Of a stretch of 64,000 nucleotides of DNA, positions 1 through 64,000 are shown piece after piece. Made by a program: the position numbers and the translations under genes. The first letter of the stretch is position 1. Every line of letters starts with the position of its first letter. The stretch is from assembly GCA_004431415.1 (NCBI GenBank), contig QPMI01000005.1, positions 310,001-374,000 on the forward strand, given 5' to 3'. The notes below the pieces were generated by a model. It ran no database searches and was not told the origin of the DNA. It saw nothing but the letters and a program-made list of their open reading frames with translations. This DNA comes from Cyanophora paradoxa CCMP329 (taxonomy: Eukaryota > Plantae > Glaucophyta).

Positions 1-2166
1 CACGGCAGGGCGATCTGCCTTCGGTCGGAGCGGGCGCGGCGGCTCGGCACGCGCTTCAGCGACGAGACCGTGCAGCTCTGCCTCCGCCTATGCGAGTCCT
101 CTCCAGGCGCGCCGGACCCTCCGCGTCCCCGCGCGCCCCGCCGCCGTCCCTCTCAACGCGTTCGAACTCGGCGCAGGCGGTGTCTTCACGTGGCACGGGC
201 TGGAGCGGGTACCGCCCGAGCTGCGGGGCGCCCTCGAGTCGCACAGCTGCATGACCGCCTTCGCACGCTTCGAGGTATCCCCCCGCGTCCACGCCTCGCC
301 CTCGCCCCTCGCCGGGCCAGGGGCGCTGACCGCGGGGGCCGGGGCGACGTGCGCAGAGCGCCGTGAACGCCATCATCGTCGTTGAGGATACCGGTGCGCT
401 CGAGCAGGCCGCGATCACGAGGCGCGCGGCGCGGCGCGGCGGCCTTACGCGGGGCCCGGGCTGGGGCGCAGACACGGTGGCGGGCTGGGGGGCCCAGGAG
501 AGCCGCTTCCTCCGCCTCGTCACCGACTCCTGCGGCCTCGTGCGCCTCCAAAGCTCGTCAGCTAAAGTCTAGAAGATCTTTTCAATCTTCGGGATTATAG
601 ATCGGACTAGACCCTCCGCTCTTCGGGTTGCACATGTATGACGGCTCGGGATCGGGGGCGGGCCTCGCCCCAGAGGGGCACCTAAACCGACCCGAGCTAG
701 AGCTCAAAACAAAAAGCTTCAAAGCTCAAAGCTTCTTATAACTCGCTAGATTTAGATCTAAAGTGACGGCTCGGGGGCAGGCGCTGGGGCAGGTGATGCT
801 GCGGGAGCGGCTGCTGCGCGAGGCGCGCCACTCGGCGCTGCTCGCGGGCATCGTACGCGAGATCTCCCAGGTTCGTCAAGCTTTCTCAGGCTTTCTTAAG
901 CTATAATATATAACCGTTTTACTATAACTCAACGGTTTTACTGTAAGATCTCTATACTATACGACGGGTGGGTAGGATGGGTTCGTAGGACGGCGCACAT
1001 GCGCGCGCTCGCTGCGGGCCGGGCCGGGCGGGCCCGGCGGGCGGGCGGGCGGGTAGGTTGGGGTGGGTCCGACGCCTCTTTTAGAGCTAAGAAGGAAGCT
1101 CAGTAGGAAGCCAAGGAAGGGAAGAAGTAAAGCCATGCGCGCGCGCGCCCTGAGCGGGTGGGTTTGCCCCGCGGGTAGGGTGGTTTCGAATTCGTAACAC
1201 GGCGCACATTTGAACCTCTAACTCAAGCATATAGAGCTAGATATTCGCTCTCTGCGCGATGCTCTGCGCTTATTCGTTAATGAGATAAGATTGACTCCGC
1301 GATCCATCGATATCGCAGGAGGTCGACAACTCAATTGAGACGATCGTCGCCCGAAGGTGCGTCGCCGCTCCCGGACCGGATCCGCCGCCCTAGTCACGCC
1401 CCTCTTAGAAAATTAGTTAGTTCCTCTTAGAACGCGCCCAGAACGCCCCTCTTAGTTGGGTAGTTCCGCCCTAGGATCCGCGCCCAGAACGCCCCTCTTA
1501 AGCTTAGTTACTTAGTTCGGACCTCTTAGATCTAGAGCAATCCACTTCGAGATTTAAGACCCAAAACCCAGTTTCGCTTTCGCTTTCTCATTTTGAGGCT
1601 TGAATTGCAGCGCGGAGCTGGTGGGCAGGGCCTTCCGCGCGGACCGCTGCGCCGTCTTCCTCTACAACGACAACACCTACCAGGAGCGCCTTGTCCAGCC
1701 CCAGGTAATTAATTATGCAAGAAACAATCAATAAAGAAACCCTCGCCCGCTTCGCCGAAACGATTGCAAGAGACCAATAAGAGAAAGCTCTTAGAAGCTA
1801 TTAGAAGCACGTACCAGGAGCGCCTCGTCCAGCCCCAGGTCCCTGCCGTTTATTAATCGATGCGTCCCGCCTTAAGCGTGTTATTTTACGATTTTCGTTG
1901 TTATATATTACGCGTTCCTTCATCGTTGGCGATTGGGTTGGCGATTAATATATTTCCTTGGCTGACTTGAGCTCGCATATCGGCTGCAGTTTGTCTGGGC
2001 CGCCCGCCCCGACATACCCACGGTGCGTCGGCGCTGTCGTAGCCACAGATTCCTGTCGAGCACTGGGGGGCGCGCTCTTACTCTGAGCGCAGTTCGGGGG
2101 CGGATTCGAACCGGAGTCTACCGCAATGCTGTGGCAGATGATGTTTGCGTCCCCCGGTGCGCGACT

Positions 2167-2200
<34 letters not shown>

Positions 2201-5200
2201 CACCCCTTTCCCTGGCGCCGCGGGGCGGCTGAGGGCGGCGCCTTGCCCGTCCTCCGTTGCGAGGCGCCGCGCACTAGGGCGAAGCACTGCTTTTTCATAT
2301 AATCGATGCGAACGTTATAATAAGAGATACTACCGAATTCATGTGTTCGAGTCTAAGACATGCTGCTGGCCGTCTTTAATTGAGAGAGAGCGGACTTCCC
2401 CCAGTGGCTGCCATGGCCAGACTGATTCGAATCCGCTCCGGATCCGGTCCCAGACGGCGTGCTGCACATCCCGAGCCGACTTTACGAGCCGTCTTATCAT
2501 TCTCTAAAACAGCGACGCTAGCGCTGCTTTTTCAGCCCCCCTTCCAGCCTTCCAGCCCTCCAGCCTTCCAGCCCTCCAGCCTTCCAGCCCTCCAGCCTTC
2601 CAGCCCTCCAGGCTGACAGGCTAGCGCTGACTTGACTCTGCTTGACTCTGACTGATTCGGATCCGCTCCGGATCCGGTCCCAGACGGCGTGCTGCACATC
2701 CCGGACATCGCGGCGGCGTCGCGGGCGCTGGCGGGGCCCGGCGACGACGACCTCCGCAGGAAGGCCGAGATGCTCTGGTCCAAGTCCACGTGCGCTCTTA
2801 AGCTCTCTACTATACTTATTGCTAGTCTACTATCTATAATACGTGCGCTTAACTTCAATAATTTATAATGTTTAAATAAATTTACGATAAGTCCACGTCT
2901 GCAGTGTCTACTAGATTGCGTCCACGGCCGTCGTAAAGTCGTAAAGGAGCTCTAGATCTTGCGAGCTATTTATAGCGTCTGAGACGTGCGCGCGCGACAG
3001 GATCGGAACGCGGGCGATGTTCCGTGGGCAGGTGCAGGGCATGATCTCGAGTGCGCCCGGCCCGCCCCGCCCCGCCCTCCAGCATCGTATCCGCGGCCGT
3101 GGCCATCCGAGCCGTGAAAGTCTAGACGATCTAATTTAGATGTTTTTTCTTGAGCTGTATAGTTTCTGGTTTAGACGATCTAATTTAGATGTTTTTTCTT
3201 GAGCTGTATAGTTTCTGGTCTAGACGATCTAATTTAGATGTTTCTAGGGCTATATAGTTTCTAGTTTAGACGATGCGATGCCTCTAACGATCCTCCACGA
3301 TCGGAGCGAGGCCTCTAACGCGGCCCGCTCTGCCCGCCCGTGTTCCGCCCCGCTCGTGTAAATCGCTGGCTCTGACTCGGCCTGCGCGCTCTGCCCGCCC
3401 CTGCTCCGCCCGTCCCGCCGGCGCAGTCGAGACGGTGGACGAGCTGGCGTCGTGGACGCGGGAGGACTGCGCCCTCTTCCGCCACGTCGCCGACCACGTC
3501 GCCGTCGTGCGCCCGCCCCCAAGCATTAAAGAATAAGAGCCGTCTTAATAAAGGCCGCCCAAACAATAAAGAATAAGAGTCGTCTTTAATTAGTATAAGA
3601 ATGAGCACGTTTACGAAACCTCGTTCTTTATAGTCGTCAAAACTATCTTAAAACGGCTTCCGCAACGTCGCCGACCACGTCGCCGTCGTGCGCCCTTTTA
3701 GCTAGCTATAGCAATATTTGAGCAACAGTTTAAGAAACCTCGTTCTTAAACTGTTGCTCCTATAGAAGGAACAATAAGCTCTAATAGAAACATCGTCTTT
3801 AATATAAAGCTCTTCTCTTCCGCCACGTCGCCGACCACGTCCCAGTCGTGCGCCAATATATATTGGCTTTGCAGCTGCTTGTATGAGTGCAATTGCAGTC
3901 GCGGTTAGCTCAATTAGGCTCGCTTACACGAGCGAGTCCACAGCCACCGCATGCTTCGGCTGCGCCGTGTTTGGGATCGTTCCTGCGCCATGCAATTCCG
4001 CCCTCGACGCGGGCTCGCTCGCTCACTCGACGGGCCCGCAGGCGATCGCGACGGGGCGGGCGCTGCAGGAGCAGCGGGGCCAGTGCGCGGAGCTGGCGGG
4101 CAAGACGCGGGAGCTCGAGCGTCAGCTCCAGTACTCGGGCCTCCTCCAGGCCGTGCGCACGCGCCCGCTCCTAAGCCGACTTCGCCGCACGCCTTTTAGC
4201 TTAAAGCTTCACCGTTGATCACTTTGTATAAACTGGCGAGCGCCGTATATAAGTACTCGGGCCTCCTCCAGGCCGAGCGCGCGCGCCCGCGCCCGTGCCC
4301 GCCGCTTGCTAACTGGACGCTCCCCAACTTCGTTAAAACCGACTTCGCCGCTCGCTCGCCATCAAGCTTCTTCACCGCTGATATCGATCGCCTTGTGTTA
4401 ATTATATAAAAGCGCCGCACTCGACTGGCGAGCGTGGCCAGAGCGCCAGCTCTCCATCTGAATTTGACGCCCTCAGATGACGCGGGAGATCCACCAGATC
4501 CTGGGCGTCAAGGAGGTGCGTTCCCGGCGAAATTCATAAATTCCCGGCGAAATTCATGGCTCGCCCATGGAGAGCCATGTTGCTTGCTTGCGCATCTACC
4601 ACCTCAACTAAGCCACCCCGGGCTATCTCTCTTGCTTGCGATCCTGGCCTTGCTTGCGCCTCGGATATATATAGATGCATATCGACGGATATCGCCCGCA
4701 GGTCTTCCAGAAGAGCGCGAAGCTCGTGCGGGAGGCGTTCGGGGCCTCCCGCGTCCGCATCTCCAGCTTCGACGTGCGTACACCCCTCCCTTCCTACCCG
4801 CTCGCTTGTGGGCTGCATCACCCCCCGCCCTTCCCCTCCCCTTTATAATGAGCTTCAGTTCTAGCTCTCTCTGAATCTCACGTTTTGTTGGGCAGGACAC
4901 GAGCCTGGAGGCGATCGACCTGGCGCCCACGGTGCCCTCCTCCTCCGTCGTCCTCTCCACCCGCGAGATCGGTGAGGCGCCAAACGTATTACCGAGTTCA
5001 ATTCCCGCATTTTCATATCCGCTGCGGCGCCGTCTTGAGTTTGCCACTGTCGATGTATTGCGACTCGCTCAAAAGAGATATTTCGGTATTTTATCATAGA
5101 GAGATGCGCGGAAGAGACAGAGCGTAAACATCAATCGGCGAGTCTTCGACGTCCCTTCCTCATATGGCGGCCGCAGATCACATGATGGAGCAGGAGGGGA

Positions 5201-5532
5201 AGATCAAGGATGGGTACCTGGCCGCGATGAAGTTTCTGGCGCTCTCTGGCCGCCGGCTCTGGCCCATCTGTGACGTAACCGATGTGCGTGGCGTACCCCG
5301 GCGGCTTCGCCGTCAGCGCGGCTACGCCGTCAGCGTCGCCTCCGTCGTCGGGGTTGGCGGCTCTGCCGCACGTTTGCTTTTCACAGGGCGTCCGTGCCTG
5401 ATTCTGAGCTGCCGCTCGCGCACCTTCGTGCACTTTCATAGGCTCCGAGGCTCTAGACCTGCCTCAAATATACAGTTTTTCGGACGGCCTCCTCAACTGA
5501 TTCTGATCCTGAGCTGGCCCGCCTCCCCCCCC

Positions 5533-5564
<32 letters not shown>

Positions 5565-7535
5565 AGGTAGCGGAGATGGAGGCGCTGGGGTTTCACGGCG
5601 AGAACCTCCTCGCCGCGCAGCGCATCTTCCTCATGCAGAACACCAAGAGCATCGTCTTCGCCGTGCGCCCTAAAAACCTCTCTCTCCTAAGCATCGTAAG
5701 CTTAAGCTTTTACCTTAAGCTGAAGAGCATATTCTTCGCCGTGCGCCCCCGGAAGCTTTTACCTCTAACTCTAGATCTTCGAACAGTTCCTTCAATTAAA
5801 GACAATAAATCCTCTAACGGTTCCTCTAATTAATCTCTAGATCTTCGAACGGTTCCTCCAATTAATGATAATGGGATCTCCTGCCCCATCCTCAAGCATC
5901 GCCTTTGCCGTGCGCCAAGCTTGAGCTTCCGATATCGATTCCACCCGACTCATCGTCTTCGAATTTTCTAAAAACTCTAAATCCGTCGCCTTGCCCCGGG
6001 AGTCTCAGCCCATAACTCTTCGAACGCGTTTCGAAACCCATTAAATAATGAAATTCATCGCTCACGCCGGATATCCGACCTCAATCTCGCGCTGGCGGCT
6101 CCTCGGCTCACCGCCCTCTTGCGCAGTTCACGTCATTCCAGGGGAAACCCAACGGCGTGATCGGGGTGCGTCCCCCGCCCTGAGTGTCCGATGCTCAATT
6201 CGACCGAAAAGCATCATCCTACGTTGCCATGTTTAAGGCGCATAGAATCTGAACACCGTAGAAGACTCTATATAGTTACGCATCTAGACCTGTGAAGAAT
6301 CCGGAGCTGACGCGCGGCGCGCAGGTGAGCCAGATGGACGGCCCGCGGCGCTGGGACGAGGCGGAGCTCCGCCTCTTTCAGACCGTCTCCGAGCAGGTGC
6401 CGTTCGTTTTTCAAATTTATGAAACATTTCTAGCACTCTCCTAACGTTTGGTGGGCGTTGCGGATGGCCATGTCCGATCCTAAGAGTTGATGTTCTGCTG
6501 CGCCGCAGATCGGGGTGGCGATCGCCCAGTCGCAGCTGCTCTCCAGCGAGAAGGAGCAGCGCGAGCTGCTCGCCCGCCAGGCGCGCGCGCGCGCGCTCGT
6601 TCCTCTGCGCTCTTCGAATTCCGTCGTTTTTTGACGCTTGAATTGCAGAACGCCGCCTTGGACCAGGCCCGTAGGGAGGCCGATGCGGTGCGCGGCTAGT
6701 TTAATTGATTGTATACGTAAATGCAATCGGGAATCAGATTAAGCTAAAGCTAAGTTCAGCTTAGGGTTGAATTGCCGCTCGCTGAATACGTCGCGCCGCA
6801 GGCGTCGACCGCAAAGTCTCAGTTCCTCGCCATGGTTCGCCCGCGGCTCTGAATCTGAATTCGAAAGATCTAGATCTAGGTCCAGAAGGATGCGAGCGAC
6901 CGACCGCCCGCGTGCGCTCACTTGCGCTGGCTCGCGTGTCGCAGGTGTCGCACGAGATTCGGACGCCGATGAACGCGCTGTGCAACATGAGCGAGTTCCT
7001 GCTCGACACGGAGCTCTCCCCGCAGCAGTACGAGTGCGCGCGCCCGGGCCCGCAGAGATCGGGGTTGGAGTCGAAGCCGTCTGATGTCGCGATCGCGACC
7101 GGCAGCTTCTGCTCGACGATGCACAGCTCCAGCTTCGCGCTGCTGAACATCCTCAACGACATCCTCGACACCTCCAGGCGCGTTCGCCCGCCCTCGTGAT
7201 CACGAACTAAGAAAAGCCTGTATTAGATGTAACCCTATAAAATGCCACTCGAACCTTCACTTGTATTGCTATATATCTCCGTAATCCGGTCCTCCAGCTA
7301 GCTACCCTTTCTATAATAGATTGAGAGGAAATCTGATCCAAGAAAAACTCTTATAGCTATAGTATAGCGCCCTCACGATCACAAATCCCCGCGCTGCCGC
7401 GGATCTAACGTCTGGTCGGGCTTGGCAGGCTCGAGTTCAACAAGGTGGAGATCAAGCGCGAGTCGGTCGTCGTGCGGGACCTCGTCGAGAAGGTGAACGG
7501 GTGTAAAGATTTACTTATCTAGATTATCTACCTAG

Positions 7536-7575
<40 letters not shown>

Positions 7576-10500
7576 CTCTTTGGTCTCCTGCGTGTTTGTC
7601 CATCCCGTCTGACTTCGAATCCGCCCCGGCAGGTGGTGGAGCTCATGTTCCCGTCGGCGGCGCAGAAGGGGATCGACCTGACGTGGCACGTCGCACGGGG
7701 CGTGCCCCGCGCGATCTTCACCGACGGCGCCCGCCTCAACCAGATCGTGCGCCTCGTTTGTTTCGTTTCCCTTGTTGTTGTTCACTGCAGCTGCGCGCGC
7801 GTGATACGTGATTTGTGGTCTTCTCCCAGCTCGTAAACTGCGTGGGGAACGGCGTCAAGGTCAGTCAGGCCTTTGCTACATCCATTAAATTACGTGTTCC
7901 CGCATCCCGCGGCCGTCGCTAACCTTGACCTGAACCTCCGAATAAATAAATTCGCGATCAGTTCACGACGAGCGGGGAGGTGAGCGTCGTGGCGGACGTC
8001 GACGAGGCCTCGGGCGCCCTCCGCATCGCCATCCGGGACACCGGCATCGGTATCTCGGCTGAGGACCAGAAGAAGCTCTTCTCCTGGTTCTACCAGGTGC
8101 CTAATTATGAGCTCATCGTTTTTGCTTTACGCTTGTTATAAATTATAAGATGTTAAGACATTCCCAGGCCGACAGCGGCCACGCGCGCGAGTATAACGGT
8201 GACTCACGTCGGCGTCAGTACTTTCCCGCGCCGGCGCCGCCTCTAAGCACAGCCCTCCGGCCAGGGACGGGCCTGGGGTTATTCATCTCGCGGAAGCTGG
8301 CGGTTCTTTTGGGGGGCAGCCTGACCTGCAGCAGCGAGCTCGGCCGCGGCTCGTCGTTCGTCCTCTGCCTCCCGCGCGCCGCCGTGGCAGAGCCGGCGGA
8401 GAAGGCCGTGCAGGGCGACGCAAACGGGTCGAGCCACCACCCTTCGAGCCCGGCCGTGCAGGGCAGCGGCGGGCTCACACTCGCCGGCCGCCGCGTCGCC
8501 ATCGCCACCCACTCGCCGGCCACTTTTGTGCGTATACACACTCTAGGCTGCGCCGAGAGAGGGCGACCCGTTTATAGTACACACTGCGGCGACTGCGCTA
8601 TAGTACATGTGCCTGCGCATGCTCTCGCGTGCCTGCGCATACACGCTCTAGATTGCCGGCCAAACCCGGCCTACCCTCCGAGAGAGGGCGACCCGTTTGA
8701 CTTTGACTGTGGTCTGTGGACTGTGGGCGCAGTCGCTGCTGCGGGACGCGCTGGAGGACGCCGGGGCGGCCGTCTCCGAAGCCGACGCCGACGCCACCGG
8801 CGCCAGGGGCGGCGCGGACGCCGTGATCGTCGACCTGGCGCCCGGCGCCCCGCAGGCCAAGGTGGGACCCGCGCGCACTCTGCACGGCCATGGTCAATCA
8901 AATAAAACGAGGCTGCGGCGTCTGAAGCCTTCGCTGCGCCTGATAATCCCCCGACTCCTTCGCGATTGACCTCTGCTGCGCCCGCTGACCCGCTCGGCGT
9001 GCGCGCGTTCGTAGCTGGCGGCGAAGCTGGCGGGGGCGGTGTGGGTGGCGCTCGTCGCCCGCGGCGCGGCCTGCCAGGACCCCGCCACCAAGGTGCCCGG
9101 CAAGCGCGCCCGCAAAGTCGAAATTTTCCTAGACTTCATCGCAACGGAGCCTCGGAGTTGAGATTCGTGCTTTGGTCTGCTCACGAGCCTCTCCACGTGC
9201 CGGAAAGACACTCTCCATGCTCGGAATTCGAAGACTTTAAGTTTAGGCGTGGATTTAACTTTGCGTTCGGATCTTCGCGTTTGGAGGCTTTGATTTGGCG
9301 CGCCGCAGACGTGCCGGGCGATCGTGACGAAGCCGATCAAGTCCCGCGCCGCCGTCGACGCCGTCGCTGCCGCCCTCGCGATCGGCCCCGCCGCCCTGGG
9401 CCAGGGCCAAGGCCCGGGCCCGGGCCCCGCCTCCCCGCCCGTCTTCTCGTCGCGCTTGCGGGAGTCGCCCCGCAACAACGTTAACTCGCCGCGAGCCTCG
9501 CCCAAGGCACTGCCGCTGGCCCCCGCGGCCGCTGGCCCGGCCGCCGCCGACGTCTGCCGCCTCCGCGTCCTCGTCGCCGAAGACGTCGAGGTCCGCCCCC
9601 TTTCTATTATTAGCTCAAGGTTACAACAGATCCATTGTATATAGATAGACGTTGAGGTCCTCCGGATCCCTCCTAACGATCCGATCGATTCTATCCGTCC
9701 ATGGCTATCATATCGTCCAACCTCCCCCCAAAAAGATATTGATAGCTGCAGGTTCCCAATTGCAATAGGTCCGACGGTCTTCTCTTAAGAATTTTATATG
9801 CATACCGTTTAGACTTTCATTCCTATCCGTTCTATTCTATTCTACTCTATCCATTGTATTCTATTATAACCTCCGCGCAGGTGAACAAGAAGATCCTGCT
9901 GCTGATGCTCAAGAAGGCCGGCCTGGGCGACGTCCCCGCCGTCTCCAACGGGGCCGAGGCCCTCGCCGCCCTCTCCGACGCCGCCGCCGCCGGCTCCCCC
10001 TTCCACTGCCTCCTCCTCGACGGTCCGTCCCCATCGCAGCCCAAAAGCCTTTCTATGAGTTATTATACATTCTTAGCCATTCTTAATGAATCCCGTCCTT
10101 TAATGATACATACCGTGATATAGATAAAGCCGATATATATAGTATATATAGGCTCCCCCTTCCACTGCCTCCTCGACGGTCCGCATTCGTTACTCCCCCT
10201 TCCACTGCCTCCTCGACGGTCCGATTCTGAAAGAATATACCCGTCCTTTTATGATACATACCGTGCCTTCGATTAGCTTTAGCTGTTCATGATGGCCGCT
10301 GCTTAGTTATCCGTGCATATCACAACAGATTTTGAAGTTGTAACAAGGATTTAGACGTTAGATATTACGGCCCCGAATTGCAGTTCTGAGAGAGCTCCCG
10401 CCTCCGATCCACCCTTCATTTTCTGACGCTGCCGGCTCGCTCGACAGTGATGATGCCCGGTTCGTGTGCATCCAAAGCTCAAGGCGGGCGGGCGGGCCGA

Positions 10501-11037
10501 CTCGCGCCGCCGCCGCCGCGTCTTCGCCTCTTTGATTCAAGCCGTCTTCGCTGAGTAGCGCGCCCCGGCTGACCGTTCCTCTCTCCCCCCCTTCGCGGCG
10601 CGCGCGCGCGCAGTGATGGACGGGATCACGTGCGCTCGGCGCATCAGCGCGGAGCTGCCGCCGGACCAGCGTCCCTACGTCGTCGCCCTGTGCGCCCCGG
10701 CCCCTTTACATCTTCTCTTCTCTTCCGCGCGCCGCCGTCGACGTCCAAAGACGTCGGTTTGACCGGTGATCCGCGTCGGCTCGCGCCGCAGGACGGCGAG
10801 CGCGATGGCGGGGGACAGGGAGCGCTGCCTCGCCGCCGGCATGCAGGACTACTGCTCGAGTCCGCCCCGTTCCCTTTAATTTCTTCTTGGCCGACTCGCA
10901 GCCGGGGCTCGAGCTCGCTGACGTCTACGTCTACGGAACGCGCAGAGCCGATTCGGATGGAGGAGCTCTCAGCGGCGCTCGCGCGGGCGGCCGCCGCAAT
11001 GCACCCGCAGCTGCCCCCGCTCCCCGGGCAGCTTTGA
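1..11037 (+). CDS. Hybrid sensor histidine kinase (about 3 GAF-like domains, HisKA, HATPase, degenerate REC, REC); multi-exon, 5' end outside window
   Basis: Manually spliced exons give GAF-like segments ([18 protein letters not shown]; [21 protein letters not shown]; [24 protein letters not shown]), H-box [18 protein letters not shown] (about 6810-6975), N-box [17 protein letters not shown]1 IRDTGIGI, G2 GTGLGLFIS, receiver [12 protein letters not shown]...LLLDVMMPVMDG...[24 protein letters not shown]; stop TGA 11035-11037. Confidence 0.92.
2540..2610. repeat. 8-bp tandem repeat (CCAGCC[C/T]T)n in kinase intron
   Basis: About 8-9 copies visible directly. Confidence 0.9.
3121..3272. repeat. 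About 49-bp AT-rich tandem repeat x3 in kinase intron
   Basis: TAGACGATCTAATTTAGATGTTT... recurs at about 3123, 3172 and 3221. Confidence 0.9.
7539..7573. repeat. (CTAT)n microsatellite in intron
   Basis: Direct inspection. Confidence 0.9.
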
Positions 11038-12207
11038 TCGCTTAGCTGTTAGGATTGATATCGAGACGCACAGTAGTTGCAGCCTGCATGCGCAGCCGTG
11101 TATGTGCTGCCTCGTTAGTTGCAGCCTGCATGCGCAGCTGCAGCTGTGCATGTTCATGTTCAAACGATCATGAGGATCATAGGTCATCGATTGCGCGCTG
11201 AGGCCGGCGGAGCCGCAGGGGGCGGGCAGCAAGGGGAGGAAGCCTTGAAGGCCTAGGAGGCGCCGGGGCCGGCGCCTCGAGCTCCGAGCTCATGATCAGC
11301 TGCAGCGGACGCCGGCGCCGGGATTCTCAGGAGCGTTCCGATGGGGTCGGGTCGGGGGTAGCTATTTATATAAGCTTGATTCAGCCTGAAATAAGCCTTG
11401 AAACCTAATTCAAGCTTGAAATAAACCTGATTTAAGCCTAGGCAAAACCTGATTCAGCCTGCCTCCGCCGGGGCCTGGCCTGATTTAACTTGATCAGGCC
11501 TACTGTACGTACTAGTACTCCGAAACAAGGCTGATGACTCAGTGATATGCATGAGCCGCTGAGCTCCCCGGGCCGTTTTACTATAGCTATAGCTAGCTAT
11601 ATAGTGGCATGGGGCGATCGCGACCCCCACCGCGGGCTCCAAGCTCCAGCTGCCGCTGTGCAGGCCGCCCCAGACCTTCAACGGCTTGCCATGCTGGTGG
11701 CCCATGGCCTGGCACCCGGGTGACCCCGCGCGCCTGCTCTCCGATCGCGCCCGCGCCGAACCTGTACAGGACTCCGGGACGTCACGGCGTACGCGTTCGC
11801 GATCGCCATCTTCTCGAGCCCCCCCGTCCGGCCGAACCGCTGGAAACAGCGGCGCGCGGGCCCGGGGGAGGGGGCAACCCCCTCCCTGCCTGGCCTCCTT
11901 CGAATTCTCGAGCCCCGACGACGAGCGCTAGCCGACGCTAGCGCTGAAGGCCCTCGTTGCGGGGGAGCGCCTCGCCCCAGTGGCCTCTCCCGAGTCCCGA
12001 CCCTGTGCGTCGAGCCCAGGGACGTCGCCACCGCCCTGCAGCTGCGCGCCGTCTCCGCCGCCTCCGAGCTCGAGGCTCGGGCCGACAGCGGGCCTCTTCG
12101 AATTCGTCGGCCCGACGCCTTCGCGCTAGCGCTGGTCCCGGCGCCTCTGTACGTATACCGTAGTACATGCGCTCGAGCCGCTCGCTACACGACCGTCGGA
12201 CCGCATG

Positions 12208-12407
12208 GCAGTGCGGCGCATGCGCATGTTCCATGTAATTTTCGTTTTGGGGTAATTTTCATAAAATTACACCAGCGGTCATGGAATTTCCGTCGACCTG
12301 TGGGCCAAGTATGTGCCCGGCACATGCCACGGAATGTGCCAGGCACTTAAAAACGAAAATTACACGAGACGAAAATTACACGGAGCACATGTCATGCGCA
12401 CCACTGC
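12208..12407. mobile_element. Putative MITE (about 200 bp, about 55-bp imperfect terminal inverted repeats)
   Basis: Left GCAGTG..GCGCATG..CATGTTCCATGTAATTTTCGTTTT is the reverse complement of right ..ACGAAAATTACACGGAGCACATG..CATGCGCA.CACTGC; internal repeated GAAAATTACAC; no clear TSD. Confidence 0.55.
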
Positions 12408-12706
12408 AGCTAGCGCTGGGCCAGCGGCCCAATTGCAAGCTTAAGCACATGAGAATCCCCGGGCTTTGGCTTTGGCAATTGCAAGCACATGAGAATCCCC
12501 GGCGTCGACGTCCGCGTCATTTGGCTTGGGGGCAAGCTCTTGCATCAAGCCCTAGCCCGGCTGGCTTGGGCGAGTTGAAACCGTACCCCCTTCCAGCTAG
12601 ACCCCCCACGAGCCGCCGCTCTTCGCCGCGCATCAGCCTCCCGATTGACCAGCAGGCGCGCGTCGAGCCAGTGGACGAGCCCCCGCCGCGCGCAGCCCAG
12701 CCCGCG

Positions 12707-13645
12707 ATGGAGGAGCAGCCGGAGGCCAGCTCGTCGGCGCCGGAGTCAGAGCCGTGGACTTGGAGCCCAGAGAAGCCTTACCCTCCCGGATACTTCCCGA
12801 ACCTGCCCCCGCTGTTGCAGGGGAAGCGTGCGCCCCGCGCGCTCGCGCCGATGCCGGTTCAGCCTCCCGCCGCTCACGGCTCTCGGGTCGCGCGCAGAGC
12901 ACTCGGACAGCGACCGCATGCTCATGAAGGTGCGGGACTCGTGCGTCACGAAGGGCTTGCAGGCGGGCGTCTTCGGTGCGCGGGCAGCGCCGCAGATCGC
13001 TAGCTGCGGCCCTCCGACGCCGCCGCGCAGGCGGCCTCCTCGGGGCGGCGATAGGAACGGGCGTGGGAGTCTTCGGCGGCGTGCAAGAGGCGCTCTTCCC
13101 GAACCCCGACTACAACGATGTGCACCCGGACTTCAAGAAGCAGTACGAGCGCCTGAAGGCGATGACGCCGAAGGAGAAGGCCGTCCACGTGCTCCAAGTG
13201 CGCACTTCCGCTCGCCCGCGGCGAAGCCCGATCGCCCTGCGCCGCTTGCCGCGATCCGCCGCGAACCCGCGGTCCGCCACAGAGCACGCGGAGCAGCGCC
13301 ATGCAGTGGGGCAAGAACTTTGGGTACTTCGGAGGCGCTTACACGATCATGGACTGCGCTTTCCAGAAGGTCCCGCCCTTCGCACGCGAGATTCGATCCG
13401 CGAATTTGATCCGCGGCCGCAGGTCTTCGTTCGCAAGGACATCTACACGACGATGGGGGCCAGCTGCGTCACGGGCGCCGCCTTCGCGATCCCCAGTGCG
13501 CCGCTCCCCTCCCGTAGTCTCTCCGAATTCGATGCGAAGCGGCTTCGAATCCGCAGCGGGCCCCAAGAGCATGTGCGCGGCCTGCGCGGGCTTCACCGCC
13601 TTCTCCGTGATCATCGAGTACGTCCTCCACCGCGAGCACGATTGA
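12707..13645 (+). CDS. TIM22: Tim17/Tim22/Tim23 family mitochondrial translocase, Tim22-like; 6 exons
   Basis: Spliced product has DSCVTKGLQAGVFGGLLGAAIG...GKNFGYFGGAYTIMDCAFQK...RKDIYTTMGASCVTGAAFA..GPKSMCAACAGFTAFSVIIEY, matching the Tim22 GxxxG helices and Cys pattern. Confidence 0.85.
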
Positions 13646-14011
13646 GCATACGTACTTCGTACGTACATGCATCGGGCGCTAGCTTTCAAGTTGGTTTAGG
13701 GCCGTCAGCAGCTACAGCACGGTAGCTAGCTGGTCCCACCCCCCCTCCTCCCCTACCCTTCTTATCCTCCCTCCCCGCCTGAGCCTTCCACTTCCCTCCT
13801 TTCCTTCCAATTCCATCGCCACAGCCGCTTAGCAGCGAGGCCGTTCGTTGCAGCGCGTTTCAAGGCAGAAATCAAACGGATCGATATCGTTTCAAAAACC
13901 AGAAGGAATGGGCCGGGGCAGGAGCGTATAGGAAGAGGCGAAGGGGTAGGGGAGGGGGGCGGGGGGCGGGGGGCGGGGGGGAAAGACGGGTACGGGGAAG
14001 CGATGCGCGAT

Positions 14012-14895
14012 CTAGAAGACGGAATCGAACCCGGGCGCGTCCGCGTTCTGGCCCCGGGGTGGCGTCGCCCCCGACGTGAGGTCCTCCAAGTAGAACTTGG
14101 CGGTCTGTTTGCAATTAGATTAGATTAGATTAGATCGCCTTTTTAGATTAGTTCTTGCGGACCTGGGAGCGGATGAGCTTCTTGATGGCCCTGTAGGAGA
14201 GGGGGAGCTCCGCGAGGAGAAAGGCGGCGTAGAGGATGTTGATCGCCCGCTCGATCGGCGCCATCCGGGGCTGCGGGGGGAGGGGGAGAGAAGAAGTTGT
14301 AAGTTCCAGGGGTACGGGGACGGTTCAAAGCGGAGGGGGGGGGTACCTGGAAGTTGATGAAGAAGATGGTGAGGGGCATTTGGGTGAGGAGGGTCAGGAG
14401 GAAGTGCGCCGCCAGCTGCGGCACCTGTACCCGGCAGGGCGGGTGAGGTGGGGGGGGGGGGGGGGGGGGCGGGGTCGGGAGGCCGGGGGTGCGCGCCTTC
14501 TCTTGAAGATTGCCGGCGTACCCCAGATACAGGCGGCTTGCCTCCAGAAACGCCCAGGCAACGATCAGAATCGGCAGCACGTACCCCCACATGGAGCCCA
14601 CGTTCAGAGTCTCGACCTGGGCGCGTTCAGCTAGCCATGCGGCGGGAGGGTTGCGAGCACAGCGCACTTTGTAGGCCGCCATGATGCCTTGTAATATGAC
14701 CCAGCCGCAAGAGTAGTAGACGTTGTAATACAAGAACATCTGCAGAGGCAGGCGGGCGTTGATGCGACGGACGGGCGCGGGCAATGCTGCTCGCCGCACC
14801 TGCAGCCAGAGCGACGAGGCGATGTCCGTGTCTGCGGGTCGATTGGTCAGCCGAGCGGCTTGGCGCGGCACCGCCGCGCTGCGCACTGGCGACAT
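14012..14895 (-). CDS. TMEM17: TMEM17/TMEM216 family ciliary transition-zone membrane protein
   Basis: SSLWLQMFLYYNVYY...LEASRLYLGYAGNLQEKVPQLAAHFLLT signature; last exon TAKFYLEDL...DSVF*; start codon uncertain. Confidence 0.8.
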
Positions 14896-15399
14896 GGAAG
14901 CGGCGGGACGAGGGAGCGGGGGCGATAGCTTTGGACTGCGGATCGAGTGAGATGGATGCCGCGCGCTGCAGCGGCGGGCGTACATCGGGAAACAGCCTGT
15001 CGGAGACTTTCCTCAGCGCGTTGTCGACCGTGACTTCCAACCGAGAGCGCCGCAGCGAGTCGGCTGTCGTGCGCGGCCGCAGCCCGGCGGGGGCCGGGTT
15101 CACGTTCCTCCGGGCCGGAGTGAGCATCAAGCTAATGGCTCTGTGCGATTGGCCTGTTGCAGGCACGCCCGCGACGATCTGGGAAAGCCGACAACTTGAA
15201 ATCCGAGGCGCTCGCTCGCTCCACGCGGGCTCCGGAATGTGCCAGCTGCACGCGGAAGAGTCGTAGCTAACGGTGGGATGCTGGAGGATCGACTTCGAGC
15301 GCGGGAGCCTGGAAAAAAAGGCAAGGCAGCTGGGTACCGACGCGAAATCCGGCGGGCTTCGAAAACGCACTTCACGCATCGGAGGAGATATCGGAGGAT

Positions 15400-16602
15400 A
15401 TGGCGGTTCGCCGCGCCGCTTGCTTGCCTCGCGCCGGGGCTGACTCGCGCCGCAGACCGCGGACGCCCGCGAGCTGCTCCGTGCGAGCCTCTCGCAGCGC
15501 TCCGAGAAGATCGACAGCCCGCTCGTGAAGAACGGAAGCTGCGTGGTCTGCAAAGAGCCGATCAAGACACAGGCAGAATGGCTGGCGCACGCATCGAGCA
15601 GGGCGCATCGGCAGCGGATAGAAGCGCTACAGCAGAAGAAGGCTCAGATGCAGGCCAAGCAGGCGATGCCGCCTCCACCGGCGGCGAAGCAGGCGATGCC
15701 GCCTCCGCCTCCCCCAGCGAAGCGCAGCTCTCCAGAGGCCGGCCCGGCGTCCGATGGCAGCGACGCGAAGCGCAGTCGCGCAGCGCCGCCCAGTGCGGGG
15801 CTCTCTGTGTTGGCTGCGTACGAAGACGACGACGGTAGCGATGAGGAGGAGGACGAGGAGGACGAGGAGGCCGCAACGGCGCGATTGGCCTTCGAGATGG
15901 CAAAAGCGAGAGCCGCCGCGGCGGCCGCAGCGGCGGCGGAAGCAGCAGCGAAGCCCGCACCGGCCGCGCCGGGCAAACCAGCCCTCCCCGCGGGCTTCTT
16001 CGGTGCAAGCCCGCGCTCCGAGCTTCTAGGCCGCAAAGCTGAGGGCCGCATCGCGCCGCAGACGATAAGGAGGCGGACGCGCGGGCCCGGGGCGAGGAGA
16101 CGCCTGAGGAGCGCATGGCGAAGGAGCTCGCGGAGTTTCAGAAGGTCCGCGGTTCCAATCCGCCGAGGCGCCGTTCCTGACTCCGCGTACCCCGCAGGCG
16201 ATGCGCGGGGCGGAGCTGGAGGCTCAAGAGGTTCGGGAGGCGGATCTCGAGGAGGAGTGCGCCGCACCGCACCCCCTCCCCTCCCGCGGCCCTGTACCCC
16301 CACCCGCGCTCAATCGCGTACCCCCAGGTACGAGGAGCGGGAGGCGGACGAGGCGATCGAGCAAGAGCGACTGGCTTCCCAAGTGGACCGACTGAAGCAG
16401 AGCGCGGCGGAGCTGAAGGCCCGGCTCCAAGCTGCGCGCGACGCCAGGCCCGCCGTGGTTCGCGTACCCCGCCTTCCGCCGCCGCTGTACCCCTCCCGCC
16501 CCGTCGCCGATCGCGTACCCCACTCAGAGCGTGGGGGAGGAGGACCTGGAGGGGGAGGAGGATGCGGATGACCTGCTGGACTGGCGCAGGAAGCGCATTT
16601 AG
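15400..16602 (+). CDS. ZNF830: ZNF830/CCDC16-like zinc-finger spliceosome-associated protein
   Basis: MA|TADARELLR...KIDSPLVKNGSCVVCKEPIKTQAEWLAHASSRAH zinc finger, LPAGFF|DD motif, C-terminal DDLLDWRRKRI*. Confidence 0.8.
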
Positions 16603-16884
16603 ATTACCCCTGTCCTAAATTCGAGACGTGTACCCCTGTGGGTGGGCCATATATTCTAAGGGGTTCCTCGCATGGGCCGCAGGCGCAGGCGTAAGGCTGC
16701 CCCCCCCCCCCCCCCCCCCTACATGGCCACGTCGTCCCTGCCCCCCCGGCTTCCTCGAATCTATGATCTGAAGCTATCCCTTCTGGGTCGGTTAAACCAA
16801 GGGAGAGAGTGTAGAGCCCGAGCACTTGCAATTGATATTCACACAGAACTTGAAACACAAACGGAAAGGCCCCGCCTGACGCGG

Positions 16885-17599
16885 CTAGAGGGCGGCGCAG
16901 AACCCGAAGACCGAGAGCCTCGGAGCTCTCAGCCAGCGACCGTCGAAGCCGGGCCGTCGGCCCAAGGAGTCCAGGCCTTCGCGTTAGATCTAGAAGGCGG
17001 CGCAGAACCAGAAGACCGAGAGCTCTCGGGGGTCAGTTCAAACACGGTTAACGTTAGCGCTGCAAGATGCAGCAGGCATACGTATGCACGTGGGCGCGCC
17101 GGCGGGCCCTAGACCACCGCACGCGGGCGTTCTGCACGGTGGGGCGGGCGATGTACAGGATCCGCTGCAGGTCCGTCCGCGGCTCCTTCGCCTCCATGTG
17201 GTAGAATGGCGGCTCGACCCCGTGGTCCTGCGCGGTCGGGCCGCGGTCGGCGGAACGGCGGCGGGCGCGGGGCGGAGCGGAGCGGCGGTGGTCAGGCGCG
17301 CCTGCAGCATGCTCTTCTCCGCGACGAGGCTGAGGAGCGACGTGAGGGTCGGGTCGATGATCATGACCAGCGTCTTCTTGTCGCCGAACTGCGGGCCGCA
17401 GCGCCCGTCAGGACCGGTCATTCGCGCGGTTCACGCGGTGGGTGCGGCGTTCGCTCGCCATCGAGGATCCGCGCGAGCTCCCGCCGGACTGCGTGAGAGA
17501 GTGAGAAAGGGGCACGGGGCGGCGCCGGCGGGCCCTAGACCACCGCAGCTAAGCAGCGCGCACCGCGGGACCGAATGCGGTCGCTCGTCGTGCCCGCGG
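16885..17599 (-). pseudogene. Collapsed partial duplicate of the neighbouring VPS33 gene
   Basis: 17119-17599 closely matches 23215-23690 including introns but lacks the ATG and has a damaged donor; 16885-16906 and 16990-17010 resemble the VPS33 stop region (GFCAAL* vs EFRAAL*). Confidence 0.8.
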
Positions 17600-17827
17600 C
17601 AAGGCTCTGCGGCAGACTCACACATCTCCTGCCAGCACATGCACAGCTGCGAGCGCCACGCATCGGCCGCGTCGTAAGTATGCGTTCGCCCCGACTTGCC
17701 CGACTTACCGCGTCGTACGTATGCGTTCGCCCCGACCCGACTTGTGCTTGTGTACCCCTTGGCACGGGTTCGAAATCTTGGCGCGGGTTGCCGCCGCAAC
17801 TTGCTAGCGCAACTCTCCGCCGTGGCT

Positions 17828-19211
17828 ATGGCCAGGGGCCTCGGGTGGATTCCGGGGTCGCGGAAGCTAGACCTGCAGAGGCTCGGGCGCACGAAGTGGC
17901 CAGCGGCGGAGATCGAGGAGGCGGGACCGGAGAACATTCTCGAGCTTGACCTCAGCTACAATGTGCTCACGAGCATCCCGGGCGACGAGCTCGCCAAGCT
18001 GACGAATCTGGCAACGCTGCGATTACGGGGCAACCGTCTTACGGCGCTGCCGCCGGAGATCGGGCGCCTCGGCGCCCTGCAGCACCTTTGCCTGGACAGC
18101 AATCAGCTTACCGCGCTTCCGCCGGAGATCGGCCACCTCGCCGCCCTGGAGCAGCTGCGCGTGCGCATCAACCAGCTGACGGCGCTGCCGTCGGAGATCG
18201 GCCGCCTCGCAGCGCTGGAAGTCTTGGACGTCAGTCTCAACCAGCTGACTGCGCTGCCGCCGGAAGTCGGCCGCCTCGCCGTTCTGCAGCAGCTCTGGGT
18301 GAACGACAACCCCGCCGTGGAGTCGTGGCCCGAACCCGTCCGTTGTGCCGTCAATAAGGACACGCGCAATCGGAATGGTGGTCGTGAACAGTGCGCTGCC
18401 ATCGTGCCCTACCTCCGCTCCCTCGCCGCAGCCGCGCCCGCCGTGAGCCCCATCCCGCCTCGCCCTCCCCGCGCCCCGTCGGCGTCCCTCCCAGCGCCGG
18501 AGTCCGCTCCCCATACCTTACTCGCGCCGCAGCCTGCCGCGGCGTCGCGGCCCGCCCCGGCCCCACCTGCTCTCGGTGTGTGTATCCCCTCCAGTTCACG
18601 TTCTCCTTATCCGGATCCGGCCCTCCATCGCGAACTCGTTCTGCATGCGCAGCGGGGCCCGCTCCTCCCTTTCAGCTGGAGGAGGCTGAGGCCGAGCAGT
18701 TGGGGGCAGCGGCCCAGCAGCTGGGGGCAACCGTCCAGCAGCTGGGGGCGGTGGCCGAGCGGCTGCGGGTCCTCGCAAGCGAGCGCGCGGCGGCGGTGGC
18801 GGAGGCCGCGGCGCTCCGCGAGCGGCTGGCGCTCTACGAGGGCGAAAGCGCCGCCGCGCCGGGCGGCCGGCCCTGGAACGAGGCGGAGCTCGAGGCGGCG
18901 GCCGAGCGGCTGAAGGCCGCGACGCGGCGAGTGGAGGCGCTGCGGATCGAGGCGCGCGCCGCCGCCCGAATCCGCTTCCAGTGCACCGTGCGCCGCCCCG
19001 CGAGTTGAAGTTCAAGCCTAGGTCGCCGCCGCCGCCGATGCTGGGCCGGCAGATATGCCTGGAAGAGAAGGAGCGGGGGGAGCGGCGGGCGCTGAACCCC
19101 TGCGGGCACGTCGTCTGCGCGGCCTGCGCCCAGCAGCTCGCCGACGGGGCGAGGCGGGCGTGCCCCAAGTGCCGCCGGCCCTTCCAGGGCTTCATCCCCA
19201 TCTTCGAGTGA
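17828..19211 (+). CDS. LRR - Pro/Ala linker - coiled coil - C3HC4 RING protein (putative E3 ligase, LRSAM1-like architecture)
   Basis: 23-aa LxxLxLxxNxLTALPPEIGxL repeats in an intron-free first exon; spliced C-terminus CT|ICLEE..NPCGHVVCAACA..CPKCR..PIFE*. Confidence 0.85.
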
Positions 19212-19743
19212 GCGGGGCGGCTTCCTGTGGGCTGTAGGCCCTGGCGCCCGCGCCCCAAAACCTAGATTGCTTTTTTCGCGTTTTTGCTTTTTTCCCTTGA
19301 GCTTGAGGGCGGTGCGGTCAGCATCAGTTCACAATGAACCTGCTATGCATGTGAACGGCACCACACGACATGCAGTGCAGGGCGCGGGCTGCAGCTAGCT
19401 TCCACTGGGATAGTAACTTGCAAGCCGTGGGCTTTTTCTTCTCTCGTTCAGAGGGCGGTGCAGGCAGCACCAGATCTAGATGACACGCCGCAGTGCCATG
19501 CAGGGCGCGAGCTCGCGGCCCGCCGGGCCGCTTCGCCTCGCCGCCCCGCGCGCCTCAGAGGGTGGCGCGGGCAGCACCAGAGGGTGGCGCGGGGCAGCAC
19601 CGGTGGCGCGGGGGTAGCTAGCAGTGGGGAGGGCGCGGGGAGGGGCTTAGAGGGCGGCGACGACAATTTGCAGGACGACAAGGGCGCGAGCTTCAGCTAC
19701 AGTTAGCTCTAGGTTCTCCTCGCGCCACGCCGCCGCGCCGGCC

Positions 19744-22700
19744 TCAGAGGGCGGCGCGGAACTCGTGTGCGGCGAGCTCGGGGGCGTGTCCGAAGCGCTC
19801 CAGGAAGGCCCCCACGAAGGCCGGCCCGCTGTACCCCGTCAGGGGGGACGGGGGGCGGGGGGGGGGGGGGGGGGGGGGGAACAGGCGGCTCGCCCGAGGA
19901 CGCAGGTGGCGAGGACGACGAGGCGGACGCCGGCGCGCCGCGCCACCAGCCGCAGCGCCGCCACCTGCCGCGGCGCGCGCGCTTGAGTGAGGGGCGGCGC
20001 GGAGCGCTCTGTTGTATGTTAACCGGCTCCGCTCGCTTGCTCGCTTGCGTGCGGGCGTCAGAGGCGGCGCAGAAAGCTGTGCACTCTCTCGCGCGCTCGC
20101 TCGCTCGCTCGTCCCCCGGGGTCTCAGGGCCTCATCGGCTAACGGAATATGTTTACCGGCCCCTCTCGCTCGCTCGCTCGCTCGCGGCCGCCCGCCCTCC
20201 GCGCACCTCGCGCCCACCCTCCTGCCCCCCCACTCCTCACCTCCCCCCCCACCTCCCCCCCCGCACCTCGCCGAGGGTGACGCCGCCGACGAAGACGACC
20301 AGCGCGGCGCGCCTGGCGGCCGAGGAGGAGAGGGCGGCCGGCGGGGCGTCCGGGGCCGGCGGGAGCTCGACGGAGGGCCCGGGGAGCAGCCCCAGGGCCG
20401 ACTCGAGGGCCGGCGGCGCCGCCCGCCACGTCGGCGGCCGGCACTTCAGCGCCTCCTCCACCAGCCGCACGCTCACCGGCGCGTACCTGCGCTGTATCGT
20501 TAGACTGGGTGGGGCTATTTTTGGAGTGGAACGGCGTACCCCGAGTGGACGTAGGAGGCGTCGGTCGGGTTCGCCTCGTCGGTTATCTCGGACGTGAGCC
20601 GCAGCTGCGGGGCGGAGAGGGGAGGCGGGGAAGCGTGAGGGGTACGGCATCTCTTCCGGCGTGGACAGGGGGCGGGGGGAACGGACGAGCTTGCGGAGGG
20701 CGGGCCACGGGGAGCGCGTGCCCGGGTGCCGGACCAAGAGCCCCGCCTGGGGGGTACACGCTCGAAAAGGAGCGGAACGAGGCGTCGCGGCGTTGCGCGG
20801 GGTACCTTTTCCGCGTTCTTGAGGCTCAGCACGCACTCCAGCCCGTACGTCTGCGGCGGAGGGCGGGGGTATGCGTCTCTCTCGAGTCTCGGGGAGGGGT
20901 ACGTGGGAGAGGGGGGGGACGGGGCGCACGAGGTAGAACTCGTAGCGGACGGCGTCGAACTGCTTCGGCTTGAGGCCGCCCTGCGTCACTGGGCGCGCGG
21001 GGGCGTGGGCGCGCGAGCGGGGCACGAAGTGCTTAGGCGGGGGAGGTGGGAGAAGAGGGGGCCGCCTCTCGCTCTTAGAGCTTATCTTGTGGCTCCTTTA
21101 GCCTCCTAAATCGCACATCATTTTATCTTTGAGCTTTAGCTTATCTCCGAGCTCTTCTAGCTTCCTAATCGTATATCATTTCGTGTTCGGTACCAGAAGG
21201 GGCGGGGGGGGGGGGGAGCAGGGGGGGGGGGGCGCACGGGAGCAGAGGGCGGCGTAGCGGAGGGCGGAGGGGAACGGTCGCCCGTCCGCGAGGATCTCCT
21301 CCAGGTACCCCAGCGCCGCCGCCTCCTCCCCCTGCCGCTCAGGTGAGGAGCTCGGGGCCCGGGCGCCCTCTCCCGGGGAGATCTTTCTTTCCTCTTCTCC
21401 CACCCCTTCCCTTCCCTTCCCTTTCTTATCCCCCACTCTACCCCCCCCCCTCCCCCCCTCCAGCTCGCACCTGGACGGCGTCGAGCTCGGCGGCGAGGCG
21501 GAGCTGGAAGCGGCGCGAGGCCGTCAGCTGCCCCAGCTTCCCCGCCACGTGCGTGTCTGCCCCCGCGCCCCGCCCCGCCCTCAGCGTCCAGCGGAGCGGG
21601 GGGATGGGGAGGGGGGTACGCGCACGGAGCTCGAGGGCCTTGTGCTGCTGCTGGGCGCTGGGGAGCCGCTTGATGTAGTCCCTCATCGCCGTCAGCGTCG
21701 CCGCCGAGTGTCGCTCCTGCGCGGGCGGCGCCTGAGGGGCGAGGGGCGGGGGAAAGTGCGGAAGGGAGCGCCCGGGGGGTACCTCGTAGACTTCCTTGAG
21801 GGAGCGCGCGCGGGCGTTCAGCGCCGGGCCCACAGCGACGAAGCTCACGTCCCGCAGCTGCGAACGAAGCTCAGGTGAGGTGGGGGGGGGAAGGGGAGGG
21901 AGGGGTACCTCGCCGTGGAGCGTGCCCGCCGCGCCGCCCGCCGCCGAAGCGCCCATCAGCGCAACCTGCGATCCGGCGGGTCAGCGAGGGAAAGAAGAGA
22001 AGCCGCGGGGGAGGGGGCTACGCGCCTTGATGCGGCGATGCTTGGCTTCGGGCGCCGGCGCCTGCCCCGGCTGGCCCCCCGCCGGCGGCGGCGGCCCCGG
22101 TACCCCCGCCGCCTCCGCCCCCACCTCGACCGCCCCCGCCGAGAGCCCGCAGCACTCGTCTATGAGCGCCTGGGGGTACGCGTCGCGAGGGGCGTGCGTC
22201 AGGAAGGGGTGAGGTACGGCGGACCTCGTACGACATCGGCGTGACGAGAGGGGTTACGAAATCCACCGCGCGATCCAGGATGAGCGCCTGGGGGGTACGC
22301 CCTCACGGAAGGGAGGTCGAGGGGGGACGCGGTTCGAACCTGATCAAGGTCGCTGGGCTTGCTCGCCTCGTCCCCCGCCTCGCCCTTGCGAGCCGCCTCG
22401 GCCTGGGCGGGGGACGCGGTTCGGGGAGGGGGTACAGGGTTCCGGAGGGGGGTACGGGCTCACCTCCTCTTCGGAAAGGAAGCGGGGGCGGGGGGCGGCG
22501 AATAGGGCGGCGAGGGAGGGGGAGAGGGGCTGGGGGGGTGCGGCCGCCGGCGCGAAGGGGAACGAGAAGCGCGCGGCGGCGCTGGCGCGGGCCCGCTCCC
22601 TCTCGTACCCCCGCTCCACGCGGTACCCCGCCCAGAGATCGGCCACGATCTGCGGGGAAGGGTCGGCCGCCCGGTCGCCCGCGGATCGAATCCGGACGAA

Positions 22701-23703
22701 GGCTCGCCTTCGCGCGCTCGCCCTTGCCCCGGACGGCGGGTACAGGGCCGAACACGTCCTCGAGAGCCATTAGAGCCTCCGCGACGAACACGCAGCTCGA
22801 TTGGTCGCCGTCCTGCACGGCGCGGTCGTTACGGGGGTAGCGAACCGGAGAGCGAAAAGGGGGGGTACCAGGAAGAGCTCGCGGGTCCACTCGACGCTGT
22901 GCTCAAGCGAGATCAGGTCGTCCGTGTAGGGGACCATCAGCTGCCACCGGTACGTCGCCACGTCTGCGGCGGGCGGATCGACTGGAGCGCGGGGTACGGG
23001 ATTGAAGGGGGGTACGGCGCACCGCAGGAGACGCCCTCGTCCTCGAAGATCTGCTCGCAGAGGGGCGTGGCGCGCGGCACGAACGCGACGGCGTAGCTCT
23101 TCGCGAGGCCTTCCGCGTTGTGCACCTTCACGTGCTCCGCGATCATCTGCGCGCCGCGCCCCGCGGCAGGCTGTCAAAAAGTTTGGCACCGTAGAGGACA
23201 GGATTCGCTGGCGCGCACGCGGGCGTTCTGGACGGTGGGGCGGGCGATGTACAGGATCCGCTGCAGGTCCGTCCGCGGCTCCTTCGTCTCCATGTGGTAG
23301 AATGGCGGCTCGACCCCGTGGTCCTGCGCGGTCGGGCCGCGGTCGGCGGAACGGCGGCGGGCGCGGAGCGGAGCGGAGCGGCGAGGGTCAGTGCACACCT
23401 GCAGCATGCTCTTCTCCGCGACGAGGCTGAGGAGCGACGTGAGGGTCGGATCGATGACCAGCGTCTTCTTGTCGCCGAACTGCGGGCCGCGGCGCACGTC
23501 AGGACCGGTCATTCGCGCGGTTCACGCGGTGGGTGCGGCGTTCGCACGTCATCGAGGATCCGCGCGAGCTCCCGCCGGACTGCATGAGAGCGTGAGAGAG
23601 GGGCACGGGGCGGCGCCGGCGGGCCCGAGGCTATCGCAGCTAAGCAGCGCGCACCGCGTGACCGAATGCGGTCGCTCGTCGTGCCCGCGGAGGAGCCGCT
23701 CAT
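19744..23703 (-). CDS. VPS33: Vps33 (Sec1/Munc18 family; HOPS/CORVET)
   Basis: Spliced N-terminus RRELARILDDFGDKKTLVIDPTLTSLLSLV; FVPRATPLCEQIFEDEGV; DDLISLE; LILDRAVDFVTPLVTPMSYE; QGGLKPKQFDAVRYEF; LVVFVGGVTLGE. Confidence 0.9.
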
Positions 23704-23735
23704 TTTTTGCCGGACAGGGTACAGCTGTCGTGAGG

Positions 23736-25796
23736 ATGGCGGCAAGCGCGTTTCAGCTCACCGCCGCGGCCCCCGCCGCGCCCAGCCGCGTGCACGCGGG
23801 CCACGCCTTTAAACTGCATACCGCCTGCTGTAGCACGGCCGCCCCTGCGGCGCGTCAAGCCCAGCCGCTCGTCCGCCCTAGCTTCCTCGGCCAGTGGTCC
23901 TTCCAGGCCGACCGCTTCATCCTGCAGCAAAGGACGCGCGCTCTTCCCCCGGCGATTGGCGCCGGCGGCGTGGCCGGCTTGCGGGCTCAGGCGAACGAGG
24001 TGGTCGTCGCGGACTCGGACTGCGCGCTGGACCCCGTGATGGCCGAGGGCGTCCAGATTGTCGAGTACGCGGACCTGCTCGCCGGGCGGGACATCACGGA
24101 ACAGATCCGCCTCGCGTACGGCGAGGGCGGCCTCGGGGTGCGCGGCGCGCTGCTCCCGGGGAGCCGCCGAGCTCAAGGGAGCGCTTTCGCAGATCCTGCT
24201 CGTGCGGGGCATCCCCGGCTTCTCGGAGAAGCGGAGCCGCCTCCTGCCGCTGGCCCGCGACCTCGCGCGGCTCCCGCAGGGAGACTTGGACGCGCTGGAG
24301 CGCCCGGAGTTCAAGTACTCCATCGGCTGGTCGCACGGGAAGGAGCGCCTCGAGGGCGGCGTGCGTCCTTGAAACGTTCCCGCCTTCTTGATTCCGCTCG
24401 ACTCCGCGCGCGCTCCCGTCCGCGCCGCGGCTGACGCGTTTCCCGCCAGCGGCTGGACACGGCGAAGGGGAGCTTCTACGCGAATCCGATCAGCGACGAG
24501 CCTGCGCACGACGCGGACGCGGCGACCGTCGCGCGGCACATCGATCAATTCGCGGCGAACGTGTGGCCCCGGAGCTCGCTCCCCGACCTCGAGGCAGCGT
24601 TCAAGGACGCCGGGGGCACGCTGGTTCGTTCGTTTGCCAAGCCCCGCCCGCGGATCAAATGTGGACCCGCTGACCTTCGTTCGCGAAGGTCGAGGTGGGG
24701 CGCCTGATCCTGGCGGCCGCGGACGGGTACGTGCGCCGGGAGATGGGCGCGGCCTACGAGCCGGGCCGCCTCGCGCGGGCCGTCTCGCACCGCGAGTGCG
24801 CCATGGGCCGCCTACGTGCGCTTGTACCCCCTCGAATTCCGAGCCAGTCGAATCCTGATTTGATCCGCAGTGCACTACTTCCCGAGGAGCCGTGAGGAAC
24901 TCGAGAGCGGCGCCGCGGCTGGGCGCTGGTGCGGATGGTGCGCCGTACCTCCCATCCCGCAACACGCCGCGTACCCCTCCCTCCACTCATTCCCCCCAGG
25001 CACACCGACCACAGCGCCATCACGGGACTCTACTCGGTGCGCTTGCCGTACCCCCCGCTCGGGGCCCGCCCCCTCACCATCCCTGTTCACCCCCCCCTAC
25101 CCCCTTCCGGTCCCGCCCAGGCCCTATTTTTGGACCCCGAGGGCCGCCCCGTACCCTGCCCCGACCCCTCCGCCGGCCTCTACATTCGAAACCGCGCGGG
25201 TGAGGTCGTGAAGGTCCGTACCCTGTACACCTCCGTCCCTTTCCTTCCTTCCGATGCGATACCCCCGCAGGTCGCCATCCCTCCGGACATGGCCGCGTTC
25301 CAGGTTCGAATCCGACGGGGACCCTTTTCCAGTCCTTCGCGGCTCAGATCCCGCTCAGATCGGGGAGAGTGCCCAAGTCCTCAGCGGCGGCGCCCTCCGC
25401 GCCACGCCCCACTGCGTTCAGGTACCTTCCACCCAGTACCGTGTACCCCCTCTGCATCTTCTTTCTAACGGGGTACAGGGCCCGTCAACCGTCGAGTGCG
25501 CCGGCATCTCCCGCAACACGCTCGCTGTCTTCGTCCAGGTAAGGAGGGTACATGATTTCCTTGACCAGAGGCGGCCACTTGACCGGCACCCCGCAGCCGC
25601 GATGGAACGAGCCGATGTCTGCGCCGGATGGGATCGACGCGCGGTCCGCGCCCCCTACCCCCGCCCGCATCTTCACTACCCCAACGCGCCGCCGTCTGAT
25701 CTGAGGCCCTGCAGGGCGGTGCGGGTGGGGGCCTGGCGACCGGGCCAGAGTTTCGTAGAGTTCGCGCACGCGACGGTCATGAACGGGTACGGCTAG
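23736..25796 (+). CDS. 2-oxoglutarate/Fe(II)-dependent dioxygenase with probable plastid transit peptide
   Basis: SIGWSHGKERLEG, KGSFYANP, WCGWHTDHSAITGL (HxD), LRATPHCVQ (distal His), RNTLAVF; N-terminal about 85 aa MAASAFQL...PSFLG is Ala/Ser/Arg-rich with almost no acidic residues. Confidence 0.85.
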
Positions 25797-26247
25797 GCCC
25801 GGTCCAGAGCCCGTCCGGCCTCGGCTGCGGCTTCGCGCCGGCTCGGCCTGGCCTGCGAAGTACTAGTCGCCTCGTACCTCTCCCCTTCCTCTCTTCCTTC
25901 CACTTCTCAAACCGGCTTCGCTCCAGCTTCTTGCCGGGTACCGTTCTCTGCATCCTCGCCTCTACTCCTCCGATCGCTTCTCGCCCCTCTACTCCTCCGA
26001 TCTTCCCTCCCCTTTAATTTCGTGTTCGCGCCAGCTTCAAGGCTTCACGGCTCTGCCCACTTTCTCCCCACTCGATCTCGGACTCGCTTTCCGCTTCCGC
26101 TTAGAAGACGTAACGATGCTGCGGGCCGCAGCGTGTACATGCGCAAGTGCGATCTTCTCGCGATCGCTCAGTTGAAATAGAACACTGTAAGAATAGGCCT
26201 AATCCAGAGAGGGCTAGCCAGCGATAGCTAGCTAGCCGGCTAGCTAG

Positions 26248-27888
26248 CTAGCCGGGGGGAGCCGGCGCCCCGGCGCGCTCCAGCGCCCGCTTGCGCTTCC
26301 CCGCCGAGGAGGGGTCCTCGGGGGCCTGTACCCCCGCGGGCTCCAGGCCGGCGCCGCTGCCCGCGGGCCGCGCCAGGCCCGCCGTGATGGCCTCCGTGCG
26401 CCTCCGCTCCTCCTCCGCCCGCTTCTTTGCCTTGCGCTCCCTTCGCTGCCGCTCCTCCTCCTCCCTCCGCCCCTGCTCCTTCCGCAGCCTTGGGAGGAAA
26501 GAGGGTCAGGGGTACGCGGTTTCTTGGGGGAGGGGGTACGCGCACGTCTCGGAGGCCGCCTTGCGGAGCTGCCGCACCTTCTTGTCGATCGCGAGGCTGC
26601 GGGGCGAGTCGGCTCCGAGCACCGGGGAAGGGGGGGGGAGGGGGGGATGAGGGGGTACCAGTCTGTTTTTTCGGGCGGTGCGCCGGTGGAGCCTAGGAGC
26701 GCGGCCACGGCCTCGACGCGCTCCATGAGGTCGGCCGGGGGGGCGGGCGCGGCCCCGCCGCCGCCGCCGGCCGACGCCTGCCCCGCCACCGCGTCGAACA
26801 AGGGCGCGAAGTCGAGAGACAGCTCCCGGCAGGCCAGGAGGAGGCACGCAAGCCCCGTCTGGCCGGGGGGGTACAGCAGCGGCGCGTCCGTGAGCAGCGA
26901 GCGGCGGGCCCAGGCCCGCGCCTTCTCGCCCACCTGCCGCCGCGGATCGACCCCGGGGGCTAGCAGAGACCGGCGGAGGGGGAAAGAGAGGCGCACGTCC
27001 GGTCGGCGGCCCTCCAGGATACCCCCCTCCTCCGCGATGACGAGGTACCCCGTGATCGACCGGCTCGGGTGGTAGCAGATCAAATTGAACTTGAGCGCCT
27101 CGAGCAGCGGCAGCTCGGCGTCCAGTATCGCTTTGGGTTCCTGCTTCAGCTCCCGCCCCAGCATCTCCGCGGACACGTAGCTCTCCTCGGTCTTGCAGGC
27201 GACGTAGATGCAGACCATCCTGCGCTCGCCCGCGCCCGCGTGAGCGGCGCGCTGCGGCGGGACGCGCGGGGCGCACAGGATCTGCCGCGGGTCGCGCTCG
27301 ATGATCGAGTTGTCGACGTAGAAGCGCTTGAAGTACGTTACTGCGGTCGCCTGGCGAGCGGAGGGCGCGCGCGCGTCAGTGGCCGAGAGGGCGGGCGACG
27401 GCGGACGGCAGGGGCGGCCGCACGAAGACGCTGTCCAAGAACTTGAACTTGTGCGAGATGGCATCGATTTGGTACTCGAAATACAGCTGCAGCTTGAGCG
27501 CGTCATCTACGCTCAGCTGCAGCGCGCCCGACCGGCTGCTGCCGGCCTCTGAGCCCTCTGCGCTTGCCCAATCTGCAGAGGCACGCGAAAGCACGCGCAC
27601 CGCACCGCACCTACGTCGAGCGACATCGAATCCGGCGGCTGCGAGCCGCCGCCGGGCGATGTGTCCATCGCATCGGCCACGCCGTCGGGAACCGGCGAGG
27701 CCGCCGATGCGCCCTGCGGCATGCATCTCGGCGGGAGCGGTATGCGTCTCGGTGGGCGAAGGCACGGGCGGCCGCACCCTCGAGGCAGCTACGTGCTGGA
27801 GCGCGAGGTCGGTGGAGCGCTGCCGCCTCGCCCGCAGCTCCTGCTCCGTGAAGATCCAGTTCTTGCGCTGCGTCGATGTCTGGAACAT
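26248..27888 (-). CDS. CCNH: Cyclin H (CAK/TFIIH subunit)
   Basis: MFQTSTQRKNWIFT N-terminus; ATAVTYFKRFYVDNSIIERDPRQILMVCIYVACKTEE cyclin box; ELPLLEALKFNLICYHPSR. Confidence 0.9.
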
Positions 27889-28206
27889 CGCTGGCTCGAG
27901 CTTCGCCTGCAGCGGGCCGGCGGCGCGCGGCGCTCAGAGCTGGGCGGAAGGCTCCTACAAGATGGTCTGGATTGAATCTCTGCGTGCTGCAAACGACTTT
28001 GCTTCGACGAAGCGCAATCGTGTGCGTACCCCCACACTTGGCGCGCCGCGCGCCGCGCGCTGCGCGTAGTCGCGCGACTCGCCGCGCTAGCCGCGCGACT
28101 ACGCGCACGAGCCGCGCGACGGCATTGAAAGCAGAACAAGGTGAGGCCTGCAGGGCTAGCCTTAAGCCTTTAGCCATACTAATAGCTGACCGCGCTGCCG
28201 CAGGCC

Positions 28207-29071
28207 ATGGCGTGGTCGGTCAGGACGCTGAGGGTTGCGAACGAGGGTCTCACCGAGTGGCCGGCGGCGGAGATCGCGGCGGCGGGGCCGGAGAACATCC
28301 GTGCGCTCGACCTCAGCCGCAACAAGCTCACGAGCATCCCGGGGGCCGAGCTCGCGAAGCTGACAAACCTGGAGTGGCTGTGGTTGACCAACAACCAGCT
28401 GACGGACCTGCCGCCGGAGATCGGCCGTCTCGTAGACCTGTAGATGCTGGATGCCGATAACAACCAGCTGACAGAGCTGCCGCCGGATATAGGGCGCCTC
28501 GCGGCCCTCTGGCAGCTCGAGTTGAGCAAGAACCGGCTGACGGCGCTGCCGGCGGAGCTCTTCGGCCTCCCGGCGCTGCAGACGCTGAGCCTGGCCTACA
28601 ACAAGCTGACGGCGCTGCCGCCGGAGATCGGGCGCCTCCCGGCCCTGGAGCTTCTTTTCGTCGACGATAACCCCGTGGTGGACTCGTGGCCCGAGCCCGT
28701 CCGCCTCGCCATCGAGAAGTTCGAGAACGATGGCGAAGACCAGTGCGCTACGGTCAAGGCCCACATGTACTCCCTCGGCGCTCCCTTCCCCGCGGTGAGG
28801 CCTGGCTACGCATACCCCCCTCCCTCCCCCCCCCTCCCCTCCCTCTCCCTCCCCCATCTTCATGCCCCGCCCCTCCCGTCCGCCCCTCCTTCCTCCCCTT
28901 GCCCTTGCCCCCCCCTCCCCCCTGTCCCGCCCTGTCCCTCCCCCTTCCCCCCCCTCCCCCCCTCTCACCCCCTCGCCCCGCCCCCGGCAGGCTGCTTCCC
29001 TTCCCCCGCTTCCCCGCCCCGCCGCTTCCACCCCTTATATTACTACGTCGTGTTCGCGGCGGCTGGCCTTG
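28207..29071 (+). pseudogene. Second LRR gene of the same family as 17828-19211, with in-frame TAG at 28441-28443
   Basis: Same N-cap (WPAAEI...GPENI..LDLS.N.LTSIPG.ELAKLTNL), same number of 23-aa repeats, same C-cap (DNP.V.SWPEPVR); no RING found downstream; 3' boundary uncertain (C-rich low complexity). Confidence 0.7.
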
Positions 29072-29524
29072 GTGACATGCCCGCCGCTACGGCCCGGAAA
29101 ACGGCTCACGCGCGCGGGGGCGTTGCGCAGGGTGAGCCTCGGTACCGAGCCGAGCCTCCGAGGCTCGATCTCGAAGCGAGCCTTCATCGAAATCGGATGG
29201 TCCAAGGCTTGCTGCCCTCGGTCCCTGTCCGGCTCGCGCTGGCCTTGCAACTGGCCCTGGCCCCGTCCCCGGAGGCGTTGAGACTCTGAGAACCTGAGCG
29301 GCGCCTTAAAGCATTGCCTATGACAGCGCTAGCGGCATACAGCGGCATGAATACTGCAGTACGTACACATTGAACACTTTTGACGCGGAGAACATGCATC
29401 ATGGAATGCAGATGAATTACCGATTTCAATGCTATAATAGTACAACTTGAATAAAGTGCGACCTGCCAGGCTGCTAAACTAGTAAATGCATCATGGCATC
29501 TAAGCGATAAACTATTTCTAAGAC

Positions 29525-32500
29525 TTACAGCTTTAATGAAGGGGGCACGACTCGGCGACGCACAATTGCAAGCAGTGCAACCGACCGCCGGCGCCCCTGG
29601 CCGACGGCCTCGTTGAAAATGGGACTCCAGGGCCCCGGCTCACGCCGCCTCTGGCACGGGCCGCGGGGCGCCGGCGAGGGACCCCGGGAGCTCGGTGGGG
29701 GTACCGCCGCCGGACATAACGGGCGCCAGCCGCACGCCGCTGCGGCCGCTGCGGAAGCTGACGCCGCCGCGGAGGGTAACGCCGCCCGCGGAGCCGTCCC
29801 CGTCGTCGAGGAAGTGGAGGGGGGTAGTGTGGACGACGGGGGGGAGGGGGAGGGGAGCGGGGCCGGGGGCGTGAGGGGCGTGAGGGGCGAGGGGAGGGTG
29901 GAGAGGGGCGAGGCGAGCTCGTGTACCCCCGAACCGCCGTTCGAGCTGGGTAGCACGACAACGCGCGGCTTCCCCTTGGCGCTCGCTGCAGGGGGCGCGG
30001 CCGAGATCGAGGCCGAGGCAGCCGACGCCGGCGGGGGCGGGGCCTGGGCCGGCCCGCCCTTTTCCTTCTCCCTTTCAGGTCCGCCGCCGCCGCCGCCGCC
30101 GCCGCCGGCGGCGCCGGCAAGGGCGCCCACCGCCTCCGCGACGGCCGCCAGCGCCGCCCGCTGCTCCTCCATTCCCTCCGCCACCTGCAGTCAGATTCAA
30201 CCACCGACTCCGAATTGAATCGGTGAGTCACGGCCGGTACGTACCTCGCGGACGAGCGCCTCGAGCCGGTCGAGGCGGCCGCAGGCCTCCGCGCCCTCCT
30301 CGGAGCACGCGCCGCTCCCGTGCGCGTGCGACTCCTGGTGCTGCGGAGGGAAAGAAGGGAGGGAAGAAAGCTGAGGAAAGAGAGGAGCGGAACGGCAGGA
30401 AAGAACAAGGGGGGGGGTGGAGGGAGGGGGGTACGGACCTCTCGCCAGCGCTTGCGGACCATTTTGAAGTCCATTACGGCGCGGCGGAGGGCGCGCCGGT
30501 CGAAGGGCAGGCGCTGCACGGGCCCGCCGAACCCCAGGGCCGCCCGCAGCGTCGGCCGGCCGGCCGCCACCGGCACCGAGCCCTTCGGCGACACCGGCCC
30601 CGCCCCGCGCACGGAGCCGCCGGCCTCCGCCTCCTCCTGCTCCTTGGCCTTCGCCTTGAGCTCCTTGTGCAGGCGCCAGAGCCGCTGCATGCAGGCCGCC
30701 GCCGAATTGCGGTACTCCTTCTGAAACGCCGACTCGGATAAGGTGTCCAGTACCCGCGCCTGGGGCTTCGTCAGGCGAAGGTTCTCCTGAACCACTGCGC
30801 CGAAAGGCCGTCAGGGGGGTACGGTGCAGGCGGAGGGCGGGCGTGGCTTCGCACCCGTGATGAGGAGGGCCGTGGTGCAGAGGCCGAAGAAGACGGAGAT
30901 CGCGACGACGGTCCGACCGGGGTACGTGAGCGGGTAGATGTCTGCAGAGGTTTAGCGGGGAGGGGGGCACAAGGCGCGGGAAACGCTCTGCCGAACCTCC
31001 GAACCCGACCGTCGTCTGCGAGCGCGCGGTGTGCGTCAGAGCAGTGGGGGGAGGGGGGGGTGGGGAAGAGAGCGCAGGGGGGTACGGCCGCACCAGGGCG
31101 ATGTAGAGGTTCCACTGGGCGTCCGAGAACATGTACTCGGGCCGGGCCGCCTGGAGGGGTACATGAGCAACGGGGGGCGGGGACAAGGGGGGTACGGCGG
31201 GCCTGCTCGCAGATCATGAGGGCGTAGGAGGAGACCACCAGGTTGCCCAGAATGATGCACCCCCTGCGGAGCAGGGAGGGGGGTACGTGAACGACGCAGG
31301 AGGGGGAAGAGGCAGCGGGGAGGGGTACGGCGCACAGGACGATGAAGGGGTACCGTTCCAGGAGCGCCTTGAGCACGAAGTAGACGGACGGCTCGGTGTT
31401 GTTCATATTGCAGAGAAAGCGGCCGCCCTGCGCGAGATACGGTTAAAGGGGGTACAGGGAAAACGGAAGGAAACGAGTGGCGTACCCCCTTGCTGACGGA
31501 GTGGTGGTCCCGCATAGATCGGAAGAGGAGGTACAGCTTCAGGAAGACCGTCAGGCCCAGCATCCGCTCGTCGTACTGCGGGGAGGGGGGGGAGGGGGGG
31601 TACGAAGGTGCCGGTTCGATTCCGCGCGGGGCCCTTTTTGCTTTCGAGTGGCGGGAGGGCGCGAGCGAGCGCACGAAGATGACGTTGTTCTCGGTGTCCC
31701 GGGCCTCCATGGACCACCGTACCCCCGGCGGGATGTGCCCTGCGACAAAGACGGGGACGGGGAGGGGGTCGGTCAGAGGCGCAGGGGGAGGGCAGGCCAC
31801 GGCGCGAAAAGCGCGGGCCCTTGGCCTAGCCGCCTATGCTTTCGCTAATGGTTCTCAGAGCTGCCCTGCATGGCCCGCAGACGCGGGCCCCGAGCAAGCA
31901 AGCGGGGCGCACATGCGCAGACGAAGGCTTCCACGAGGAACATCTTCCAGAGGCCCGAGCTCCACAGCGTTTCCTCCTTTGGCATGATGCTGCTGATCTT
32001 GAGGGCCTGGTTCGGCAAGCGAGTTCGGTTAGGAACTGTTAGGGGGCTCGGTTCGTTCTGTTCAGGGGGTACGGACCTGCAGCTCGAGCTGGTAGGCCTT
32101 GTACAGGAGGAGAATGATGGCAAAACATAGGCCGGTGATCACGCCCCGCAGCGCATTGTTCATCTCCCCTGCGGAGCGGAGCGGAGCGCGGGGGTCGGCG
32201 GGCGTCGGTGACCGAGCGGGGGGGGGGAGGGCCGCACCCCTGGAGGTGTAGCACTGGTTGTCGACGACCATGAGGACGATGGCGATCACGGCGAGCACGC
32301 ACGCCGCGTCGTCCACGACTTGGAGCTGCGCCCGCATGGATCAAATGTTTGATCGAGGCCGGGCGGACGCGCGGGCGGGCTGCCAAGTCCGGCGGCGCGA
32401 GCCGCGCGGCGCGCCGCACCCGCTTGGCGTTGGACTGCGAGGTCCATTCCATAAAAGACGATGCGATGGTGTTGCGGCGGCCGCGGCCGTTGTCCGGGGC

Positions 32501-32897
32501 TCTGCGCAGCGTCGGGCGGAGCGGGGCGGGGCGGGGCGGGGCACGGCGCCGCGGACCGGGGCGGGCTCTGAGGGGGCCCCTGACCGGCGGGCCCAGATGA
32601 CAAAACGGAAGAAGCAGATGTGCGGCGGAGGTCTGAGCGCACGCCGGCGCCCAGGCCATTCGCGCTTCCGGGCGTGTTCTGCGACTTGCTCTCGGTTGCA
32701 CCCTGGACCGGGAACCGCACGGTGTCACTGTGCGCTAGCTCGGCCTTCCGGCTCTCTATCGTGTCCCGCCCGCCGAGGCTGTCCCTCCTGTCGTGCACTC
32801 TTCTCTGCAAGCTGCCCGGCGGCCCGGGCGCAGCATTCCCGTACGTAACACTGCCTCGTGACTTGGCTGCACTGGCCGCTGCAGCTGACTGAAGCAT
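29525..32897 (-). CDS. SK/IK-like (KCNN family) Ca2+-activated K+ channel, paralog 1
   Basis: Six TM segments, LKLYLLFRSMRDH S4, pore TTVGFG|DIYPLTYPGR, S6 FFGLCTTALLIT, CaM-binding-like KEYRNSAAACMQRLWRLHK; 3' end approximate. Confidence 0.82.
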
Positions 32898-33638
32898 CCT
32901 CGCGGCTGGCGGTCGTCTGAGCGCGGTCTGGCTGAGATAAGAGGCTGCGCTAAGGAGATTTCTGCTATCGGACCATCACAAACAGCTAGCTGAACTGCCC
33001 AGGAAGCCCGGCGCTCGTTGTCGAGGTGGCAGAGTTGCAACTTGCTAGTTGCAACCGAGGGGTACGGTACTGGTTAGCCATTTCCGGCCGAGAATTCGAA
33101 CCGCTGCTAGCGCGCGCTGCGCGCTTATCGCGCTGACACAGATCCGATGATCGACGCGAGCTCACTGGCACAGATCTAGATCGACGCGAGCTCCGAGGCG
33201 CCGGCATGACTCAGTGAGCATGATCATGAACTCGGAATTGATCGACCTAGATCTGGCCCCAGAGTCGCGCAGAGGCTAGATCTAGATCTACTAGGCTACT
33301 AGGCTAGACTCCCGCTAGAGTCGCGCATGCGCAGCAGAGCCGAACTTCGGAACTACGTATACAATTGCAAACCGGACCGTTGATCATTGTATCGATTTGA
33401 TTGCCAAGTTGTTTCGCTCTCGTAGAGGCGAACACTGCAACTGCAACTGCACGATACAATCTGACAATATGCGAAATGCAAAAAGCAAACTGATATATAA
33501 TCGCAATAAGAATCGCGGGTTGCCGCTTGGCCAGCGCTAGCGCTCGGCGCTCGCTGGATGCCGCGCCGGCGCCGGCCGCGGCCACCCCAACTAGGCTAGG
33601 ATGCCTCGGCGGGCTGGAGGGAGGCGTAGGGCGCGACG

Positions 33639-36435
33639 TCATCCGAAGAAACAGGGGAGACGGAGGCGGCGGGGATGTCGATCGGCTGGCGCTGCGGTGT
33701 ACGGCGTCAGAGGGGGGCCGGAGAGGGAGGGCCTGGGGGAGGTCCAGCGGGAACAACGTACCCGGACGGACTGGAGGGGGGAGGCCGGGCCCGTGGCGTC
33801 GGCCTCGGCCGCCGGCGCGGCTCGGGAGGCGGCCCGCGACACGGCTCGCGAGGCTCCTCCGTGGGAGGCCGCGCGGGCCAGGGCCCGCATCGATCGCTGG
33901 TTCGTCGCGCCCCAGCGCTCGTCGATCCGGTCCAGAAGCTGAGAGGGGGGTCCGAGAGAGAAAGTAAGCCCGAGCGAAAGGGCCCCGCGCGGAATCGAAC
34001 CCCGCACCTCGACCATCATCTCCTCGACGCGCTCGACGCGGGCGGCGACCATCGCGAGGCCGTTCTGCTCCTCTGCGGCCCACGTCAGGCGCGGGAAGAA
34101 GCGGAGGGGGGGGGGGTACCGAAGGCGCCGTGGTTCTCCTGGTACTCCCGCCAACGCTTCCGCACCAGCTTGAAGTCCTGCGAGAGTACGCTTTCGTCAG
34201 GGAGATACAGAATCGTTTCCGCGAGGCCGGGGCCACGAGGCCTGACCGTGACGGCTATCCGGAGGGCGCGTCGCTCGGCCGAATTTAGGGGCCCGAGACC
34301 GGCGCGGGAGGGGGCCCGCGCGGCCCCCGCCGGCGCGACCACGCCCCCGCGGGCCCGTCGGCGCTTGTGGAGGCGCCAGAGGCGCTGGAGGCAGGCGGCG
34401 GCCGCGTCGCGCAGCTCCTTCTGGAACGCCGCCGTGCTGAGCGTCTCCAGCACGCGCACTTGCGGCTTCGTCAGGCGAAGGGTCTCCTGCACGACTGCGC
34501 CGGAAGGGCGTGAGAGGGGTACGGTGCAGGCGGAGGGCGGGCATGATTTCGTACCCGTGATGAGGAGGGCGGTGCTGCACAGCCCAAAGAACACGGAGAT
34601 GGCGACGACGGTCCGACCGGGGTACGTGAGCGGGTAGATGTCTGCGGGGGGTGAGAAGAGAACGGGTACAAGGCGCCGGAAATTCTCGGCCGGACCTCCG
34701 AACCCGACTGTCGTCTGCGAGCGCGCGGGGTGCGTCAGAGCAGTGGGGGGAGGGGGTGTGGGGAAGAGAGCGCAGGGGGGTACGGCCGCACCAGGGCGAT
34801 GTAAAGGTTCCACAGGCCGTCGCTGTACAGGTACCCCGGCTCGAACGCCTTCCGGAGGGGTACGGGCGTCGGCGGACAGGGATGGTCGACGGGGAGCGGG
34901 GGGCACGAGGGGCGCCCACCCTCTCGCATAGGACCAGCGCGTAGGACGATACCACGAGGTTGCAGAGAAGGATCGAGCCCCTGGACAAGAGAAAGAGAGG
35001 GGGGGGGGGGGGGGCGAGTTTAGCCCTGGGGGAGGAAGCGGAGAAGGGTACTGCGGAGCGCACAGGACCAGCACAGGGTTGCGCTCCAGCATCGCTTTCA
35101 GAACGAAGAAGACGGACGGCTCCGTGGCGTTCATCGTGCATAGGAATCGCCCGCCCTGCGCGGAATCCCGTTATTTGGGGTACAGGAAAGGGAAAACGAC
35201 TGGCGTACCCCCTTGCAGACGGAGTGGTGGTCGCGGAGGGAGCGAGCGAGGAGGTACAGCTTTCCCATCACCGTCAGCCCCAGCATCGCCTCATTGTACT
35301 GCCGATACGCGGGTTCGGATTCGCGCGGGGTCCTTTTTGAACTCGTAAGTTGTGAGGGGTACGCGAACCACGATGATGCTTCCGCTGGTGTCACGGGCCT
35401 CCATGTTCCAGCGCACCCCAGGCGGGACGTGCCCTGTCAGGGAGGTGAGATCCGGCGGGGGTACTGCAGGGGCAGGAGGGCGGGGGGTACGAACAGGAGC
35501 AGACGAAGGCCTCGACGAGGAACATCTTCCAGAGGCCAGAGCTCCACAGCGTCTCCTCCTTCGGGATCGTGTTGCTGATCTTCAGGGCCTAGGGGGTACG
35601 TGTCAAACGCCGAGCCGGGTCGAAACAAAGGGACCCGCGGGGGCTCGAACCTGGAGCTCCATCTGGTACGCGACGTACATGAGGATGATAATGACGCCGC
35701 AGAGGCCCGCAATGACGCTCCGCAGCGCATTGTTCATCTCGTCTGATTCAGGGGCTCGGATCCTCACGCGCGCCGTTCGAATGCATTCAAGCGAATCGCA
35801 CTGTATTTCGTGTAGTACTCGTTGTCGATCACAGTGAGGACGATCGCAGCGACGGCCAGGGCGCTCGCAGCGTCGCCCAGCGCCTGGAGCTGCTCGCCGC
35901 CGATCAAATGTTGGATCGAAATCAAATCAAGTTGAAAGCGGTTGAGTTCGGCCCGCACCTTCGTCCCGTTGCTGATTGACCTCCACTCATGGAAGGCTGA
36001 CGACATCTTGAGCCCGGCAATGGAGCTGCGCGGCGGCCGCTGAGCGGTCGGGCGCGGCGATCGGACCGGGGCGCCGCGGGCGAACCGCTTCCTCTGCGGC
36101 TCCGCCGCCGCTGGGCCCCGAGCTCGCGCGGGGCTCGACTTGGAGAAGGAACGGGATGGTTCCATGAGGACGACGGCGTGCGGGTGCGCCGGCTCCACTT
36201 TGCGCTCCTCCGTCTCGCCCCGCCGCGAGTTCTCGTTCTCCGGGGCGCGCGAGCCGCGGTGCCGCGGAAAAGCCTCTCCCGGCGGCAGCGGCGTGACGGG
36301 CTCTGCGTCCGGCTGGACTGGCCTCGGCTCGCCGGCGCGCTTGAAAGAGTTCATCCGCAGCCCGGGCGTGCTTGGGATCGCGGACCCCAGGTAGCTAACG
36401 CCGCCGGTCCGCCGGGCCGCGGCACCCGCGAGCAT
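33639..36435 (-). CDS. SK/IK-like K+ channel, paralog 2 (tandem duplicate)
   Basis: Same exon structure and motifs: GKLYLLARSLRDH, TTVGFG|DIYPLTYPGR, KELRDAAAACLQRLWRLHK; both ends approximate. Confidence 0.82.
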
Positions 36436-36923
36436 GGCTGCGTGTGGCACAGGCTAGCTAAAATCACTTCGCTTCTCTGCGAACTTCCCTCTCGCGGACG
36501 GGGCTAAGACGCGAAGGTGGGCGAGGTTGTGTCCGGTCTTAGCTAAGATCGCTGCGGCCGGACAGCAACGTGCTGGAAGATCGCCCTTAAGCTTCTGCAC
36601 TCATCGAGAGCGCAAAAAATCCATCGGGAGAGGGCCTGCGCTCGGCCGGGGCAGATTGCTGCAACTGTCCCGCAACCTCCGCCAGTGACCAAATGATCGT
36701 TGGATTGCCGAGCTGGGCTGGTGGGCTTCGCTTTGGCCGGTGTGAGCGTTAAACTGCCGGGCTGAAACGCTTGGCCCGACAAAGCGGCGGAGGACGGGTA
36801 CGCGACCAACGCAGTGATTCTCAGGGAGGCGGTTCCAGGCGCCGGGCAGCGCTTTAAGTTCGCAGCAGAAGTCGAGCATCAGCCTTCCGACGCTCAGGCC
36901 CCTCGCCCCGCCCCCCTGTTTGA

Positions 36924-39900
36924 ATGGTCTTCTTCTGGCGCCGCTCGGCACCTGGCGTGATCAAGTCGCGCTACAAGGATGTGGAGATCCCGAGCGTGAC
37001 GCTCACAGAGTTCGTTCTCTCCGCAGTCGAGAGCCAGAAGGCGGACAAGCCCTGTTTGATAGACGGCCCGAGTACGCGACCCGCCGCCCTCGCCTGCGGC
37101 ACGACTGAGCAGCCGACCGCTTCTGCGCAGCGGGGCGCACCTACACGTACGGCCAGGCACGCACGCGCGCGGCGGCAGCACGCTTGCCGCGTCCGTCGCT
37201 AACCGGCCGCGCGCGGGGCAGGTGCGGGTGCTGGTGAAGCGCGTCGCGAGCGGGCTCCGCCGGGCGGGCGTGTCGAAGGGCGGTGCGCGAGCGAGAGCGC
37301 CCCGTCGCCCGCCCCCGCGAGCGCGAGCCGCCCGCCCCGCCACAGACGTCGTGGCGATCCACTGCGCGAACGTGCCCGAGTTTGTCATCCTGTTCCACGC
37401 CGTCGCGGCTATCGGCGCCATCAACACGACGATCAACCCGGCGTACACGGTGCGACCCAAGAGCCGCGGCCGGCTCCCGCGGTTCGAAGCACTGCTGGCT
37501 CGGCTGAGCTAAAGCAGCCGTCCGAGCTGAAGCACCAGCTGAAGGACAGCGGCGCTACGATCCTCTTCACCATGGTACCCCTGCTGGGTGCGAGGAGGAG
37601 CCCGCCCGCCGCCCGCCGCTTCGCCCTCCCTGCCGCGTCCGAATCCCCACCGGTGCCGGCCGCGCGCAGAGGTCGCGGCTAAGGGCATGGAGGGCAGCCG
37701 CGTCGAGCGCGTGTACGCCCTGGGGCTCACGCAGGTCCCCGCCAACCCGTCCCTCCCTGATCCGAACCCGCGCCGCTGCGCCCGAATCAACCCGTACCCC
37801 CCGCGCGCCCCGCAGGAGACCGCCGGCGTTCTTCCCTTCGCGGCGCTGATGCGCGACGACGGCTCCGCCTTCGAATTCGGCTCCGTCCAGATCGATCCGC
37901 AGGTCCGTACCCCCCTCCGCCCGTAACGAAACGGAAGCGCCGTACCCCCCCCCCTCGAGCCCGACCGGGGTACCCCTCCCAGGAGGACCTGGTGGCGCTT
38001 CCGTACAGCAGCGGAACGACGGGCGTCGCGAAGGGCGTGGCCCTCACGCACCGCAACCTCGTCGCCAACCTATGCCAGGCGAGTACCCCCCGCCGCTTCC
38101 CCCCCCCCCGAAATCCTGACTTTGTGGAATCGAACCCCCCGCAGCTCAAGAGCCCGGAGGTGCAGGTGCTCCACGACACGGACGTCGTCCTGGGCCTCCT
38201 CCCCTTCTTCCACATCTACGGCCTCAACGTCCGCCCTTGGAGCGAATCTGTCTGAAAGCTCCCGCCCGGATTCGAACCCGGCCGGCCTCAGGTGATCATG
38301 AATGGGGGGCTCGTCTCGGGCTGCACGATTGTCACGCTCCCCAAGTTCGAGCCGGCGGAGTTCCTGGGCACCCTCGAGAAGTACCAGGCCAGTACCCCCC
38401 TCCAAAGCCATCGATTTAAACCGTCGCGTCCTCGAATCGCGTACCCCCGAAGGTCACGATGGCGTTCCTGGTTCCCCCGCTCATCCTCTTTCTGGCGAAG
38501 CACCCGATCGGTGCCCGTCCCCCACCCCTGATCCCTCGCGGTACCCCCTCCTCACCTTCGTGCTCCAGTGGCGAAGTACAAGCTGGGCAAGCTGAAGCTC
38601 ATCATGTCCGGGGCGGCGCCCCTGGGCCCCGAGCTTTGCCAGGCCGTGTCCCGCCGCCTGAAATGCAAGGCCGTCCAGGCACGCTCCCTGTACCCCGCCT
38701 TCACCCCCTTCGGTGAATCTGAGGCCGGGAGCAGGGGTACGGCATGACGGAGATGTCGCCCGTGAGCCATGCGCAGCACCCCGACGACAACGACTCGACG
38801 GGATCCGTGCGGCTGTACCCCCCTCAGCGCCGTGCGGGCGGCCCGCCGAGACGGGTACCGGCCCTTCCCCCCGCAGGTCGGGTTCCTCGTTCCGAACACG
38901 GTCGCGAAGGCGAATTGTACCCCCGGATCCTTCGCCTTCGCCCGTACCCCGATTGCCCTGACCCGAGCGCCGCGTACCCCCCGTAGCTCGTGGACGTCGA
39001 GACGGGCAAGCCCGTGGGGCCGAAGCAGCGGGGAGAGCTCTGGGTGAAGGGACCCCAGGTACCCCCCGTTCGAGCCGAGTACCCCCGGACTCCCTACATA
39101 CCCCTCTTCAGGTCATGAAGGGGTACTGGAACAAGGACGAGGCCACGCGGGAGACAATCGACGCGGACGGATTCGTGCGCGGCGTACCCCCTCTCCTCGG
39201 CTGTGCACCCCTTATTTTCAATCCCTCTACCCCAGATCCACACGGGAGACGTCGCCGTGTACGACGAGAAGGGGCGCTTCACGATCGTCGACCGCGTCAA
39301 GGTGGGCCCGTACCCCTCCATATCGAGTACCCCCGCCGATCTTCCCCTCTCCCCCCGCAGGAGCTGATCAAGTACAAGGGCTTCCAAGTACCCCCCGCCG
39401 AGCTGGAGGCCCTCCTGGCGAGTCCACCCCCCCCCCCTTCCGAACGTGTACCCCGTCCTGAAGCAAAGGCGGCCCCGCCCCGCGGCGGGGTACAGGTGTC
39501 GAACGCGGCGGTGGCGGACGCGGCGGTGGTGCCGGTGCCCGACGAGGAGGCGGGGGAGGTCCCCAAGGCCTTCGTCGTCCGCGCCGACCCGAACCTCACC
39601 GAGAAGGCACGCCCGCCCGCCCGCCGCCCCCCTCCTGTAATCTAGATCACTAGTTGGATGAGAGCGTCCTCTATCTCTCTTTAGAGCTCTCAGAAGGCAC
39701 GCGCGCGCGCCCTCGAACTAGACCATGGGTTGGATTAGAGCTCGAGCGGTCCATGTCTCACTTGAGATGTCTCCACCCTCATCGACGTTGCCCTAACCCT
39801 CTTCCCGCGATCTGTTGCCGTCTTCTGAACCCCTCGCCCATCCCCCACCCCCGCAGGCGCTGGACGCGTGGGTCTCGAAGCGCGTGGCGCCGCACAAGCG

Positions 39901-40000
39901 GCTCCGTGGCGGGATCGTCTTCGTGGCCGCCATCCCTAAGTCCGCCGCGGGGAAGATCCTCCGCCGCCAGCTTAAGGACCTCCAGCCCGCCCGGCTCTAG
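36924..40000 (+). CDS. 4-coumarate-CoA-ligase-like acyl-CoA synthetase, peroxisomal (PTS1 ARL); 20 exons
   Basis: [70 protein letters not shown]; ends QPARL*. Confidence 0.92.
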
Positions 40001-40062
40001 GGCGCTGTAAGCTTCTTTATATGTGATTATATTTAGAGGAGACGATAGCCTGGCTACAAGGG

Positions 40063-41150
40063 TCAGAGGAGGCCGGGGAGGATGGCGGCGCGGTTTTTGG
40101 GGTACCCCTCGACCTTGGCAAGGTACCAGGCGTGCGTCTGGCGGGCCGTGTGGCCCAGGTTGATGGAGACGAAGGCTAGGCAGGAGTGGAGGCAGGGCCG
40201 GGGCAGCGCCAGGCATAGGGCCGCGTAGATGAGGACCTCGGCCGCGTAGTGGGGGCACGAGAGAAACTCGAACCAGTCGCCCCGGGGTACGGCGTACCGC
40301 GCGGCGGTGCCGGGCCTGGGCGCGCCGCCGGGCCGAAGGCCGGCTAGGATTCGGTGGGCGCGGCTCTGCTTTAAAGAGGCGTACGAAAAGAGGAGGACGG
40401 AGAGGGCGAGCCGGGCGAGGAGGGGGTACGGGAGGGCGGCGGGGGAGGGGGCGGGGAGGGCCCGGAAGCCCCAGGCGCCGACCCACTCGGCGGGGGGTGA
40501 GAGGGGTACGAAAACATAGAAGCCGACGGCTGCGAGGGGTATGAGGAGCGCCGCGGTGCGAGCGGCGCGAACGAAGCGGACCGGCGGCGAACTTCACGAT
40601 CCCCATGCGGCGGGGCGTGTACACGTGGACGAATAGGCTCTCGTAGAGTCGGCGAAGTACCTGGGCCTGCGCGCTCGGCTCAGCGTCGCGGGCGGGGGGC
40701 GTGGCACGGGCGGGCGGGCGGCGCGCCAGGATCAGGAGCTCGCAGACGAGTACCTGCGCCGCGAGCTCCGCTGTGCCGTCGCCGGCGCGCTGCAAAACGC
40801 GATCGGCGGTCTCCCGAGCGCTCAAAGGCGCGCACCTCTCGTGGACCGGCCGGGAGGAGAGCGAGGGCCGCGAGCGCAGCCATGCTGCAGCCGGAGCCCG
40901 CGATGTACATCAGAATCCAGCCGGCTCTGTAGCTGATGCGTATCCAGGCAAGGGGACCGCTTGGCCGCTCCTCAGCGAAGCTCCCGACAACGACGCCCGA
41001 CCCGGCCTTGCGCGCGTCCGAAGGCCGGGGCGCGGTCTCCGTGATGCGGTTCCATGCTGGAGAGACCGCTTTGGCCGCGTAGAGAGCGATCGCGGTGGCC
41101 CAGAAAGCCTGCACCGCCCAGGGCGCCCAGGCGGGGTCGACCTCGACCAT
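40063..41150 (-). CDS. Polyprenol reductase (SRD5A3/DFG10 family)
   Basis: QVLRRLYESLFVH, GDWFEFLSCPHYAAEVLIY, NLGHTARQTHAWY...YPKNRRAILPGLL*. Confidence 0.85.
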
Positions 41151-41281
41151 CAATTGTACCCGGGGAAGCTTAAGACGAGCGCCCGCGGCGCGCGTGAGCT
41201 ACAGCCTCCCGGCATTCCGAACCTGAGCGGGCGGCATCAGAGCGCGTCGGGCACACGCGGGCGAGCTCGAGCGGCGGCGCC

Positions 41282-41851
41282 ATGTCGGGCGATTTGGAGG
41301 CGGACGCGGCGGCGGCGAAGCAGCGCATGCAGAAGCTGCAGGCAGAGTGCGCGAGCGACGGCGTCGGCTGGACGTTCAGCCTCGCGTTCCTCGGGATCTC
41401 GACGCCGATCTGCCTGCTGAAGAGTCCGTGCCGCCGCGCGCCGCGTCCGCATGGCCCTGCTCGCCTCACTGCACCGCACAGAGACCAAGCTGCCGCTGCT
41501 CGCCGCAGCCGTGCGCCCGCGCTGCGCATCCTAAGACCGCCGGCAGCTGATGAAGCTGACGCGCGGCGCCGGCGGCGGCAGGTCACCGGGCCGCTGATGG
41601 ACTACGCGGTGCGATGGGAAGAGTGCGGCGAGCTTGTCAAGAGGGTTCGCCCCCTTCGCGCCGCCCCCCTCCGCCCCTCACCGCTTACTTTACCGTCGCC
41701 GCCTCGGCCGGGCGCCCCCGATCGATGCCAGGGCCTCTACACGCCGAAGCCGCCCGCCAAGTCCGATCGGGACATCATCCAGGAGCACCTCGCGCGTCAC
41801 AAGGAGGAGAAGGAGAGGCGGGAGCGCGGGGCGGGGGGGCCGAGTTCTTAG
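41282..41851 (+). CDS. Small hypothetical membrane protein (Cys - hydrophobic hairpin - Cys, charged tail); 4 exons
   Basis: Splices cleanly to ...AECASDGVGWTFSLAFLGISTPICLLKKTKLPLLAAAVTGPLMDYAVRWEECGELVKRGLYTPK...; family not recognised. Confidence 0.6.
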   Translation: MSGDLEADAAAAKQRMQKLQAECASDGVGWTFSLAFLGISTPICLLKSPCRRAPRPHGPARLTAPHRDQAAAARRSRAPALRILRPPAADEADARRRRRQVTGPLMDYAVRWEECGELVKRVRPLRAAPLRPSPLTLPSPPRPGAPDRCQGLYTPKPPAKSDRDIIQEHLARHKEEKERRERGAGGPSS

Positions 41852-42076
41852 TCTCTGCAGCTGTCTCATCCAAGCTCCCGCGGCGACCCCGCAGCTGCAG
41901 CCCACGTTCAGGATTCGCAAAGCTCTCATAGCATAGCATTATACTCTTTTATCTGATCTGAATACGTTACTCGCAGTCTATACAGAGAAAAAGCAGCCTG
42001 CCCGGGCCGCCGGGGCCGAGGCCGGACGAGGGAAAAAGCTGGAAAAAGCGGCGACAACGTTCGCGAACGTCTTGAA

Positions 42077-43541
42077 TCACCACGCCTTCAGGTAGCGGTA
42101 GTACGAGCCCGCGTACGTAGCGGGCCCCACCTCCCGCCCGCCCCGCGTTTTCTGCGGGGGGGGCTGCGTGGGTACAAGACGGCAGCAAAGAACGGGGTGC
42201 CGCACCTTCTGCGGGGGGTCGAACCGCTTGACGGTGCTGCGGAAAACGCTGGAGTAGCGCTGCGGGGAGCGCTCGACGGTCCTTGCCAGGGTTGCCTTCA
42301 CCAGCGAGCTCTCGGGCTGTAGGGGGGTATGGGGTATCGGAATGCGGAAACGGGGATAGAGGGGTACCACGGACCGCGAAGTCGCGAACATCGAGTGGGC
42401 GCTCCTTGCTGCGCCTCGTACCCTGCTGCTCGGCGCTCTAAAGAGGGGAGTACTCGCGTGAGGTCGGGGCAGGGGTGCACGTGCAGAGAAGGCTAGGGGG
42501 TCGGACCTCGTCTGGAAAAAACTTCTTGCTCGTGAACCGGGGCGCCCGCGCTGACCGCGGCGTGAGCGGGGTACGCGAAGCGGTGGGGGAGGGGGGGGGG
42601 GGCTGAGGTAAGCGCACGCATCGCGCTGCCCTTCTGCAGCCACTGCGAGGCCTCCTTGTCCGGGTCGTAGTACCCCAAATCGTGCCCGGACGGGGAGACG
42701 GTCTGCGAGGGGGATAGAAAGTCAGGGACCGTGAGGAGGGTACACGAAATGAGCGGACGGGCCTTCTCCCAGGCAGGCTTCTGGAAGCGGGCCCCGCAGG
42801 AGGCGAAGCTGCTTAGGGGCCGCGTGGGATCCGCCAGCGTGATCGCCCTCCTAGGATGGCGTCGGCGCGGCCGCGGCGGCGCCCCCGACGAGAGGCAGAG
42901 GGGGTACCGGTACTGCTCGACGCGGTAGGTCCCCGGGGCGATGTGGTCGGGTACCCATTCGCCGGGGGCAGCGTGCCTCGAGAACCGCGGGCTCTGACTG
43001 TAGAAGACGCTGCGCGAGGGGGAAACTTCTCAGCGCCCGTCCCCGCACGCCCGGCGCCCCCGCCCTCCCCGGCCCCGGCCCCGAGCCCCCCGCGCGCCTG
43101 TTGCACGAGTGCCGGATGGGGTCCCACTCGACCTCTCTGGCGATCGCCGGGTACTTGGACGCGATGGGCGAGTCCTCGTACATCTCATCGGCCCCGTCCC
43201 CGACCGGCGAGCCGGAGAAGCGGCCTGTGGCCGAGAAGAAGACCTGCGCATGCGGAGGCGCGCGAGGCTCGGGACGGGGCGGCAGAGCAGGAGGCGGAAC
43301 GACGGCGCACCGGCTTCTGAGTCTTGGTTATCTTCTCCCGCCGCCGCGGAGCCAGCGCCGCCGCTTGGCTGCAGGGCGGTCCGGTCAGCAGGGAGCTGCT
43401 TGGGCGGGGAGGTGGTAGGGCGTACCAGGCGCGGCAGTTGTTTGCGTGCCACAACCCTCGAGGGGTCTTGGGCAAAGAGCCGCTGGCATCGAAGTCCGAG
43501 TGGCCACCCTCGTGCAGGTCCTCATCGTGCGACGACTGCAT
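42077..43541 (-). CDS. Hypothetical protein with PG-rich, SHIPPO-like repeats (possible ciliary microtubule-binding protein)
   Basis: Exons contain IAPGTY, DLGYYDP, VGPATY motifs with SxFxSxxxRF-type segments (SSVFRSTVKRF); exon boundaries only partly resolved. Confidence 0.5.
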
Positions 43542-44139
43542 GAAGAGAAGCCGTCCCCGCGGGGCCCCCGTCCACGGCGGGCGGTACGAAGCTACGCTCG
43601 GCTAGCTCCCGCGCGACAGCCTGCGGCCACAGCCGGATCGAACGGTGGTTGCGGGTGCGTGCTCGGCGAAGCGTGAGGCACAAGAAGCTGGTCTGCCACA
43701 GACGGACTCAGATGCAAAAGAGCTCTCGGATTCCTTCCTAAAGAAGGCGCGCTGCTGCCGTGCCAGCTGCGTCGACTTCCAGTTCGCGTACCCAGCAACC
43801 ATCGCGAAAACTTTGACGAAAGATGTCACGACTTCCGAACGCCCCTACGCGGCACGCGCATAACTGCAGGCTAGGCTTGCGAGGGATCGAGCAGCATCGG
43901 CACGCGACGGCATGCGCACGGCGTCCTCGCGCAAACAGCACGCGCACGACCGCAGCCCGCAGCCCCGAGACGGTTCTTCGAGCGGTAGAAGCAGCGCTCT
44001 CGGACTCGGGAGTTCCAGCGCCCTCTGACATCCGGCCGTCAGCTGCAGCGCTCTCTAGAACTAGATCTGCAGCGGGCATGCGCACTGGTACCTAGGCCTA
44101 TAGACCGGCGCCTGATCTGCAGCTGCAGCTGCTGATGAC

Positions 44140-47100
44140 ATGCCAAACACGTCGGCGATGGCCGCGGCCAGCAGGGTGGTGCCGGTGAACAAGGATGAGA
44201 CGAGAGGCGGCGACGACAGCTCCAAACCCTCGAGCAGTGTAGCTGCAGCTGCAGCATTAAGCCTTCAGCTGCCCGAGGACGCTGAGCATGAAGGCCGGAG
44301 CGCGATTCCGCAGGTGCCTACATGTACATGAACAGCTGCTTGCGCGCGCAGTTGACGTTGCAGCTGCAGCTGCAGCCTGCCATCAGCCCGCGTGCCTGAC
44401 CTCCCCGACCCCCAGAGCAGCGCCAGCGCACCGCGGTCCAAGCTCGGCGCCCGCATATGCATTGCAGGTTCCCACCCCGCAGCTCGTTATTCGACGCACT
44501 GCTGATGGCGGCGCCCGTCAGAGTCGGTGGCGTCGGTGGCGAGCTCGAAGTACGGCATGAAGCGCGCGCAGGACCTGGCGCAGCTGCGCTCGTACGTCGT
44601 CCCCGTCGACTCGGCGCTGAGCGTCCTCGACAAGGACTACAAGACCCTGCAGAACTATGCCGCCCTCGTGCGAGCCTGCCCGCCTGCGAGCCGCGCGACG
44701 ACGGCGGCCGGCCGCGGGCCGCGAGCCGCCGACCGCGCCCCGCCCGCCCGCAGATGACCTATCTGGTTTTCTACGTCATCTACATCCTGGTCCTGTTCAT
44801 GCAGCGTGGTAGGCGCTCGCTGCGCGTGCCTCCGGATCCCCGCGCCGCCTGCGCGCCCTAACGGCAAGCGTGCGCGCTCCCGCAGACACGCAGCAGGCCT
44901 ACAACATACGGAGCGGGATCACGTCCGACCTGGCGAGGACGGGGTACGACTCGGTGCACGACGGCCCGAGCTTCTACGCGTGGGCCAAGGCGGGCCTGCT
45001 GGACTACACCAACCGCGACGGGAACGGTGTGCGGCGCAGAAAACGATGAAATGGCCTCTAGCTTGAAGGCAGCTCACTTTGTTAACATTGTATTTATCGC
45101 GCAGCGTTCATCTCGCGGATGAACAGGATCATCGGGGGCGTCGTCATCTTGAACTACCGCGTGGGGCTGGAGGACTGCGGGGGCCAGCCCCGCTTCAAGC
45201 TCTTCTACCCCGCGTGCACCGCGCACGACGTGGCGGCCTCCAGCATCGACGTCTCCAGCGCGACGGCCGAGCAGCAGGCAAGGCTCGTGCCGCTCGCGCG
45301 CGGCCTGCTCGGCCTCAACGCCAGCGTGCCGGACTCGGACGTCTTCGCCACCTTCTCGTCACTGGTCAACTCCGGAACGTTCCCTCATCCCCTCGGGTGG
45401 GTCGGCGCGCAACCGTTCTTGTCGCCCGCACGCGCTCACGCGCCCGCCCACCCGCCCGCAGGCTGGACTACGACAAGACCTTCGGGGCAAACGGTGCGGC
45501 CGCTGCGCGCTCGAATGCCATCCCGCCGGCGCCTCACGCGCGAGCGCTCGCTCGGCAGTGGTCGCAGTGCTGCCGGAGGTCCACTCCAAGGAGCAGGCCG
45601 AAACCTTCCTCTCCATCGGCGAGGCGCGCTCGCCGCCTCCAGAATCTTGCGCACGCGCCCCTGCAATCGAGCACGGCGTCATTTAAATGCGCACTCGCGA
45701 TCGGCAGGTGATGGGGGCGGTGGGGGGCGCGACGCGCGCCGTGGCGGTGCGGGTGACGACCTACAACGGGCACGCGCGCAGCCTGGCCTTCACGGAGCTG
45801 CTCTTTACGTGCGCGCCGCCCCCGCCCGCCCCGCCCCGGCCCGGCTCGCTTCCGGCCCGGCTCGCTTCTGGGCGCGGCCGACGCCGCTCGCCTCGCGCCG
45901 CGCAGCTTCACGACGGGCGGGCGCGTTAGAACGAAGGTCGCGAGCGAGATCATCCGAGTCGAGGCGCGTCCCGCCCTGCCCCGCCCCGTCAGAGCTTCGG
46001 CCTTGCCGGGCTCTGAAGAGAATGCGCGGGCAGCTGTACAGCCTCACGGCGGACAAGGTCCGGCTGGCTCTGGAGATCTTCGTCTTTGCCTACGTCCTCT
46101 ACTGGCTCGCCCAGTGGGTGCACCGCCGCCAGGCCGGGCCGCCGCCTCGAGCTGGGCTCCGGATCCGGCGGCGATTATAATTAAGCGCCGGCCGGCAGGT
46201 GTACCGCGCGGCGCGGGCGCACAGGCGGCGGCGCCTCGGGGAGGAGTTCAGCAGCCTGGTGGCCCTCGTCGACCTGGTGGACCTGCTCCTGTTCCTCGTC
46301 GTCATCGTCATGTGGATCTCCATCGCGTACAGCATCCAGACGGAGGTCCCCACCCTCAAGTTCGCCGTGCGCCCACCCGCCCGCCCGCGCGTTCGCGCTC
46401 TTCTCTGAATCTGAACTGCTCTGACTTCGAACTGCTCTGTTTTGCGCCCGTGGCAGTACACGTTCGGTGGGGAGTCCTTCGCCGAGGATCTCAACACAGT
46501 CGTCACCCTCTTTAACCTCTCCCGTGCGCCTTATGATCATGACACTAGTACTAGGGCCCAGCCCGAAGCAAGCTCGAGCGGCTGCAGTCCGGCCTGAGAC
46601 CTCGCCCCGCCCCGCCCCGCCCCGCCCCGCGGCAGAGGTCTACGCGTACAGGACGAAGGTCTACTCGCTGCTGACGGCGATCAACCTCTTCCTGGGGATG
46701 ACGCGACTGCTGCGGCTGCTGCACTTCCAGGGGCGCATGTCGATCCTCACGCGGACGCTGGTGCGGGCGGCGAGCGACCTCTCCCACTTCGCCCTCCTCT
46801 TCGCCGTCGTCCTCGTCAGCTACGCCTGCATGGGCCAGGTCCTCTACGGCCACGCTGGTGCGCGCGTGAGCAGTCAGCTGTAGGCAGCTGCAGGCAGGCT
46901 CTCCTTCCCGCCTTCGCATCAATGACGTCGCGCGTGCGGGCGTGCGGGCCGGGGCGCAGTGCAAGACTACAGCGACGCGGGGAGCGCGCTGACGAGCCTT
47001 GCCAAGATCATGGTCTCCGCCCGCGAGGACTACGACCAGTGCGCGGCGCTGCGCGCGCGAGCGCCGCGCGCCGTCGTAGTACTCTTTCCCGACCCGGCGG

Positions 47101-48362
47101 GCGGACCGCCCGGGCGCAGGATCAACGAGATCGACGTGATTAGCACCGTCTTGGTGCGCCCCTCCCCACCCACCGGCCGCGGCCCCGCCTTCTTCGTCTC
47201 CATCTTCTTTTTCTGAGCCGCGCGCGTGCCCCCGGCCCGTCGTCGCCGGCCGGCGCCCGCAGTTCTTCTGGACGTTCGTGATCCTGATCGCCTACATCCT
47301 CGTAAACATGTTCCTCGCCATCATCATCGGTGCCCCCGCGCCTCGAGGTGCCTCGGCGCGAGCGCGAGCGCGGGCCGACACGGGCCGGGCGGGCGGGGCC
47401 CGGTCGTGCAGACACGTACGGGGACGTGCGCGACGAGGCGGCGGCGAGCTCCGAGAGCCTCTTGGCCGAGCTCGTCACGGTCTCCCGCATCCACTTCCGC
47501 GAGGTCGTCGTCCGCTCGGGCCGCCTCCTCTCCGCCGGCCGCTGGCGCCCGCCCGTCATCTCCGACCGCCAGGCCCGCCCGCCCGCCCGCCCGCGCCGCT
47601 TGCCTCTCCTATGCACGCTAACGCTGCTGTAGGTGCGCGCTGTGCTGAAGGAGCTGCGCGCGGGCGCGGAGGACGGGGTCGTCTCCGGCCCCGCCTTCGT
47701 CGAGGCGCTGCGGGCGCGGCACCCGCACCTGGACGACTCGTTCCTGTACTACTGCCTCGAGCGCGTCGGCCGCTCCCTCGACGACGATTCCTTCTGCCCC
47801 GACGAGGTGCGGGGCGGGGCGGGCCGGGCCGGGGCAGGCCTAGGATGCATATGGACATGAGACGGGGCCGGAGCCAGTCTGACGCCGGCGGGCGGGCGTG
47901 CAGCAGTCGGGGGCCGGCTCGCGGCGGGAGTCGCTGGCGCCGAGCGGCGCCGAGTCCTCTTCGGGGGCGGTCGCGATCGCGGAGGGGAAGCCGCCCCCCG
48001 TCCCCCGCTTCGCCTCGGCCTCGACCGCCGGCCGCGTCCGCGCCGGCGCCGCCTCGGGCGCTACCGGCAGCCTCGCGCCACGCAAGAGCGTGCGGAAGCG
48101 TCTCGAGCTCCACGACGCGGTGAAGCAGCTGCAGAACGGCAACCGGGACCCGGCGCAGCTGAGCGCCAAGCAGCGCATCAAGGAGCTCGTCGCCTCCCAG
48201 CGGCTCGCGCAGGAGCGGCTCGCGCGCATGGAGGAGGCCCTTGCGGGGATCGGCGAGGCGCTGGAACGCATCCCGGCCCCCCGCTGGGCCGAGGGCGAGG
48301 GCGAGGGCGAGGGCGAGGGCGGTCGGTCTGGAGCGGCGTGGGCAGCCCCAGGGGCGAGCTAA
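44140..48362 (+). CDS. Polycystin-2 (PKD2/TRPP)-like cation channel
   Basis: S1 YLVFYVIYILVLF, NRIIGGVVI and TRAVAVRVTTYN extracellular-domain motifs, RLLRLLHFQGRMSILTRTLVRAASDL, FFWTFVILIAYILVNMFLAIII|DTY, C-terminal coiled coil; stop TAA 48360-48362. Confidence 0.85.
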
Positions 48363-48620
48363 CTATAAATAGGGCGAGGGCAAGGGCGAGCCCGGGAGCC
48401 CAAGCGGCTGTTTATTATTGGCTTTTCCGTTATGGCTACGTATACTGAGCCTCGGAGCTCGAGTTCTCTTCTTATGTAGCCCTTATGTAGCCCTTATGTA
48501 GCCTGATAGTTTAGCACTAGCTTGATCAGCCCTGAATCATGATCATGAGATTATGAAACATCATGATCATTCGTTTCTCATAACCCTGAAATTTTTGAAA
48601 TGATCCTGATCATGAATTTC

Positions 48621-50727
48621 TCACACGCGCGGCCGGCGGCCAGTGGCACAGGCGGCCACGAGCTCGGGGACGGGGTGGGCGGAAGGGAAATCCAGAGCGC
48701 AGGCGACGCCGCGGGCGGCAAGGGCGCGCAGCAGGCGGGCCGCCTCCGGAAGCCGACCCCCCAGGAGCCTGCGGCAGCGCGCACGCCGGACGCGCGGGGT
48801 TGGGAGCCGGCGGGCCGGGCCGGACTGCGACGCTTGCGCACCCATAGAGCTCGCGCCGGCTGCCAGCGACCTTCTCTTTAGCTTTCTGCGCCAGTCGGGC
48901 CTAAGTGGAAGGCGGCGGGGAACTGAAAGGTCAATTGCAGGCTGCCGCACCACGAGGTCATCATGGCTCCACGTGAGCTCGCGGAGGGCAGGCGCCGCGG
49001 GCTCGATCGCGAGGGCGCGGAGCACGGGCACCAGGGGTACAGGGCAGCGGACGATGGAGAGGCGCTCGAGGGCGGGGCAGGCGGCGAGGAGGGCGGCGAG
49101 GGCATCGGGGCCCCCCTCCTCGCCCAGGCAGAGCTCGATGGAGAGGGAGCGGAGGGCGAGGGGCGCCCCCGAGGACCCGACGGCCTCCAGGATGCGCCCG
49201 GCACCGCGTACGTCGCTTAGAGAGAGCTACGGCGAGAGTTAGCGAGTCAGATAGATAAGAGGGGAGGGGGCGAGGCCCGAGGTCGCACCTCGTGCAGGGC
49301 GGCGCTGGCAGGGGAGGCGAGGGCGGTGGCCCACCAGCGGGAGTGCGTGAAGGGGCCCCGGAGGATGAGGGAGCGAAGAACGGGGAAGGAGCCCGCGGGG
49401 GGAGCCGGCGGCCAGAGAGTGGCGTCCTCCGATGAGTCATCCGAATGCGGGCGCGGTATATACCTCCCGTACGGGGGGTAACCGATCCTCGGGGCTCCGC
49501 GGGGGTCGCAGGTGGTGTCGATGGTGAGGCGCGCGACGGCGGGGAGGGCGGCGAGGGCGCAGGCCGTATCCTCCTCGAGCGGAAAGTCCTCTTCGAACAG
49601 GTAGACCCCCAGCAGGGCGAGTTCCTCGAGCGCGGCACCCGCCAGGCTCCGCTCCAGGCCGCCCAGGCAGACCGCGGCGGGGGTGCCCTCGTCGTGCTCG
49701 AGGCGGAGCTCGCGGAGGCCTGGGCCCCCTGGGCGGAGGCCCGGCCGCGGGCGAGGGCTCGTTCAGCGGCATCATCTCGTCCCAGCGGCGGCCTGCCGGG
49801 GCGCCCCGCCATCGGACCGGGCAGGAGTACAGGCATGGGCAGGGGGGTACGGGCACCGTACAGGCCGACGTTGTGCAGGCGGAGGGTGCGGAGGGAGAGG
49901 GCGCAGCGGCGGAGGATCGACTCGGTGAGCCTATCGACCGCCCCCCGCCACTTGTACGCCGAAACGATCTGCGGAGAGCCCCTCACGATCAGGCGTGAAG
50001 GCGGGAAATCAGAGGGAGGACAGGGGGAAAGCGGCGGGCCTCGAGGAAGCAGAGTTGCAGGGTGGGGGCGGCGGTGAGGGCGTCGAGGGACGCGCCGAGC
50101 GCGTTGGCGTCGCTGCCGGGGAGGGCGAGGAGGCGGAGGGAGAGGAGGGAGGGCCAGCAGCTGCAGGGGAGGGCGGAGACGAAGCGGCCGCAGTTCTCGC
50201 AGCCGCCGTCGACGGTGACCTCCCGAAGGCCGGCGAGGCGCGGCGCGCGGTCCGAGAAGAACGCGTCGACGGCCGCCTCGCTCGCGGGCTCGAAGGACGG
50301 GTCCGAGCTGCAGTCGGGGTCCAGCCACCTCTCGGCGCCCTCGTCCCACGTGACGGACTCAAAGAGCGCGAGCGGCCCGCCCGCCGCGTCGATCGCCGAC
50401 TTGAACCGCTTGTTGACCCTGCGGAGCTCGTTCGCCTCGCGCAGCGCCGCGGTCCATTGGCCGGGCTCGTGGCCAGCTGCAGATTCATCGATATCGGACG
50501 CTCCGGCGCCGGCTGGCGTACGCACCGGCCCCGGCAGCTGCGGCGGCGAATTCGGATATCGCGGCAATCACGTGCAAGGCGCGACGGGCACGTTCCACCA
50601 AGGCACACGCGCGGACCTCAAGGGCCAGAGCCCGCATGATCTTGATGAGGATCTCTTCGGCAAGTTCGCCGAGCTTCGCCGCGGGCGAATTGTCCTGCGC
50701 GCGCCGAGCATTAGAGACCCCATCCAT
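48621..50727 (-). CDS. F-box-like / RNI-type LRR protein
   Basis: LGELAEEILIKIMRAL...ELRRVNKRFKSAI (split F-box-like motif) then WPSLLSLRL, LSLRTLRLHNV, PALRELTW repeats; 3' exons uncertain. Confidence 0.55.
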
Positions 50728-51095
50728 GAGTCAGAAAGTGCGTTGGCACACTTTTGCGGGGCTCGAAACTTCGCCTTCGGCATCGCTGCGCGGGCTGCGC
50801 TTCTTCGGCGCCGCGCCCAGGCTGCGGTCGGGCTTGACTTCTTCCGAGGCAGCAGGGACTGCCTTCCGCTTCCCTCCGCGCGCCATGAACGCGCGCGAAT
50901 TGTCTAGAGCGCACGTACGCGCGCTTTGTGCTGGCAGCTTTCCACGCGCTTCGGCGCGGGCGAGAGCCGACGCGTATAACGTACGAAAGCAGACCTGCCG
51001 ATTCTGAACGAGGTGCCGTGCGTCAACTTGGAGTTTGCGTACCCAGGACCGGCATCAAAACTCGGCACGCTCGGCGATCTTAGAGGCGCTCCGCG

Positions 51096-53668
51096 ATGAA
51101 GAAGGTGCGAGTGCGTGCGCCGGACGACCTCACCCTCGCTGACTGGTCGCAGCCTTCGGCAGCTGTCATTGCGGCAGGCGCCGTCGCGGCGGTGGCTGCG
51201 TTTGCAGTCATTCGCTCTCTTCGGAAGCCGGCGAAGAAGTCTTCGAAGGCCGCCGAGCCCGCCGTCAAAGCATCGCAGCCAGCCCAGCCGAAGGCCGCCG
51301 AACAGGCCGCTCCAGTCCAGGCACCGGCCGCGAAGAAGCGGGACGAGTGGGTCAAGCAGGAGATTGCGAAACACCCCGTGATGCTCTTTTCGCGCAAGGT
51401 CGGCTGCAGGTGCGCAGCAGTGCCGGCCGGAGGCTACAGCGCGCGCCGCGGCCCGCGGGCCGCCGCCGCGGGGACGAGGCCGACGCGGCGCGCGCGCCGG
51501 GGCGCGCGCAGGTTCTGCACGAAGCTGAAGGATCTGCTCAAGTCGCTCGGCGCGGCGTTCGAGGCGCGCGCCGGTTCAGCGCCCCGCGGCGCTTCGCGGC
51601 GCGGGGCGGGGCGGGCCTCACGCGGGGCGCAGGTCTGCGACATGGACGAGGTCGAGGACGGGCCGGAGATCCACGCGGCGCTCATCGCCCAGACCAACTG
51701 GAAGACCGTCCCCTGGTCCGCCCGCCCCGCCCCGCCCCGCGCCCCGCCGTGGTTCGCCCGGCGGCCGAGCGCGCGGGGCGCAGCCTCTTCATCGGCGGGA
51801 AGCTCATCGGCGGCTGTGACGACGCGTGCGGCCGGCCCCGCGCTCCGCCCCCGCCCCGCCCGCCATGCCGCTGCGCGGCTGAGCCGCCGCCGCGCCTGCA
51901 GGCACAAGCTGCACGAGCAGGGGAAGCTGGTCGACGCGATCCGCGCGGCAGGCGGCAAGGTGGCCGCCTCCGCCGCCCCGGCCCCGGCGCCGGCGCCGGT
52001 CCCGGCGGCTGCGCCGGCGGCGGCGCCGGCGTCGAAGCGCGACGAGTGGGTCAAGCAGGAGATTGCGAAGCACCCGTGATGCTCTTCTCGCGCAAGGTCG
52101 GCTGCAGGTGCGCACGCCGCTCGAGCGCACGTCGCGGCCCGCGGCCGCCGCCGCGGGGCCGAGGCCGACGCGGCGCGCGCGCCGGGGCGCGCGCAGGTTC
52201 TGCACGAAGCTGAAGGATCTGCTCAAGTCGCTCGGCGCGGCGTTCGAGGCGCGCGCCGGTTCAACGCCCCGCGGCGCTTCGCGGCGCGGCGCGGGGCGGG
52301 CCTCACGCGGGGCGCAGGTCTGCGACATGGACGAGGTCGAGGACGGGCCGGAGATCCACGCGGCGCTCATCGCCCAGACCAACTGGAAGACCGTCCCCTG
52401 GTCCGCCCGCCCCGCCCCGCGCCCCGAACCCGCCCGGCGGCCGAGCGCGCGGGGCGCAGCCTCTTCATCGGCGGGAAGCTCATCGGCGGCTGCGACGACG
52501 CGTGCGGCCGGCCCCGCGCACCGTCCCGCCCGACCGGCCGCCGGGCGGCTGAGCCGGCGCCGCGCCTGTAGGCACAAGCTGCACGAGCAGGGGAAGCTGG
52601 TCGACGCGATCCGCGCGGCAGGCGGCAAGGTCGCCGCCCCGCCGCCCCAGCGCCGGCGCCGGCCCCGGCGGCTGCGCCGGCGGCCGCGCCGGCTCCCACC
52701 CCCTCAAAGCCCGCCGACGACGATGTGGCTACCCCCGTCACGGTGCGCAGCGGGGCCGTACCCCTCCCCCGCGTCCTGGCGCCGGTTCGAATCCCGCCGC
52801 AGGCCGCCCTTGCGACGGTCGTCGAGGCGGTCGAGAAGGCGGCGAGCGCGGGTTCGACTCCAGCCGGGACGCCTTCCAAGGCGGCCGCGCCGGAGTCCGG
52901 CCGCGCCGCGTGGGTCAAGGAGCAGGCGAGCCGGCGCGGACTTCGATCCCGCCCGTCGCGCCTCTGACCGTGTACCCCCCACCCCTCCCCGCAGATTGCC
53001 AAGCACCCCGTGATGCTCTTCTCGCGCTCTGTCGGCTGCCGCTTCTGCACCAAGCTCAAGGCACGCCGTACCCCCCCCCCCCCGAAATCCTCTCCTCCCA
53101 GTGTACCCCGACGCCAACCCGTACCCCCCAGGGCCTGCTGAAGTCCCTCAACATCCCCTTCGAGGCCTGCGAGATGGACCTGGTGCGCCCTGTACCCCTT
53201 CCTCTCCTAGTCCCCCTTGCGGCGGGGTACAAGATGAGATCCGGTCCTCGCCTGCGCGATGAGCCGAGCTCCCGGCGGGCCGAGCCACCGCCTTCGACTC
53301 AGACTTTAGGCTGTGCGCCCCCCGCGAGCTGAGCCGTTCCGCCCCGCCCCGCAGGAGGAGGACGGGCCGGAGATCCACGCGGCGCTCGTCGCCCAGACCA
53401 GCTGGAAGACCGTCCCCTGGTCCCCCCGCCCCGCCCCGCCCCGCCCGCCCCCGCCGTGGTTCGCCCGGCGGCCGAGCGCTCGGGGCGCAGCCTCTTCATC
53501 GGCGGGAAACTCATCGGCGGCTGCGACGACGCGTGCGGCCGTTCCCCACTCGTCCCTTCCTTCAGGCCCCCTCGCCTTCTCTGCTCTGACTTCGCTCGGC
53601 GCAGGCACAAGCTGCACGACGAGGGCAAGCTCGTCCCGGCGGTCAAGGCCACCGGGGCGAAGCTCTGA
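51096..53668 (+). CDS. Triple-domain dithiol glutaredoxin (CRFC x3) with N-terminal hydrophobic anchor and C-terminal AKL
   Basis: Each domain: PVMLFSRxVGCRFCTKLK...WKTVPCLFIGGKLIGGCDD; 1-nt loss in a C-run at about 52073 breaks the frame (probably a sequencing indel). Confidence 0.88.
51342..52700 (+). repeat. Recent about 700-bp tandem duplication (glutaredoxin domains 1 and 2, including introns)
   Basis: GACGAGTGGGTCAAGCAGG at 51342 and 52041; exons and introns nearly identical. Confidence 0.92.
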
Positions 53669-53811
53669 CTTGCACCCCGGCCCCCGCCTCTGGCTCTGTA
53701 GCTGTAGGTAGCGTTGATATCGGTGCAAATTCTAAAGCGACGACTGGCTCCCCGCTCTGGCTCTGTAGCTGTAGGTTGCTTTGCAATTGATACAAATTCT
53801 AAGAGCGACGA

Positions 53812-55336
53812 CGTCAACACTATTTGGGGAAGGACCTCCTTCCCCTTTCCCCACTTGGGGGGTGTCCGGGTGCCCACCCTAGGCCAAAATGAAATGTCCC
53901 GACCTCCCAAAACCCGGGTTTTCTCGCCGGATCCTAGCAAAGCATGTCCCTAGGAGTACGGAAACGTGTTCCGGGAAATTTGGGCCCCGTCGGGTCGACC
54001 AGGAATGGGCAATAACACATTTTCGGAAAATGCAATCTAGCGCCTCACCAAGTGGCGGTATATCTGCCGGACCGAGTGCTCCTGAATGCGCTTGATGTGC
54101 CCGACGAGTCATGTCATACATTCCGAGACCGGAGGAGCACAGGGTAGCCCGCCAGGCCGCCTCAAGTACCTGTTGTACCGGACGCCGGAAAAAAGAGCTC
54201 CTGCGAGTCGGGAGCCGATTGCTGGGTACGCAGTACTACGTTCTCGCCATGGCGCGCCGAGGTGGACGTCGACAAGCTCGAGGGCGTGGCGCCGACCCGT
54301 GACCTGCCGACCAGCAAAGTTCGTTTCGTTCCCAAGCTTCGTTCTCAGCATATCGCGTCCATGTCGCAGATCAGCGCATCTGCGTCTGCGATCTCTCTGA
54401 ATGGTTCTAGATCTCCTTCGTGCCAGCCGCATGGTCAGATGCTCGAGCCTCACTCGAGCTCGCTCGTGTGGGCGCTCGCGCCGCGTCGCGCGGCGCCGGC
54501 CGCGGCCGCGGCCGCACCATGGCCAGGTGCGAACGAATGCATGCAGGTGCGCTCGCGCGGCGCCGGCCGCGACCTTCAGCTGTGCATGCAGGCTTCGAAT
54601 TCGCGAGAGGCAGCAGCGAGACGCAGCAGCGAGCGTCGCAGCTGGGCATCAACATCGCATCTGTTCCATCGGTACCGGTGCGCATGCTGCACAGCTGTGC
54701 TCGTCGCTTCCTCTACCTCCGGGTGCATGCTTGCCACCCTCAGCCTTGCACCCGCATACAATCGACCGGGTCGAGCCGCGAGCAAGCATCACATCGATAT
54801 CACCTCCAAGACCTCGGCCTCCGCCTCCTTTGACGGCGCGCCCGTCCGCCTTGCTGCGCTCCTCGCCTCCGCCCGCGCCAACGCCGGCCAACCCCGGCGC
54901 GGCGGCGCGGCTCGCTGTACGGGTGGGGGCTCGGCGGGCGGCGGCGCGGCCTGCCTGGCCGGGCGGAGGCGCGGCGGGCGGCGGCGCGGCTCGCCGGGCG
55001 GGGCGGAGGCCGGCGGGCGGCGGCGCGGCTCGCCGGGCGGGGCGGAGGCGCGGCGGGCGGCGGCGCGGCGGGCGGCGGCGCTTCTCAAGATCTAGAGCCT
55101 CTGAGCTAGATCTTGTCCTCCCCCACTTCTGAAACAAGCAACGAATTCGAACTGCTATCAGAGTCGACGTCCACACTATCTCGGCTCAAAGCTAATTATA
55201 ACATGACCACTGGGCCATGGCCAGGGGTGACCTTTAAATTTCCTGCTCAACCTTAAGAGGTCCTTCCCCTCCAACAGGGGCATTGCAACTGCAGTGTCCC
55301 TGTTCCGTTCATACTAATTTCGAAGGCCAGAGCGTG
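53812..55336. mobile_element. Putative non-autonomous inserted element
   Basis: Flanked by a direct repeat (53742-53811 vs 55337-55430); 13-bp inverted repeat GGGGAAGGACCTC (53826-53838) / GAGGTCCTTCCCC (55257-55269); no recognisable transposase. Confidence 0.4.
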
Positions 55337-55435
55337 ACTGGCGCCCCGCTCTGGCTCTGTAGCTGTAGCTGTAGCTGTAGGTAGCTTTGCAATTGCAAGT
55401 TTACATGTACACGGATTTTGAATGCGACGACACTA

Positions 55436-55681
55436 ACTTCGAATCGAAGTACGAAGGCGCGCGAGCGCGTGGAAGCAGCGAGGTGCACTCTAGCTGAACT
55501 AAAAGCGGGCGCGCCAGCGGCGAGCCCAGGATGCGACCCGGCTCGCCCCTGCGGCTATATACTTCGAATTGAAGTACGAAGGCGCGCGAGCGCGTGGAAG
55601 CAGCGAGGTGCACTCTAGCTGAACTAAAAGCGGGCGCGCCAGCGACGAGCCCAGGATGCGACCCGGCTCGCCCCTGCGGCT
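55436..55681. repeat. About 125-bp tandem duplication x2
   Basis: ACTTCGAAT.GAAGTACGAAGGCGCG...CCCCTGCGGCT at 55436 and 55561. Confidence 0.92.
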
Positions 55682-56402
55682 GTCCGCTTCAGGAGGGCAC
55701 TGGCCCCCGCGAGGGCAGCGTATCCCGCCGTTAGCTCCAGCAGCGACGGGCCCTCCTTCTCCTGCGAGTATCATACATCAGAATTTTAATTTATTCGATG
55801 GCTCGGCGTCGAAGTAGATCAGACCGGCCAGGGCCAATGAAGCGGGTAGGAAGCTCGCGGGGCGAAGTGGACGCGGAAGAGGCGGCGTGCGGCGGCCGCG
55901 TCCCGCTCCAGCTCCCTCGCCGCTTGAGCGGGGTTCTGCATTAAATATTCCGGGGCATCAGAATATTAATGATCGTGGCCAGACCTGGAGTTAATCGTGG
56001 GGCGAGCAGGGGGACGGGCCTGGCAGCGGCTGACGAGGAAGAGGTGCAGAGGTAGATCAGAGTATTCCTGTGCATGTGTGTGGCGGGGCGATTAGCTGGC
56101 CGATGAGCACGGTGGAGGCGGTGTCGCGTGCGAGATTAGTGTGTCTAATCGTGCGCGCGGGATGCCCGTGCGGAGTGCAAGCTCGGCAGGGCAGGGAATG
56201 GCGAGTGTCGCTGTAGTTAGTCACCAAGATCCAGACTCTGGGTGTACCCGTCCAGATACGGCGTACCCCGACACGAATACAAGTGACCGCGGCGCTCTAA
56301 CTAGCCTAGGCGCCGTCGGTCCAGCAGCTCGAAGGCTGACATAATCTAGAGCCCTAGCGGCTCACAAATATAAATGAGCATCCGATAATGTCGGATGCGA
56401 CA

Positions 56403-56414
56403 ACTCCTCCTCTC
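56403..56414 (-). other. Polypurine tract preceding the 3' LTR
   Basis: Minus strand GAGAGGAGGAGT is immediately followed by TGTCGCATC (LTR-type TG start at 56402). Confidence 0.65.
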
Positions 56415-57539
56415 GGATCCCGCGTCCGCGCGGGTCTAAATAAATACAAATCGACCGGCCATAGCTACTGCCGGGAATCGAAAAAAGACTCAGAGTCTGT
56501 CCGTGCCCGGCAACTGCCGGGAATAGAAAAGACGCCGAGCCCGGCTATGTACGTGTCCGGCGACTGCCGGGAATCGAAAAGACTGCCGCCCGGCAAGCGC
56601 CGGCGCGACTCCAGCGTGTAGTGCCCAGGGGGCGAGGTCCAACTTCGGGCCGGCGGCCCAGGCAAACCCGCACGAGGCGAGCGGTACGGAGACAGAAGCC
56701 GAGGGGGGCCCTGCCCTCATCGCGCAGCACGTTAGCCGCAAGAGCGCACGCTGCAACAGCAACGCGGGGCGTAGCGTCGCGATGGCGCTCGATAGCCCAC
56801 AGCAATATGCCCGTCCCAGCGCTTAGGGATATGCAGCCCGTCGTGCGACGCTGCCTAGGCACAAGCCGCGCTCCCACAGCAATTGCACGGCATCGAATCG
56901 GGGACCCCGACGGCGGTGGAGCTAGGGATCTCCAGGGCGAGGCTAGGCGCCGCCCACAGGGCTCAAACCACCGTCACTCGTGACGGCAGGTGCCCTGCCC
57001 GACCCGTGCATGCACGTCCATTGCGAGGGGGACGTGACCCTCCCAGGCGAACTGCCACCGAGCGTCCCGGTGCAGAGCCCTGAATGGGGGAATTTTTGCG
57101 TCCCCAGTCGTCGTACCCGGAGTGGGATCCGGCGTAACGACCGCCTGCGTGTACCCCACCGGCGCAAGGCGCGCCCTGGTACACCGCCAGGTCTTACACG
57201 GAGGGGGAATGGACATCCCCTGTCGCTGTACCCGAGGCAGAACTCGGCGTCACAGCCGCCTACCGACCCTTCTGCAGACGCGAGGCGCGTCCTAGGGCTC
57301 GGCTAGGTCTTCGGAGGGCCCCAGCCCTGTCACCGTGCCGAGCTGTGCTCAAGGCCACCGGCCGCCCGCGGCTCATCCAATTTGCCCGGGTCTTTACAAG
57401 GGACTCGCACCCTGTCACCGCGCCGAGCTGTGCTCAAGGCTGACGGCCGCCCGCAGCCTCTTCTCTCGGCTCGGGGCTTTCGCGTTGTGCGCGGGGCTCT
57501 GAGGCCCGTCGATCCAGCCCGCCTCGGGCGATCTCTTGC

Positions 57540-60500
57540 TCAGCGCTGCCAAGGGGCTAGCGCAGCCGCTCTCATGTCCTTGCCCTCGCGTGGGGTCGGG
57601 ACGCGGCTCGGAGCCGGCTTTCCCTTAAGCCGCTCCCGCCGGAGCCGCCGGCGCTGCGGCCGCGGCAGCCGGCCCACCCGCCGCCTTGGGCCGCCCTCGG
57701 CCGGCCGTGCAGGCGCGTTCGCGTCTCGCACGCGGAACGGGATCATGCAGTCGATATGCACGATCGTCTCACGGGTGTCGCGCGCCTTCTGGCGGCCGGC
57801 GCCCACCGCGCCGTAGGGCCGCGCAAGGCCACGTACGACGTACGTGTACCCGCCCGGGTGCACGCTCATGACGGTGAAAGGGCCGACCCAGGAGTTGAAC
57901 AACCCCTTGTCACGGTCGCCCAGCCAGCACAGGACTTTGTCGCCCACGCCGAAGCGGCGGCGGTCCGGCAGGTCACCCGTCCGGTGCACCATTTGGCGGC
58001 GGTACCAGCGGCGGTACTCGCGCACTGCAGCCTCGCGGCTCTTCGCGGAACGCACTACGATTGACACGTAGTCGGCGTAGCTAAGGGTGTCGAGCATCTC
58101 GACCCCGAAGCGCACGTCCGCGGGCAGCGTGAGCTCGTGCCCCAGGTGCAGGAGCGCGGGCGAGTAGCCCGTGGCCGCGTGCACGGTCGTGCGGAGCGCC
58201 AGCTGCACCTCGTGCACGTGCTGGTCCCACTCGTGCATCGGCTCGCGCTCGGCGCGGCACGCCGCGTGGAGCAGCGTCTTCACGACGCCCCCAGCCGCTC
58301 TACCAGCCCATTCGTCGAATGGTGGTACGCAGCGGCGTAAATGAAACGAGTCCCGAGCTTCCGGAAGTACTCGTTGAACGGGCCGCCCTTCAGGCTGGAC
58401 CCGTTGTCCATGAGGAGGCGCAGCGGCACGCCCTCATTCGAGACGAAGTCTCGGCCCATTTCGAGCATGGACCAGCCGTCCAGGTCGGCTTTCGGGTACA
58501 GCCGCGTGTACTTGTCCCACGCGTTCACCCAGGCAACCAAATACCGGTTGCCGCGCGGCGTCGGGTCAAGGTGGAACACGTCCACCTGCCACAAGTCATT
58601 CCGGCCCTCGGCCTCGATGACTGCGATCGCGGTTCGCCGCGGCTTCACAGCCTTGGCGAACTGGCAGCAATGGCAGCTCCGCACGTAGCGAGCGACTGCC
58701 GCAAGCATGCCCGGCCACCAGAACCTCAGCAGGATCCGGCGGGCGACGATCGAGGCGCCGCGGTGGCCCCACCCATCGTGGTACGCGTACAGGACGCGGT
58801 CCTGCCAGGACTCAGGCAGGACGGGCACGAAGCGCCCGTGGGGCGCGGCCGGGCGGCGGACGAGCACGCCGTCTGTGTCCACGTCAAATTTCTGGGCGAA
58901 TTTGACGAAGGCCGCCTTGGCCTGACTGCAGAGGTAGCAGTCGCCCGTCTGGCAGGAGGCGCGCGTGCAGCGCGCCTCGTTCACGCCGTTCTCGTGCCAG
59001 GAGAACAGCTTGCGGCACAGCGAGTCCGCCTTCTGCGCAGCGAGCAGCCGGACTCGCCGCGCGGGGAACATGTGGCGCAGGGCCTCGGGCAGGGGCCCGT
59101 CAAGGGAAGGCGGCGGCGCGCAATCCCAGGTGTCCTGGACCAGCTCCAGCAAGCGCGGCTTGCGGCGGTCTCGGACCTCGCCCAGCTCAGGGCCAGGGGC
59201 GATGGCGCTGGACGAGAGGAGCTCCCGTTCCAGGCCGCGGCTGGGCCGCCGCTCGAGCCGGCGTCGCCGCTCGAGGGCGCCTCAGGGGCAGCCGGCGGCT
59301 CAGATGAGCCCGCTGTCGCCGCAGTGGTCGACGCAGCCGCGGAGGACGACGCCGCCGGGGCGCCGCCCTCGGGCCCCTCGTCGGGATCGTCCTGACGGGG
59401 GTACAGCGGCGGGCCGCAGCGCCAGTGGCGCGGGTTGTCGGCCTTGCGGGGCGTCTTGCCCCGGCGCGGGGCCTCAGGCGGACGCTGGTCGCGCGGCAGG
59501 GGCGCGACAGGCCCCTCGTAGCGCCGCGGTCCCGACGGGAGCCGGCGGCGTACGCGATCGAGGAGGGTAACGGGAACCCGTCCTCGTCGAGCTCAAGCTC
59601 GGACGCCTCGCGCGGGCCTCAGGCCCGGCACGGGCGGGCGACCTCGCCATCGGAGCCCAGCTCCATGGGGTCGGCCTCGGGAGCCGGCGGTGGGCTCGGA
59701 GAGCGCGGGGCCGGCGGCAGGCCCTGCTCGACAGCGAGGCGGTGCCACTCGTCAACCTCCTGCCGCATCGCGGCCCAGGTGGTCGGCTTGCGGCCGCGCC
59801 GGGTCGGCGGGCCGGCCTGCGGCAGCTGCAGGGCTGCGGGCAGGGGCGCCTCCTGCCCAGCGGCAGGGGCTCGGGGTTCGGGCGGCGCCGGGGCCCCCTG
59901 GGGCTCGTCTTCGGCGTCCGCCGGCGCGGCTCTGGGCGCGCGCTCGGAGCGGGAGACGGGCTCATCGTCGGAGCCCTCTCGGAAGGCCTCAGGCGGCGCG
60001 CGCGTCCGGCGTGGACGCGGCCCCTGGGCGGGCTGGACGTCTCGCCTCGCGGCGGGAGCGCCCTCGAAGGCGAGCTGGCGCCGGAGACGGGCCTGTCGCC
60101 TCGCGACGAGGATCTCCGCCCGACTCGGCGGGGCCGCCGGCGTTTCGGCCTCGGCGGGCCCAGGCGCATGGGCGGGGCCCGGCAGCGCGGCCTCGTCCGG
60201 CTCATCCGCCAGCTCGGTCAGGCGGGGGCCCGGCGGGGCTTCCACGGCAACCCGGGCGTCCGCAGCGCCCTCGGCGCCCAGAGCGACTGCAAACAGCGGC
60301 AGCGGCTCATCGAGGTCGCCGGGCTGGGGCACGCCATGCCCCGCAGCGCCAGCCAGCGCGTCAGGCGCGGCTGAGCTGCCGTCGGCGCCGCCAGGGGCGA
60401 GAACCGGGTGGTTCAACGGGGGCCGCGAGCAGGCGTCGGGCCCTCCGTTATTGCGCCCCGCGCGGTACTCTACGACGAAGTCGTAGGACTGCAGGAGGAG

Positions 60501-63453
60501 GGACCAGCGTCCCAGCCTCCCAGAGGTCGCCTCGCGCGAGCGCAGCCACTGGAGCGCTTGGTGGTCCGTCCGGACCAGGAACTGGGGCCCTCCAAGAGGA
60601 AGTGCCGCCAGTATTTTATTGCCCATACAACCGCCAAGCACTCGAGCTCGGTGGCGGTGTAATTCCGCTCAGCGGGCGCCAGCGTTCGGCTGATGAACGC
60701 GATGGGCCGCTCACGGGCGGGCGAGCCGCCGTCGGACTGCGACAGGATCGCGCCGATGGCGTACGTCGACGCGTCGGTCGACAGGATGAAGGGCCGCTCG
60801 AAATCCGGGTACCCGAGTACCAGATCCTCGAGCAGGGCAGCCTTCAGCGCCTCGAAGGCGGCTTGGTGGACCTCGGTCCATTGCCACACGGCGTCCCGAA
60901 GCAGCAGGCGCTGCAAAGGGTGGGTGACACGGGCAAACCCGTTCACGAACCGCCGGTAGTACCCGGCCAAGCCCAGGAACGACCTCAATTGGTCAGCGTT
61001 CGCTGGCGGCGGGTACTGGCGAATGAACGCCAGCTTCGCGGGTCCTGGCGGATCCCCTCGGCCGAGACGAGGTGCCCGAGCAGGGCAACCTCAGCCACCC
61101 CGAAGCGGCACTTGGAGGGCTTCAGGCGCAAGTTCGCCGGCATGATTGCGCGGAACAAGGCCTCGAGGTCCAGCAGGTGCTGGGGCACGCTCGGCGAGAA
61201 CACCGTTATATCGTCGATATAAGCGGTGACGCAAGTCGTGAGCAGGGGGCCGAGGATGGCGGTCACGGCGCGCGAGAAGGCGGCCGGCCCGTTGGTCACG
61301 CCAAACGGGGTCACGCGCCACTCGTAGTGGCCCAGGGCACCACGAAGGCCGTGTACTGCCGGGACGCAGGGTCCAGCGGCAGCTGCCAGAAGCCCGCCGT
61401 CGCGTCGACGGTCGAGAAGATCATGGACCCCCGCAGGCGGTCCAGCTGATCGTCGATCCGCGGCAGCGGAAAGACGTCGCGCTCGGTGATTGCATTTAAG
61501 CGTCGGTAATCGACGCAGAACCGCCAGGTGCCGTCCTTCTTAGGAGCGAGCACGACCGGCGAGCCGTAGGCGGCTTGCGAGGGCTGGATCAAGCCCAGCT
61601 CAAGGAGCCGCTTTATTTCAGCACGGGCGAAGGCCTCGGCGTGCGGGCTTACACGCCGCGGGGCGTGAAGACGGGCAGCCGTGAGGTCAATCGGATCACG
61701 TGCTCGTAGTGGAGGAGGTTGGCCGTGCCCTCGGTGGCCGTGACCGAGTCGGCGAACGCGCACGAATAGCGCTTGAGCAGAGCCTCGAGCTCGGCGCGTT
61801 CAGCAGTGCTCATCGCCGGATGCGAGCCGCATTCCGGGATTTTAGCACGTGCTCGGTTCCACTCCTCCTCTTCGGAAGACGACGTCCCCGTCGTTTCCGG
61901 AGGCGCCCGCGGGGGCCGCCATGGGAGGGTCCAGGCGCTGGGCCCGGAGGGCGGCTCGCAGCGGCGCCTTGCCCTTGTCCCTGCCGCGCGCGGCAGAGGA
62001 CTCGGCTGCAGAAGGCGCGCCCGGCGCGTCCGTGGTACGGACGGAGCAGCCAGGGCCGTCCAGCGGCGCTGGTGCCGTCGCGGGGCGGGCAGCAGCTGTG
62101 CTCGGCGCAGGCGCCGGCTGCTCGGCTGCGTCGGCAGCGAGATTTATTTGATCCCCGGAGGGATTGGTTGGGACTACGTTAGCCCCTTGACGCGCAACGC
62201 GCGCCGCGCGGGCGCGGCGGCGTGCGGCGCGCTCGGCGCGGCGGGCCGGCCGGGTTCGTTCACGCTCCTCTGGGAGGTCCAACCCGGGTACCGACGTCGC
62301 GCTCGAGCTCCGAGTCGGTGTCGGACGACACCGGCTCATCGTGGAGCGCGAGGCCCTCCATCGTGACGATGGGGACCTCATGGCCCTCGTCGTCGTCGTC
62401 GCGCATCATGCGGACAAACAGCGGAGGTGCGCTCGGCGCAGGCTCCTGCCGGTGGCTGCAGTCGCATCGGACTGCCGGGCGGCGGGTGCCGCAAAGATAG
62501 GCCCCGGGGCAGGGTGCTGGGCGTCGGCGCGCCCTCAGCTGCCATATAAGCCGCGGCCGTTCGATTGGCCCGGCGACGCATCGAGCGGAAGCCTTGGCCC
62601 CGTTTAGGGTAAAAGGCTCGCAGCGTGCGGATGAAAGTATCGGCGACTGCGCGCACGGGCGCATCGTCTGGTGGCGGGTCATACCCGAAGTCGCCGGGCG
62701 GCAGGTTGTTAGCCTCCGCCACCGCAACAACGGCCCCTGCTGGCAGCAGGACGGGCTCATTGGCGGGATTTAATAGCCGCACATGCAGGCTGCCGCCCGC
62801 GGCTGGGCGCCGGTGCAGCTGGTGGGGCGCGAGTACCCCGAGCGCCGACAAGGAGTCGGGCGCCGGCCCGACGGCGAGCGTCGGAGCCTGGTCCGCAGGC
62901 GGCGCAGGGCCGTCAATCACGCAGCGGACCATCCACTCGCGCGCGTCCTTCAGGACGACAGGGCGAAGGACCCGGACAAGGAGAGGCCCCTTCGTTTGTC
63001 CGGGCAGCAAAAAGGGATCACGTGGGGGCGGAATTGCGCGTCGCGCGCGTGCAGGCACCAGCCAGAGCTGGTCGTGTCTATCCGCCCCTCGACCATCATG
63101 ATCGTGCCGATGCCCACGAGCAGGTCGGCATTGGGGCCCAGGGAGCCGTCGGGGACGACGTACACGGCCCGCGAGACGTACACGTCACCGAAGCGCAGCA
63201 CGACGTGCGCGATTTCGGCCGTGATCGTGGCGTGGTGCAGGAAGGCCCTCAGGACCTTCACGCCCGTGTACCGGGTGCCCGGGGGCATGTGGCGCTTCTC
63301 GCCAACTTCGCCCATAGCGCCGGTGTCAAAGAGGATTTGGACACGCGTGCTAGCGCCGAGAGTGCCGTCGGCATTCAGGGCGTAGACGAATCCTGGGCAC
63401 TGCAGCTGCAGGCGCCGGAAATCGTGCGGGCGGCCCGAGATCCCATCGATCAC
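57540..63453 (-). CDS. pol: Retrotransposon pol polyprotein interrupted by several frameshifts
   Basis: Domains spread over consecutive ORFs 62950-63453, 62378-63058, 61311-61763, 60985-61314, 60470-60988, 59619-60641, 58280-59152 and 57540-58283. Confidence 0.85.
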
Positions 63454-64000
63454 ATGCGCAATCGGGATAGGGGCGTTGAGGCCGCCGGGCGGGGCGCCTT
63501 CGGGGGACTCCGGGACCGCGAGGTCCGACGGACGGTCCGGGCCGTACCCGGTGAGGTCACCAGGGTCGGCGGCGGCGTGGGGAAGTGCAGCGACGAGCGC
63601 TGCCGGCTGTTGCTGGCGTGCAACGCCGCGGACCGACTCTGCGGGGCTGCAGAGGTTTTCCGGTCCGGCCCGTCCGTGAGGGGCTGCGGCTCCCTGGTCG
63701 CAGCCGCCATGACGCTTTCGGCAATAGACCGCGGCTGCAGTGCAGCGCGCGTCGCGAAGTCGTCCTCGCCTTCATCGTCCCCGTAGACACGGAGGACGGC
63801 ACGGGCGCCAGGACGGCAGCGGCCCTCGGCCTGGCGCGCCTGGGCCTGCCCGATCAGCCGGAGCAGCTCGGATTCGATCCGATCGAACTGTTCCAAGCTG
63901 GAACGGCCGCAGCCCAAATCGTCGCTGCGACGTTAAGGGCCGCCCACGAGGCGCCGCTGGGCAGCGTCGTGCCCGGAAGATTGTGACCGGCGGCGGTCGC

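Follow-up and report, generated by a model that had tools for sequence, protein, structure and literature searches.

We analysed 64,000 nt of the forward strand of Cyanophora paradoxa CCMP329 (Glaucophyta; GCA_004431415.1, contig QPMI01000005.1, positions 310,001-374,000), and this whole stretch is called the window. Many introns of its genes (Table 1) contain one short word, GTACCCC. No publication on this motif was found in the literature. All GTACCCC counts refer to this one 64-kb window, in which the gene models are mostly predicted, and onset distances are counted from predicted ATGs. The authors of the Cyanophora genome call gene models hard to build (PMC6704402). We used a purpose-built gene finder that is blind to the motif, and it recovered 15 of 15 RNA junctions. 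In the 4CL-like gene, 15 listed introns of 53-82 nt are skipped in RNA-like contigs (3 runs, 2 studies) and are unskipped in the DNA run used for comparison. Introns that bear the word are missing from the RNA contigs of two studies, that is, they are spliced out of mRNA. RNA-contig exon pieces at 39495-39604 and from 39855 onward flank 4CL-like introns 19-20, and in the PG-repeat gene the RNA exon pieces 41731-42151 and 42206-42316 agree with predicted introns 8-9. The polyprenol-reductase-like model is uncertain between 40384 and 40530.

Table 1. Genes and gene zones of the window with their GTACCCC content (window positions; class A introns are described in the text)
Feature	Position	Strand	Content
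Hybrid histidine kinase	90..11037	+	42 predicted introns, often long, AT-richer; one copy, 5293
TMEM17-like	14271..14587	-	ATG 15127, stop 14012; intron 6 (14271-14346) with 2 sense copies, introns 1-5 without sense word; antisense exonic copies 14518 and 14581 are Gly-Tyr codon pairs
ZNF830-like	16145..16527	+	ATG 15400; introns 7-9 with 1, 2 and 3 copies, introns 1-6 with 0
VPS33-like	20605..23022	-	ATG 23512, stop 19744; introns 3-17 form the block, 11 with the word; introns 1-2 and 18-21 without sense word; five antisense copies exonic
2OG-oxygenase-like	24816..25476	+	ATG 23736; word from intron 5 (1,080 nt), introns 1-4 free
Cyclin-H-like	26509..26874	-	distal introns with the word
SK-channel paralog 1 (SK1), motif block	30428..32072	-	onset at the homolog of SK2 intron 5
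SK-channel paralog 2 (SK2), motif block	34073..35650	-	ATG 36435; introns 5 (785 nt) to 15; introns 1-4 free
4CL-like, proximal zone	36924..37734	+	ATG 36924; RNA joints and intron table
4CL-like, introns 1-5	37072-37130, 37157-37221, 37283-37345, 37450-37517, 37588-37669	+	CpG/G-rich, no intronic word
4CL-like, interior, introns 6-18	37735..39495	+	53-81 nt; 12 of 13 with 1-3 sense copies
4CL-like, last two predicted introns (19-20)	39607..39856	+	without the word
Polyprenol-reductase-like	40099..40509	-	four sense copies, modelled as exonic (Val-Pro, Tyr-Pro pairs)
PG-repeat gene	42317..42907	-	ATG 43541; word in distal introns and exons
PKD2-like	44322..47216	+	15 predicted introns, all class A, no intronic copy
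Glutaredoxin domains 1 and 2	51279..52638	+	685-bp tandem duplication; introns all class A, without the word
Glutaredoxin linker and domain 3	52743..53354	+	introns 11-14 with 1, 1, 3 and 1 copies

Abundance and exactness of the word

In the whole window, GTACCCC has 123 matches on both strands when compared to 5.5 +/- 2.4 in shuffles, and the hexamer GTACCC has 165 matches against 19 expected. An earlier note on this DNA described the motif as intronic and mostly sense, and our models bear this out. The predicted introns (~65 nt) hold about 77-78 sense copies and 5 antisense copies. Dinucleotide shuffling of each intron yields only 4.2 sense copies (0.19 antisense), so the enrichment (~18x sense, ~27x antisense) is not explained by local C-richness. 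Some copies counted in the note turned out to be exonic: 37575 in the 4CL-like gene, a Val-Pro pair within Met-Val-Pro-Leu, and those of the polyprenol-reductase-like gene. The word is also exact. No single-base variant of it exceeds 7 copies in comparison with 77 for GTACCCC itself, and all variants are at least 10 times rarer.

The strand bias reported in the note is present. The sense to antisense ratio in introns is 77:5 (15:1), and the shuffles predict 4.24:0.19 (23:1; P = 0.4). The sense bias is no greater than the C/G skew of the introns predicts, and this ratio test gives no sign of the orientation-specificity beyond composition that is expected of an intronic splicing enhancer. Three of the five antisense intronic copies are GGGGTACAG at the 3' splice site. 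GTACCCC is palindromic in its GTAC core only. The full palindrome GGGTACCC is not preferred, with 4 cases among the 165 hexamers of the window, and palindromic hexamers in general are over-represented within the window. The spacing of copies in the window shows no 10-bp or nucleosome-scale periodicity. The preceding base is C in 57% of copies, which makes a CpG (CGTACCCC), and T in 21%.

Interior introns carry ~10 copies of the word per kb. Nearly half of the copies (35/77) start at most 12 nt from the 5' splice site, at offsets 1, 5 and 7-10, and 13/77 end 3-8 nt ahead of the 3' splice site. GTACCCC is therefore found where an intronic splicing enhancer is expected, near the splice sites of truly spliced introns. 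Clustering at intron ends largely tracks the locations of C-runs; the GTA-capped share of C-runs is 45% at the 5' end versus 28-33% elsewhere. Late introns with 0, 1, 2 and 3 copies number 37, 36, 11 and 4, which is Poisson-like, and the 5' and 3' copies within introns are independent of each other. Splicing proceeds without the word in 42% of late introns, in early introns and in whole genes.

The word is also favoured in codons. Coding sequence contains 13 sense copies versus 2.5 expected from synonymous-codon shuffling and 17 antisense copies versus 3.5, an enrichment of ~5x in each orientation. Val-Pro pairs are written GTA-CCC, with the rare codon GTA, in 8/24 cases (P = 2e-6). Gly-Tyr pairs are GGG-TAC in 17/18 cases (P = 5e-8) and GGC-TAC in none. 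The antisense exonic excess is this Gly-Tyr rule, which is equally strong in early exons and in genes that are free of the motif (kinase, PKD2, Tim17-like).

Onset downstream of the ATG and two intron classes

The earlier note stated that the motif switches on 0.55-1.1 kb downstream of the start codon. Motif-blind models reproduce its onsets at 0.54 kb in the TMEM17-like gene, 0.79 in ZNF830, 1.09 in 2OG, 0.84 in SK2, 0.87 in 4CL, 0.64 in polyprenol reductase, 0.63 in PG-repeat, 0.86 in F-box and 1.66 in glutaredoxin. Density along genes is not flat. In motif-bearing genes, the word occurs in 4/49 introns that start less than 700 nt from the ATG and in 53/98 introns beyond (Fisher P = 2.6e-8). 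By within-gene permutation, the first four introns per gene include 4 motif introns when compared to 16.4 expected (P < 5e-5). The onset stands, but the abrupt switch does not: it is a ramp from ~300 to 1,000 nt from the ATG, and the hexamer density per kb climbs from 0 (0-200 nt) through 1.9 (400-600) to 8 (1,000-1,200). The closest exonic hexamer to any ATG lies at 387 nt, and the exclusion is respected in all compartments and orientations. The densest GTACCCC block in the window is the 4CL-like interior, with ~1 copy per 90 bp; the distribution along this gene (none in introns 1-5 and 19-20, 12 of introns 6-18) gives Fisher P = 7e-4.

The onset coincides with a change of composition that is confined to introns. 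Intron C/G skew rises from 0.10 to 0.33-0.35 at ~700 nt, and intron CpG density falls from ~0.165 to ~0.117 per nt. At codon third positions the skew is 0.00-0.11 and is unshifted across the onset. An orientation-blind or regional DNA process would not switch the skew of introns only. New here are this coincidence, the agreement of the sense bias with the skew, the preference for the word in codons, and the rejection of a branch site, a U12-type splice site and a longer mobile element.

The window has two classes of very short spliceosomal intron, set by position in the gene. Class A introns are G- and CpG-rich. In every gene they occupy the initial ~0.7 kb downstream of the ATG, and some genes have no other introns; the note was right that early introns are a different class. 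Class B introns lie in the interior of many genes, are C-rich on the RNA strand and have twice as many C-runs, about a third of which are GTA-capped and so form the exact GTACCCC. The 5-mers that best discriminate late from early introns are all derived from the word (TGTAC 21:0, GTACC 69:3), and early introns have a GCAGC- and CpG-rich signature of their own. Core signals are common to both classes: the ends are GT/GC-AG, the 5' site is GTGCGC and the 3' site CGCAG, and CTGAY lies 15-29 nt from the intron 3' end. Motif-rich and motif-free genes and zones do not differ in intron density, which is 9-14 per kb of coding sequence. Phase 0 is found in 74% of motif-bearing introns versus 52% of the rest (P = 0.016), and a flanking G is also more common (exon position -1, 77% vs 61%; +1, 56% vs 35%). 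The intron table confirms that the word is nearly absent from the kinase, PKD2-like and LRR-RING genes. We rejected the word as a branch point: it lies mostly at the 5' end, CTGAY fills the branch window, and neither motif replaces the other. A U12-type intron (donor word at +1 and a TCCTTAAC-like branch site) was also rejected, as only 8/77 copies are at +1 and the donors are GTGCGC-like.

Paralogs show how the word behaves over time. SK1 and SK2 have 65% protein identity, and their 12 aligned intron positions are all shared, which dates these introns to before an old duplication. About 8-10 of the 12 shared introns are concordant (6 with a copy in both paralogs, 4 without in both), and the word begins at the same homologous intron in the two genes. 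Copies have moved between the 5' and 3' ends of introns that are otherwise unalignable. In these paralogs the word is maintained with turnover. The recent glutaredoxin duplication of ~700 bp that the note described is real (685 bp, 92-98% identity, 98% over 284 nt). The note took it for a natural experiment in which the motif appears to accumulate over time as a function of position. We read it as intron turnover and not as accumulation in place, because the motif introns of domain 3 are at other codon positions than the motif-free introns of domains 1 and 2. Introns 12-14 use three codon positions that are unused in domains 1 and 2, and introns 11-14 are all in phase 0. Introns 15-16 (53420-53604) correspond in position to the class A introns and carry no copy; at the two positions shared by all three domains, every intron is class A.

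Possible roles of the word

Of the three options in the note, the best is still the third, a putative element of co-transcriptional splicing or elongation. We tentatively prefer to regard GTACCCC as a putative auxiliary RNA signal of a gene-interior intron class. It is observed that the word is exact, lies in introns and has an onset, at which the composition of introns only changes. From this we infer an action on RNA, help in splicing and a reason for the start point. GUACCCC would be read on pre-mRNA as a dispensable, additive helper signal, which may help to define tiny introns after the polymerase leaves its promoter-proximal phase. For early introns, promoter-proximal help may take over this role, or a different composition may be imposed on them. 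Enrichment beyond composition, placement near the splice sites, removal from mRNA and upkeep of the word in the SK paralogs count in favour of this reading. In plants, dispersed and additive signals separate promoter-proximal from distal introns within ~1 kb (PMC6374622, PMC3141229), and C-rich intronic tracts are read by poly(C)-binding proteins (PMC4797308). Several observations stand against the RNA reading. The skew predicts the sense bias, and antisense copies are equally enriched. The word is favoured in codons in both orientations, which a purely intronic RNA signal does not explain. Copy number is Poisson-like, many introns and whole genes splice without the word, and its clustering at intron ends largely follows the C-runs.

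If the onset holds genome-wide, it would be an unusually sharp, sequence-readable boundary between promoter-proximal and interior gene parts. This opens, in a deep-branching alga, the questions of how very short introns are defined in GC-rich genomes, how intron content relates to promoter distance outside plants, and where the promoter-proximal domain ends. RNA-seq, methylome and nanopore data are already public for C. paradoxa. Gene prediction in Cyanophora could benefit from the word and the two intron classes, which could also guide transgene design.

The main rival of the RNA-signal reading is a word iterated at the DNA level, which we consider possible but unlikely. Transcribed gene interiors would favour GTACCC(C)/(G)GGGTAC in their duplex through an orientation-blind cause: repair or gene conversion with a sequence bias, or selection for a factor that binds DNA or chromatin. 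As the least constrained sequence, introns would then show the word most, and their C-richness would give the sense bias as a by-product. The similar enrichment in both orientations, the codon pairs that create the word, the Poisson-like copy number, the 5' exclusion in every compartment and the general excess of palindromic hexamers agree with this. A hyper-abundant short word that also occupies synonymous sites has a precedent in HIP1 (PMC4390886, PMC5861425). However, interior introns are C-rich on the sense strand in an intron-specific, strand-aware manner, which no orientation-blind DNA process can produce. The Gly-Tyr rule, being equal in motif-free genes, may be a separate, general codon-pair effect. 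Antisense intronic copies are few and mostly at the 3' splice site, there is no preference for the full palindrome, periodicity is not seen, and non-CpG cytosine methylation is absent from published data (PMC12344493). Rather doubtful is also a gene-interior mark, GTACCCC/GGGGTAC, read or written on DNA by a repair, recombination or chromatin system. In expressed genes this system would maintain 1-2 copies every 100-150 bp from the end of the promoter-proximal chromatin domain onward, and the mark would have the force to decide which synonymous codons are used and how new introns are composed.

It is improbable that the motif-bearing introns are a distinct, probably younger cohort, whose gain mechanism leaves GTACCCC and C-runs near the ends and gives few gains in the promoter-proximal zone. 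The positions and phase of the domain-3 motif introns in the glutaredoxin gene, its class A shared introns, and the phase 0 and G|G preferences would fit such a cohort. But with the word removed, the similarity of introns between genes equals that of shuffled controls (blastn-short top score of 28 vs 24-26 bits), k-mer lists contain no longer conserved word, and terminal inverted repeats and target duplications are not seen in these introns. Intron density does not depend on the motif, SK1 and SK2 share all aligned positions and yet copies moved, and intron gain leaves codon usage unexplained. A mutational or DNA-methylation footprint, with GCGC/GTGC turned into GTAC by methylation-linked decay in gene bodies or with GTAC/CC as a modification target, is disfavoured and highly improbable. 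The fall of intron CpG density and the frequent C before the word are in its favour, and in C. paradoxa CpG methylation reportedly increases towards the ends of expressed genes (PMC12344493). The GTGC/GCAC precursors proposed in the note are rare, however (GTGCCCC 3, GCACCCC 7 vs 77). The main change is loss of G and gain of C, not gain of T or A, and CpG observed/expected only moves from ~1.2 to ~1.1 after accounting for C and G content. Synonymous sites show no matching shift, copies cluster by the splice sites, and CpG deamination cannot turn GCGC into GTAC because the first change destroys the CpG. The modification target suggested in the note does not agree with published enzymatic methyl-seq, which finds CpG-only methylation with non-CpG sites at background and no N4/N6 methyltransferase domain (PMC12344493). 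The GTAC adenine is also outside the ApT context used by eukaryotic 6mA writers (PMC12695648). Hardly credible at all is a core splicing signal, that is, a branch site, a U12-type 5' splice site or a donor. In eight copies the GT of the word is itself the donor (offset 1), GTAC agrees with the local donor consensus GT[G/A/C]C, and 13 copies end just before the 3' site. There is a loose resemblance between GTACCCC and the U12-type donor GTATCCTT, and the minor spliceosome of the species is reported as unusual, but only 77 minor introns are reported genome-wide (PMC10639083). Moreover, 69/77 copies are not at +1, RNA-supported donors are upstream of the word, the canonical CTGAY is equally frequent with and without it, and 45% of copies are so close to the donor (at most 12 nt) that no branch can form there.

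Intronic splicing enhancers of short GC-rich introns include G-triplets in vertebrates. Like these and the C-tracts bound by PCBP (PMC4797308), GTACCCC is short, repeated, on the sense strand and near both intron ends, and C-runs are a large part of its signal, as in C-tract enhancers. Unlike them, it is far more exact (GTA and at least four C), position-dependent, absent from whole genes and favoured in codons. HIP1 (GCGATCGC) of cyanobacteria is a short word 15- to 300-fold over-represented, whose function is debated (PMC5861425, PMC4390886). Both words are dispersed at about gene-scale density and may both favour synonymous sites; in the window the excess occurs in both orientations in introns and exons, but its antisense exonic part is the Gly-Tyr rule, which holds in motif-free genes too. 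HIP1, in contrast, is a full palindrome, genome-wide, bacterial and linked to orphan methyltransferases; a palindrome with a cognate methyltransferase is not what we see in the window, where GGGTACCC is rare and published cytosine methylation is CpG-only (PMC12344493). Unlike HIP1, GTACCCC has a palindromic core only, is concentrated in introns of eukaryotic gene interiors and follows the transcript strand through intron skew. Introners (Micromonas, Aureococcus and others) span ~100-200 nt or longer, resemble one another over extended stretches and often have target duplications. The Cyanophora introns resemble them in carrying a sense-oriented repeated sequence in many gene bodies, and differ in having nothing in common beyond the 7-mer and C-runs. 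A longer mobile element was rejected on sequence similarity: without the word, top blastn-short scores equal those of shuffled controls, and no longer k-mers are shared. Intron positions point both ways, being copy-specific for the motif introns of glutaredoxin domain 3 and shared throughout between SK1 and SK2.

The RNA-signal reading is close to plant intron-mediated enhancement (IME/IMEter), in which introns within ~1 kb of the transcription start differ in composition from later ones and short signals, dispersed over the introns, act redundantly and additively (PMC6374622, PMC3141229). Unlike in plants, the Cyanophora word, known here from sequence, is one exact 7-mer that marks the distal class. 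The host is a glaucophyte with ~65-nt introns, and its early class has its own GCAGC/CpG signature. As in plant IME, the promoter-proximal introns of the window contain other words than the distal ones, and the change falls near 1 kb.

Gene models and frequency of GTACCCC

The published genome of Cyanophora paradoxa has a GC content of 67.6%; its introns number 9.2 per gene and average 86 bp in length (PMC6704402). In the 4CL-like gene, 15 listed stretches of 53–82 nt were skipped by RNA-like contigs from three runs of two studies, and the same stretches were not skipped in a DNA run of this organism. Once the alignment ambiguity was resolved, all 15 RNA-supported introns turned out to be GT-AG or GC-AG, five of them with GC donors. 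In most eukaryotes GC-AG introns make up about 1%; among all predicted short introns of the window the share of GC donors is ~22%. Our gene finder was trained on the 4CL-like gene and then iterated. It used coding periodicity, the open reading frame, minimal splice-site matrices and intron length, and intron content was left unmodelled. The finder recovered 15 of the 15 RNA junctions and, within strand territories, produced 18 models with 217 introns; those predicted in the PG-repeat gene agree with further RNA pieces. Start codons are predicted, and distances are counted from the predicted ATG, not from the transcription start site. A protein search at the exon level, with the first LRR exon as query, led to Cyanophora gene models present as protein-only records. 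Joined coding sequences were used solely in our statistics scripts, and the gene names therefore derive from the labels of the earlier note and from recognisable motifs of the predicted proteins.

Positions of the features discussed in the text
Feature	Position	Strand	Remark
4CL-like region	36800-42799		compared with RNA-like contigs
GC donors, 4CL-like introns	37157, 38079, 38388, 38679, 38910	plus	RNA-supported
4CL-like RNA contig, extension	39855-40447	plus	overlaps a convergent gene
Early introns (examples)	14617-14983; 51410-51901		very high CpG density
First LRR exon	17828-18337		used in protein search
VPS33-like second copy	~17054-17461	minus	between ZNF830-like and LRR-RING genes
Glutaredoxin gene	51096-53668		three tandem glutaredoxin domains
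Ty3/gypsy-like retroelement	57415-63710	minus	reverse transcriptase and integrase motifs

GTACCCC was found 123 times on both strands of the window, while dinucleotide-preserving shuffles gave 5.5 ± 2.4; for the hexamer GTACCC the values are 165 and 19. Predicted introns contain 78 copies in the sense orientation (on the transcript strand) and 5 in the antisense orientation, exons contain 13 and 17, respectively, and 8 copies lie in unassigned DNA. When each of the 175 non-kinase introns (13.9 kb) was shuffled separately with its dinucleotides preserved, 4.2 sense copies were expected against 77 observed, and in the 51 most C-rich introns 3.2 against 55. Because the per-intron shuffles give far fewer copies, local C-richness does not explain the excess. 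Thus, the word reported in the earlier note is real, with stronger evidence than could be offered there, and the shuffled-intron control proposed in it leaves the enrichment unexplained by C-skew. Among intronic 7-mers only poly-C ranks higher, and no single-base variant of GTACCCC has more than 7 intronic copies. The same note had offered, as one option, a mutational footprint of GTGC/GCAC changing to GTAC. The counts argue against this, since the proposed precursors GTGCCCC and GCACCCC occur in introns only 3 and 7 times, compared with 77 copies of GTACCCC.

The 5' onset and the two classes of introns

In the RNA-verified 4CL-like gene, introns 1–5 are free of the word, 12 of the following 13 contain it, and it is absent again from the last two (P = 7e-4). 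The same was observed across the 12 motif-bearing models: the word is present in 4 of 49 introns that start less than 700 nt from the ATG and in 53 of 98 that start beyond (P = 2.6e-8). Only 4 motif introns fall among the first four of each gene, when 16.4 are expected from within-gene permutation (P < 5e-5). In genes whose length ranges from 1.1 to 3.8 kb, the first motif-bearing intron lies at 490–1,080 nt; the boundary is therefore fixed relative to the 5' end. Counted in all compartments and both orientations, the density of the hexamer per kb is 0 at 0–200 nt, 1.9 at 400–600 nt, 4.5 at 600–800 nt and 8 at 1,000–1,200 nt, after which it stays at a plateau of ~5–8 and declines beyond ~2.2 kb (rate ratio 6, P = 1e-13). 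The onset is thus a gradual ramp. The distances given in the earlier note are reproduced by our gene models, but its wording that the motif "switches on" does not hold. A depletion in the last two introns is suggestive by eye and not significant (7 versus 8.7 expected, P = 0.28). Intronic copies are essentially nil in the kinase, PKD2-like, LRR-RING and Tim17-like genes, the first three of which had already been described as motif-poor. The exonic hexamer nearest to any ATG is 387 nt away. The copies in the window show no 10-bp periodicity of the kind expected for nucleosome rotational positioning, and no clear long-range period.

The composition of introns changes across the onset. The fraction of G declines from 0.33 to 0.23 while that of C grows from 0.41 to 0.47, CpG per nt drops from ~0.165 to ~0.117, and the (C−G)/(C+G) skew rises from 0.10 to 0.33–0.35. 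Over the same distance the skew at third codon positions remains within 0.00–0.11, and introns of the motif-free genes are low in skew from end to end. Hence the switch concerns introns alone and follows the transcript strand, which argues against a regional mutational bias and for either selection on RNA or a separate origin of these intron sequences. Early introns are also marked by GCAG words (GCAGC occurs 35 times, versus 3 in late introns). CpG density is very high in the early introns of most genes, and their donor (G)UGCGC and acceptor GCGCA(G) are near reverse complements.

The predominance of the sense strand reported earlier is also seen, at 15:1 in introns; a special strand bias is not, as composition predicts 23:1 (P = 0.4). 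The antisense words are in excess as well, GGGGTAC with 5 intronic copies versus 0.19 expected from shuffles and GGGTAC with 9 versus 0.84. Relative to shuffles, the antisense enrichment equals that of the sense word, and the sense bias is secondary. Three of the five intronic GGGGTAC copies, a small number, are GGGGTACAG at an acceptor.

Position of the word in introns and exons

GTACCCC is concentrated at intron ends. Of 77 copies, 35 start at offsets 1–12 from the donor (offsets 1, 5 and 7–10 are used, 2–4 and 6 never), and 13 end 3–8 nt before the acceptor. C-runs of at least 4 nt are more frequent in interior introns than in early ones (29 versus 15 per kb) and are more often preceded by GTA (31% versus ~7%). 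Near the donor 45% of C-runs have GTA, and elsewhere 28–33%. The preference of the word for intron ends follows, in part, the placement of C-runs. Copies per interior intron are Poisson-distributed and 5' copies are independent of 3' copies, so that no individual copy is obligatory.

Both classes of introns, the early G- and CpG-rich and the interior C-rich, share the donor G[T/C]GCGC and the acceptor CGCAG, core splicing signals that are typical of this genome. CTGAY peaks 15–29 nt before the acceptor equally often with and without GTACCCC, which rules the word out as a branch site. Nor does it define a special class of donor, U12-type included, because just 8 of the 77 copies begin at +1. 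Three further roles were rejected. A CpG-free helper offsetting erosion of CpG splice sites does not agree with the donor +4/+5 positions (CG), which are conserved almost as well in introns that carry the word as in those that lack it. The idea that intron ends pair via the self-complementary GUAC core does not agree with the independence of 5' and 3' copies (P = 0.81). As for sense-antisense hairpins within an intron, 5 of 9 antisense copies co-occur with a sense copy, not above the base rate of 58%.

Coding sequence contains 13 copies in sense and 17 in antisense orientation, where shuffling of synonymous codons within genes predicts 2.5 and 3.5, respectively. This excess is due to specific codon pairs. 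Of 18 Gly-Tyr pairs, 17 are written GGG-TAC and none GGC-TAC (P = 5e-8), although GGC is the commoner glycine codon, and GGG is preferred before no residue other than Tyr. This extreme codon-pair rule is valid in every gene of the window, including motif-free genes and early exons. In Val-Pro, the rare codon GTA precedes CCC in 8 of 24 pairs (P = 2e-6), and GTA-CCC is found only in genes that have the word elsewhere.

Palindromic hexamers head the list of words over-represented in the whole window relative to a maximal-order Markov expectation, for example TTCGAA (70 versus 32), TAGCTA, GAGCTC, TCTAGA, TTGCAA, GCTAGC, ACTAGT and CAATTG. The Ty3/gypsy-like retroelement has 13 matches of the hexamer in 7 kb on both strands, a modest excess about as in exons.

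Intron history and possible meaning of the word

The SK-channel paralogs SK1 and SK2 share 65% of protein identity and 12 intron positions, and their first motif-bearing intron is homologous. Diverged intron pairs carry the word in both members at opposite ends, and in two pairs only one member has it. These pairs indicate that the word is maintained with turnover, via selection or continuing drive. In the glutaredoxin gene, domains 1 and 2 stem from a recent duplication of 685 bp, and domain 3 is older with another intron layout. Two introns at shared positions are of the early type in all three domains, while domain 3 has motif-bearing introns at three codon positions unused in domains 1 and 2, all in phase 0. 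The duplication used in the earlier note as a natural experiment is thus real, but accumulation of the motif in place is not what the intron positions suggest. The delayed onset probably reflects early-type introns inherited through the duplication, and the distal copies would reflect intron turnover rather than decay in place.

Four readings can be weighed. We give most weight, tentatively and with somewhat less than even confidence, to GTACCCC as an RNA-level helper signal of the gene-interior introns, because of the intron-only, strand-aware composition, the adjacency to splice sites, the exactness of the word and its maintenance with turnover. The codon-pair facts and the 387-nt exonic limit are at odds with an RNA signal confined to introns and leave a DNA-level reading alive. 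A word iterated at the level of the duplex, with which the codon pairs and the enriched antisense copies agree, is possible and stands second. That the motif-bearing introns are a cohort related by their gain is doubtful. They are more often in phase 0 (74% versus 52%, P = 0.016) and more frequently have G|G flanks. With the word removed, they are no more similar to each other than shuffled controls, and therefore they are not copies of a mobile element. Extra intron gains in motif-rich zones are ruled out, as genes rich in the motif and genes free of it have equal intron density.

A mutational or modification footprint is unlikely and comes last. Cytosine methylation in Cyanophora is confined to CpG, where it marks silent genes and repeats and accumulates toward the gene end when genes are expressed, and no N4/N6 methyltransferase domain was found (PMC12344493). 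Eukaryotic 6mA lies at ApT just past the transcription start in many lineages (PMC12695648), and the A of GTAC is outside this context. CpG-only methylation and the missing N4/N6 methyltransferase domain disfavour a modified base inside GTACCCC, and with it the earlier idea of GTAC or CC as a modification target; accumulation toward the gene end suggests that the onset may coincide with a methylation boundary. A literature search for the word and introns found no paper tying GTACCCC to Cyanophora introns, and the genome paper does not mention it (PMC6704402). New to this analysis are statistical proof for the 5' onset, the composition switch limited to introns, an explanation for the strand bias, the effects on codon pairs and the evidence that intron positions in the glutaredoxin repeats provide.

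Two further observations concern neighbouring genes. The first exons of the VPS33-like gene occur a second time, as a copy whose peptide reads ...GDKKTLV..IDPTLTSLLSLVAEKSMLQDHGVEPPFYHME.KEPRTDLQRILYIARPTVQNAR; this copy probably represents a pseudogene or partial duplicate. The RNA contig of the 4CL-like gene extends over the last coding exons of the polyprenol-reductase-like gene on the minus strand, and convergent overlap of this kind has been reported for the Cyanophora genome (PMC6704402).
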